A DNA stretch of 64,000 bases from Dendrobates tinctorius (GCF_039654945.1 NW_027361727.1:19096001-19160000), one strand, 5' to 3'; shown: positions 1 to 64,000, numbered from the stretch's first letter. Translations and numbers: made by a program. The notes: generated by a model not told the origin, from the sequence alone.

Positions 1-440
1 CGCGACCGGCGCGTCACACGGCGCGACCAGGCCACGCCCCCACGCCGTCGGCTGCCCCCTGAACCGGAAGTAGACGCCGGCAATGGCGCGGCCGACTCCG
101 ACCCGCGCCCGCCAAGCAGAAGGGACAGCGCGCCCGCCCCCCCACCCGGCGAGGCGGAAGAGGGAGCCGGGTCTACTCACCCGATACCGGCGCTGGCCAT
201 CCTGTAGTGGATTCTCCCCCTGGAGGCCCCTACATTTAACACTGCCTGCACTAACAGTTCCCTGAGTCGGCCGCCAGGCCTGGGTCTTCATCCGTGATCC
301 TCAAGGTATGTTTGCAGGGATCCCCTGTCAGGGACAGGAAACCAACTGAAGCGGGAGAGAGGGCCGCCTTTTTATGTCTGCAGGTTTCCTGTCCCCGAAG
401 GGTAGATCCCCTCTCTCGTGGTGCTGTCATGGCGACTGAA
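1..440 (-). mobile_element. 5' end of a DIRS-type (tyrosine recombinase) retrotransposon, running off the window to the left
   Basis: Minus strand reads CCATGACAGCACCACGAGAGAGGGGATC...GGGACAGGAAACC, resembling anuran DIRS left terminal repeats (recalled, not searched). Internal inverted repeat GGGACAGGAAACC (330-342) / GGTTTCCTGTCCC (383-395). CpG-rich, with an abrupt switch to AT-rich DNA at ~440. Confidence 0.6.
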
Positions 441-3400
441 TAGATTTTGTTACTTAGTATTTTGCCATATCACCCTCTCTGGCAACTAAGCCAGTTTTGC
501 TATTAGACAGTTTTTGATCATGCCCCCCCCCCCCCCCCATCATGTGCACTTAAGTGAAATCATGATGCGGATTTTATATGTAAAGTTTGTGCCAGCACTG
601 TATATAAATAGAGTATATTACACACCCAATACTCCCCAACCTCAGCGTGGCTGTTACCAGTGAGTTAGAGGTCCTTGTTGCGCCATGTAATTGCTGCCGC
701 CAATGAGTGCTTGCTGATAAGATGTCCGTGCCCTGACAAAATAGTAAAGGATGGTCGCAACTTGTCAGTGGCCAGTGATTGTGTCATGTCACCCACTGGG
801 AACAGCAGCTTTGACATTGCAGGATATGAGTATTACATATCAGGTACTTCAGTTGAGTTGAACAGCAATGCCACACAACCCATGTATACTTGCATTCTCT
901 AATCCAGCACAGCTCCTAACTTAAAGCAGTATGAGGGCCTGTGGAACCAACTATAGGTTTTGGCCTGTAACGTCAGTAGGCCATTCACAGTGGAGTTTAT
1001 TTACTTTGAAGCCAAAATACGATTCACTCATTAAAGGCAATGTGACCACAGCATATGGCAACTGCAGTGCCATGGGAGAATGGCAATAGACAAAACGAGT
1101 AAATACAAAAACAGAACAAAGAAGAGACGTGTACACTCAGCAAAGACACCGCAGGGATTTGAACCCCACCCTGTATGACAGGAGTGCCAACCACCGGTAT
1201 CTTTTGCTTTTTTTGAGCAATTGTAAAGGAACAGGAGAAAAGCAAAACCTGGGACAACAAAATTGTTCTCCTAGGAAAAAGAAAACCTTTGCAAGACCAT
1301 CGGAAGAGCAGTGATTTTCTACATCTTCTAAATCTATTCTTTTCGTGTTAATGTTCACTTGATGCAATTTTGACCTGAAAAAGTGAAACAGACTGCTTTA
1401 CAGCCAGCCCCCTCCCTCTACCACCCTCCAGTGTGAAGGGACACATTCCCCTAAATTCTGTGCCAAGATTACATGGATGCAACATTAACAGCCAAACACA
1501 AACTATGACAAATACAGTATGTCGTTACCTTTATAACTACTTGCCAAGATACGCAAAGCGATTTTCAACTTTCCTGGATGCAATGTACCAAGCCATACCT
1601 TTTGTATAGCAGCAACTGATCTCCTCGGTTCCAAGAAGATGCTACATAATGCAAATTTATGTTATTCCCCCCCCCCCCCGTACCATAATAACCTCTTCTC
1701 CATACTACTTTAAATGCCCTCTACCTTACTAGTTCAGCAAAGCCTCCTTCTCCCCCAGTTGAAAGGTCCATTATTGATGAACACAAGTTTTAATACACTG
1801 TACAGGCGACAGCTTAGATACCATGATTCATCAGTTACCAAAACAATAAGAACAGCTCAAAGTTGCAGTGGGCTAAGTTAGCAACCAGTTACTAAACATT
1901 AATGAGCTGAATGGGTGGGATATAAAACTCCCTTTATTATGTGCTTCCCCAATTTTATTAAGATACATACCGCTGGTTTTTCCTATGGCAACAAGAATGC
2001 TCTGCACCTTTATACATATGAAGACAGAAGACACTGTACTCTTGAAGAACAAGCCAAATGTTAAACCTGCCCCGAATCATTTTACGAAATAAGTTATTCT
2101 TAGTGCCTTGTACTGGAGCCAGATATCACCAACCTGAAAAAAGAATCTGAAAACAAGCTGGATAGTTAGCCCCCACCTACCCCAATCAAAAAAAATAATA
2201 AAAAAATTAAGATGCTATAATAAAGTGGGTTATTCATTGTGGCCAGTGACTCTGAAAAGTGAAAATGAACCAGTGTAGAAAATCCCAGAGTATGGGAATT
2301 GTTATGGAAGGAATCCAAGATGTGAAGAGTATGCTCCCACCAAAAGGAATAGAAAGACCAACCTCACTGTAGACTGTATTTTTCAATACTGTAATATGGC
2401 AGCTGACCAAATACTTAGCAAGAACTGCTAGTTTGTCCTCATGTTTCCATTAGACCCACAAAAATGCATTCTATTCCATCTGTACATCACGTGCGATACA
2501 AGACTGGATAAATCCTTTCCACTACTAGTTTAGTATTGGAAGCAAAGCATGTTTTTTCCTGTTGCTGAAAGATTATGGACCAGAGGTATCCACGTTCATC
2601 ATGAAATTGGCAGATACGGTCACTTGCCACTAATTGTGCAATTCTCGGCAATATTTAAAAGTGCTCAAGGTTTCTGGAAGAAAACAGAACAAAACTCCGC
2701 CCAACCAAAGAGTTTACAACAATCAATAGTCACACTCACTGGGTATGGGAACATAAAGCAAGTGCTCATGGACTACTCACACAAAGGAAATCTACAGACA
2801 CGACCGATGAAGATGAGGAGGCTCATGCACAAGGCACGTTACCTGCTACAGACGCCAAGCACTTATGTTCTTTGTAGTTTGCAAGAGAAAGACACCAAGC
2901 CAGACAAGTTGTGCATTTCCTCCATGCCCCATTCCAGTGTGCCGCGTCACAAGATACTCTCAGCGCCACCTTATGAAGGAATGCTACATGCTGAACGGAA
3001 AGGAAGACTAGAACCAAGCTTTGCAAGCCTTTGCCGCCGCATGTGCCAAGTTTCAGGGAATGCAATTTTTGGTTTGATGTAGCTAAACCATGAAGATTCT
3101 GAAAAGAAAATCTGAAACAAAGTTGCCCATATCCACCCACCCAAGAAGAAAGATATACAAGACAGCCCAAAGCTTTAAATATGCATAAATGTTAAAAGCA
3201 GCAAGCCAATTATACACCTTTTATATTACATTAAGTCTAGGTTAGTTTTCAATCTAGCACAAAAATGTCATTTTATCCTACTTGGGCCAATCACTGCTGA
3301 TATCAGCCATCTGAAAAGCCATTAGGTAGAAGAAGAAAGATTGCGCCCCACTTGCTAAGCTTATTTTTTACCGCCATCATGGGACATTCTTTAGCTTTCC

Positions 3401-3469
3401 AATACACAATCTTCTTGGATATCATTGAATAGATTAAACTTGTAGTTTTGATGGGGGGGGATACATTAA

Positions 3470-3822
3470 GGCTTTGTGCCCACGATCAGGAATAGGAGCA
3501 TTTTGGACGCAGCTCACCTGCACCAAGCCCAAAACACTGCGTTCTACATTAGAGGCACCGTGGATGGGGTTTATAGAGATTCCATGCCCACTGTGCTTCC
3601 ATTTTAAGCTGCATAAACTCACCTGCGCTGCAGTTCATGAGCCGCAGCATGTCAACTTCTGTTGCAGAGACCCTAGTCTCCACAATAGGATGTATTAGAT
3701 GCGGTAAATTCGCAATGTTCAGTGGACATGTGTGGATTTACCTGCATGATTAGAACAGTGTTTTGGACACAGCGAGAAAACTGTCCAAAGCGCTGCTACC
3801 TCCTGATCTTGGGCACATACCC
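3470..3822. mobile_element. PIF/Harbinger-type MITE
   Basis: TIRs GGCTTTGTGCCCACGATCAGG / CCTGATCTTGGGCACATACCC; TAA/TAG flanks. Related to 47140-47497. Confidence 0.75.
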
Positions 3823-5618
3823 TAGAGGGAATGTATCAGGTGATTTCATGCTACCTATGGTTTGGGGAAAATGAATGGCAGCCAATGTACAGAAATGCAC
3901 CAGCATTTAAAAAAAAACAACCCACATTGAATTTTGGGTAGCACGAGTCAGATGATCGGTTCCCTTTACAAGTTAGTCACCATAAGAATACTGTAAGTGC
4001 TAAACGCAAGTGACACCCAGAATGAAGAGCGAGAAACTGATCCCAGGAATAAGTCACTGGGCTGCTTGCTGCGGTCCCCCTCTCCGCAGGAGATCACTAG
4101 AAGACCAAAACCTGCTGCCATGTAGTTCCCCATAACCTCACTCGTTTTCTGTGTACACTGTGCATAGGCAGAAATCTGCCAGTGGCATGGGTGCAGTAAC
4201 AGATCTCAGCACTCCAAGTACCATTAGATTTGCAGCAGATATACTGCAGTTTTGACAAGTAATGTCAGCCCTCTAAATGACATCAATGGAATCAGGGTCT
4301 CTGCCTCTACATCATGCTGCTCCCAGATGCGGTAACAAAAACCTGGTACAGATCACTTTTAAAGTTAGCTGGAGAAAAATAAGCCATGAACAAAAAAAAA
4401 AAAAAAAAAGTTACTGGATTTTGGCCACCTGCAGTTCAACTATTAGCAAACAAAGGTGAACAAGTACAGCACTTATCTGTTAAAAGGTTGAGTTTCCAAT
4501 TCCCAAGAGTAGTGCAGTACTAGCATCCATCCTCCCATACCTGCCTTCAGCAAATCCACTCATTCGGCCTGAAGTTGTATAATCATCCACTTCCTTTTAC
4601 TAGCTTGAGACTGACAATTCCCTTTGTCTTTGTTAAGACGGGGCAATATTTGTATCAATACAGATTTCTTCTTGGCCTTTTTTTTTGTAAATACATCAAC
4701 TCTTCATATGTAATAGACAAACTGTATAAGGCTCTGAAAGGTAGGAGAAATTTTGGAAAGGTACAAACAAACCTTTTAAGGCTTGTGACATACTTTGCAT
4801 TGAGATTCTTACGGCTTCATTTGAGAATGTAGGCAAGAATTTCATTTGAAGAAATTATTTAATTCTTCACAAGAAATACAGGTCTGTACCAAGACATCTG
4901 GCCTGATCTCATTTCCAATACACATATCCGTGTTATTTTCAGATTTTAGACCTCCTAAGAGGTTTTATCCCATTTTTCATCCAATCGTCAAATACCTTAA
5001 CTTTGGAACTTCCAGACGCTGTTCGAATACTGATTTATCTCAGAAGATGAATCTGAAAGAGTCTAGACAAGAGATATTGCCACAAGCCCACCCCTTCAGC
5101 CAGAGACAAGATACTCTGCATAATATATTAAAGCCATTTCTCACAAATTTGTTTTATTGATCTCTACAAAAGTAGCATAATTAAAACAATATGTATATAA
5201 AAAAAAGTGAAGTTTTCAAGTTCATCCCTTTTACAGCAGCAAACTGTTAATGCCTTACAGTGTATGGGAAAGTATTAATAAACCCAATATGTAGACTTCC
5301 CAGATTAAACCATGTCCCTATACATGAAAAGCACGTAATGGGAGTATATGCTAAATGGCAAACATTGCGTGCAGTACTACAAGATTAGTAGAAAAGGGCA
5401 TTTACCTGCTACAATCTACACTGATTTGTGTTGTAAAATAACAGTTTAAGATACCTGAGCAAATGTGTCACCGACAACTTTCTGAAAGCACAGTAGATCT
5501 AGGGCTTCTTCAGTAGACTATGAAAATCTGCAAAAATCTAGGAAAAAGTTTTATGACCTCCCGCCCACCCTTCCAGAAAAAAATAAAATAAAAAGGGGTT
5601 GTCGTCAAGTGACATTGA

Positions 5619-6530
5619 GGCTATGTGCCCACGGTGCGTGTTAAAACGCTCACTAAAAACCGGACTCCTTCCCAGAAATCGCGCGGTTTTTTCCGCGCGA
5701 TTTTACCGCGATTATAATCGCGATTTTCGTGTGCGATATTCAAGCACTTTCCAAGCGATTTGAAGCATCGCTTGGAAAGTGATTGACAGGTTGGTCACAC
5801 TCGTCAAACATAGTGTTTGACAAGTGTGACCAGGTTTTTACTATTGAGGCTGCCTATGCGGCATCAATAGTAAAAGATAGGATGTTAAAATGCTAAAAAA
5901 ATAAAAAATCGGGGTATATTTACCTTCCGGCGTCCCGCGCTGCATTCCCGGGCCACAGCGTTCCCAGTAATGCCTTGCGAGACCTGTGATGACGTAGTCT
6001 CGCGTTGCTATAGCGATCTCGCGAGACCGCTAGAGTCACGCGAGACTACGTCATCACTGGACTGTGCCGCAAGGCATTACTGGGAACGCTGTGGCCCGGG
6101 AATGCAGCGCGTGAAGCCGGAAGGTAAATATACCCCGATTTTTTTTCCTTTTTTTACAGGGGTATGGTACCCAGGGCCTGGAGGACAGTCTCCTCTCCTC
6201 CACACCGTGGGTACCAACCGGACATGAGACGCTTAACTTCCCGCATGGTGGGCATAGCCACATGCGGGAAGTAATCGATTCTCATGCATTCCTATGGGTG
6301 CGGAATCGCGGCAATTCTTTGCGATTCCACACAAAAGAATGATCATGCTGCGATTTTTTCCGCGATGCGATTCCGCTGCGGAAAAAAGCGCAGCATTAGC
6401 ACAGAATGTGCGGAATGCCATAGGAATGCATGGGGGGCGCTCTGTACACGATTTTTAAACGTTTTCGCTGCATTTTTGCACCGAAAATCGTGGCAAAAAC
6501 GCTTAAAAATCGCTACGTGGGCACACAGCC
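5619..6530. mobile_element. PIF/Harbinger-type MITE with long internal palindrome
   Basis: TIRs GGCTATGTGCCCACG / CGTGGGCACACAGCC; TGA/TAA flanks; near-perfect palindrome ~5902-6145. Confidence 0.85.
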
Positions 6531-7919
6531 TAAGGAATGCTTTACAAGGAAGCTACCAGATAAACAAAAAATCTTACCAAGTTCCTCTAGAGGCTCCTGA
6601 TCCACTTTCTGCAGCTTTCCTATAACCACCTTATACAAAAGCTATCTACACCATAAGGAATGTCCTGCCCCTTTCTCCATACACAGATATTCGGGACTGG
6701 AAATGCTTGGAGAGACAACTGGAATGGCCATAGAGTAAAAGCCTGAAAGACAAAAGCCACAAGTTTTCCCCAGACCACCCGAGACCCTCACTTACAGACC
6801 CATTTCAAGTGGTCAGCAGCACGTAGGATGAACTACTATAAATGGAGTTTAGTTTCTGTCTTCTAGAAGACTTCACCGCCAGCTACAGCGTCATACCAAG
6901 TTCTTCTGAACGCACATGGATGCTTAGTCTTGAAATTCACTCAGACTAGATTCACTGGATTTCATTCGGTCACATCGAATACCCAGCAACAGCTCATTCA
7001 CCAAGCTCTAGATAAGCAACGAGGCCTTTTGGGTTATGACAACCAAACACTTGCAGTCCGACAAGTCTTCCCGCGTAAACTTCCGAGCGCTCAGCGAAGT
7101 CAAGATGTACAGGCCTGAGCTCACTGCTCGTTTTGCCTGGAAGCACCGCTATTCTGTAAATTATGTCCTTAATAGATCTTGTGATCCTCCTCCTTACTTG
7201 CTGTTCTTCTAAATCTTCCCCCTTTAACCTAAGAAGAAAACCTCCCTCCCTCCATTACCCAAATTAACACCATCTAACTGCACAAGGCCAATATTCTTGA
7301 ATAGTTCATCTGACTCCCTCCATCTGCAATGTCTCATTAGAAAAGAATGTCAAGTTTCAGCTTTCTGTCTTTATCCAGCCTGCCAGCCTTTACTTTGCAC
7401 AGGTGGAGTTAATCCTTTCCAATCTTCCAAGTTAGTTTTTTCTAACCTTCTGTTTTTCGCACTTGTTTTTTTCTTTCCATAGATACATCCTAGCTTTTTT
7501 TCTATCCCAGTCTTCAGACTACACAAGTCCTCTGCCATCTTCCTGACTTTTCCTCTAATCCTGAGCTCTCACCGTGTTCTAGTCTCCTTGTGTGGACACG
7601 GTCCTAGTCTTCTGCCCTTGCTTTGCCAGTTTCTTCACCTGCTGACTACGAGTCTTCCATTTCTAAGTCTTCTCGGCCCAACTTCTATTAGGTGTCTACA
7701 GCTAGACATAGCAACAAGCCTTTTCTGGGAACACAACAGGACAGGAGCACAGCTGTGCTCGGCCATGACAGTCTCCTAGCACATACATTATACAGCCCAC
7801 ACGTATCTAAGACCCCCAGCACCTCTCACCATTACCCCATACTCGCCTGCCACCCTAAAATACCCAGAAACAGGGGACTGGACACAAACCCACCACCACA
7901 GATAACCCTTCCTAGCTCG

Positions 7920-8070
7920 TCCGTCTGAGGGAGGATCGCCTGGCGGTCGCTTTTATACAGCTGAGTCGTGCAGTGTATGTATTCTTCCGCCCAATGACGG
8001 CTCACCGCACGGGAATACATTAAATAATTACCTTAATATTACGGCACCTAACGTGTCCTGTTAACTGTTT
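7920..8070 (-). promoter_or_regulatory. Leftward Pol II core promoter (TATA + Inr + overlapping GC/CCAAT/half-CRE, MYB-like sites)
   Basis: Minus-strand TATAAAAG at 7957-7950; Inr-like TCAGAC with the A at 7926, 31 nt downstream; CCGCCCAATGACG at 7987-7999; CTGTTAACTG at 8058-8067; local CpG enrichment. Confidence 0.6.
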
Positions 8071-8581
8071 CATAAAGGTTACCCTACAGGCATTAGTCTC
8101 TCGGTAAGGTCACCGTCATTATTCGGTAAATACCTACAGTGAATGTAAATATTTAGATCCGGCACCACACGGGCGGATGGATATGTATTCAGGGGATGAG
8201 TACTGCGGCGACCTAGAGTAGAAGGCCTGGTGGCGCAGCGTATGTTGTGCTGACTGGTCAGGAAGGCGGTGATGGGGAGGATGGGAGCGGGGGATACAGA
8301 GTGGTTACAGCCGAGCTGAGGAGCTACAACCTCCAGCTGTAGTGCTGTGGCTGGCTCAGTCTTTCAGTTTCAGAAAAGCCTTCTCGCCTGGCTGTAGTTT
8401 GTTAAAAGAAAATAAATGCACAGGAAAGTTGTGCATTACTCACCCTCCCCAGGTCTAGCGCTGAGTCTTCAGACTTTTGTTCCTGTAACTTCGACATCTT
8501 GGCAGCCAATCCGTGTGCTCAGCGTCTCTCGCCATCAGCTCGGGGCAGAGCTTCTGTGCTGTGATTGGCTGCAGACAATAA

Positions 8582-8899
8582 GGCTGAGTTCACACTAGGC
8601 ATTTGGCTGCATTTTTTTTCTGCAGCAAAACGAGTGGCAGGAAAGAAGCTGCGGCAAAAATGCAGGTGTTGCTGCTTTTTTGTGGCAGTTTTGATGGGTT
8701 TTTTTTTTTCATGCTATTTTCCCATTTAAGTCTATGGGTGAAAAACGCAGAAAGAAGTGACATGCTGTATGCCCAAAAACAAACAAAGCACAAAATACTG
8801 ATGGCACAAAAACCGTGTGTGCATGAGATTCCTGAAATCTCATAGGCCTATCTGGTACTGTCAAATGCAGCATAAAAACACTCAGTGTGAACTTAGGCC
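8582..8899. mobile_element. Harbinger-type MITE
   Basis: TIRs GGCTGAGTTCACACT / AGTGTGAACTTAGGCC. Confidence 0.7.
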
Positions 8900-9129
8900 A
8901 ACAGGCACTGAAAACAGCCATGGAATCTCAACACTGGACCGGGGGATGGTTAGTCAACTTTTTTTTTTTTTTTTAAGCATCTGGGAGAAGAGCGTTTTTC
9001 TGTAACAGGAACCCCGCTAGGTATTTACAACAGGATCTGTCCTACGGTGTCAGACGCCCCTGTGTAGCGTCTTTCCGAGGCATGTGTTTAGTGTGCAGAT
9101 CCCAACATATACAGTAAGTAAACGGCTAA

Positions 9130-9452
9130 GGCCTAATTCACATTTCAGGTTTTGCATACGAGTGCTAGTCGTGTCTTAGGGAGAGTACCCGTACCTATAA
9201 TGGTGAATGGGGCCGTTCACACGTCCAGGGGTTTTTTTTTTAGCCAAACCATAGAGCCGTCCAGTATTGATCCAAAGGGTCGGATCAAAATCGGTAGTGC
9301 AAGTCTAGGGGTGCTGGATAGAAAGTGGAGACACTTCTTTTTTTTCATATACTGGGCAAATTTATGAAAATTGGACCAAACTGCTGAAAATCCCTAAAGA
9401 AACTTGGTCCATTTTTCAAGTACGTGGAAAAAACTAATTTGTGAATGAGACC
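9130..9452. mobile_element. Harbinger-type MITE (degenerate)
   Basis: GGCCTAATTCACA ... TGTGAATGAGACC with TAA flanks. Confidence 0.55.
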
Positions 9453-10701
9453 TAAATGTGATGTGAATATAGCTTTAAAGGGAACCTGTCACCAGAGAAA
9501 ATGCTAGCAACCTGCAGATATGGGGTTAATCTGCTGGTTACTAACCTGACGAGCGCCTGGACTTAGCTGAACGATGCAGGGAGAAAATTAACTTTGTTCT
9601 CCCCCGGCAGCATTCGGTCTCACTCACGGCTCTGTTTTTACAGGCCCGCAGCTAATAATCGCCTCTCCTCAGCCCCAGCAACGGTGCTGTCTTCAGCACC
9701 CTCTGACTCTGCGATGTCTCAGGGCAGAGGGAGCTATGACGTCATCACTGTACACTAAGCCTCTCTGCCCTGAGCATTGCAGAGGCGGGAGAGATGCTGA
9801 GTGTACCGGACCTGCAGCGAGAACGGCAGAGGTGAGTACTTGATTTTTTTTTTTTTTATGTATGAAGCATTCCATGGGGCCCATAATACTGTATGGAGGA
9901 GCATTCGATGGGGCCCATAATACTGTATGGAGGAGCATTCCATGGGGCCCATAATACTGTATGGAGGAGCATTCCATGGGGCCCATAATACTGTATGGAG
10001 GAGCATTCCATGGGGCCCATAATACTGTATGGAGGAGCATTCCATGGGGCCCATAATACTGTATGGAGGAGCATTCCATGGGGCCCATAATACTGTATGG
10101 AGGAGCATTACTGTTACGCTTACACCCTGACAGGTTGGCGCAAGCGTGGAGGGTGTGGCCCCACTGTGCCACAAACCAGACTACCCTGGAAGGGGCGAGA
10201 CTAAGCAGCTTCCTTGGTGTTCACTGGAACATCTGATGATGTGGTCAGGCTTGCGCGGCAGGTAGCTGTGAGATACCACTCTAGGGTGGTGTCTGGCTGT
10301 GGCTGCTGATCCCACTGGGGAAAAGACCGCTAGGACAAGAACGGGCAAAGGACTCGACTGCCAGACAGGCGGGCACGGCTGAGACACTGGCAGGTATATG
10401 GAAACAGGCAGGGACATGTTCAGACTGGAGGGTATAAGGGAACAGGTAGGGACCTGACTCACAGGTTGCAGAACGGAAGTAGAGCAGGACTGCAAGGAGC
10501 GGATGCTAGGCAGAGCTGCAAGGAGCGGAGCAAGGGACGAGAGCAGGGCAGATGGAGAGGACACGAGGATACTCACCGCAGGGAAAGGAAACCACAGACA
10601 AGGAGGTAAACAGACAGAGGTTAGGACTGAGTTCAGACAAGGTTAGGTACAGGAACAGGATAAGATACAGGAATAGGACACAATACAGACAAGCATCACA
10701 A

Positions 10702-11203
10702 AACAATCACTGACCTCAGGGAGACCAGTCAAAGAAAACACTGCGGCAGCCGGCAAAGGCGCTCAATCAGTGAAATCCTAGGTACAATGCTCCCTGGGAA
10801 ATATGAATATGCAAATAATGTCCGTGGAGCCTCATTTAAGAGTCTCAAACACGGGGCTTGCCAGATCTTCCTCCAGGGAAGGACCCAGCCAAGGGGTGGC
10901 TCCTTTCGGAAACCACCATTACCACCATATTAAGTGGCCCTTTAAGTCAATATCCAGCTCTTTACGAGTTTACAGATATGACAAGGGAAATACCAAGGTC
11001 AGGTATCCATCCACAGACAGCTGTTTCGGGGTGTTGCCCCTCATCAGTGTGGAGTAGGATTCTGGCTAGGTGGGAGCAATGCCTAGTAGACCAACAATCA
11101 CTGACCTCAGGGAGACCAGTCAAAGAAAACACTGCTGCAGCTGGCAAAGGCGCTCAATCAGTGAAATCCTAGGTGCAGAGATTCTTAAATGAGGCTCCAC
11201 GGA
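10702..11203 (-). mobile_element. Penelope-like pseudo-LTR / retrozyme-like fragment
   Basis: Direct repeat of ~80 bp at 10702 and 11093 (period 391); inverted segment 10821-10846 / 11178-11203; contains a hammerhead ribozyme. Confidence 0.75.
11010..11053 (-). ncRNA. Minimal type I hammerhead ribozyme
   Basis: Minus strand UCCACA-CUGAUGA-GGGG CAACA CCCC-GAAA-CAGCUG-UC/UGUGGA: complete catalytic core, 6-bp stem I, 4-bp stem II, palindromic short stem III, GUC cleavage triplet. Confidence 0.92.
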
Positions 11204-13179
11204 TTTTATTTACAATACAGACAAGGACAGACACGGGAACAGATAATGAAGAAGGACACAGGCCTGAGTATGCAGCCTTCAGGGAGGCGGAAACATAGGG
11301 CACAAAGTGCATGGTAACAGGTCTGGGAATGCAGCCCCCAGAGAAGGCGAAAACAAGACAGTACCTGGCACCTCAGCAGCAAGACACTGACTGAGGGAAT
11401 AGTTGCACAGGCATCCTTCTATGGGTGAGGATGCCTTAAGTACCTGAGGTCTCTTGACAGTTGGCTGGGGACACCTTAGGAAGGTGCACACTGACTCAAT
11501 AAGAGCCAGGGAGTGCCAACGCCACCCCCCCTATGCACACAGCTAGGAAGTATGCAGAGAGCAGGCAGGAGACAAGAAGCATCCAGCATGGAGCCAGCAA
11601 GAGACAGAACTCACAGCATGGCCTGGAGTAGTGAGAAAATTGGTGTGTAAGGCAGGTGGGGGATGGGAGGCCAGGCAGTGATGCCGGCAGAGTTGTAACA
11701 AATACGTGGGGCCCATAATACTGTATGGAGGAGCATTACATGGGCCCATAATACTGTATGGAGGAGTATGGGGCCCAAGATGTGCTGAATGGAGCATTAT
11801 ATGGGACCCATGATGTGCTGTATAGAGGGGCATTACATGGGGCCCGTCCGTGATGTACTGTATGGAGGAGCATTATATGCGGTCCATGATGTACTGTATA
11901 TGGAGGAGCATTAAATGCAGCCCATGATGTACTGTATGGAGGAGCATTATATGCAGCCCCTGATATATTGTATGGAGGAGCATTATATGCGGCCCATGAT
12001 ATACTGTATGAATGAGCATCATATGGGGCCAATAATACTGTATGGAGGACAATGTGGTTGCCCAAAATACTGTATGGTGGACTATGTGGTTGCCCAAAAT
12101 ACTGTATGGTGGACTATGTGGTTGCCCATAGTACTGTATGGAGGACTATGTGGTTGCCCATAATACTGTATGGAGGACTATGAGGTTCCCATAATACAGT
12201 ATGAAGGACTATGTGGTGCTCATAATACTGTATGGACCACTATGTGGTGCCCATATATTGTACTATACATGTATTTTTTATCTGTGCATCAGGAATCGTG
12301 GCATGTCTTAAAGGGGCCCACTGATACTCTTTAGCCCGAGGTCCACGATAACCTGGAGCAGACCCTGGCAACGACGCACATCAAGATGAATGACGGCTGT
12401 AGCTGACAGGGCACTCTGCTCTGTGACAAGCCATGCGTTGACGTCACATAGCAGTTATGTTAAATGACTCCTGCAGCCTTTGATAGGCCAGTGGCCTTTC
12501 AGTGTTACTGCTATGTGATGTCAGCGCACGGCCTGTCACAGAGCAGAGCACCCTGTCACAGCTGCAGTCAACAGCCATTTTAACGACTATGCCAAATATG
12601 AAGCTACAAGAGGGCACCGGGGAGTGCATGAAGGTGAGGAGAATTCCCCCCTCACTGTGATTGGGCAAAGTAGTGGCCATAGGGACGGATATAGGAGAAC
12701 AAGGAGGGGACATTATTAAAGTGGACATATGGGCCTAGTATGGGGACATTGAATAAAGGGGCCCAGGATGGGGACCTTATTAAAGTAGACATTAGGATCC
12801 AGGATGGGGACATTAAATAAAGGGGCCCAGGATCTGGCACCTTATTAAATAAAGGGGTGATATAATTACTGTATGGAGGTCAGGATGAGGAACATACATT
12901 ATTGATTTATGGTGGCAAGTGTGGACATAATTACTGTAGGGGCCAATCAGGACATTATTACTGCTGTAATGTAAATTACTTTTGAGGTTACTGTCTTCCA
13001 TGGGGGAAAACAAAAGGGGTCCTGCTACTGTGCAGGGCGGCACTATGTCTTTTGTTTATCTTCACCTATAGGTAACTGTGTTATTTTCTGCAGAGACGAG
13101 TCCTGGATGGTAGAATTGATGGCGGTCTGCACTGGATGAAGATGAAAGACTTCAACTACAAACGTCATCGGTGAGTCAG

Positions 13180-13312
13180 TGTGTTACTTGTACACTTACA
13201 CTATATACAGAGCTCCTGTATATAATGTCACTGGTAACCACTGTATTACCTGTACACTGACACTATATACAGAGCTCCTGTATATAATGTCACTGGTGAT
13301 CACTGTATTACC
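13180..13312. repeat. ~61-bp tandem repeat (2+ copies) abutting the CR1
   Basis: TGTATTACCTGTACACTGACACTATATACAGAGCTCCTGTATATAATGTCACTGG repeated. Confidence 0.8.
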
Positions 13313-15310
13313 TTGAAGGAGAACTCACCACTTCTCGTGGCAGCTTGTTCCACTCATTGATCACTCTAACTGTCAAAAAGTGTTTTCCAATATCTAATCT
13401 GTGTCTCCTCCCATTCAGTTTCATCCCATGGCTTCTAGTCTTTCCTTGTGCAAATGAGAATAAAGATGATCCTTCTACAATGTGATAGCCTTTCAGATAT
13501 TTGTAGACAGCTATTAAGTCTCCTCTCAGTCTTCTCTTTTGCAAACTAAACATTCCCAAATCCTGCAACCTTTCCTCATAAGACAGGGTTTGCAGACCGG
13601 TCACCATTCTGGTCGCTCTTTTCTGAACTTGCTCCAGTTTGTTGATGTCTTTTTTAAAATGTGGTGCCCAAAACTGGACACAATATTCCAGATGAGGTCT
13701 GACCAAAGAGGAGTAGAGGTAAATAATGACTTCACGTGATCTAGACTGTATGCTTCTGTTAATACATCCTAGAATTGCATTTGCCTTTTTTGCTGCTGCA
13801 TCACACTGTTGACTCATATTCAGTCTGTGATCTATTAGTATACCCAAGTCTTTTTCACATGTGCTGTTGCTCAGCCCTATTCCTCCCATTCTGTATATGC
13901 TTTTTTCATTTTTATTGCCAAGATGTAGTACTTTGCATTTTTCCCTGTTAAAAACCATTCTGTTAGTTGCTGCCCAATTCTCCAGTTTATTTATATCTCT
14001 TTGAATCCTCTCTCTCTCTTCTCTAGTATTAGCTATCCCTCCTAGCTTTGTGTCATCAGCAAATTTAATCAGTTTACCCTCAATTCCTTCATCTAAATCG
14101 TTGATAAAGATGTTGAACAATACAGAGCCCAGGACAGAGCCCTGTGGTACCCCACTTGAGACATTCTTCCAACTGGATGTGCAGCCATTTACAACCACTC
14201 TTTGGGTCCGATCACTAAGCCAGTTATGAATCCACCTAACAGTTGCCTTGTCCATTCCATACTTAGTCATTTTTTCAATAAGGATTGTATGAGATACTTT
14301 GTCAAATGCTTTGCTGAAGTCAAGATATACTATATCTACAGAATTTCCTTGATCCACCCAATCAGTGATTCCGTCATAGAAGGAAATTAAGTTAGTCTGA
14401 CATGACTTATTAGTTACAAACCCATGCTGACTCTCTTTAATCACTTCATTCTTATCCAGGTACTGACATACATGTTGTTTAATAATTTGTTCAAAGATCT
14501 TTCCTGGTATAGCAGTCAGACTCACCGGCCTATAGTTACCTGGGTCCACCTTCTTCCCCTTTTTGAAGATAGGAGCAACATTTGCTCTTCTCCAGTCTTC
14601 TGGGACTTCTCCTGTTCTCCAAGAATTTTCAAAGATTATGGAGAGGGGTTCAAAAATTTCTTCTGCTATCTCCTTCAGTACTCTGGGGTGTAATTCATCT
14701 GGACCTGGAGACTTGAATTCATTTAGGTTAGCTAAGTGTTTCCTCACTATCTGTCTGTTTATAGATATCCTGGATTCTTCTATTCCCTTAATAGGACAGT
14801 GAAGAACAGTTGATGTTACATTTCCTTTCTGAGAGAAAACAGATGCAAAATAGGAATTTAAAAGTTCGGCCTTCTCCACATCCTGTCTTACCATTTCATC
14901 ATTTTCATCCTGTAAAAATCCTATAGCATCTTTGACTTTTCTTTTACTTTTGACATATCCCCAAAATCCTTTATGATTGCTTTTGACATCTCTTGCAAGC
15001 CTCAATTCATTGTCAGCTTTAGTTAATCTGATTTGTGCCCTGCAGGTTCTGCAGACAGCATTATATTCTTCTTTAGATATGCCTCCCTCTTTCCATTTTA
15101 TAAACATTTTTTTCTTCCTTTTTAGCATGTGCTTAAGTTCTGTGTTCATCCATCCTGGTTTCCTTAAATGCTTCCTATTCTTTCCTCTTTTCGGAATTGT
15201 TAACAATTGTGCTTTGAGAATTTCATTTTTCAAGATTTCCCATCCTTCCTGGACATTTTTGTCTTTAAAGATATCCAGCCATTGGATCCCTCCAATTCTC
15301 TTTCTGAATC
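13308..15310 (-). mobile_element. CR1-clade LINE fragment with uninterrupted ORF2 reverse transcriptase (641-codon ORF 13308-15233)
   Basis: KSPGPDELHPRVLKE, NYRPVSLT, YLDFSKAFD, SGVPQGSVLG, KFADDTKL, EKDLG, LVRPHLEYCVQFW, RRLRGDLI. The endonuclease domain and 3' UTR are absent. Confidence 0.95.
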
Positions 15311-15315
15311 ACTTT

Positions 15316-15527
15316 TGATCGCAGCATTTAGAGGGTTAAACAGCCCAGGACAGTGCGGGCACTTCTCTTGGCTGGGTCTCGGCTATCTGTTAAGTTAAGC
15401 TCCCGTCGACTAGCGCTCTGGCACAGCTCCTGTGCCCGCACGATGGCCGTGACGTAGCAGTACATCCATCTGCGGGCACACACTTCAAAATATGATTTAC
15501 TGATACGTCATGTCGGGAAGGGGTTAA
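15316..15527. mobile_element. Terminal fragment of a TTAA-type (piggyBac-like) non-autonomous DNA transposon
   Basis: Ends in GTCGGGAAGGGGTTAA. Confidence 0.45.
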
Positions 15528-16169
15528 CACCATATCCGTGGGTGAATAGCGTTTGTTTACATGATGAAATGTTTACTTACTATTTATCTATATCTGCTTC
15601 TTTCAGCCTTTGTGCTTACGATACTCCACTGGAGCCAGGCCAGGTCAGTGCGATTTTCCTTGGCAGATGCACTGGTTTTTCTTGAAATTACTCGGCCACC
15701 AATGATCACATATCGTGGCTGGTGCCTTGTAATCACAAGAGGCACCCAGGGTTTTCTATGGGGATGTTCACACTGCTCTCGTCCGGCTGCCTCAGAGTAT
15801 AAATGTGGTAGCTGAACTACAGTTTTGCCACTTTTTTTGCTCAACTCAACCAGTCGCACCCGAGCCCTGGAGCCTAGGGGCCCCAAAAGTCCCTTTTGCG
15901 TATATGAATAGACCAATGCTATTAAAGACTTGCAATAATTGGGGATCTCATTAGAGCTTATGCATTGGGGCCCATGCTCTTCAAGTTACTCCACTGTGAC
16001 CACATACGTTTTACCACAACCTAACTGTCATCAGTTGTGTTATTTACCCATGCGGTTTTTAAAGGTGAAGCACATTTCTTTTACAAGTTTTACCTGTAAA
16101 AACCATGTGCCACTCCATTCTATAAGTATGAAAATCACATATGAGTGAAGTGTCCGTGTGATGACTGCT

Positions 16170-16508
16170 GAAACCTGCAGAGCTGAATCCTGACATTGCA
16201 GGCTTCGGAATACTCACAACAAATGCACTGCACACATTTAGGATTCTCCCTTGCCAATGTGCAGTCATGTCAGCACATGTATGTGATTTATATACTACTG
16301 GCCACATTCCGACTAGACATGCCTGGCCTCACTCCGTTCATTTTCATTGAGTGAGGCCACACATGTCTAGTCAGCATGTGACCGCATGTATGTAAATCGC
16401 CGGCACGAGAGAATCCTAACAGTGTGCAGTGAGCACTGTGAGAATTCAGAAGTCTGCAGTCACATAGAATGACTGCAGACTCAGCACAAACCTGGACAAC
16501 CCCTTTAA
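16170..16508. mobile_element. Palindromic Kolobok/T2-type MITE
   Basis: Internal dyad (TGCACTGCACAC...GTGTGCAGTGAGCA; GACTAGACATG...CATGTCTAGTC); ends GGACAACCCCTTTAA. Confidence 0.6.
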
Positions 16509-16849
16509 TGTTCCTAACATAAATAATAACATGAGAATAAGTCAGTATCACAAATAATATTTACATCCAGGTACCTTATAGATGACGTCATCTCTGGAGT
16601 CGTTCTTCTTTTCTTCTTCTTGTCCAGACCCCATGATGAGTTTTCTCATCCACATCTCGTCTCTGCAGACTTCCATCTTCTCCGGTCTTCTGCACCAACT
16701 CTCCACACGATGCCCTTAAAGATAGAAGTGTCATTATAATGCTCCTGAATAAAAATATCTGCAATATACTGTCGCTTCACACTATTCCCCCCTCCTCATA
16801 CTGTCTCCTCTAACATCCCACCTGTTCACCATACTGTCTCCTCATATAT

Positions 16850-18060
16850 TTGCCCCCTCACTCTCTATACTCTCTGCTCACACATACCCGACTCCCCATA
16901 CTGTGTCTGCACACATCCCATCACCCTCACTCCCCATACTATGTCTGCACACATCCCATCACCCTCACTCCCCATACCGTGTCCACATACATTCACCCAT
17001 TCGCTCCCCATACTGTCTGCACCCATCTCCCATACTGTTTCCTCATACATACTCTTCATTTTGTCTCCTCAAATCTCCCCACACATATTAAATCCCCCCA
17101 CACATTAAATCCCATCCCCACTCCAAATCCTCCCCATCCCCACTCCAAATCCCCCACACATTAAATCACCCCATCCCCACTCCAAATCCCCCCACACATT
17201 ATGTACACCCCCCAATCCAAATCCAAACACAAAGTAACCCCCCCATCACCACTCCAAATCCCCCCCACATTATGTACACCCCCTACTCCAAATCCCCCCA
17301 CACATAACGTAACCCCCATCCCCACTCCAAATCCCCCAAACATTATGTACACCCCCACTCCAAATCCCCCCACACATTATGTACACCCCCCTCCTCTCCA
17401 AATCCCTCCTCCTCCAAATCCCCCTCCTCTTCTTCTCCAAATACCCCTCCTTCTCCTCTTCTACAAATGTCCCTCCTCCTGCTCCTCTTCTCCAAATCCC
17501 CCCATTTTCCTCCTCCTCCTCTTCTCCGAATCCCCCTCCTTCTCCTTTCCAAATCCTCCTCCTCCTCCAAATCCCCCTCCCCCTCCTCTCCAAATCCCCC
17601 TCCTCCTCCTCTTATCCAAATCCCCCCTCCTCTCCAAATCCCCCTCCTACTCCTCCAAATCCCCCTCCTACTCCTCCAAATCCCCTCCTTCTCCTCCTCC
17701 AAATCCCCCTCCTTCTCCTCTTCTACAAATGTCCCTCCTCCTCCTCCACTTATCCAAATCCCCCTCCTCTTCTCCAAATCCCCCCTCCTCTTCTCCAAAT
17801 CCCCCTCCTTCTCTTTTCCAAATCCCCCCTCCTTCTCTTTTCCAAATCCCCCCTCCTCCTCTTCTCCAAATCCCCCCCCTCCTCCTCTTCTTCAAATCCC
17901 CCTCCTCCTCCTATCCAAATCCCCCTCCTCCTCCTCCAAATCCCCCTCCCCCTCCTCTTATCCAAATCCCCCCTCCTCCTCTCCAAATCCCCCCTCCTCC
18001 AAATCCCCCCCTCCTTGTCTCCAAATCCCCCTCCTCCTCTTCTCCAAGTCCCCCACCCAT
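16850..18060. repeat. C-rich low-complexity minisatellite (TCCAAATCCCCC core)
   Basis: Dozens of TCCAAATCCCCC cores with CCT/CAC spacers; source of the spurious Pro- and Gly-rich ORFs. Confidence 0.9.
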
Positions 18061-18576
18061 CTCCCATCTACGGTGATTCTTCAGCTCCACAGTGGAGCAC
18101 ACTTACCACCAGCGTTCGCTCTGGGCGCCGGGGAGTGACGTCAGCAGCGTGATCACATGACCTGATCACCTGCTGACGTCACTCTGACCAGGCGGTCAGA
18201 GCTTCAATTGTACTGGCGTCTGTATAGACGCCAGTACAATTGCTCACTGGGAGCCAGCGTTCGCAGCTTCTCTTTGTCGGCTGTCAGCTTGACAGCTGGC
18301 ACAGAGAACCGCCGACTCCCAGGCTGGGGGGCAGCAGAATGCAGCCGCCGGGGGGAGAGAGTGCAGATCGCCGCATTAGGCAGCCGACTGCGTCCCGTCG
18401 GTTCTCCCTGTGCTTGAGTGGCTTTCCTCCCATGCCCCAAAAGAATATCAGTAACGATAGTGCATGTGTCGCATGTTGTCGAGCAGTCGTATATTATTCA
18501 AGCACTCCGAAGACACTCGGTTAGCACCCGAGCATGCTCAGATAACACCTTATCATAGCAAGTCCGCTCATCACTA

Positions 18577-20250
18577 TTATACGATGCGATACGATACACT
18601 TTATTGATCCCGAGGGAAATTATGGTATCACAGCAGCGTTACAACAGCATTACAAACAAAACATTAAGAACAGCGTTACTACATTACAAATGGCATTACA
18701 TAGAGTAATTACCAGACACAGATCTTACACATGACTAACCACAATACGTAACAAACAAAGGTACACAAATCTCTGATCATTTCCATTAGTGCGCCAGCCC
18801 TAGGTCATAGCCATCTTTCACTCTTAGTGAATTGTTATACATCCCCATAGCAGTAGGCACAAACAATTTCCTAAATTTCTCCTTCTTGCACCTTAGTAGG
18901 ATTAGACGGCTGCTGAATGTGCTCTTCTGATTCAAGAACAGCTCGTATAGTGGGTGTGTATTATTGTGCATTATAGCCCTGCACTTCCTTTGAATCCTAT
19001 CTTCCACTACCTCCTCAAAAGAGTCAAGATGGAGGCCAACAGCCGCACTTGCCTTCTTGATAAGTTTGTTGAGCTTATTAGCGTCAGCTACTCGCACACT
19101 ACTGCCCCAGCAAATGATAGCAAAAAAAGATGGCGCTTGCTACCATGGACTGGTAGAACATTTTCAGCATTTTACTGCACACCTTGAACGACCTGAGCTT
19201 CCGCAGAAAGTACAGTCTGCTCATTCCCTTCTTGTGACCCTTCTCTGTATGACACCTCCAATCAAGTTTGCTGTCAAGGTGAACCCCCAAATATTTGTAG
19301 CTCTCTAACATCTCCACCTCCTGGCCAGCAATAGTGATCGGTAAGTACTCCTCCTTTTTCCTTCTATAACTCTCCACCATCTCCTTGGTTTTCTCTACAT
19401 TTAGTTTTAGACCGTTAGTCTGGCACCAATCCACAAAGTCAGAAACCACCCTTCTATATTCCTCCTCACCCCGGTCCCCCACAATTCCCCCTACAGTCAC
19501 TGAGTCATCTGAGAATTTTTAGAGGTGACAGAAATCGGATTTATACTGAAAGTCAGCTGTATACAATGTGAAGAGGAAGGACGACAGCACTGTACCCTGA
19601 GGGGCTCCCACACTGCTCCGTACACTGCCAGATACCACCTCCCCCATCCTTACAAACTGCGTCCTGTCCGTCGGGTAGTCGCTTATCCAGTTCACCATCC
19701 CCTCATCCACTGCCATATCAGTCAACTTATATCATAATAAGAGCGGCTGTAAGGTGTTGAAAGCACTAGAGAAGTCAAAGAACATGGCGCGCACTGCAGT
19801 TCCATCATTGTCCAAGAATGAATGTATTGTATGTAGCAGAGACACTACAGCATCATCCACCCCAATCTCTGCTGGTATGCAAACTGCAGGGGGTCAGTGT
19901 AGGCCCTCACCCTTGGGCACAAGTAGGCAAGTACTATTCTCTCCAACGACTTCATGCGATGTTAAGGCCACTGGACGATGGTCATGTAGGGAAGTTGGAA
20001 AGATGATCTTGGGAACCAGCACCAGGCAGGTGGTCTTCCATAGCACTGGTAGTCTCTGGGATTGTAGGTTCCTGTTAAACAGGAGCTGAAAGACATTACA
20101 CAGTTGATTTGCACACACTTTTAGGACACATGGACTGAGGCCATCAGGCCCAGCTGCTTTGCCAATGGCTAGTTTATGAAACTACTGTATTTCCTCACAT
20201 CTCTTGGGGAGACAGTGAAGGCGGGCAGTTCATCATCCAAAGTCAATGCT
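18577..20250 (-). mobile_element. Rex1/Babar-like LINE, 5'-truncated, with frameshifted RT pseudogene
   Basis: KAAGPDG, DHRPVALTS, FDFSSAFNT, GAPQGTVLSSFLFTLYT, FSDDS, YKYLGVHLDSKLDW, RLYFLRKLRSF in fragmented ORFs; 3' tail CCCTCGGGATCAATAAAG followed by (TATCG)n. Confidence 0.85.
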
Positions 20251-22428
20251 GCCGATCGTTCCTCAGCTCCATCCCTCACTCCTGGTGCGTGCTGGCCAGC
20301 GGGAGACCAGCGATGAAAGAAATGTCCAGGGCTTTCCAAGAGCGATCAGCAATACCCGGCAGGGGGGCCGGTCGCTGATCGCTGTCACACACAGCGATCT
20401 CGCTGGTGAGATCGCGGTTGTGTCACAAAACTTGTGTGACGGGGCCTTAAGACAGTTTAATAAATGAGACCAGATAAGTGTCATCCACACAATAAATTGG
20501 TCTGTGTTTTTTTTTGTGGCCCACTTTGAATTATTCCTATTGTTTGCAACAAATGATTAAATCGTGTTGTAGGACTGCATTGTTTGGGAAGTATTTTGTT
20601 CTCGTGGATTGCTACACAATGCTGTTGTTGGGGCGGCTTGTTGACTAAAGCAGCCAGTGAGTAATAGGAATTGACATAAAGTCAGATGACAGGGAAATAT
20701 GAATCCTGATAGTCATGCTGTTATTAATTAACCAAACAATTTTTGTAATAATAGCTTTGTAAGGTGTAAAATATTTTATGACTTCTTTGGCTGACGTTAG
20801 AATCATGTGCACTGAGCCCGTACAGAAGCACAGTCACTGTGGATCATAGGCATTTATTATGTCCCTATGCTGTGACAGCAAATGGTGATGTATAACAGGG
20901 AAATATGGCATGATGTCATTTTCTCATGAAAATCATAGTTAATAGTGTTCATTTGGTTGGAATTGAAGGGAATCTGTCATGTCTCCAAATGCTATTAACC
21001 TGCAGATATGGGGTTAATCTGCAGGCGAGTAGCGTTACAACGCTGCCCGGATGCAACACTGCAAGCACGGCTACTAGGAGAAAATAAACTTATTTACTTA
21101 TTTTAAGGGCTTTGCCTTTTTACTATGTTCACTAAATGCTAAAACTGACCTGCCATTATGATTCTCCAGGTCATTACGAGTTCACAGACACCAAACGTGT
21201 CTAGGTTCTTTTTTATCTAAGTTTTGAAAAAAAATTCCAAAGTTTGTTAAAAAAGCGCCATTTTCCAATACCCATAATGTCTCCATTTTTCGTGGTCTCG
21301 GGTTGGGTGAAGGCTCATTTTTTGCATGCCGAGCTGACTGTTTTATTGATCCCATTTTGGTGCAGATACGTTCTTTTGATCGCCCGTTATTGCATTTTAA
21401 TACAATGTTGCTGCGACCAAAAAAAGTAATTGTGGTGCCCCTGAGGCTCAGTCGCCACAGAGGTACTGCACCTTCTCCTAAGGTGTGGTGCCCCACCATC
21501 CAGGTAAGTTAGAGGCTCCTGACCATGCTCCAACACTCGCACCCCACACAATAGAGTAGTTCAGCAAAACCACATTGCGGCTCTTTGCTTAAAGAGAAGC
21601 AGAGCACCTTTGGTGGTTCCCTGCTTGGAACACTAAACGTGCTGGGAGGTGGCAGGAGTTGAGAATACACATAAAAGAGCGGGAAGGTTTTAGGATTAAG
21701 AGGTAAGTCAGTCAGACGGGGAGTCTGAGAGAGGAAGCCACTCGGAGAGGAGTGGGGATCCCTGGAAGAGGGATGGAGGAAGGAGTGCTGCAGCTGCCTC
21801 AGTGATCTGAGCCAGCTGGCACGGGAAAGGAAAGAAGGAGAAGGACATTGAACTGAAGCCTGAGCTTCCATAGGAGGGAAAGACAAGTACGGAACATAGG
21901 AGTAAAAGGGAACAGAGAGGACGTGGGTTAGAAGAAGAACCCTGCCTAGAAGTTCTACACGCAAGGCCGGGGCCCGGTCCCCGAGGTTGCATGGACACTA
22001 ATGGTTCTGAAGCAGGCACTACAGACTGTGAGTAAAGCTTTGGAGCTACATGCCCTGGTGTCCTCCATTCCTTCCTGCGTCCATCCGCCTGGCACTGCTA
22101 CATCCCCTGCGCCAAACACTACACCATCTAAGTGTCTCTTCACCTATCCTGCCCTGGGACAACAGCCCTGCCTGTGGAGGGCTCTAACATCATTGCTGCA
22201 TCACACCATCTGTCCCGGAGGATCTGTCTGCAGCATTGGCTTAACACCTCTCTTGCCGAACACCACAGGTGGCGTCACGAACTATTCCATTAACTACATT
22301 TCACCATTCACATCATCCCATTTACTTGGGCGCCCAGGGTCACGGTCCGGGTCACCGTTGCTGTGACACGTCCTGCTGACACCGGCCCGGTACCGAGTAC
22401 CCCACGGCCCTGGGAGGGCGACCCAACT

Positions 22429-22446
22429 TGGCGTCACGAACAGGAT
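22429..22446 (+). promoter_or_regulatory. Primer binding site complementary to tRNA-Ser(CGA) 3' end
   Basis: TGGCGTCACGAACAGGAT is the reverse complement of ATCCTGTTCGTGACGCCA, the 3' end of a vertebrate tRNA-Ser(CGA) isodecoder (recalled). Confidence 0.85.
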
Positions 22447-22485
22447 GACGAGACCCGATGCCATCAGGTTCTGTGTGCTTAAGAT

Positions 22486-23264
22486 TTGTTGGGCTTAAAA
22501 CTTTTGAGAATGTGCAGAAGACCCAATTTAATAGACTGTAAAATGAACATTAAAAATGGCCATTGGCGTGGAGAAGAAGGGCGTGACGAGATGGAAGGTA
22601 CTAGGAAAAGACCGCGAACAGTCTTGGGCCTCCCTTGCCTGAATTGCTATGTGACAGCAACATGGCCCACCCCCCGAGGGGTTTGTATACTGGCTTGGTA
22701 TGGAGGCGCTGGAAGAAGACGCCGCCCCAAGAAGGAGGGGCAGAAGCTAGTGGCGGGAAAGGGGCCAAGAGAGGAGGGAGAAGAACGCCAGAACGCCATC
22801 TTGGAGAGAGACGGGAGGAGGCCTGCGGAGCGCAAGGAGGTTATGCTGAATCTCCCTGGCGCCATGGCTGAAGGCTCCAACCCAGTGTCTGAGATGAACC
22901 GCCAGCAGCTGGAGGACGAAATTGCCCAGCTGACGCACCGCCTGCAACTGAGGCAGGAAGTGCTATGGACATTGAATCTGCAGCGCGCCCAGGAGGGGCC
23001 TACACCTGCGGTACCCGCGACACCTGTACCCGACGCTGTTGCACCGGACCTCTTCCAGGCAGACCCCGTAGAGCCTGAAACCGCTGCCATGCCACCGGCA
23101 GCGTACCTTGTTCCCTCCCTGCCGCTACTACCGGAGGAGTTGTACACAGCACAGGGAGCTGAAGCGGAGGAAGAGAATCCCCCGTCCGGACCTGACGCGG
23201 CTGCACAGGTCCCTACAGAGACCCCCGCGGACCCGGAGCCGCCGTTAGCTCCACCGCCGTCCCC
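22486..23264 (+). pseudogene. ORF of the non-autonomous LTR element (basic stretch, short coiled coil, Pro/Ala/Glu-rich), disrupted by the nested chromovirus; continues at ~29216-29514
   Basis: About 260 open codons directly after the PBS; coiled-coil-like MNRQQLEDEIAQLTHRLQLRQE; no recognisable capsid or pol motif. Confidence 0.5.
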
Positions 23265-26200
23265 TGTTATGAACTCATTTTCTGCTTCTCCTGTTGAGAG
23301 CTCTCCTTCCGTTCTCCCTCTGGTGGTGACAGGAGGTAGTGAGGTTGGTTTAAGTGGTAGTGATCTGCCACCTGATGAAGAAGATAACAATTGGATCTCT
23401 GGAGTATCAGACTGGATATAAGACAGCCGACGCCCTATCCTAGTGCTGGTGATTCAGTCTGCTTCTCAGGTCCTGGACTTCAGCTCTCTTCCAGTCTTCT
23501 CAAGTTAAGTTTGTTTTTTGCTTATGTCACACTTGTGCTTGTTGGTCAATTCAGTTTCTTGTGTAATCAGCCTGTCCCTGCTGGGGCTATGCTGAATTTA
23601 CACTCCTATTTATCAGTATTTGCCAATCTGCTTTTTGTCCCTTATTAGATTGGCCTCTTTTTGCTCTGTCTCAGAATATTTCAGAGCGCTGATATAGGTT
23701 TTGAAGTCTAGTGACTTCAGGGTTAATTTTGCTATCAGAAGTGTTGGACAATATTTTTGTAGGTTTTTTTTGGCAGATTGCAGACAGTGTCTTTCCTTTC
23801 CTGTCCTTTTTAGTTAGCCGGGCCCCATCGTTTGCTCAGCCTATATTCCTGCCTTTGTTTGTATTTTCAACTTGTTTCACCGTCAATACATGTGGGGGGC
23901 TGTCTTTCCTTTGGGGTCTGCTCTGGGGCAGTTAGTTTTCCTCTTTTCCTGCTTTAGGCTTATGTAGCTCTCCGGTTGTGACGAGGTGTCTAGGACCATC
24001 ATAGGAACGCTCCACGACTGCTGCTAGTTGTGCGGTTAAGATCAGGGATCTGCAATCTGCATAGTTACCAACTTCTCTGGTTTTCTGAGACTTAGCTTGT
24101 TGTCTTTTTTTTGCCCTCCTCAGTGACCCATTCATAACAGAATCACCAGCCATACCGCAGATTCTAGGGTACTCAAAAGCAGGAAAGAATTGTTAAAGAA
24201 AAAAAAAAGTGTCAGAATTTTTTTTTTTTTAATGTATTTTTTCCTCTTTTTCTCTGGGGCCATAGGAGGATTTTTTTTCCTAATGGAGATTAAGCAACTG
24301 TCTGATCGTGTGGAGCAGCTTGCTGCTGAAGTACAGGGAATTTCCTCCTACCTTATTCAGTCACATGCTGCTGAACCCAAGATTCCTACTCTTGATGTTT
24401 TCTGGGGATCGGTCTAAATTTCTGAATTTTAAGAATAATTGTAAATTATTTCTTGCTTTGAAGCCTAACTCATTGGGGAGCTCTGTGCAGCAGGTTAAAA
24501 TTATCATCTCCTTGCTGCACGGCGATCCCCAAGAATGGGCTTTTCCTCTGACACCTGAAAATCCTATTCTGACTAATGTGGATGCATTTTTTCAGGCCTT
24601 GGGGTTGTATGATGAACCTAATGCCGTTGATCAAGCTGAGAGAACCCTGTTGGCATTAAACCAGGGTCAGGATCCTGCTGAGTTGTACTGTCAAAAATTC
24701 TGAAAGTGGGCGGTCCTTACTACATGGAATGATAGTGCATTGGCAGCTCTCTTTCGGAAAGGTTTGTCAGAGACCGTAAAAGATGTTATGGTGGGTGGGA
24801 TTTCCTGTTCCCTCTGGTCTGGATGGCTCTATGTCATTAGCCATTCAAGTTGATCGGCGTTTACGTGAACGTAAAACTACACGGGAGGCGCTGCCACCTT
24901 TTGAACAAATGTCTGAACCTATGCAATGTGATGGGGTTTTGTCTAGGGCACAACGTCGGGAGTTTAGAAGACGTAATAAGCTGTGTTTTTTCTGTGGAGA
25001 CGCCTCTCATACTATTTCTGTCTGCCCTAAACAAGAGAAACGTTTTGCACACACATTTGCTGTGGGCAGTATACAACCTAAGTTCCTTTTGGCAATTACT
25101 CTGATCTGCTCCTTGTCCACATTTTCCACTAAGGCATTTGTGGATTCAGGAGCAGCTCTGAATCTGATAGATTTGGACTTTGCTAAACATTGTGGTTTGT
25201 CCATGACGCCTCTGCAGATGCCTATTCCTTTGAGGGGTATTGATGCCACTCCTTTGGCGGAGAATAAGCCTCAGTTTTGGACCCAGGTGATAATGCGAGT
25301 TTCCCCAGACCACCAAGAAAATTGTAAATTTTTGGTGCTGCATAATTTGCATGATACTATTGTCTGGGGTTCCCCTGGTTGCAAACTCATAACCCAGTTT
25401 TGGATTGGAAATCTGTGTCTGTGGTGAGATGGGGTTGTCAGTGTGTTCTTAGAGACACTCCTGTTTTCTCCACCTCTCCTCAGTCTCATGATATTCCTGA
25501 TTATCTGGCTGATTTCTCTGATGTTTTTAGTGAGAGTAAGTCTGCGTCTTTACCTCCTCATAGGAGTTATGACTGTGCAACTGACTTGATGCCTGGGTGT
25601 AAATTTCCCAAGGGTCGGCTTTTCAACTTATCTGTACCCGAACCGAACATAATGCTATGCGATCCTATATTAAGGAGTCGTTGGAGAAGGGTCATATTAG
25701 ACCATCCTCATCACCGTTAGGCGCTGTTTTTTTTTGTGGCCAAGAAAGATGGTTAATTAAGACCGTGTATTGTTTATCGTTCCCTTAACAAGATGACGGT
25801 TAAATATCAGTACCCGTTACCTCTGATGTCTGATTTATTCTCCAGAGTTAAGAGTGCCTGCTGGTTTACTAAGCTTGACCTCAGGGGAGCGTATAATCTT
25901 ATTCTCATCAAGCACGGGGATGAATGGAAGACGGCATTTAATACTCCGGAGGGACATTTTGAGTACCTGGTGATGCCTTTTGGGCTCATTAATGCCCCTT
26001 CTGTCTTCCAGTCCTTTATGAATGATATTTTCTGAGACTTTGTGGATAAGTTTTTGATCATCTATCTGGATGATATTTTGATCTTTTCTAGTGATTGGGA
26101 TTCCCATGTGGAACATGTCCGGACTGTGTTCCGGATTTTGAGGGAGAATTCCCTGTTTGTTAAGGGATCGAAGTGCCTCTTTGGTGTACAGAGGATTTCA

Positions 26201-29200
26201 TTTTTGGGATTTATCTTGTCTCCATCGACAATTGAAATGGACCCGGCCAAGGTACAGGCCATTTATGATTGGGTTCAGCCTACTTCTTTGAAGGCTCTCC
26301 AGAAGTTTTTGGGTTTTTCTAATTTCTATCGTAAATTTATAGATAATTTTTCTAGTATTGTCAGACCACTGACTGATCTGACCAAGAAGGGAGCTGATGT
26401 GCTGAATTGGTCTCCTGAGGCTGTCTCAGCATTTCAGGAGCTTAAACGGAGAGTTACTTCAGCTCCTGTTTTACGGCAACCTGATGTCTCACTTCCATTT
26501 CAAGTGGAGGTGGACGCTTCTGAGATTGGTGCAGGAGCTGTTTTGTCCCAAAAAGACCCTGTGACTTCTAAGATGAATCCCTGTGGCTTCTTTTCTCAAA
26601 AGTTTTCCCCATCTGAACGCAACTATGACGTGGGGAATCGGGAATTGTTGGCCATGAAATGGGCATTTGAGGCGTGGAGACATTGGTTGGAGGGAGCTAG
26701 ACATCAATTTGTGGTCCTCACCGATCACAAGAATCTGATTTATCTGGAGTTGGACAAATGCTTGAATCCTAGACAGGCTAGATGGGCCTTGTTTTTCACG
26801 CGTTTTAATTTTGTGGTCTCTTTTCTTCCGGGCACTAAGAATGTTAAGGCAAATGCCCTTTCTAGGAGTTTCTTTGCTGATTCTCTTAATGTGACCGAGC
26901 CTACTTCTATTCTAGGTGAGGGGGTAGTTCTTTCTGCCATTTCGCCCGATTTGAGACGCGCCCTGGAGGAATTTCAGGAGGATAGGCCTGAGCGTTGCCC
27001 TATGGGAAGATTGTATGCTCCTGACCAGTGGAGAAAGAGAGTGATGTCTGAAGTCCATTGCTTCGCATTGGCTGGTCATCCGGGTATTTTTGGTACCAGA
27101 GATTTGGTGAGTCGGTCCTTTCAGTGGCCTGCCTTTCTCGTGATGTCAGGAATTTTGTGCAGTCCTGTGGGACTTGATCTCGGTCTAAACCCTGTTCTCG
27201 TTCTAGTGGGTTGCTGATGCCCCTGCCGGTGCCCAAGAGGCCATGGACCCATATCTCAATGGATTTTATTTCTGATCTTCCTGTCTCTCAGAGAATGACT
27301 GTTATCTGGGTGATTTGTGATAGATTTTCGAAGATGGACCATCTTGTACCACTCCCAAAGTTGCCATCTTCCGCTGAGTTGTGCCCTTATTTTTACAACA
27401 GGTGGTTTGGTTACACGGGATTCCTGAGAACATTGTGTCCAATAGAGGGGTCCAGTTTGTTTCAGATTCTGGAAAGCCTTTTGTTCCAATCTGGGAATTC
27501 AGTTATCCTTCTCATCCGCGTTTCATCCCCAGACCAATGGGCAGACTGAGAGAACAAACCAGACCCTGGAGTCTTATTTAAGATGTTTTATATCTGCTGA
27601 TCAAGATGATTGGGTCTCATTTTTGCCCTTGGCCGAATTTGCGCTGAACAATAGAGCTAGTTCTGCCACTCTGATGTCACCCTTTTTTTTGTAATTTTGG
27701 GTTTCATCCTCGATTCTCTTCAGGGCAAGTGGAATCTTCATCCTGCCCAGGTGTGGACACTGTGGTTGTGAGAATGCAGCAGATATGGGACCAAGTGGTG
27801 GATAAGTTGTCACTCTCTCAGGAAAAGGCCCAGCGTTTTTCCAACCGGCGTAGGACCATTGGTCCCCGGTTTAAAGTGGGTGATATGGTTTGGTTGTCGT
27901 CTAAGAATATTCCTATGAAGGTTGCATCTCCAAAATTTAAGCCAAGATTTATTGGACCTTATAAGATTTTGGAGATTCTTAATCCTGTTTCTTTTCGATT
28001 GGCTCTTCCAGTTACGTTCAAAATCCATAACGTATTTCACAAGTCACTGTTGAAGAGGTTTGTTGAGCGAGTAGTTCCTGTGGCAGCACCTCCTGATCCT
28101 GTATTGGTTAAAGGCAATGTGGAATATGAGGTAGAGAAAATATTTGATTCTCGTTTGGTTAGACGGAGACTCCAGTATTTGGTCAAATGGAAGGGTTATG
28201 GCCAGGAGGATAATTCTTGGGTCTCTGCCTCTGATATTCATGCCAATAAATTGGTTCGTGCTTTTCACCGGGCCCATCCTGATCGGCCTGGTGGCATGGA
28301 TGAGGGTTCGGTGACCCCTCGTCAAGGGGGGGTACTGTTATGAACTCATTTTCTGCTCCACCAGTTGAGAGTTCCCCTTCCGTTCTCCCTCTGGTGGTGA
28401 CAGGAGGTAGTGAGGTTGGTTTAAGTGGTAGTGATCTGCCACCTGATGAGGAAGATAACGATTGGATCTCTGGAGTAGCAGACTGGATATAAGACAGCCG
28501 ACGCCCTATCCTAGTGCTGGGGATTCAGTCTGCTTCTCAGGTCCTGGACTTAAGCTCTCTTCCAGTCTTCTCAAGTTAAGTTTGTTTTTTGCTTATGTCA
28601 CACTTGCGCTTGTTGGTCAATTCAGTTTCTTGTGTAATCAGCCTGCCCCTGCTGGGGCTATGCTTAATTTCCACTCCTATTTATCAGTATTTGCCAATCT
28701 GCTTTTTGTCCCTTATTAGATTGGTCTCTTTTTGCTCTGTCTCAGAATGTTTCAGAGTGCTGATATAGGTTTTGAAGTCTAGTGACTTCAGGGTTAATTT
28801 TGCTATCAGAAGTGTTGGACAATATTTTTGTAGGTTTTTTTTGACAGATTGCAGACAGTGTCTTTCCTTTCCTGTTGTTTTTAGTTAGCTGGGCCCCATC
28901 GCTTGCTCAGCCTATTTTCCTGCCTTTGTTTGTATTTTCATCTTGTTTCACCGTCAATACATGTGGGGGGCTGTCTTTCCTTTGGGGTCTGCTCTGCGCA
29001 GTTAGTTTTCCTCTTTTCCTGCTTTAGGCTTATGTAGCTCTCCGGTTGTGACGAGGTGTCTAGGACCATCGTAGGAACGCTCCACGACTGCTGCTAGTTG
29101 TGCGGTTAAGATCAGGGATCTGCAATCTGCATAGTTACCAACTTCTCTGGTTTTCTGAGACTTAGCTTGTTGTCTTTTTTTTTCCCTCCTCAGTGACCCA

Positions 29201-29209
29201 TTCATAACA
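23265..29209 (+). mobile_element. Full-length Ty3/Gypsy chromovirus (sushi/Tf1-like), LTRs 23265-24139 and 28336-29209
   Basis: TGTTATGAA...TTCATAACA LTRs of ~875 bp; flanking GTCCCC duplication; PPT AAGGGGGGG at ~28324; gag-pol motifs. Confidence 0.95.
24282..28343 (+). pseudogene. gag-pol polyprotein remnant (Gag, Zn knuckle, PR, RT, RNase H, IN, chromodomain) with stops and frameshifts
   Basis: CFFCGDASHTISVC, FVDSGA, LDLRGAY, YLDDILI, EVDAS, TDHKNL, GHPG, YEVEKI...YLVKWKGY...NSW. Confidence 0.93.
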
Positions 29210-32200
29210 GTCCCCGGTGTCCCACCGGGCAGCGCTCACTGCCACTACGCCTGCACCGGAGTTGGAAGAGGTCCCTACTGAGAAGGGTACGGCTGGAACA
29301 GGCGTGCATGATTCGGCATCTTCGGGCATTGGAGGAGTCTAGGTCGCTTTGGGATAGTGATCTCGGGATCCCTTGGCTCCCGAGTCCCCATGTAGTCACC
29401 TATCAGCGCCAACAAGCTTTGGCATCCCTCGGTGCTAGGCCACGCACCAGAGCACCGGAACTAGCAAGCAACCAGCAACAGGATGAAGACCCCCCAAAGT
29501 ATCACATCTGGTAGCAGTTCCCTATCATCAGCTTCCAGAACCCCAGGAGGGGCCCACCAACATTAAAGGAAGTACCTACAACATAACTCTCGTTACCCAG
29601 GAGGCTATTTGCACAGTTGTGCCATCGTTTTCTATTTTTGTACCAGTTTTCCTATTTTTGGTTATCATGCCCTAGCTTATTTTTCCACTGTTGCCCTGTT
29701 TTGTTGGCAGCCTTTCCATTGAACTAAGGAGATCATGAACGCTGAATGGTCCAGAACTGCAGTTGTAAATAGTTGCACCTCTTTAGGTGCCCTCTCTTGG
29801 TTTTACATAGAACACTTTGCGAAGATAACGTCTACCTCATTTGGAGCATGACTCCAATCAAAGGACACTGCAAGAGATCCTGGCTGGGAGCAGTGTCCAG
29901 CACTTACAAGAATTATTGAAAAGTTTAATGTGAAGTATTTGATAATGATGTGTCTTATGAGAGTAAATGGCTTTTATATATAGAATATTAAAATAAAGAG
30001 ATAAGAGATTTGGATAGAGAATAATAAAGAATTGAAAATGTAGATGATGAACCAGGCACCACGGTTGTCACTCAGAGTGAAGAGAAAAGAAATGTGTTGA
30101 TGAAGAATACTGAAGTGGTAGTGTGTAACAGACAATAGCACTGTGAATTAAGTATTGTATAGAAAATTGCACTTTTGACTTAGGATTTTAGATAGTTAAT
30201 TAAGAATTGTTTGCAGCGTTCAAAAATGAGTGCCTCTCACATTGGGAAGTTTAGTATAAGAAATGTTTATTCAGCATTACAAAAATTTGTAAGTTCCTGT
30301 ATTGTCAACTTTGTTTACCTTGCAGCCCGTGGACGTGCTGTGTTTAACGGGGGGGTATGTGGCGCCCCTGAGGCTCAGTCGCCACAGAGGTACTGCACCT
30401 CCTAAGGTGTGGTGCCCCACCATCCAGGTAAGTTGGAGGCTCCTGACCACGCTCCAACAATCGCACCCCACACAATAGAATAGTTCAGCAAAACCACATT
30501 GCGGCTCCTTGCTTAGAAAGAAGCAGAGCACCTTTGGTGGTTCCCTGCTTGGAACACTAAACGTGCTGGGAGGTGGGAGGAGTTGAGAATACACATAAAA
30601 GAGCGGGAAGGTTTTAGGATTAAGAGGTCAGACGGGGAGTCTGAGAGAGGAAGCCACTCGGAGAGGAGTGGGGATCCCTGGAAGAGGGATGGAGGAAGGA
30701 GTGCTGCAGCTGCCTCAGTGATCTGAGCCAGCTGGCACGGGAAAGGAAAGAAGGAGAAAGATATTGAACCAAAGCCTGAGCTTCCATAGGAGGGAAAGAC
30801 AAGTACGGAACGAAGGAGTGAAAGAGAACACAGAGGACGTGGGATAGAGGAAGAACCCTGCCTAGAAGTTCTAAGCGCAAGGCCGGGGCCCGGTCCCCGA
30901 GGTTGTATGGACACTAAAGGTTCCGCAGCAGACACCGGTGGAGTAGTGGGCTGTGAATGCACTACTCTCATCTAAGGCTTGGGGGCACAACAGCAACATG
31001 GATAGAGAGCCGGGACTCAGGAGTAGAGAGTCCCAGAAGCAGGCTACAGCTGTCTGCCATACAGGTAGAGTTCTTGGGAACATCTGTCAGGAGGAACTCC
31101 AGTGTAACTCAGTACTAGGAGATCTTCACACTAAAAGGCGCTATAGAGGAGATGTTCAGAAAAGGCACATAAGTTGGTGGAGTGATCGAAGGGAGCATTC
31201 CATCTTGTCTGGAGGTTGACTGAGTCCCTGACCCGGAGGACACGGCACAGAAGCGGGCACTACAGACTGTGAATAAAGCTTTGGAACTACATGTCCTGGT
31301 GTCCTCCATTCCTTGCTGCGTCCGTCCGCCTGGCACTGCTACATCCCCTGCGCCAAACACTACACCATCTAAGTGTCTCTTCACCTATCCTGCCCTGGGA
31401 CAGCAGCCCTGCCTGTGGAGGGCTATAACATCATTGCTGCATCACACCATCTGTCCCGGAGGATCTGTCTGCAGCATCGGCTTAACACCTCTCTTGCCGA
31501 ACACCAAAGGTGGCGTCACGAACTATTCCATTAACTACATCTCACCATTCACATCTTCCCATTTACTTGGGTGCCCAGGGCCACGGTCCGGGTCACCGCT
31601 GTTGTGACACGTCCCGCTGACACCGGCCCGGTACCGAGTACCCCACGGCCCTGGGAGGGCGACCCATAATTCTGGCGTTTTGACTTTTTTTTCTCGTAAC
31701 GCTATTTAGCGATCAGGTAAATTTTCTTATATTGATAGATCAGACGATTCTGAATGCGGCGATACCAAATATGTGCATATTTGATTTTTTTAATTTTATT
31801 TTCGATGGGGCGATTTGAACTTTTATATTTTTAAAACTTATTTTCTCATTTTTTTTTTTTTTTACATTTGGCATGCTTCAATAGTCCTCATGGGAGACTA
31901 GAAGCTACCATAACCCGATCAGCTCTGCTACATAGAGGTGATGATCAGATCGCCTGTATATAGCAGAATTGCTGACTTGCTATGAGCGCCGTCCACCAGG
32001 CGGCGCTCATAGCAATCCAGCAATGACAACCATAGAGGTCTGCTTGGAGACCTCTGGTTGTCATGCCAACCCATCGGTGACCTGCGATCACATCACGGGG
32101 GTCACTGATGGGCGGGATTTCCGAAGCGCTTGCCGGAAGCGCGTGTTAAATTTTAACGGGTTAACAGCTTCAGGTGGCTCGCAATTCCACCCCCGGCTGT

Positions 32201-32347
32201 TAGAGGCACATGGTCAGCTGTTCAAAACAGCTGACATTTGCCAGAAAAGATTTGGGCTCACTGCCCATAAAGGGAGGGTATCTGACATTGGCGTTAAAAT
32301 TTGCTTAAAAAAGCAGCAAAAATGCAGTATGTGAACATAGCCTAAGA

Positions 32348-35300
32348 CAGTGATGGCGATCCTATGGCACAGAGAGGGCACGCAGAACCATCTCAGCTGG
32401 CACGCGGCCTTGCCTCACTGCTCCGGAGCTGCAGCTTCCTTCCTCTCACTTATTGAGCGGCACGGCCGCGGAGCTGAATGATAATGTCATCCAGCTGCGG
32501 CCGCGCCACTCAATGTGTGGAAGGAAGCTGCGGCGCGGAGAGGTGTGTGTGGCCGCTGGTGTGTGTGCGTGTGGCCGCTGGTGTGTGTGTGTGGCCGCTG
32601 GTGTGTGTGTGATGGAGAGAGGGCTAATGATGGGGGTGATGGAGAAGGCAATGATGAGAGTGATGGAGAGAGGGCAATGATGGTGTAATGGGGAGGAGGA
32701 AATGATGGTGGTGGTGGAATGGGCAATTTCTATAAGAAGGGGAACATGATGAGGCATATTTCTACATGAAGGGGATCATGATGGGGCATATTTCTACATG
32801 AAGGAGATCATGATGGGGCATATTTCTACATGAAGGAGATCATGATGGGGCATATTTCTGCATGAAGGGGATCATGATGGGGCATATTTCTACATGAAGG
32901 AGATCATGATGGGGCATATTTCTACATGAAGGAGATCATGATGGGGCACATTTCTACATGAAGGAGATCATGATGGGGCATATTTCTGCATGAAGGGGAT
33001 CATGATGGGGCATATTTCTGCATGAAGGGGATCATGATGGGGCATATTTCTACATGAAGATCATGATGGGGCATATTTCTACATGAAGGAGATCATGATG
33101 GGGCATATTTCTGCATGAAGGGGATCATGATGGGGCATATTTCTACATGAAGGAGATCATGATGGGGCATATTTCTGCATGAAGGGGATCATGATGGGGC
33201 ATATTTCTACATGAAGGAGATCATGATGGGGCATATTTCTACATGAAGGAGATCATGATGGGGCATATTTCTGCATGAAGGGGATCATGATGGGGCATAT
33301 TTCTACATGAAGATCATGATGGGGCATATTTCTACATGAAGGAGATCATGATGGGGCATATTTCTGCATGAAGGGGATCATGATGGGGCATATTTCTACA
33401 TGAAGGAGATCATGATGGGGCATATTTCTACATGAAGGAGATCATGATGGGGCATATTTCTACATGAAGGAGATCATGATGGGGCATATTTCTGCATGAA
33501 GGGGATCATGATGGGGCATATTTCTACATGAAGGAGATCATGATGGGGCATATTTCTACATGAAGGAGATCATGATGGGGCATATTTCTACATGAAGGAG
33601 ATCATGATGGGGCATATTTCTACATGAAGGAGATCATGATGGGGCATATTTCTGCATGAAGGGGATCATGATGGGGCATATTTCTGCATGAAGGGGATCA
33701 TGATGGGGCATATTTCTACATGAAGATCATGATGGGGCATATTTCTACATGAAGGAGATCATGATGGGGCATATTTCTGCATGAAGGGGATCATGATGGG
33801 GCATATTTCTACATGAAGGAGATCATGATGGGGCATATTTCTGCATGAAGGGGATCATGATGGGGCATATTTCTACATGAAGGAGATCATGATGGGGCAT
33901 ATTTCTACATGAAGGAGATCATGATGGGGCATATTTCTGCATGAAGGGGATCATGATGGGGCATATTTCTACATGAAGATCATGATGGGGCATATTTCTA
34001 CATGAAGGAGATCATGATGGGGCATATTTCTGCATGAAGGGGATCATGATAGGGCATATTTCTACATGAAGGAGATCATGATGGGGCATATTTCTACATG
34101 AAGGAGATCATGATGGGGCATATTTCTGCATGAAGGGGATCATGATGGGGCATATTTCTACATGAAGGAGATCATGATGGGGCATATTTCTACATGAAGG
34201 AGATCATGATGGGGCATATTTCTGCATGAAGGGGATCATGATGGGGCATATATCTACATGAAGGAGATCATGATGGGGCATATTTCTACATGAAGGAGAT
34301 CATGATGGGGCATATTTCTGCATGAAGGGGATCATGATGGGGCATATTTCTACATGAAGGAGATCATGATGGGGCATATTTCTACATGAAGGAGATCATG
34401 ATGGGGCATATTTCTACATGAAGGAGATCATGATGGGGCATATTTCTACATGAAGGGGATCATGATGGGGCATATTCCTACATGAAAGGGATCATGATGG
34501 GGCATATTACTACATGAAGGGGATCATGATGGGGCATATTTCTACATGAAGGGGATCATGATGGGGCATATTTCTGCATGATGGGGATGTTGGGGCATAT
34601 TACTACATGAAGGGGATCATGATGGGGCATATTTCTGCATGAAGGGGATCATGATGGGGCATATTTCTGCATGAAGGGGATCATGATGGGGCATATTACT
34701 GCATGAAGGGGATCATGATGGGGCATATTACTACATGAAGGGGATCATGATGGGGCATATTTCTACATGAAGGGGATCATGATGAGGCATATTTCTGCAT
34801 GAAGGGGATCATGATGGGGCATATTTCTGCATGAAGGGGATCATGATGGGGCATATTACTGCATGAAGTGGATCATGATGGGGCATATTTATACAAGAAG
34901 GGGATCATGATGAGGCATATTTCTGCATGAAGGGGATCATGATGGGGCATATTTCTGCATGAAGGGGATCATGATGGGGCATATTTCTGCATGAAAGGGA
35001 TCATGATGGGGCATATTTCTGCATGAAGGGGATCATGATGGGGCATATTTCTGCACGAAGGGGATCATGATGAGGCATATTTCTGCATGAAGGGGATCAT
35101 GATGGGCCATATTACTACATGAAGGGGATCATGATGGGGCATATTACTACATGAAGGAGATCATGATGGGGCATATTACTACATGAAGGAGATCATGATG
35201 GGGCATATTACTACATGAAGGAGATCATGATGGGGCATATTTCTGCATGAAGGGGATCATGATGGGGCATATTACTACATGAAGGGGATCATGATGGAGC

Positions 35301-38300
35301 ATATTACTACATGAAGGAGATCATGATGGGGCATATTTCTGCATGAAGGGGATCATGATGGGGCATATTTCTGCATGAAGGGGATCATGATGGGACATAT
35401 TACTACATGAAGGGGATCATGATGGGGCATATTTCTACATGAAGGGGATCATGATGGGGCATATTTCTGCATGATGGGGATGTTGGGGCATATTACTACA
35501 TGAAGGGGATCATGATGGGGCATATTTATGCATGATGGGGATGTTGGGGCATATTACTACATGAAGGGGATCATGAAGGGGCATATTTCTGCATGAAGGG
35601 CATCATGATGGGGCATATTACTACATGAAGGGGATCATGATGGGGTATATTTCTACATGAAGGGGATCATGATGGGGTATATTTCTACATGAAGGGGATC
35701 ATGATGAGGCATATTTCTGCATGAAGGGGATCATGATGGGGCATATTTCTGCATGAAGGGGATCATGATGGGGCATATTTCTGCATGAAGGGGATCATGA
35801 TGGGGCATATTACTACATGAAGGAGATCATGATGGGGCATATTCCTACATGAAAGGGATCATGATGGGGCATATTACTACATGAAGGGGATCATGATGGG
35901 GCATATTTCTACATGAATGGGATCATGATGGGGCATATTTCTGCATGATGGGGATGTTGGGGCATATTACTACATGAAGGGGATCATGATGGGGCATATT
36001 TCTGCATGAAGGGCATCATGATGGGGCATATTACTGCATGAAGGGGATCATGATGGGGCATATTACTACATGAAGGGGATCATGATGGGGTATATTTCTA
36101 CATGAAGGGGATCATGATGGGGCATATTTCTACATGAAGGAGATCATGATGAGGCATATTTCTGCATGAAGGGGATCATGATGGGGCATATTTCTGCATG
36201 AAGGGGATCATGATGGGGCATATTTCTGCATGAAGGGGATCATGATGGGGCATATTACTACATGAAGGGGATCATGATGGGGCATATTTCTACATGAAGG
36301 GGATCATGATGGGACATATTTCTGTATGAAGGGGATCATGATGGGGCATATTTCTGCATGAAGAGGATCATGATGAGGCATATTTCTACATGAAGGGGAT
36401 CATGATGGGGCATATTTCTGCATGAAGGGGATCATGATGGGGCATATTTCTGCATGAAGGGGATCATGATGGGGCATATTTCTGCATGAAGGGGATCATG
36501 ATGGGGCATATTTCTACATGAAGGGGATCATGATGGGACATATTTCTGCATGAAGGGGATCATGATGGGGCATATTTCTGCATGAAGAGGATCATGATGA
36601 GGCATATTTCTGCATGAAGAGGATCATGATGAGGCATATTTCTGCATGAAGGAGATCATGATGGGGCATATTTCTGCATGAAGGGGATCATGATGGGGCA
36701 TATTTCTGCATGAAGGGGATCATGATGGGGCATATTTCTACATGAAGGGGATCATGATGGGGCATATTTCTACATGAAGGGGATCATGATGGGACATATT
36801 TCTGCATGAAGGGGATCATGATGGGGCATATTTCTGCATGAAGAGGATCATGATGAGGCATATTTCTGCATGAAGGAGATCATGATGGGGCATATTTCTG
36901 CATGAAGGGGATCATGATGGGGCATATTTCTGCATGAAGGGGATCATGATGGGGCATATTTCTGCATGAAGGGGATCATGATGGGGCATATTTCTACATG
37001 AAGGGGATCATGATGGGGCATATTTCTACATGAAGGGGATCATGATGGGACATATTTCTGCATGAAGGGGATCATGATGGGGCATATTTCTGCATGAAGA
37101 GGATCATGATAAGGCATCTTTCTGCATGAAGGAGATCATGATGGGGCATATTTCTGCATGAAGGGGATCATGATGGGGCATATTTCTGCATGAAGGGGAT
37201 CATGATGGGGCATATTTCTGCATGAAGGGGATCATGATGGTGCATATTTCTGCATGAAGGGGATCATGATGGGGCATATTTCTGCATGAAGGGGATCATG
37301 ATGGGGCATATTTCTGCATGAAGGGGATCATGATGGGGCATATTTCTACATGAAGGGGATCATGATGGGGCATATTTCTGCATGAAGGGGATCATGATGG
37401 GGCATATTACTACATGAAGGGGATCATGATGGGGCATATTTCTGCATGAAGGGGATCATGATGGGGCATATTTCTACATGAAGGGGATCATGATGGGACA
37501 TATTTCTGCATGAAGGGGATCATGATGGGGCATATTTCTGCATGAAGAGGATCATGATGAGGCATATTTCTGCATGAAGGAGATCATGATGGGGCATATT
37601 ACTACATGAAGGAGATCATGATGGGGCATATTTCTGCAAGAAGGGGATCATGATGGGGCATATTTCTGCATGAAGGGGATCATGATGGGGCATATTTCTG
37701 CATGAAGGGGATCATGATGGGGCATATTTCTGCATGAAGGGGATCACGATGGGGCATATTTCTGCATGAAGGGGATCATGATGGGGCATATTTCTGCATG
37801 AAGGGGATCATGATGGGGCATATTTCTACATGAAGGAGATCATGATGGGGCATATTCCTACATGAAAGGGATCATGATGGGGCATATTTCTGCATGAAGG
37901 GGATCATGATGGGGCATATTTCTGCATGAAGGGGATCATGATGGTGCATATTTCTGCATGAAGGGGATCATGATGGGGCATATTTCTGCATGAAGGGGAT
38001 CATGATGGGGCATATTTCTGCATGAAGGGGATCATGATGGGGCATATTTCTACATGAAGGAGATCATGATGGGGCATATTCCTACATGAAAGGGATCATG
38101 ATGGGGCATATTACTACATGAAGGGGATCATGATGGGGCATATTTCTGCATGAAGGGCATCATGATGGGGCATATTACTGCATGAAGGGGATCATGATGG
38201 GGCATATTACTACATGAAGGGTATCATGATGGGGTATATTTCTACATGAAGGGGATCATGATGGGGCATATCTCTACATGAAGGAGATCATGATGAGGCA

Positions 38301-41300
38301 TATTTCTGCATGAAGGGGATCATGATGGGGCATATTTCTGCATGAAGGGGATCATGATGGGGCATATTACTACATGAAGGGGATCATGATGGGGCATATT
38401 TCTGCATGAAGGGGATCATGATGGGGCATATTTCTACATGAAGGGGATCATGATGGGACATATTTCTGCATGAAGGGGATCATGATGGGGCATATTTCTG
38501 CATGAAGAGGATCATGATGAGGCATATTTCTGCATGAAGGAGATCATGATGGGGCATATTACTACATGAAGGAGATCATGATGGGGCATATTTCTGCAAG
38601 AAGGGGATCATGATGGGGCATATTTCTGCATGAAGGGGATCATGATGGGGCATATTTCTGCATGAAGGGGATCATGATGGGGCATATTTCTGCATGAAGG
38701 GGATCACGATGGGGCATATTTCTGCATGAAGGGGATCATGATGGGGCATATTTCTGCATGAAGGGGATCATGATGGGGCATATTTCTACATGAAGGAGAT
38801 CATGATGGGGCATATTCCTACATGAAAGGGATCATGATGGGGCATATTACTACATGAAGGGGATCATGATGGGGCATATTTCTACATGAAGGGGATCATG
38901 ATGGGGCATATTTCTGCATGAAGGGGATCACGATGGGGCATATTTCTGCATGAAGGGGATCATGATGGGGCATATTTCTGCATGAAGGGGATCATGATGG
39001 GGCATATTTCTACATGAAGGAGATCATGATGGGGCATATTACTACATGAAGGGGATCATGATGGGGCATATTTCTACATGAAGGGGATCACGATGGGGCA
39101 TATTTCTGCATGAAGGGGATCACGATGGGGCATATTTCTGCATGAAGGGGATCATGATGGGGCATATTTCTGCATGAAGGGGATCATGATGGGGCATATT
39201 TCTACATGAAGGAGATCATGATGGGGCATATTCCTACATGAAAGGGATCATGATGGGGCATATTACTACATGAAGGGGATCATGATGGGGCATATTTCTA
39301 CATGAAGGGGATCATGATGGGGCATATTTCTGCATGATGGGGATGTTGGGGCATATTACTACATGAAGGGGATCATGATGGGGCATATTACTACATGAAG
39401 GGGATCATGATGGGGCATATTTCTACATGAAGGGGATCATGATGGGGCATATTTCTGCATGATGGGGATGTTGGGGCATATTACTACATGAAGGGGATCA
39501 TGATGGGGCATATTTCTACATGAAGGGTATCATGATGGGGCATATTTCTACATGAAGGAGATCATGATGAGGCATATTTCTGCATGAAGGGGATCATGAT
39601 GGGGCATATTTCTGCATGAAGGGGATCATGATGGGGCATATTACTACATGAAGGGGATCATGATGGGGCATATTTCTGCATGAAGGAGATCATGATGGGG
39701 CATATTTCTACATGAAGGGGATCATGATGGGACATATTTCTGCATGAAGGGGATCATGATGGGGCATATTTCTGCATGAAGAGGATCATGATGAGGCATA
39801 TTTCTACATGAAGGGGATCATGATGGGGCATATTTCTGCATGAAGGGGATCATGATGGGGCATATTACAACATGAAGGGGATCATGATGGGGCATATTAC
39901 TACATGAAGGGGATCATGATGGGGCATATTTCTGCATGAAGGGGATCATTATGGGGCATATTTCTGCATGAAGGGGATCATGATGGGGCATATTACTACA
40001 TGAAGGGGATCATGATGGGGCATATTTCTGCATGAAGGGGATCATGATGGGGCATATTTCTGCATGAAGGGGATCATGATGGGGCATATTACTACATGAA
40101 GGGGATCATGATGGGGCATATTTCTGCATGAAGGGGATCATGATGGGGCATATTTCTACATGAAGGGGATCATGATGGGACATATTTCTGCATGAAGGGG
40201 ATCATGATGGGGCATATTTCTGCATGAAGAGGATCATGATGAGGCATATTTCTGCATGAAGGAGATCATGATGGGGCATATTACTACATGAAGGAGATCA
40301 TGATGGGGCATATTTCTGCAAGAAGGGGATCATGATGGGGCATATTTCTGCATGAAGGGGATCATGATGGGGCATATTTCTGCATGAAGGGGATCATGAT
40401 GGGGCATATTTCTGCATGAAGGGGATCATGATGGGGCATATTTCTGCATGAAGGGGATCATGATGGGGTATATTTCTGCATGAAGGGGATCATGATGGGG
40501 CATATTTCTACATGAAGGAGATCATGATGGGGCATATTACTACATGAAGGGTATCATGATGGGGCATATTTCTACATGAAGGGGATCATGATGGGGCATA
40601 TTTCTGCATGATGGGGATGTTGGGGCATATTACTACATGAAGGGGATCATGATGGGGCATATTTCTGCATGAAGGGCATCATGATGGGGCATATTACTGC
40701 ATGAAGGGGATCATGATGGGGCATATTACTACATGAAGGGGATCATGATGGGGTATATTTCTGCATGAAGAGGATCATGATGAGGCATATTTCTACATGA
40801 AGGGGATCATGATGGGGCATATTTCTGCATGAAGGGGATCATGATGGGGCATATTACTACATGAAGGGGATCATGATGGGGCATATTTCTACATGAAGGG
40901 GATCATGATGGGACATATTTCTGCATGAAGGGGATCATGATGGGGCATATTTCTGCATGAAGGGGATCATGATGGGGCATATTTCTGCATGAAGAGGATC
41001 ATGATGAGGCATATTTCTACATGAAGGGGATCATGATGGGGCATATTTCTGCATGAAGGGGATCATGATGGGGCATATTTCTGCATGAAGGGGATCATGA
41101 TGGGGCATATTACTACATGAAGGGGATCATGATAGGGCATATTTCTGCATGAAGAGGATCATGATGGGGCATATTTCTGCATGAAGGGGATCATGATGGG
41201 GCATATTTCTGCATGAAGGGGATCATGATGGGGCATATTTCTACATGAAGGGGATCATGATGGGGCATATTACTGCATGAAGGGGATCATGATGGGGCAT

Positions 41301-44300
41301 ATTACTACATGAAGGGGATCATGATGGGGTATATTTCTACATGAAGGGGATCATGATGAGGCATATTTCTGCATGAAGGGGATCATGATGGGGCATATTT
41401 CTGCATGAAGGGGATCATGATGGGGCATATTTCTGCATGAAGGGGATCATGATGGGGCATATTTCTGCATGAAGGGGATCATGATGGGGCATATTTCTAC
41501 ATGAAGGGGATCATGATGGGACATATTTCTGCATGAAGGGGATCATGATGGGGCATATTTCTACATGAAGGGGATCATGATGGGGCATATTACTGCATGA
41601 AGGGGATCATGATGGGGCATATTACTACATGAAGGGGATCATGATGGGGTATATTTCTACATGAAGGGGATCATGATGAGGCATATTTCTGCATGAAGGG
41701 GATCATGATGGGGCATATTTCTGCATGAAGGGGATCATGATGGGGCATATTTCTGCATGAAGGGGATCATGATGGGGCATATTTCTGCATGAAGGGGATC
41801 ATGATGGGGCATATTTCTACATGAAGGGGATCATGATGGGACATATTTCTGCATGAAGGGGATCATGATGGGGCATATTTCTGCATGAAGAGGATCATGA
41901 TGAGGCACATTTCTGCATGAAGGAGATCATGATGGGGCATATTACTACATGAAGGAGATCATGATGGGGCATATTTCTGCAAGAAGGGGATCATGATGGG
42001 GCATATTTCTGCATGAAGGGGATCATGATGGGGCATAATTCTGCATGAAGGGGATCATGATGGGGCATATTTCTGCATGAAGGGGATCATGATGGTGCAT
42101 ATTTCTGCATGAAGGGGATCATGATGGGGCATATTTCTGCATGAAGGGGATCATGATGGGGCATATTTCTGCATGAAGGGGATCATGATGGGGCATATTT
42201 CTACATGAAGGAGATCATGATGGGGCATATTCCTACATGAAAGGGATCATGATGGGGCATATTACTACATGAAGGGGATCATGATGGGGCATATTTCTAC
42301 ATGAAGGGGATCATGATGGGGCATATTTCTGCATGATGGGGATGTTGGGGCATATTACTACATGAAGGGGATCATGATGGGGCATATTTCTGCATGAAGG
42401 GGATCATGATGGGGCATATTTCTGCATGAAGGGGATCATGATGGGGCATATTTCTGCATGAAGGGGATCATGATGGGGCATATTTCTGCATGAAGGGGAT
42501 CATGATGGGGTATATTTCTGCATGAAGGGGATCATGATGGGGCATATTTCTACATGAAGGAGATCATGATGGGGCATATTACTACATGAAGGGTATAATG
42601 ATGGGGCATATTTCTACATGAAGGGGATCATGATGGGGCATATTTCTGCATGATGGGGATGTTGGGGCATATTACTACATGAAGGGGATCATGATGGGGC
42701 ATATTTCTGCATGAAGGGCATCATGATGGGGCATATTACTGCATGAAGGGGATCATGATGGGGCATATTACTACATGAAGGGGATCATGATGGGGTATAT
42801 TTCTGCATGAAGAGGATCATGATGAGGCATATTTCTACATGAAGGGGATCATGATGGGGCATATTTCTGCATGAAGGGGATCATGATGGGGCATATTACT
42901 ACATGAAGGGGATCATGATGGGGCATATTTCTACATGAAGGGGATCATGATGGGACATATTTCTGCATGAAGGGGATCATGATGGGGCATATTTCTGCAT
43001 GAAGGGGATCATGATGGGGCATATTTCTGCATGAAGAGGATCATGATGAGGCATATTTCTACATGAAGGGGATCATGATGGGGCATATTTCTGCATGAAG
43101 GGGATCATGATGGGGCATATTTCTGCATGAAGGGGATCATGATGGGGCATATTACTACATGAAGGGGATCATGATGGGGCATATTTCTGCATGAAGAGGA
43201 TCATGATGGGGCATATTTCTGCATGAAGGGGATCATGATGGGGCATATTTCTGCATGAAGGGGATCATGATGGGGCATATTTCTACATGAAGGGGATCAT
43301 GATGGGGCATATTACTGCATGAAGGGGATCATGATGGGGCATATTACTACATGAAGGGGATCATGATGGGGTATATTTCTACATGAAGGGGATCATGATG
43401 AGGCATATTTCTGCATGAAGGGGATCATGATGGGGCATATTTCTGCATGAAGGGGATCATGATGGGGCATATTTCTGCATGAAGGGGATCATGATGGGGC
43501 ATATTTCTGCATGAAGGGGATCATGATGGGGCATATTTCTACATGAAGGGGATCATGATGGGACATATTTCTGCATGAAGGGGATCATGATGGGGCATAT
43601 TTCTGCATGAAGAGGATCATGATGAGGCATATTTCTGCATGAAGGAGATCATGATGGGGCATATTACTACATGAAGGAGATCATGATGGGGCATATTTCT
43701 GCAAGAAGGGGATCATGATGGGGCATATTTCTGCATGAAGGGGATCATGATGGGGCATAATTCTGCATGAAGGGGATCATGATGGGGCATATTTCTGCAT
43801 GAAGGGGATCATGATGGTGCATATTTCTGCATGAAGGGGATCATGATGGGGCATATTTCTGCATGAAGGGGATCATGATGGGGCATATTTCTGCATGAAG
43901 GGGATCATGATGGGGCATATTTCTACATGAAGGAGATCATGATGGGGCATATTCCTACATGAAAGGGATCATGATGGGGCATATTACTACATGAAGGGGA
44001 TCATGATGGGGCATATTTCTACATGAAGGGGATCATGATGGGGCATATTTCTGCATGATGGGGATGTTGGGGCATATTACTACATGAAGGGGATCATGAT
44101 GGGGCATATTTCTGCATGAAGGGCATCATGATGGGGCATATTACTGCATGAAGGGGATCATGATGGGGCATATTACTACATGAAGGGGATCATGATGGGG
44201 TATATTTCTACATGAAGGGGATCATGATGGGGCATATCTCTACATGAAGGAGATCATGATGAGGCATATTTCTGCATGAAGGGGATCATGATGGGGCATA

Positions 44301-45024
44301 TTTCTGCATGAAGGGGATCATGATGGGGCATATTTCTGCATGAAGGGGATCATGATGGGGCATATTACTACATGAAGGGGATCATGATGGGGCATATTTC
44401 TGCATGAAGGGGATCATGATGGGGCATATTTCTACATGAAGGGGATCATGATGGGGCATATTTCTGCATGAAGGGGATCATGATGGGGCATATTACTACA
44501 TGAAGGGGATCATGATGGGGCATATTTCTGCATGAAGGGGATCATGATGGGGCATATTTCTGCATGAAGGAGATCATGATGGGGCATATTTCTGCATGAA
44601 GGGGATCATGATGGGACATATTTCTGCATGAAGGAGATCATGATGGGGCATATTTCTGCATGAAGGGGATCATGATGGGGCATATTTCTGCATGAAGGGG
44701 ATCATGATGGGGCATATTCCTGCATGAAGGAGATCATGATGGGGCATATTCCTGCATGAAGGGGATCATGATGGGGCATATTTCTACATGAAGGGGATCA
44801 TGATGGGGCATATTTCTGCATGAAGGGGATCATGATGGGGCATATTTCTGCATGAAGGGGATCATGATGGGGCATATTTCTACATGAAGGGGATCATGAT
44901 GGGGCATGTTCCTGCATGAAGGGGATCATAATGGGGCATTTGGCACGTGTTGGCACTTCGTCATAAATAATTGGGTTTAAGTTGCAGTTTGGGCACTCGG
45001 TCTCAGAAAGGCTCGCCATCACTG
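32348..45024. mobile_element. Non-autonomous hAT element, 12.7 kb, swollen by an internal satellite
   Basis: TIRs CAGTGATGGCGA / TCGCCATCACTG; perfect 8-bp TSD GCCTAAGA at 32340-32347 and 45025-45032. Confidence 0.92.
32745..44940. repeat. 32-bp satellite, ~380 copies (ATTTCTGCATGAAGGGGATCATGATGGGGCAT)
   Basis: Period 32 (32761, 32793...); head-to-tail with no spacers; recurrent variant units. Confidence 0.98.
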
Positions 45025-46039
45025 GCCTAAGACGTTGGGGTATTTTTTTGCTTTGTTTTTTTCTTTGTGTAGCAAAAATCATGTTGTGAAGTATGTATAA
45101 GGCTGGGCTCAGATGGGCGTATTTTACCGTATGGACTGCAAGGAAAACAAACTGCGTCTGACCACAGTTTGAAGTAAAATGCGTGCGGCGCCATTTTGTC
45201 ACCTAAGAAGTTTAGAGGGCTATTCCACATTGGAAGGTGAACGGGCCCATGGACAACACGTCCACCGCTATCCGCCAGGCCACGTTCGCACTCAGCAAGT
45301 ATCGGAGCCCTTTTGTGGTATCACAATGGCGCTGCACGCACATTAACGCTGTTTTCCGATGTGGTTACCGGCCGCCTGGTTATTACAGGTGGATAACATC
45401 ATTTTTTCATATGTTATATCTGTAAATGTCGTGCGGTCAGTTACTATGGCGCAATACAGCTGCAACTTGACGTAAAAATTGCGTTTTCCCAATACAATGT
45501 GTGAACAGCGCCTAAGAACAGCGTGCCTGTGATTCTCATACAGAAACATGGCGTCTACATGCATTTTTCCTCACAAAAGTTTTGTCATTTTACAGCGGGG
45601 TTTTGCGGTGCTGTGGGCTCGTACAGAAGACACCCAGTGTTATACATGGCTTATTTATTGGAAGTTGTCACAGAAAGCCGCCTGTGTCCCTCATTCTGTT
45701 ATATAAGCCCCGTGTACAGGGCGGAATACACACTGGTGCAGGCTGCAGGCCGTGCGTCATAGCTGCCACAGCTCAGAATACACAGGCACGTATCAACTGG
45801 TTATGAACGGCACTACATACACACCGCTCACCGGTACTTCTATATCCCTACGCCATAACAATTCGCCATTTTATCCTGAGTCATTCGTGAGGGGAGCGGC
45901 TTCTATTATGCATAGTATCGCTTGTAACCTTTTTATTTTGTTTTTGAATGAAAAAAAAAATGATGCTGGCAGTGTGAAAAAACAGTTGAATAATTTATTT
46001 TAAAAGGTTTTAGTGTCTTCTGTGAGGTAAAATAAGGAG

Positions 46040-46160
46040 GGACTATATGACGTTCTCCTCACAGAGAGACCGCGGAAGGTTACAAACAATGACTGTGTGT
46101 GAAGTCATGAGAGTCTATAAATACCCTCCCCCACTGGCACTGCTGCTCATTGCTGTGAAG
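46040..46160 (+). promoter_or_regulatory. Rightward Pol II core promoter
   Basis: TATAAATA 46116-46123; Inr-like CTCATT ~46146-46151; half-CRE TGACG at 46049; donor-like AAG|GTATTT at 46239; CpG-enriched upstream region with YAACTG/CAGTTR sites. Confidence 0.55.
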
Positions 46161-46576
46161 ACGTCTCTGTGTGTGGCGGTTACAGCTTTTGTTCCCCGTG
46201 CTGTCTTTTCTCGGCTATTATTCAGGCTTTCGTGTAAGGTATTTGTTCTCACTGGCATTTATTGGAGCTTAAGATACCATTTCACCAGGTTATTGGGCTG
46301 GGTGAGAGCGGCAGTCTTGTGGGGATAGCGTCATGTGACTGTTATGGCTGATATCTCCGTATAGAGAGATTTTACTCGCATTTTATTAACTTGTTGTTGT
46401 CCGGGTGTTGTTACAATGGTGGGTGGAGGAGCGGAATTGCCATTGCACTTCTCAACCCTGTAACTACAGCGGCCAGTCTTGTGTAGAAGCTTCAGTCATA
46501 AACCGGCCGCCGTCCTTGTTGGGGAGTAGGAGGTTTAGCTGTAGAGATGGCCGCCGTCCTTGTATGGAAGGTTTAG

Positions 46577-46749
46577 GCTGTGTGCCCACATAAGCGGTTT
46601 TTAAGCGTTTTCCATGCCAAAAGGCTTAAAAATGCAAACTATGTTCTATGAGAATGTGGATGCTCTGGAAAAAGCCGCATAAAAATTCGTTTTTCTTGGG
46701 ACCGAGTCCGGTTTTTAGTCAGGAGTCTTCTGTATGTGGGGACATAGCT
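46577..46749. mobile_element. Harbinger-type MITE inserted in a ~40-bp tandem repeat
   Basis: GGCTGTGTGCCCACATA / TATGTGGGGACATAGCT; TTA/TAA flanks. Confidence 0.7.
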
Positions 46750-46847
46750 TAAGTCCTAGACATGGCCGCCATCCTTGTGTGGAAGGTTTAGTCCTAGACA
46801 TGGCGGCTGTTTGTTGTGTACTGGGTGGGGACCTTGATGGCCGCAGA

Positions 46848-47081
46848 GGGCGGAGCTCCGGGGATGGCTTCTATGACGTCACGCCTTTGTTGCTGGCTCC
46901 GACCGTTGGTCTGCTGGTAGGCGGAGCTAGGGGTGATGACGCGTTATGTACCGCCCTCTGTTGACTGTCTCCATAATGTGGGCGGAGCTACAGATAAATG
47001 TGATACGTCGGGTTACTGCTTGCTGTTAGCAGTCAGTGGGCGGAGCTGCAGGTTGTGACTGGGTTCTCGGTGGGCCGAGCT
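46848..47081 (+). promoter_or_regulatory. Tandem GC-box / CRE / MYB-like regulatory modules
   Basis: GGCGGAGCT at ~46848, 46920, 46980, 47038 plus a variant at 47072; TGACGTCA 46874-46881; CCGTTG 46903-46908. Confidence 0.6.
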
Positions 47082-47139
47082 AATTCCGATGCTGCATATT
47101 GTAGCCATTTTCTGACCTTGCTGTTTAGTGGTAGGCTTG

Positions 47140-47497
47140 GGGTATGTTTCCACGTTCTAGATTACTTCAGGATTTGCTGCGGATTGGACGCTGTGTCCAG
47201 ATGTTACAGCATAGTGGAAGGGATTTCATGAAATTCCATCTCCACTATGCGTGCAAACACGCAGGTGGCAGATCTGCGTATCCAAAGATGCGGCAAGTCT
47301 TTATAGACAGCATCATGCCTATTTATCTTGCAGAGACGCTCAGTCTCCGCAAAATAAATGGCAGTCTATGAATAGGATGCTGTGATTCAGCATGTGTTCA
47401 ATGAGCACGTCTGGAATCCCCGTGCGTACAAATAAAGGCAGCGCTTTGGACGAAGCTGGGTTTTCGCTGCAGTTTTAGACCGTGGACACATAACCCT
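47140..47497. mobile_element. Harbinger-type MITE
   Basis: GGGTATGTTTCCACG / CGTGGACACATAACCC. Confidence 0.7.
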
Positions 47498-48667
47498 TAT
47501 GCTGTTGCTAAATATGGCTGCTGATCTCTACAGTGACACATTGCCTCTTGTTCCTGATGCCATATATGGTCGCCTTGGTGGCTGTGCTATGCAATGAGGC
47601 TCTTCACTGCCCCCTCTTGTTCTTTCTGGGTAGTGGCATTTTGGTGACTTCCCTCTGCTGGCAGCCTCTGGATTTGACTGACTTCCATTTTTTCTTTGCT
47701 AGTGGATAGAACTTTTTTGCTATGTATGTAATATTGGTGAAATGGTATTTTTAGCAGATTTTATATTATAGATTATTTCTGGTTTGAGGCAGGAGCTTTC
47801 TAATAGCCGAGAAATAAATTTCCCCATGTGAATTCTCCGAAGAGTTGTTGCAACCACGGACAAGTATCGATGGAGCCACGCAACGGAATTAAAGACTTTA
47901 TTGTGGGATCAACCCCATACCAGAAACCAGACAAGACTGCATCTGCCTTGAGAAGAACGGAGTACTTGAAATAAGCCACCCAAATAGACTGTCCCAAGAA
48001 AACAGATTTATATGCTTCACTTGCCGGCCAATCCTGGCCACCCAGTTAGTGGGCTAAGTATCACATTGGCTGCAAATAAACATTTACTTAATTTACAACT
48101 TTAGAGGGCAGCTTGTTGAGGACCCATGGGTGTCATGTTGGGTTTCTGATCAGAACAAGGTTGTAGGCTGTAAGAATTAACAAGCAATGATTCATTATGT
48201 AATGACATTAGTAGCTTTCTGTTATGATGCTGATCTTAATGTTTGCTATAACACAACTGTAATGTGACATATGCTTGTTATAGGGGACTGAACACCATGC
48301 ACCACTTTCAATGACCGCATGTTAACTTCAATTCTTTTTCATTAGGCTGCAGTCCATAGAGCCTCATTTTCGTGATCTTTGACCACTAGAACCTCTAAGC
48401 TTCAGGCACCAGCAGTGTGTTTGTCTGCACAGGTGTCTGGTAACCCAACCGGTCTTTTTGTTTACTTTTACCAGTCTTAATCTTCTCAAACATGAATTCA
48501 CATCTGGGAGGAAACTTCACCCATTTGTGGCTGCTTCATAGATAATGGGTAAGAAGGAGATCCTTCCAATCTTTTAGGATATTGAAACAATCAAGCACAC
48601 CCTATACCTGGTAAGCAAACAAGTTGTTCCCCTAATAAGTGTGTCCCAGAGGATCGCTGTATACCAT

Positions 48668-49002
48668 TTAAAGGGTTATTCTCAAGTTTGCAATTTATCT
48701 CCTATTCTGTGCTAGCTTTCTAATCACTTGGCTTCTAACAGCTGTGGCCCCCAGTGATTCCAAGAACCAGTGCTCTACACCCCAACTGAATGGGACTTGG
48801 TGAGTCATGTGCCATTCAGTCTTCATTAAGAATGAATGGAGTGGTAGTGTGTGATTGCCCACCTCTCCATTCATACAAAATCTCTGCGGAACTCCAGTTC
48901 TTGAGATTGCTAGGTGCCAAGGCAGTCAGACCCCAGCGACTGGGACAGTTAACTGGTATCCTGTGAATAAGCGATAACATTGGAACTGAACAACCCTTTT
49001 AA
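48668..49002. mobile_element. Kolobok/T2-type MITE
   Basis: TTAA-AGGGTTATTC ... GAACAACCCTT-TTAA. Confidence 0.65.
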
Positions 49003-49842
49003 GGCGAGTGAAATAGCCCACAGATTACCTGTTTTCATGGTAACTTAATCTGGTTCCTGCAACAGGTCTTCATTTCCTTGGTGATTTCTTATAAAACTAG
49101 CAATTGCTGTAGTTTAATATTCAAATGAGCTTACCAATTCATGTAGACGCCATTAAATGATACAACCAGTTAATGCATGAATTTCAAATTCTTAAAACTA
49201 GATCTACATGAATACTGTAACACATGTGGATGTATTTTTACCTTTCTTCCTAGGATTGTCTTTTTGGTGTTACTGTTGACTGACAATCAGAAAAATGCTT
49301 TCATAAACCTGTGTAAACAAGTAAGGTCTTTCCTTTGTTCTTGTTGCTGTAAGTTACTTATGCATTTGTGTTTTTCACATTAATTTATTCATTAAATTAA
49401 AAAAATAAATTATATTGTTTCAATGTCTTTCTTAAAGGTTTGGTGCAAATACGCAATGGTAATTTTCAGGCAGGAGTGAAGTGATCAAGGTCTAGGTCAT
49501 TCTGCTACCACCCAATCCTGCAGCTGTCTTTCTGCTCACCTGAGGCCTCTACATTTTGGTTACACTTGGTAAAGCCACTAAAACATAAAGGTCTTGGATT
49601 TGTAAAGCTCAAGGAAGGACCTTATGTTTCAAGGTTAAGTGACACATGTCCACATACGTCTGATCGCTGTCTGAAAGATTTTTGATTTCATTTCCTTGGA
49701 CAGGTTACTCATCCTGAATGAGTCAGGTTACATGCCCTCAATGAAGGAGATGTCAAGTGATCCTATGTCAGCAGTGTCTCTTACCAGTTAAGTGTATTAA
49801 AAGGTCAACAAGTCTGCATGATTTGCACACACTTCCAATTAA

Positions 49843-50213
49843 GGCCTGTTTCACACTTCAGTTTTTGTCTATCAGTAAAGATCTGCCGTTTTGCAAAAAA
49901 AACGGATCCACCATTTTGATTGGCGGATCCGTTTTTTCCCATTGAGTTGCATTGCCGGCGGATCTTGATGGATGGCCATCCGTTGGAGCCGTTTTTTTTT
50001 TTTTTTTTGCGGATCCGCCAAAATTTTGACGTCCGCCGACATGCCCGAAAGGAGCATGTAACGTTTTTCTGGGCGGCAGGATCCGCACTTCTTTGCGCAT
50101 GCCCGAAAGACTTCACTCGGCCTGAAATTTAACCCTATAGTCTGTTCTGGCGGCTGGAAAAAAACTTGTGCTCTCTCGCACCTGACACAAAAAATTGAAG
50201 TGTGAAACAGGCC
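49843..50213. mobile_element. Harbinger-type MITE
   Basis: TIRs GGCCTGTTTCACACTTCA / TGAAGTGTGAAACAGGCC; TAA TSD. Confidence 0.88.
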
Positions 50214-53200
50214 TAACACATCTTTGGTGCCTGTTATTTTTTTTTTGCCAATTCTGCTTTGTGTAGTGTCCATGTAGAAGTTAGTGCATTCATTGCCACA
50301 AGCAAAACTTTAAAATCTGCTTATAGTCCCCCACAAAAAACACTTCCAGCCTGTAATGGCTGTATATGTAGTTATACAGTTTTAGAATCTGAAACTGTGT
50401 CAAAGCTGAATTACTGCAAGATTATAGTAGTTTATACTCTGAATCTTTACAATTGACTGTGTGGTATGTTGCTATAACTTAAATAAATTGTTATACACAA
50501 CTGCTGACAACTTTACACAATACCACTGAAAACTTCTACTCAACTTTTTATCCGTTACCATACAATTCATTTTCTTGTTTTCTTTGTGATCTCTCCATCC
50601 TCGGAAATGGAGTTCAGAGACATAACCAAGTTTCCTGCTCTGCCAAATCAGGAGCTTTTACAAGTAAGAGGTTTATGATGTCTGGGCAACTTGGTATCGT
50701 GTCTTGGCAGCACTGAAAAGGTATGCTCATGTGTTTGGTTTTTCCTCTAGTAAAAAGGGGTTACGGCAGGTGGGTTTGTCCTGTGGACCCTTAAAGGGTT
50801 TGTCCACTACTAGCACAACCTCCTTGATCTTAATTTTTTGGGGGCTATAAACTAAATCTTGCTCTAATCATGTGCTGTTCCTGCGATGTCTGCACTCTCT
50901 TTCCCCAGGGCTCTGGTGCAGTTGTGACACATGACCCCAGTGCCCAATCCGCTGGCATCTGTCCCCTGCCTTTGGACAAAACTAACATGAAGAGGAAGTC
51001 CAGGCTGCTGCTGAACCTGGAATTTCTCATTATGTTTATTCATTTGCCTGGTTATTACCCCTATGCTTTCTATCATTCACTTCAAATGGGGATTACCTGA
51101 TCTACAAGTTAAAAAAAAAAAAAAAAATACAATGGCTGTTTGTAATGGTGTACAAGCTGTGACTGGGAGAGCATTTATACAAAGCTTAACTATTTTTATG
51201 AAATGGAGGGGGGAGCTAGACTACTGCATGTGATAAGAAAGATTGATATTTGGAATTCCCCTTTACCCCCAAATAAATGATCACTGTCCTCACCACTTGG
51301 TGTTTTGTCCCTATGACCACAGGAGAATGACTTTCAGACTTAAAATATTATATACAGCTTCTGAACATCGGCATACAATGTATTTGTATGTCTACAAAGC
51401 TACGGAACCTTTTTGCTGCGTGATGAAGAACCCTGATGCAGGTTTCACACAGAGGCAGCTCTTCATTTTGCATATACTTAAACTGACACATTCAGCTGAA
51501 GGTAAACTGTGTATGTCTACAGTGCCAGAGGGGGTAATGGGAGTGTGGGAAAGGGGATGTCTTTTAACAGTATGATACTTCAGGCACATTCCAGCTAGAC
51601 TGGCATCACTCAATCTATCGAGTGAGACCAAGCATTTCTAGTTTGCATGTCTGCAAATTGATGGTCACGGTCCTGGCGCCTGATAAACATGATGCTGTGC
51701 ATACTATGAGGGTTCACAAATCTGATAGTGGCTGCAGACTAAACCTAGACAACCTGTTTTATGGAACCAACAAAGTATGGTATAATGTTCAAAGATTTAC
51801 TCTACAAGAAATTGCTGTCTTCTATATTTGGTGGGGAGAGCTTTGTCATCTCTTGACAGTTATACTACAACTTTAATTTTCATTTTGTGCCGTATAAGCC
51901 AGAATATCAACTTTTATCTCTTAAAGGGGTTGCCCAGTACTTGCCTAGCTAAATCACTATTTCAAACATTTGCAAAGAAAAATATTGCGTAAAATGAGAA
52001 CATATGGCCATGTATCAATCCAATGTGTTCAAGTTTCTACTGAACTAAGTTTTTGTGAAAAAAAATCTTGCAGGAAGGGGTCTGCAACAGGAATAGGTGG
52101 GAGAAATTGTGTAATATTGGCCATAAAGACTTTGAACTGAAGTCAAAATGCTAAAATATTCCAGATGGCCCATGGACAAGTGGAGCTGTTTCTGGAAGAA
52201 ATTTGTCCATTCTGTTAATGTGTTGCCACTCTCAAAGCAACAATATTCAGGTCAGTGGGGTGAAATAGGGTTATAATTGATAGAAAAAGACCATAAACAA
52301 CTTGAGTTTTCAATAACAGTGCAGCATGTATAACATTCTGCAATGAAAGGCAGACATATCTTGCAAAATGTGAACATTATGTTTATAACAATAAATTATA
52401 AAAGAACCTTTGCAGTCAAACTCTGGTGTAGTATGCTGGCATCGAACTATTTTCCACAGTGACGACTCAAGAAGAGGACACTTAACAAATGAAGATTTCA
52501 TGTGGCCTGGTGTATGTAGGACACGGTAATACCAGTGGTTTTTCTTTGATTTGTCTCTTCAGCTTTCTGTAATAGAAGGGTTTTATATGGGGATTTATTT
52601 TCTTGTATACGATTTGTTATACATGGCTATCATCTCAGTACTAGTTAGGCAGGCATTGAAAATACACAAGTAGTTATGAAATGTTCATTCAACTGAGGTA
52701 ATGCAAACTCATATCCTATATGATTTTTTTTCTATTATAGTGATGTGAGTAGTTGCCCACAATCTATCAATATACACAGATTTTATCAGTAAAGGGCTAC
52801 CCCTTTCTCCTCCGGCATCTGGTTTGGTAATCTTTGTGTCCTGCACCATTTCAACAGATGAACAAGAACCTGCTAACGGCAACAGAAGCACATTGCGGTT
52901 TCTACTTCGATGAGTACAGCAGGAAAGGTGTTGCGTCTTGGTATTTTTCAGATCAGATTTCGATCGGTGGGTTTCCAGTTTAACTGCAGGCCCCACGGAA
53001 TCCCGAGAACATGATCAAACTGAGGTTTTTGGACTATTGTTCTCTATGATTTCACCAGTGCCATTCAAGCTTCGATTGCCTTGCATAATTTCTCTTGACG
53101 ATTGCTAGAAACATTCTTACTGTGGTAAATATACAAATCCATATACACATCTTTTTGAAGATAGTGTAGTGATTTCTCGCTTCACTTTTTTCATCACTTT

Positions 53201-55759
53201 TATGCCCTAACAAGAGACGTCCTTCCTGACAATTGGTGGTATAGAGATGTCGATGGAGACTGCCCTTTACAGTTGAGAGGTGATAATGTTAGGAGCAGTG
53301 ATTGTGTAGAAGTGAATCGTAGTTTACCTTTTGGATTTGGTGAAGGCAGGAAAGCCTTTTCTTGATTATATTTCAGATCTGTCATTACTAATTGAGTCCA
53401 CTGTATCGCACCCGATGAGGAATGCTGCCTCCTCAAAATGCAAGTTTGGGACAATTCTTGAGCAATCGTGTCCAAGTTAAATAGTGGGTTTGGAGTGAAT
53501 TTTCTTAGCAGTGCAGTTCAAGTGTGACGAGCCCTGTATGGTTTCACTGAAGTGGTAGAAAATGGCTTGTGATATATATTGCGAAAAAATGATTTTTATA
53601 TGGGGATGGGTGGGGTATTTTGCTTCACTGTCTTTGTATGACGGCAACTGAATTTAGCGTGAGCCCACCACCACTAAACCTGACCCCTAAAAACAGTAGC
53701 ATGCATTATTGATCCCATAGTATTGGGAAAAGATCCTAATTTGGGAATATGACTGGATGATGCCATGGGCATTGATGGAGCAGTGGTGAAATACAGTTTA
53801 TGATTAGGGTGAGGTGAGTGCAGGAATGTTTTTTGTTTTGTCTTTTTTTTCAGACCCATTCATCGCTGGGTTCTTCAGCAGAAATAAAATGGTTTAGGAA
53901 TAACATCCTCTAAAGAAGGAAAGCACGCTATCATTCTTGAGCAGCCATGTGCCCAAAATGTCAGTCTACTTGGTCAGTTTGGGGTGATTTCATAATCCCA
54001 GCAATTCGATTATCAAAAGTTAAGGTGCAGTACAGTTTACAAATGGAGGTGAGTACAGGAAGGGCTTTTCTCCCTTAATATTTTTCAGATCCCTTTTGTA
54101 AAGTGACCCTCTAATAGAGGAATGTAGCCGCTACAAACTGCAAGTACACCATTAACAAACTTGAGTAATGGTGCGTCCACGCTGTCATACGTCTCGAAAT
54201 GAGTTTGTGAGCGATTGCCAGCCATAATCTTTGACTTGTGTATATTACTGAAGGTATTAGGAAGCTCCTTACTGTGGTGAAATATATGTTTGACAATATG
54301 CATTTATATAAGTCTTATGCTTAAAGGAGAAGGGATTTGTTTGGGCTTTGTTTTTTGTTTTCTTTTTTTTAAAATCAGAATTCCTCAAGGCGCCCTCTAA
54401 ATTTGTACCAAGACCGGCATCCAGAAGAATGAGATCCCCCGCCAGCTAGATGTATTTTATGGATCCTGTAGTACGGTGAAAGGAATTGACTTTGGGAAAT
54501 ATTAGTGGCTTAAGTTGGCATTGTGGTAACAATGGAGGCTGTCCTATGTTAGAATTCTTTACAAATCTACAGCAATATAACGCCAGGGACAGGTGCAACC
54601 GGCGATTTTCAGTTTAGTTGGCAAGTGCAGAACAGGCCTTTCTCCCTTGTTACTTCAGATCAATATGTAATCTGCCTCTGCAATAGAACAAGGTGAATGA
54701 GAAACACAAAGCACAAAGGATATTATCAAACTTGAGCTGTATGATAACATTGTGAGATAAGTTGGGAGTGCGCTTTGGGCAATTTTCCTGTTGAATAGCC
54801 ATGTATGACTTAACAGAAGATTCATTACGATGTGAGTACAGGAAACATTTTCTCACCTAATAATTTTCAGATTAGTAGCCCTCCACTACAACAGTGTTTG
54901 AGGAATGTAACCCCACGAAGCGCAAGTACTCCTGTGTCCGAATTATCAGATAAGTTGGAGTGGGTTTTGGGGCCATTGATCTTCTTGGCAGTGGACTTCA
55001 AGTGTGACGACCCCTGTTTAATGTCTCTGAAGATTGATAGGAAGCTGTTTATTGTGGTAAATATACAGATTCTGGATGTGTTTACCAATATTCATTGCAA
55101 AAGATAAAGCCTAAAGGGCAGGTGGTTGCTTTACTGTTCTATCATCTGAGTTAATGAAGGCAAACTTGATCCTGGACTCCCATCCAGATGCGTGCAAGGC
55201 CAATATTTTTTCTTTATCTTGACTTGAAAATTTGTGACATAATTTGGTGTTGAGGTCGATCGACAGTGTCCTATGCTGTAATTCATTACAGATCTATGCC
55301 CGGATAATGCCGAGGGCAGTGATGAAGCAAAAGAGAGGTGTAGTTTACTATGAGTGCAGGAAAGGCTTTCCTCTAAGTATTTTTCAGATCAGTTTATCTG
55401 TGGACCTCCACTAGAATAAAGAAGGTGAGGAATTCAACCACCACAAAATGTAAGCACAATATCTGATTTAGGTGTATGTCTTACTGTGCCTCCATCAGGG
55501 ATGGAGCGGAGGTGGATTGCAGTTTACTATTACAAATGGATGAGTGCAGGATAGGATTCTCGCTTGTGTTTTTTTTTTAGATTATTTGCCCCAGCGGTTG
55601 AGGAATGCAGCCCCCACAAAGTACAAGTACATACAAACTATCAGACCAGTGGAGAGTGTGTTTGGGGTAATACTTATTAACCTCATCAGGGCAGATCCAT
55701 GTGACGACCCCCTGTATGATGGCACTGAAGATTGCTAGGAACCTATAGTATATACACGC

Positions 55760-55803
<44 letters not shown>

Positions 55804-56139
55804 CAATAGATGTGGTGTATTGTTGTAAAAGATTGTTCTTGAAAAGGAGGATTGTTTTGCTTTCCTGTTCCTTATCAGCAGGGGCAGATGACATGGAAGC
55901 GTCTGAGACTGGATAGCTATGCACTGCAGGTTCCCAGTTAGATGAGGTGAGTGCAGGGAAATAGAGACAGAAACTATCAGATCAGTTTATCAATGTCTCT
56001 ACAGCCACAGAGTGGATGAGGAACACAACCGCACAATATCCAGACAAGCAAACATGAGCAACGGCATGTTTGGGGGACATTTGTTTTCTTTTCCCACAGT
56101 GAACCTCATAGTTTCGATAGCTCTGTAAGATATACCGCC

Positions 56140-56357
56140 TCACCAAAACCAGAGCTGCTGCCCCCCCCCCCCCCCCCCCCCCCCCAACCTACTGCCTCCT
56201 TCCCCAACATCATGTAATATGTAAGCCCGAAAGGGCAGTGTCCTCTCCCCTCTGTATCAGTCTGTGATTGTAAGTTTGTAAGTGATATCTGTAATTTGTA
56301 AGTAACCCCTTCTCATGTACAGCACCATGGAACCAATGGTGTTATAGAAATAAATAG
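56140..56357 (+). mobile_element. 3' tail of an L2-like LINE or SINE inserted into an array module
   Basis: TGTAAGCCC...GGGCAG...TGTACAGCACCATGGAACCAATGGTGTTATAGAAATAAATA terminus; the module resumes immediately after. Confidence 0.6.
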
Positions 56358-59299
56358 CATTGGAGATTGCTGGGAACCGGTGTACTGTGGTAAACCTATA
56401 ATATGCGGTGTATATACAGATTGCACTGGAGTTGTTTGCCAGTATATATTGTGAATGATTGCTTATGAAGGAGGGGGTTGTTTTGCTTCACTTTTTTTAT
56501 CACCAGATCTAAAGAAAGTGTGATCTCCATCCAGAAAAGTGAGACCATCATCCTATTGTACTTTACTCATCCTGTAGTCTAGACAAAAGATCTTGAGATG
56601 AAAATATTAGTTGTAGTTGTGCTGTGAATGGACCTTGTCCAACGTTGATATTCTCTACAGATCTTTGTCTGGATAATGTCGGGAGTAGAGGAGGATTGTA
56701 GGTTACTACTAGGGTGAGGTGAGTGCGGGGGAGGATCTTCCAATAAAACAAAGTGGTTGAGGAATACAGCCCCTCAAAGATTGTGCGTAAACGGAGAGAT
56801 AAGTTGGAGTTGGTTTGGCGCGATTGTCTTCTAATTAATCTCCATCAGCGCAGCTAAATGTGTGAAGACCCCTGTATGATTACATAGAAGATTGCTAGAC
56901 CCCTGCTTACTGTGGTGACTATACAAATAGATATACACATATTGTGCTATAGATGCTGTGTATTTCTGTAAAATATTTTACTTGAAAAGGGGGGTTTGCT
57001 TTGCTTTCCTGTCCTTTATTAGCAGAGTTGAAGGCAATGGGACCATCGTCCAGAAACGTGAAACCACCATCTATTTGTGCTTTATAGAAGTAAGCAAGGA
57101 TCTTTATATGAAAATGCTATTTGCATAAGTTGTGATTAAGGATATTGTTGGGAGCAGAAATGGAGAAAGGGGATAAACGGTGGCTCTCTAGTAACATGAA
57201 GTGGTTGAGAAATGCAGCCCCCTGAAAAAGCAACTACACTATAAACTGGCAATTTTGTGTCCGAATTGTCAGACTGCTTGGCGCGTTACTTCAGAGGCGA
57301 TGGTCTTATTGATCTCGGCAGGGGCAGATGAAGTGTCAGTATCGGTGACGGGGCAGCTGTGCCCTGCAGGTTCCCAGCTAGATCAGGTAAGTGCAGGAAA
57401 CATGTTCTGCTTTTGATATTTTTCAGATCCATTTGTCATCTGAGGCTCTACAGTAATAGAGTGGTTGAGGAATTACGGTCCCCACAATATGCAGACAAGC
57501 AAACATGAGCAGTGGGGTGTACAAATTTGTAGAGGAGTTGGAGTGGGTTTTGGGGGCGATATGTTTTCTTCATCCCAACAGTGAAGTTCATGTTTCCATA
57601 ACCCTGTGTGATTTCACTGCAGATTGCTGGGAACCGGCTTACTATGGTAACTCTATAATAAATATATATATATATATATATATACACATTGCATTGGAGT
57701 TGTTTGACATTATATATTGTTGTAAATGATTGTGCTTGAAGGGGGGGATCAGTTTTGCTTTACTGTTTTTAACTTGCAGATCTAAATTTGGCACTTGACC
57801 GTCCTCCAGAAATGTGACCCCACCATCTTATTGCAGTTTAATGAAACTATGCTGTAGAGAAAAGACTATTGTTAGTGAAATGGTGGCATAGATGATGGAG
57901 TTGTGGTGACGATGGGAGATTGTCCTATGTAGGAATTATTTCCAGATCTGTGAAATGATAATGTTGGGAGCAGAGATGGGGCAGAGGAGAAATGCAGATT
58001 ACTATTGGGAGGAGGTGAGTGCAGGGAAGGATTTTCCCTCATTTTTCAGATCCATTTCTTATCCGTGGCTGAGGAATAATGGCCCCACAATATGCAGACA
58101 ATCAGACATGAGCAGCGGTGCGTCCAAAGTGTTAGATGAGTGGGAGTGCGTTTGGGGGCAATTTGTTTTCTTGTTGATCCCAACAGTGAAGTTCCATAGC
58201 CCTGTATGATTGAACTGAAGATTGCCGGGAGTCGGCTTACTGGGGTAAATCTAAACTATATACAGATTGCACTGGAGGAGATTGCCACTATATATTGTTG
58301 TAAATGGTTTACATGTAGGGGGAGGTTGTTTTTCTTTACTGTTTATCTATCATCAGGCCTAAAGGAGGCAACAGGACCGACCAGAAATGTGAGACCACCA
58401 TCTTATTATTGTAATTTATTCATCCTGTAGTCTTAAGTACTAAATCTGAATTTTGAAATATTAGTGAGATAAGATGTAGTTGTGGTGTGAATGGAGATTG
58501 TCCTACCTTGATGTTCTCTACAGATCTATGGCCGGATAATGCCAGGGGCAGAGGAGGATTGTAGATTACTGCTAGGGTGAGGTGAGTGCAGGGAAGGATT
58601 TTCTCGCTTGATATTTTTCAGATTAGTGGTCCTCCAGTAAAGAAAGTGGTTGAGGAATGCAGCCCCTCAAAGTGTAAGAACGCGACTGTGTGTCTAAATA
58701 GTAAGATAAGTTGGAGCGAGTTGGGGGCGTTTGTCGCCTTAATGATCTCAGCAGGACAGTACACGTGTGAAGACCCCTGTATGATGGCACTGAAGACCCC
58801 AGCTTACGGTGGTGAATATACACATATTGTGCTGTATATTGCTGTAAAATATCTTCTTTTGAAGGGGGGGTTGTTTTGCTTTCCTGTTCCTTATCAGCAG
58901 AGTTGAAGGCAATGGGACCACCATCCAGAAACATGAGACCACCATCTTTTTTACTATATTGATCTTTATAGGATGAAGAAAAGAACTTTATATGAAACTG
59001 TTATTGGCATAAGTTGTGATTAGGATGATGATGAAGAGTTTCCCTTGTAAGCATTTGTTACAGATCCGTGACCGGATAATGCCGAGAGCAGAGAATTGTA
59101 GTTTACTATTAGGATGAGGGGAGTGCGGGGAAGGATTTTCTTCTTTTAGTATTTTTCAGATGTTTATCAGTGGCTCTCCAGTAGATGAAAGGGTTGAGAA
59201 ATGCAGCCCCCTGAAAATGCAAGTACACCATATAGCTTTGAATCACATTGTGTTCAAATTGTCAGATGTCTCAAAGTTGCTTTGGAGGCGATTGTCTTA

Positions 59300-59634
59300 G
59301 GCCAGGTTCACATAGCGTTAGCAGCCCTATCAACGCATAGCCTTGACGGGCTGCGATAACACTATAGCATAACGCGATATAAGTTATGCTATGACCGCTA
59401 GCGCTGATGAATCATCAGCGCTAGCTGTGACGGAGCCTCAGACGCTGCAGGCCGCGTCCAAGGCTCCGTCAGTGCTTAACGGCACATCGCGAACGTGTGT
59501 CACTTTACGGCATACGTCGCGATGCGCTACTCAATGGGGGGCTATGGCAGCGTTAACGGACCACTACACCGCGTTATACTGCGGTGTAAAGCAGTCCGTT
59601 AAACGGACTGTCATAGCGCAGTGTGACCCCGGCT
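59300..59634. mobile_element. Harbinger-type MITE inserted into an array module
   Basis: GGCCAGGTTCACA / TGTGACCCCGGCT; splits the conserved GTCTTA|TTGATCTC motif. Confidence 0.8.
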
Positions 59635-62600
59635 CTATTGGTCTCGGCAGGGACAGATGAAGTGTCCGTATCGGTGACGGGGCAGCTGTGTACTGCAGGT
59701 TCCCTGTTAGATGAGGGGAGTACAGTGAAATATTTTCTGCCTTGATTTATTTCAGATCCGTTTATCAGCAGCTCTACAGTAATACAGAGTGGATGAGGAC
59801 TACAACCCTACAATATACAGGCAAGCAAACATGAGCAGCGATGTGTCCAAACGTTAAGATGTGTTGGAGCATGTTTGGGGGACAATTTTTTTCTTTTCCA
59901 ATAGTGAACCTCATGTTTCGATAGCTCTGTATGATAGCATTGGAGGCTGCTGGGAATCGGCGTCCTGTGGTTAACCTGTAATATTATATACGCAGATTGC
60001 ACTGGAGTTGTTTGCCAGTATATATTGTACATGATTGTCTTTGAAGGGAGGGTTGTTTTGCCTTGTTTTTCCTTTTTTTTATCATCAGACCTAAAGAAAG
60101 CAGTGTGATCTCCATCCAGAAATGTGAGCCACCATTATATTGTACTTTATTCATCCTGTAATCTAGACAAAAGATCTTGATGTGGAAATATTAGTGACAT
60201 AAGCTGGAGTTGTGGTGTGAATGGAGATTGTCCAATGTTGATATTCTGTACAGATCTATGGCCGAATAAAGCCTGGAGCAGAGGAGGATTGTAGATTACT
60301 GCTAGGGTGAGGTGAGTGCAGGGAAAGGTTTTTTATCTTGATATTTTTTAGATTAGTGGCCATCAGTAGATACAAGTGATGGAGGAATGCAGCCTCTCAA
60401 TGTGCAGGAATGCGATTGTGTGACCAAATTGTCAGATAAGTTGGAGCGGGTTTGGGGCGATTGTTGTCTTATTGATCTCAGCAGGACACATCGTGTGAAG
60501 ACCCCTGTATGATGACACTGAAGATTGCTAGACATCTAATTACTGTGGTGATAAATATACAGATCCATATACACATATTGTATAGATGCTGAATATTGCT
60601 GTAAAGTATTTTTCTTTAAGGGGGGTAGATGTTTTGCTTTCTTCTTTATCATCAGAGTTAAAGAAGTCAATGGGACCATCATCCAGAAACGTGAGACCAC
60701 AATCTTACTGCATTTTATTGAGCCTATGCTATAGAGTAAAGACTATTGTTAGTGAAATGGTGGCATAGATGATGGAGTTGTGGTGATGATGGAGCTTGTC
60801 CTATTTTGGAATTATTTCCAGATCGGTGAAATGATGATGTCGGGAGCAGAGGAGAATTACTGATGGGAGGAGGTGAGTGCAGGGAAGGATTTTCTCGCTT
60901 GATATTTTTCAGATCCATTTCTTATCCGTGGCTGAGGAATAATGGCCCCACAATATGCAGACAATCAGACATGAGCAGCGGTGCGTCCAAAGTGTTAGAT
61001 GAGTGGGAGTGTGTTTGGGGGCAATTTGTTTTCTTCTTGATCCCAACAGTGAAGTTCCATAGCCCTGTATGATTGTACTGAAGATTGCTGGAAGCCGGCT
61101 TACTGGGGTAAATCTAAACTATATACAGATTCCACTGGAGGAGATTGCCGCTATATATTGGTGTAAATGATTTTGTTATGGGGGAGGTTGTTTTTCTTTG
61201 TTCTTTTATTATCAGACCTAAAGGACGCAACAGGACCGACCAGAAATGTGAGACCACCATCTTATTGTAATTCAGTGTAGAGAAAAAAATCCTGACCTGG
61301 AAATATTGGTGATATAAGTTGGGGTTGTGGTGTGAATGGAGATTGTCCTACGTTGATGTTCTCTACAGATCTATGGCCGGATAATGCCGGGAGCAAAGGA
61401 GGATTGTAGATTACTGCTAGGGTGAGGTGAGTGCAGGGAAGGGTTTTCTTGTTTGATATTGTTCAGATTAGTGGTCCTCCAGTACATACAAATGTTTGCG
61501 GAATGCAGCCCCTCAAAGTGTAAGAACACGAGTGTGTGTCTAAATAGTCAGTTAAATTGGAGATTTGGGGGCGATTGTCATCTTATTGTTCTCAGTAGGA
61601 CAGTACACGTGTGAAGACCCTTGTATGATGGCACTGAAGATTATTGACCCCTGCTTACTGTGGGGAATATGCAGACATATTTATATACACATATTGTGCT
61701 GTATATTGATGTAAAATATTTTCTTGGATAAGGGGGGGTGTCTTGTTTTCCTGTTTTTGATCTTTAGTGTTGAAGAAGGCAACATAATTTGGCACAGGAC
61801 CACCATCCAGAAATGTGAGACCACCATCTTATTTATTAATCCTATAGCACAAAGAAAAGTTATTTATGTGAAAATGTTATTGGAAGAAGTTGTTGTAATT
61901 TGGGTGATGATGGAGACTTTCCAGTGTTCTGTATAGATCTGTGACCGCATTCAGTGTCCTATTAGGGAGAGGTGAGTGCAGGGTCGGGTTTCCCACTTGA
62001 TGTTTTTTAGATCTTTGTCATCAGTAGCTCCAAGAAATTAAAGTGGTAGGGAAATGCGGCCACAACAAAACGCAAGTATGCTAATAAATTTGAGCAACGG
62101 GGTTTCCAGTTGTCAAATATGTATGAGTGGGTTTGGGGTGATTGTGTTATTGATCTCAGCAGGGCAGTGCAAGTCTGGAGACCCCTGTATGATGGCGCTG
62201 AAGATTTCCAGTAAGCCTCTTACTGTTCTGGACATATTGGACTACAGATGTTGCCAGTGTATTTTGTTGTAACAGTCAGAGGGTTTTTTTTTTTTTGCTC
62301 CTTTTACTTTTAACAGTTTGGGGGAGCAGGGACTTGTTTTGCTTTTCTGTTCTTTGTCATCAGAGTTGAACTTGCAGCTGAATATGACCCAGGACCCCAA
62401 TAGAGAAAAGTAAGACCACCATCTTGGTGTGTTATTGATCCTGTAGTTCTGTTAAAAGCTCTGTAAGTGGAAATATTAGTGGCATAAGGTGGATCTCGTT
62501 ACACACAGGACAATGCCGGGAGCGGTGATGGCGCAGAGGAGAAATGCAGTTTACTATTAGGAGGAGGTGAGTGCAGGAAAGGATTTCCCGTTTAATGTTT

Positions 62601-64000
62601 TTCAGATCTGTTTCTCGGTGGCTCGACAATATAATAAAGTGGTGGAGGAATAATGGCCCCCCAAAATGCAAGTAAATCATCAAATTTAAGCAATAGTGCC
62701 CAAATTGTCAGTCCATTTGGAGAGGATTTGGGGCGATTGTCTTATTAATTTCAACAGTGCAGATCAACTATGGAGACCCCTGTATGATGGCACTGAAGAT
62801 TGCTAGGAGAAGCTTTCTTTGGTGAATATACAGATATATATATATATATGCACATATTACATGGGAAATGTCTGTGTATATCGTTGTATATGATCTTGAA
62901 GGGGGATTTGTTTTGTGTTACTGTTCTTTATTATCAGAGTTAAAGAAGGCAACTGAATTTGCACCCGACCCTCATCCAGAAACGTGAGACCGCCGTCTTA
63001 TTGTACTTTATTGTTCTTGTACTATTGAGAAAAGAATCTGATATGGAAACTGTGCCATAGATGATGGAGTTGTGAGGATATGTCATATATTTACAGATCT
63101 GTCACTGAATGATGCTGTCAGAGATTGAGACAAGGTGATTTGTAGTTTACTATGAGGATGAGGTGAGTGGAGGGAAGGGTTTTCTCACTTTATTTTTTCA
63201 GATCCAGTTTTTATCAGTGTCTCTGCAAAAGAAATTAAAACATGGTGTAGGACTGCAGCCCCTGTGTTCTGAAAGTGACTCTGTAACCATGAGCAGCAGT
63301 GTGTCCACATTGTCCGATAAGTTTGAGGCGATTTGTCTTATTGATCTCAGCAGCCAGTTCTGGTATGGAAACCCTTGGATGAAGGCACTGAAGATGATTG
63401 GAAACCTGCATACTGTGTAGAATACAGTCACATATATTATATTTGAATTGGGGGGGGGGGGGGGGGTCTTCTTTTCCCGTTCTTTTATCTTTAGAATTGA
63501 AGAAGGCAACTTTATTTGGCACAGGACCACCATCCAGAAATGTGAGACCACCATCTTATTTATTAATCCTATAGCACAAAGAAAAGCTCTTTATGTGAAA
63601 ATGTTATTGTCAGAAATTGTTGTAATTTGGGTGATGATGGAGACTTTCCAGTGTTCTGTATAGATCTGTGACCGCATTCAGTTTCACTGAAGACTGCGAG
63701 CAGCTTACTGTGGTGAATATACAGATATATATATGCACATATTACATGGGAAATGTCCGTATATATTGTTGTATATGATCTTGAAGGGGGATTTGTTTTG
63801 TGTCACTGTTCTTTATTATCAGAGTTAAAGAAGGCATCTGAATTTGGTGCTGGACCCTCATCCAGAAACGTGAGACCACCGTCATATTGTACTTTAATGT
63901 TCTTATACTATTGAGATGATAATTTGATATGGAAATAGTGCCATAGATGATGGAGTTGTGGTGAGGATATGTCATAGACATATCTTCAGATCTGTCACTG

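What the first reader, a model, noticed from the sequence alone, without database searches (positions are those of the whole stretch)
7920..47100. Divergent promoter pair separated by ~37 kb of transposons: candidate bidirectional piRNA cluster / lncRNA locus
Seen: a leftward TATAAAAG+Inr promoter (7957/7926) and a rightward TATAAATA promoter (46116) face away from each other, both with CRE-like and MYB-like (YAACKG/CNGTTR) motifs nearby. Splice-signal polarity and T/G skew flip accordingly (minus strand on the left, plus strand on the right). Neither arm has a recognisable CDS, and most of the DNA between 8400 and 45030 is TE or satellite. Known: mammalian and bird pachytene piRNA clusters are often divergently transcribed from A-MYB-bound promoters. 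Inference: this is an amphibian equivalent whose untranscribed centre tolerated insertions.
Basis: inference. Interest (0 to 1): 0.72.

Follow-up and report, generated by a model that had tools for sequence, protein, structure and literature searches.

The report
Frog MALAT1 gene plus neighbouring unspliced RNA
The left "arm" is this frog's copy of MALAT1, a long non-coding RNA already known in jawed vertebrates, and the right "arm" is a separate, abundant, unspliced non-coding RNA of about 3.2 kb. These are two ordinary RNA genes 38 kb apart, not a piRNA cluster.

Summary

**Left arm (minus strand, about 7926 to 1202).** It ends in the MALAT1 3' module:
- two U-rich motifs;
- directly after it, a tRNA-like mascRNA (Rfam RF01684, 66.7 bits, E 1e-11).

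Strand composition flips at 7908, within 20 bases of the predicted start. The 6.7 kb length fits published frog MALAT1 (Bufo 5.9 kb), and includes a 0.9 kb transposon insertion.

**Right arm (plus strand).** RNA-derived contigs from four studies show no depth (one run 1.1 in the last bin) over 45001-46000. They begin at 46150-46167, just after the TATA box at 46116. They then tile to about 49400 with no splice joint, reading straight through the predicted donor at 46238. Poly(A) signals lie at 49391-49409. No ORF exceeds 76 aa, and there is no Pfam or Rfam match.

**Centre.** It consists of LINE fragments, a nested chromovirus LTR element and a 12.2 kb satellite of 32-bp units.

**Why not a piRNA cluster.** The two starts are 38 kb apart, not a shared central promoter. 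Both RNAs are shorter than 10 kb. The MYB-like and CRE-like motifs occur at chance density.

Frogs are already known to have MALAT1 inverted so that its head faces SCYL1 (Weghorst 2024). The right-hand RNA is the only possibly new item.

The parts
1145..1201 (-). mascRNA-type tRNA-like element; the RNase P site lies between 1202 and 1201
   Evidence: Rfam RF01684, 66.7 bits (gathering score 42.5), E 1e-11, full model 1-56
1202..1290 (-). MALAT1-type triple-helix module: U-rich motif 1 (1285-1276), U-rich motif 2 (1247-1238) and the A-rich tract with GC (1214-1202)
   Evidence: Read directly. The MFE fold pairs the A-rich tract with U-rich motif 2. The architecture is as described in PMC8457004
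1137..1144 (-). [quoted passage not shown]
   Evidence: The human trailer begins UUGCUUU (PMC8457004); 5 of 7 letters are the same
1202..7926 (-). Inferred MALAT1 orthologue transcript body, about 6.7 kb with no ORF over 69 aa
   Evidence: Every 1-kb bin from 1001 to 8000 has negative GT-CA skew, and the cumulative minimum is at 7908. ORFs. RNA coverage was not tested
5617..6532 (.). CpG-rich MITE-like transposon inserted in the MALAT1 body, with an internal 260-bp palindrome at 5895-6154
   Evidence: Terminal inverted repeats TAGGCTGTGTGCCCAC at 5617-5632 and 6517-6532. Palindrome. CpG observed/expected is about 1.0-1.25. The miRNA-like Rfam hits here fall below threshold
7926..8000 (-). Putative MALAT1 core promoter: Inr A at 7926, TATAAAAG at 7957-7950, inverted CCAAT plus CRE half-site at 7991-7999
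   Evidence: CpG observed/expected is 0.7-0.8 over 7751-8500. Use as a start site is inferred from the skew, not from reads
13308..15233 (-). LINE reverse-transcriptase ORF (641 aa)
   Evidence: Pfam RVT_1, E 1.6e-34. A second RT fragment lies at 19102-19518 on the minus strand
23264..29210 (+). Ty3/gypsy chromovirus LTR retrotransposon with 877-bp LTRs (96.8% identical), nested inside an outer repeat pair at 21431-22425 and 30358-31666
   Evidence: Self-BLAST. Pfam protease, RT, RNase H, integrase zinc-binding, SH3 and chromo domains
32721..44939 (.). Satellite of 32-bp units, 383 copies, 93% matches, strongly G-skewed
   Evidence: TRF score 20882. GC skew is about +0.44
45001..47250 (.). CpG-rich block around the right promoter
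   Evidence: CpG observed/expected is 0.64-0.99 against a window mean of 0.36
46116..46149 (+). Right core promoter: TATAAATA at 46116-46123 and Inr-like CTCATTG with its A at 46149
   Evidence: RNA contigs begin at 46160 (X7, directly after adapter letters) and 46167 (X5), and no depth (X8 1.1 in the last bin) is seen over 45001-46000
46149..49420 (+). Abundant, unspliced and probably polyadenylated non-coding RNA of about 3.2 kb
   Evidence: Contigs from 4 studies tile it with no splice joint and read through 46238. Depth in the SMART cDNA run X8 rises to 393 at 49201-49400, then falls to 0. No Pfam hit, no Rfam hit, longest ORF 76 aa
49391..49409 (+). Poly(A) signals: ATTAAA at 49391 and 49396, AATAAA at 49404
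   Evidence: They coincide with the drop in depth
48668..49003 (.). MITE-like insertion inside the right RNA (ends TTAAAGGG ... CCCTTTTAA)
   Evidence: Read. Contigs with foreign flanks end at 48670 in X5 and X7 (table 7)
49842..50214 (.). MITE with 25-nt terminal inverted repeats, downstream of the right RNA; it explains the isolated depth peak there
   Evidence: I1, 96% complementary. Depth peak at 49801-50200

Best explanation
The window holds two separate RNA polymerase II non-coding genes that point away from each other across 38 kb of transposons and satellite.

**Left gene (minus strand).** It is the frog orthologue of MALAT1.
- Transcription starts near 7926, downstream of a TATA box. 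This start is inferred.
- The RNA runs about 6.7 kb without an ORF.
- It is not polyadenylated. RNase P cuts between 1202 and 1201, in front of a tRNA-like mascRNA.
- The freed A-rich 3' end folds back onto two U-rich motifs to form a protective triple helix. That mechanism is established for the family; here only the sequence elements are shown.

**Right gene (plus strand).** It starts about 30 bases after the TATA box at 46116 and yields an abundant, unspliced RNA of about 3.2 kb that ends at poly(A) signals near 49400. The extent and the absence of splicing are shown by RNA contigs. The strand and polyadenylation are inferred. It is an unnamed lncRNA of unknown role.

**Context.** In frogs MALAT1 is known to be inverted, so that its promoter faces SCYL1. 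The right RNA therefore sits in the MALAT1-SCYL1 gap. The pair is not one bidirectional unit.
For: **Left gene**
- mascRNA match of 66.7 bits, E 1e-11, over the full model.
- U-rich motif 1, U-rich motif 2 and an A-rich tract with GC lie directly upstream. The fold pairs the A-rich tract with motif 2.
- The trailer partly matches the conserved UUGCUUU.
- The skew minimum is at 7908, and all 1-kb bins from 1001 to 8000 are negative.
- The longest sense ORF is 69 aa.
- The length of 6.7 kb (5.8 kb without the MITE) compares with 5,874 nt in Bufo and 7,093 nt in a caecilian.

**Right gene**
- No depth (X8 1.1 in the last bin) over 45001-46000, with onset at 46160-46167, in four studies.
- Adapter letters abut 46160, and run X8 carries SMART template-switch oligo letters, so these are cDNA libraries.
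- Contigs at 46160-46339 and 46167-46339 cross the predicted donor at 46238, and no splice joint was reported.
- Depth is 3'-biased in X8 and stops at about 49400, where ATTAAA and AATAAA lie.
- No protein or RNA family match.

**Locus arrangement.** The anuran layout comes from PMC10869381.
Against: - Its start site, even coverage and lack of splicing are therefore inferred.
- No SCYL1 or FRMD8 exon was recognised in the window, so synteny is unconfirmed.
- A CpG island with exon-like signals at 1-305, only 0.9 kb beyond the MALAT1 3' end, is unexplained.
- Contigs over 47400-48700 differ from the window by 3-4%, with variants shared between studies. Two versions of the 5' end also exist. Some reads may therefore come from another allele or a second copy.
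- Contigs cannot give the strand.
Confidence: 0.75

Rival explanations
1. The 3' module at 1145-1290 belongs to frog NEAT1, not MALAT1. Frog NEAT1 is reported as 51-116 kb, so the whole window would lie inside it and 7926 would not be its start.
For: Rfam RF01684 covers both mascRNA and menRNA. Frog NEAT1 is very long and also ends in a triple helix plus tRNA-like element. No reads were laid on the left arm.
Against: The strand skew flips exactly at 7908 and is positive over most of 8001-64000. A TATA-bearing, CpG-rich promoter sits there. The interval 1202-7926 is nearly TE-free, whereas upstream is TE and satellite. No depth over 45001-45800 in four RNA runs and 1.1 in one run (X8) at 45801-46000. 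The size fits Bufo MALAT1.
Confidence: 0.1
2. One reading: the two arms are the halves of a divergently transcribed, A-MYB-driven pachytene-type piRNA cluster whose centre filled with insertions.
For: Two outward-facing TATA promoters and no coding sequence in either arm. Small RNAs were not examined.
Against: The left arm is MALAT1-type with an RNase P-processed end. The starts are 38.2 kb apart rather than sharing a central promoter, and the RNAs are 6.7 and 3.2 kb rather than at least 10 kb. The MYB-like motif is at chance density. The promoters are CpG-rich, whereas pachytene clusters often have low or intermediate CG. The right RNA is abundant in all four studies laid.
Confidence: 0.04
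3. The right RNA is not an independent gene. It would be the 5' end (non-coding first exon plus retained intron, or an upstream alternative promoter) of SCYL1 or another protein-coding gene beyond the window.
For: In frogs SCYL1 lies on the strand opposite to MALAT1, beyond MALAT1's 5' end. A donor-like GTAAGG sits at 46238. Housekeeping-type motifs (a full CRE at 46874, GGGCGG boxes) lie at +300 to +900. Low depth continues to 51000.
Against: Depth beyond 46238 equals or exceeds that of the putative exon. Contigs cross the donor, and no loose end or joint is listed there. Depth collapses at the poly(A) signals near 49400. No coding exon was found up to 64000, and from 52750 onward the sequence is a ~570-bp tandem array.
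Confidence: 0.12
4. The right-arm coverage comes largely from a second genomic copy or a dispersed repeat family, so this particular locus may be weakly transcribed or silent.
For: Contigs over 47400-48700 differ by 3-4%, with the same variants in several studies. Two 5'-end versions coexist in X1. TE pieces at 46574-46725, about 47197-47451 and 48668-49003 attract foreign contigs.
Against: Contigs at 46310-46617/46649 (X5, X8) and at 46840-46996/47071 (X1, X5, X8) match the window perfectly. Coverage is bounded exactly by this locus's TATA box and poly(A) signals. The window holds no second copy.
Confidence: 0.12

Closest known systems
MALAT1 (vertebrate lncRNA with an RNase P-processed triple-helix 3' end); anuran orthologues in Xenopus tropicalis and Bufo bufo (Weghorst et al. 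2024, PMC10869381)
   Same: The 3' mascRNA, two U-rich motifs, the A-rich tract with GC, and a partly conserved trailer. No ORF. The size is about 6-7 kb. A divergent neighbour lies on the other strand, as expected after the frog-specific inversion.
   Different: This species' copy carries a 0.9-kb MITE insertion. Synteny with SCYL1 and NEAT1, and expression, were not shown here. The trailer differs at 2 of 7 conserved positions.
NEAT1 short isoform (an unspliced, polyadenylated, abundant RNA of about 3.2-3.7 kb next to MALAT1)
   Same: The right RNA is unspliced, about 3.2 kb, abundant, ends at a poly(A) signal, shows weak coverage beyond that site, and neighbours MALAT1.
   Different: Position and orientation are wrong. 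Published frog NEAT1 lies tail-to-tail with MALAT1 on its 3' side, whereas this RNA is head-to-head on the 5' side. No triple helix or tRNA-like end occurs up to 64000. No sequence similarity was tested.
Divergently transcribed pachytene piRNA clusters (Yu et al. 2021, PMC7782496); Xenopus piRNA clusters (PMC5340914)
   Same: Outward-facing non-coding transcription units, unspliced on the right.
   Different: There is no shared central promoter (38 kb apart). The transcripts are under 10 kb. The promoters are CpG-rich. One arm is MALAT1. There are no small-RNA data.

Membership tests
MALAT1 / triple-helix lncRNA class | tRNA-like element (mascRNA or menRNA) at the 3' end that directs RNase P cleavage | tested here: met
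   RF01684, 66.7 bits against a gathering score of 42.5, E 1e-11, model positions 1-56 of 56, at 1201-1145 on the minus strand
MALAT1 / triple-helix lncRNA class | [quoted passage not shown] | tested here: met
   UUUUCUUUUU at 1285-1276, UUUUGCUUUU at 1247-1238 and AAAAAAAGCAAAA at 1214-1202. The fold pairs the tract with motif 2. The fold as a whole is not more stable than shuffles (z = -0.99). The triple helix itself cannot be computed here
MALAT1 / triple-helix lncRNA class | [quoted passage not shown] | tested here: inconclusive
   The trailer is UUGCUGA against the conserved UUGCUUU. Five of 7 letters are the same, and UUUGCU is complementary to AGCAAA
MALAT1 / triple-helix lncRNA class | Long, mostly unspliced, non-coding, highly and evenly expressed transcript | tested here: inconclusive
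   Non-coding status is met, with a longest sense ORF of 69 aa in 6.7 kb.
MALAT1 (as opposed to NEAT1) | Size of about 5-9 kb with even coverage; synteny next to SCYL1; in frogs on the strand opposite to NEAT1, SCYL1 and FRMD8 | tested here: inconclusive
   The size of 6.7 kb fits, inferred from the skew switch at 7908 and the TATA box. No SCYL1, FRMD8 or second triple helix lies in the window
Divergent pachytene piRNA cluster | Both arms transcribed from one central bidirectional promoter (hundreds of bp) | tested here: not met
   The candidate starts at 7926 and 46149 are 38.2 kb apart. The definition comes from PMC7782496
Divergent pachytene piRNA cluster | [quoted passage not shown] | tested here: not met
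   Left about 6.7 kb to the RNase P site. Right about 3.2 kb to the poly(A) signals and the drop in depth
Divergent pachytene piRNA cluster | A-MYB binding at the promoter | not testable with these tools
   Only motif counts are possible. YAACKG occurs 72 times in 64 kb (1.1 per kb), so one site near each promoter is the chance expectation
Divergent pachytene piRNA cluster | 26-31-nt, 1U small RNAs, strand-switched, specific to the germline | not tested

The most novel reading that the evidence does not exclude
The right-hand RNA (46149 to about 49420, plus strand) is a previously undescribed, abundant, unspliced lncRNA that belongs to the anuran MALAT1-NEAT1 neighbourhood. It may have arisen with, or been repositioned by, the frog-specific MALAT1 inversion. 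It may share MALAT1's regulatory domain and act as a third nuclear-type abundant RNA of this locus, resembling the NEAT1 short isoform in form.
Probability: 0.15. Interest if true: 0.55.

Novelty: new member of a known kind. Interest (0 to 1): 0.3.

Why it matters
The result removes a false lead: this is not an amphibian A-MYB piRNA cluster. It also places a well-known lncRNA in a large, TE-rich frog genome where annotation pipelines usually miss it. Weghorst 2024 notes that MALAT1 and NEAT1 are correctly annotated only in manually curated genomes.

Two smaller points may interest people who study this locus:
- A young transposon has inserted into the body of a very highly expressed, conserved lncRNA.
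- An abundant unspliced RNA sits in the gap that the frog-specific inversion opened between MALAT1 and SCYL1.

Tried and rejected
- **Inverted duplication.** I tested whether the two promoter regions are inverted copies of each other. Self-BLAST at E 1e-5 found no similarity between 1-8400 and 45000-49500.
- **Known families on the right arm.** Rfam at E up to 1 gave only a meaningless 18-bit SCARNA7 hit. Pfam on all ORF pieces of 55 aa or more gave nothing below E 0.01.
- **SCYL1 start.** Its N-terminus, recalled from memory, was not found in six frames. This is weak, because it rests on memory.
- **Fishing transcript contigs.** Exact look-up of spurious ORFs from both arms found nothing on record.
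- **Earlier findings.** A search for the words MALAT1, NEAT1, mascRNA, SCYL1 and FRMD8 found none.
- **miRNA-like hits at 5790-6510.** They are all far below gathering score and are explained by the MITE palindrome.
- **Bacterial-type promoter and terminator scan.** It is not informative for a vertebrate.
- **Literature on a MALAT1 promoter with CRE or TATA.** Nothing usable.
Full report
**What is in the sequence**

On the minus strand, TATAAAAG lies at 7957-7950, and 31 bases downstream is CTCAGAC with its A at 7926. An inverted CCAAT box and a CRE half-site lie at 7991-7999. On the plus strand, TATAAATA lies at 46116-46123, followed by CTCATTG with its A at 46149.

As bare motifs they are not remarkable:
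- The window has 41 TATAAA and 16 strict TATAAA[AT][AG] sites.
- MYB-like YAACKG occurs 72 times (1.1 per kb).
- TGACG occurs 67 times.

The "MYB-like and CRE-like motifs nearby" are therefore what chance gives. What singles the two sites out is their context. Only four TATA 8-mers lie in CpG-rich DNA, and these two are among them.

**The left arm is MALAT1**

A scan of the whole window against Rfam gave one hit above threshold. It is the mascRNA/menRNA family RF01684 at 1201-1145 on the minus strand, with 66.7 bits against a gathering score of 42.5, E 1e-11, and the full model aligned with posterior probability 1.00.

Reading the minus strand just upstream shows the rest of the MALAT1 3' module:
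- UUUUCUUUUU at 1285-1276;
- UUUUGCUUUU at 1247-1238;
- AAAAAAAGCAAAA at 1214-1202, which ends exactly where the tRNA-like element begins.

This matches the architecture described for MALAT1. [quoted passage not shown] The minimum-energy fold pairs the A-rich tract with U-rich motif 2, although the fold as a whole is not more stable than shuffles (z = -0.99). The 3' trailer reads UUGCUGA against the vertebrate-conserved UUGCUUU, so that feature is only partly kept.

- **Strand composition.** Every 1-kb bin from 1001 to 8000 has an excess of C+A on the plus strand, and the sign flips at 8001. The cumulative curve has its minimum at 7908, 18 bases from the predicted start.
- **TE content.** The interval is almost free of transposons, while everything from about 8400 to 45000 is TE or satellite.
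- **Length.** It is 6.7 kb, or 5.8 kb without a 916-bp MITE at 5617-6532. That fits published MALAT1 sizes of 5,874 nt in Bufo bufo and 7,093 nt in a caecilian (PMC10869381 Supplementary Data 2).

The longest sense ATG ORF is 69 aa. Expression, the exact start and the absence of splicing are therefore inferred.

**MALAT1 or NEAT1?**

Rfam's family covers both. Frog NEAT1 is reported as 51 kb in Xenopus and 116 kb in Bufo, and it also ends in a triple helix. If the module were NEAT1's, the whole window would lie inside that gene.

Several things argue for MALAT1: the skew switch at a TATA-bearing, CpG-rich promoter, the mostly positive skew from 8001 to 64000, no RNA depth (X8 1.1 in the last bin) over 45001-46000 in four runs, and the size. 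None of these is decisive. I put NEAT1 at about 0.1.

**The right arm is a separate, unspliced RNA of about 3.2 kb**

Ten small runs from four studies hold about half of the sampled words of 45900-47100. I laid one run from each study on 45001-51000.

These are cDNA libraries. Run X8 carries SMART template-switch oligo letters as loose ends, and X7 has Illumina adapter letters directly in front of 46160.

- **Onset.** All four runs show zero depth from 45001 to 45800, and X8 shows 1.1 in 45801-46000. Contigs then begin at 46160 (X7) and 46167 (X5). The 17 unmatched letters in front of the X5 contig look like a diverged counterpart of 46150-46166, which would put its first base at 46150.
- **Extent.** Contigs tile the stretch to about 49370, and weakly to 49824 in X5.
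- **No splicing.** Contigs at 46160-46339 and 46167-46339 read straight through the predicted donor at 46238. The only two joints reported are single low-depth contigs, one of them inside the MITE at 49842-50214.
- **3' end.** In the SMART library, depth climbs toward the right (20, 90, 260, 393) and then falls to zero after 49400, where ATTAAA at 49391 and 49396 and AATAAA at 49404 lie. This 3' bias would fit oligo(dT) priming (the library record is blank), and with the TATA orientation it is the basis for calling the RNA plus-stranded and polyadenylated. Contigs themselves do not give the strand.

The RNA has no sense ATG ORF above 76 aa, no Pfam domain in any ORF piece and no Rfam match. 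It contains TE pieces at 46574-46725, about 47197-47451 and 48668-49003, which explains the foreign-flanked contigs there. The depth peak at 49801-50200 is a MITE with 25-nt inverted ends.

There is a caveat. Between 47400 and 48700 the contigs differ from the window by 3-4%, with the same variants in several studies, and two versions of the first 100 bases coexist in one run. Other segments match perfectly. This may be allelic variation or a second copy, and I could not tell which.

**The centre**

It contains:
- minisatellites at 9866-10109 and 11710-12262;
- a LINE reverse-transcriptase ORF at 13308-15233 on the minus strand (RVT_1, E 1.6e-34), and a second RT fragment at 19102-19518;
- C-rich low-complexity repeats at 17138-18054;
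- a chromovirus LTR element at 23264-29210, with 877-bp LTRs 96.8% identical and protease, RT, RNase H, integrase and chromo domains;
- an outer repeat pair at 21431-22425 and 30358-31666, inside which the chromovirus is nested;
- a 12.2-kb satellite of 383 units of 32 bp at 32721-44939.

**Comparison with what is known**

Weghorst et al. 2024 (PMC10869381) show that MALAT1 is present in all major jawed-vertebrate clades and NEAT1 in tetrapods. In frogs and toads MALAT1 alone is inverted, giving the order FRMD8, NEAT1, inverted MALAT1, SCYL1. MALAT1 is thus tail-to-tail with NEAT1 and head-to-head with SCYL1, 69 kb apart in Xenopus tropicalis.

A divergent neighbour upstream of frog MALAT1 is therefore expected. 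What I found there is not SCYL1 but an unspliced non-coding RNA. No SCYL1-like start was seen in the window (from a remembered N-terminus, so weak). From 52750 onward the sequence is a non-coding tandem array of about 570 bp, according to an earlier follow-up.

The right RNA resembles the NEAT1 short isoform in form: unspliced, about 3.2 kb, polyadenylated, abundant, with weak read-through. It lies on the wrong side and in the wrong orientation for the published frog NEAT1, and no triple-helix end follows within the window.

**The piRNA reading**

Pachytene clusters that are divergently transcribed use one central promoter; the paper's example is 475 bp with the A-MYB peak equidistant from both starts. 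They have first exons or unspliced transcripts of at least 10 kb, and often low or intermediate CG promoters (PMC7782496).

Here the starts are 38.2 kb apart, the RNAs are 6.7 and 3.2 kb, both promoters are CpG-enriched, and one arm is MALAT1. The proposal that an originally shared promoter was split by 38 kb of insertions is not needed. Small RNAs could not be checked, so I leave the reading at about 0.04.

**Verdict**

The left gene is a new species' copy of a known lncRNA in a known frog-specific arrangement. The right gene is an uncharacterised lncRNA and is the only possibly new item.

Other agents' notes call this genome the dyeing poison frog. I did not verify that.

Noticed in passing
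window 1-305: A CpG island (GC 0.62, CpG observed/expected 0.83) lies 0.9 kb beyond the MALAT1 3' end. It has an ETS-like CCGGAAGT. On the minus strand there is a strong-Kozak ATG (about 207), then 7 codons, then GTGAGT. On the plus strand there is an exon-like stretch ending in a GTATGT donor at 306. In fish, birds and other non-anuran vertebrates the SCYL1 promoter sits about 1-2 kb after MALAT1 on the same strand, so this could be another gene's first exon or a relic carried along by the frog inversion. It is unresolved.
   Followed up: partly
window 5617-6532: A young, CpG-rich MITE-like element lies inside the MALAT1 body. It has terminal inverted repeats TAGGCTGTGTGCCCAC and an internal 260-bp near-perfect palindrome at 5895-6154. 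The palindrome produces spurious sub-threshold miRNA hits. A one-ended fragment of the same family lies in the right RNA at 46574.
   Followed up: partly
window 46470-47090: Transcription-factor-like motifs recur 300-900 bases downstream of the right start. They are GGGCGGAGCT-like boxes (five), ATGGCCGCC(G/A)TCCTTGT (three), and a full palindromic CRE TGACGTCA at 46874. They could mark a second, housekeeping-type promoter or an RNA-level repeat.
   Followed up: no
window 45700: A second TATA-like box (TATATAAG) sits in CpG-rich context 416 bases upstream of the used one. RNA depth between it and 46000 is zero in three of the runs laid and 1.1 in X8 (45801-46000).
   Followed up: partly
window 996-1001 (minus strand): A canonical AATAAA lies about 145 bases downstream of the mascRNA. 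It parallels the back-up poly(A) site described downstream of the RNase P site in human MALAT1.
   Followed up: no
window 46001-64000: The GT-CA skew stays positive in every 1-kb bin to the end of the window, and weak RNA depth continues past the poly(A) site to 51000. This may reflect read-through transcription into the ~570-bp tandem array, or only the array's own composition.
   Followed up: no
window 47400-48700: RNA contigs from several independent studies share the same set of substitutions and small indels relative to the window (3-4% divergence), while neighbouring segments are identical. This may be a divergent haplotype or a second copy.
   Followed up: no
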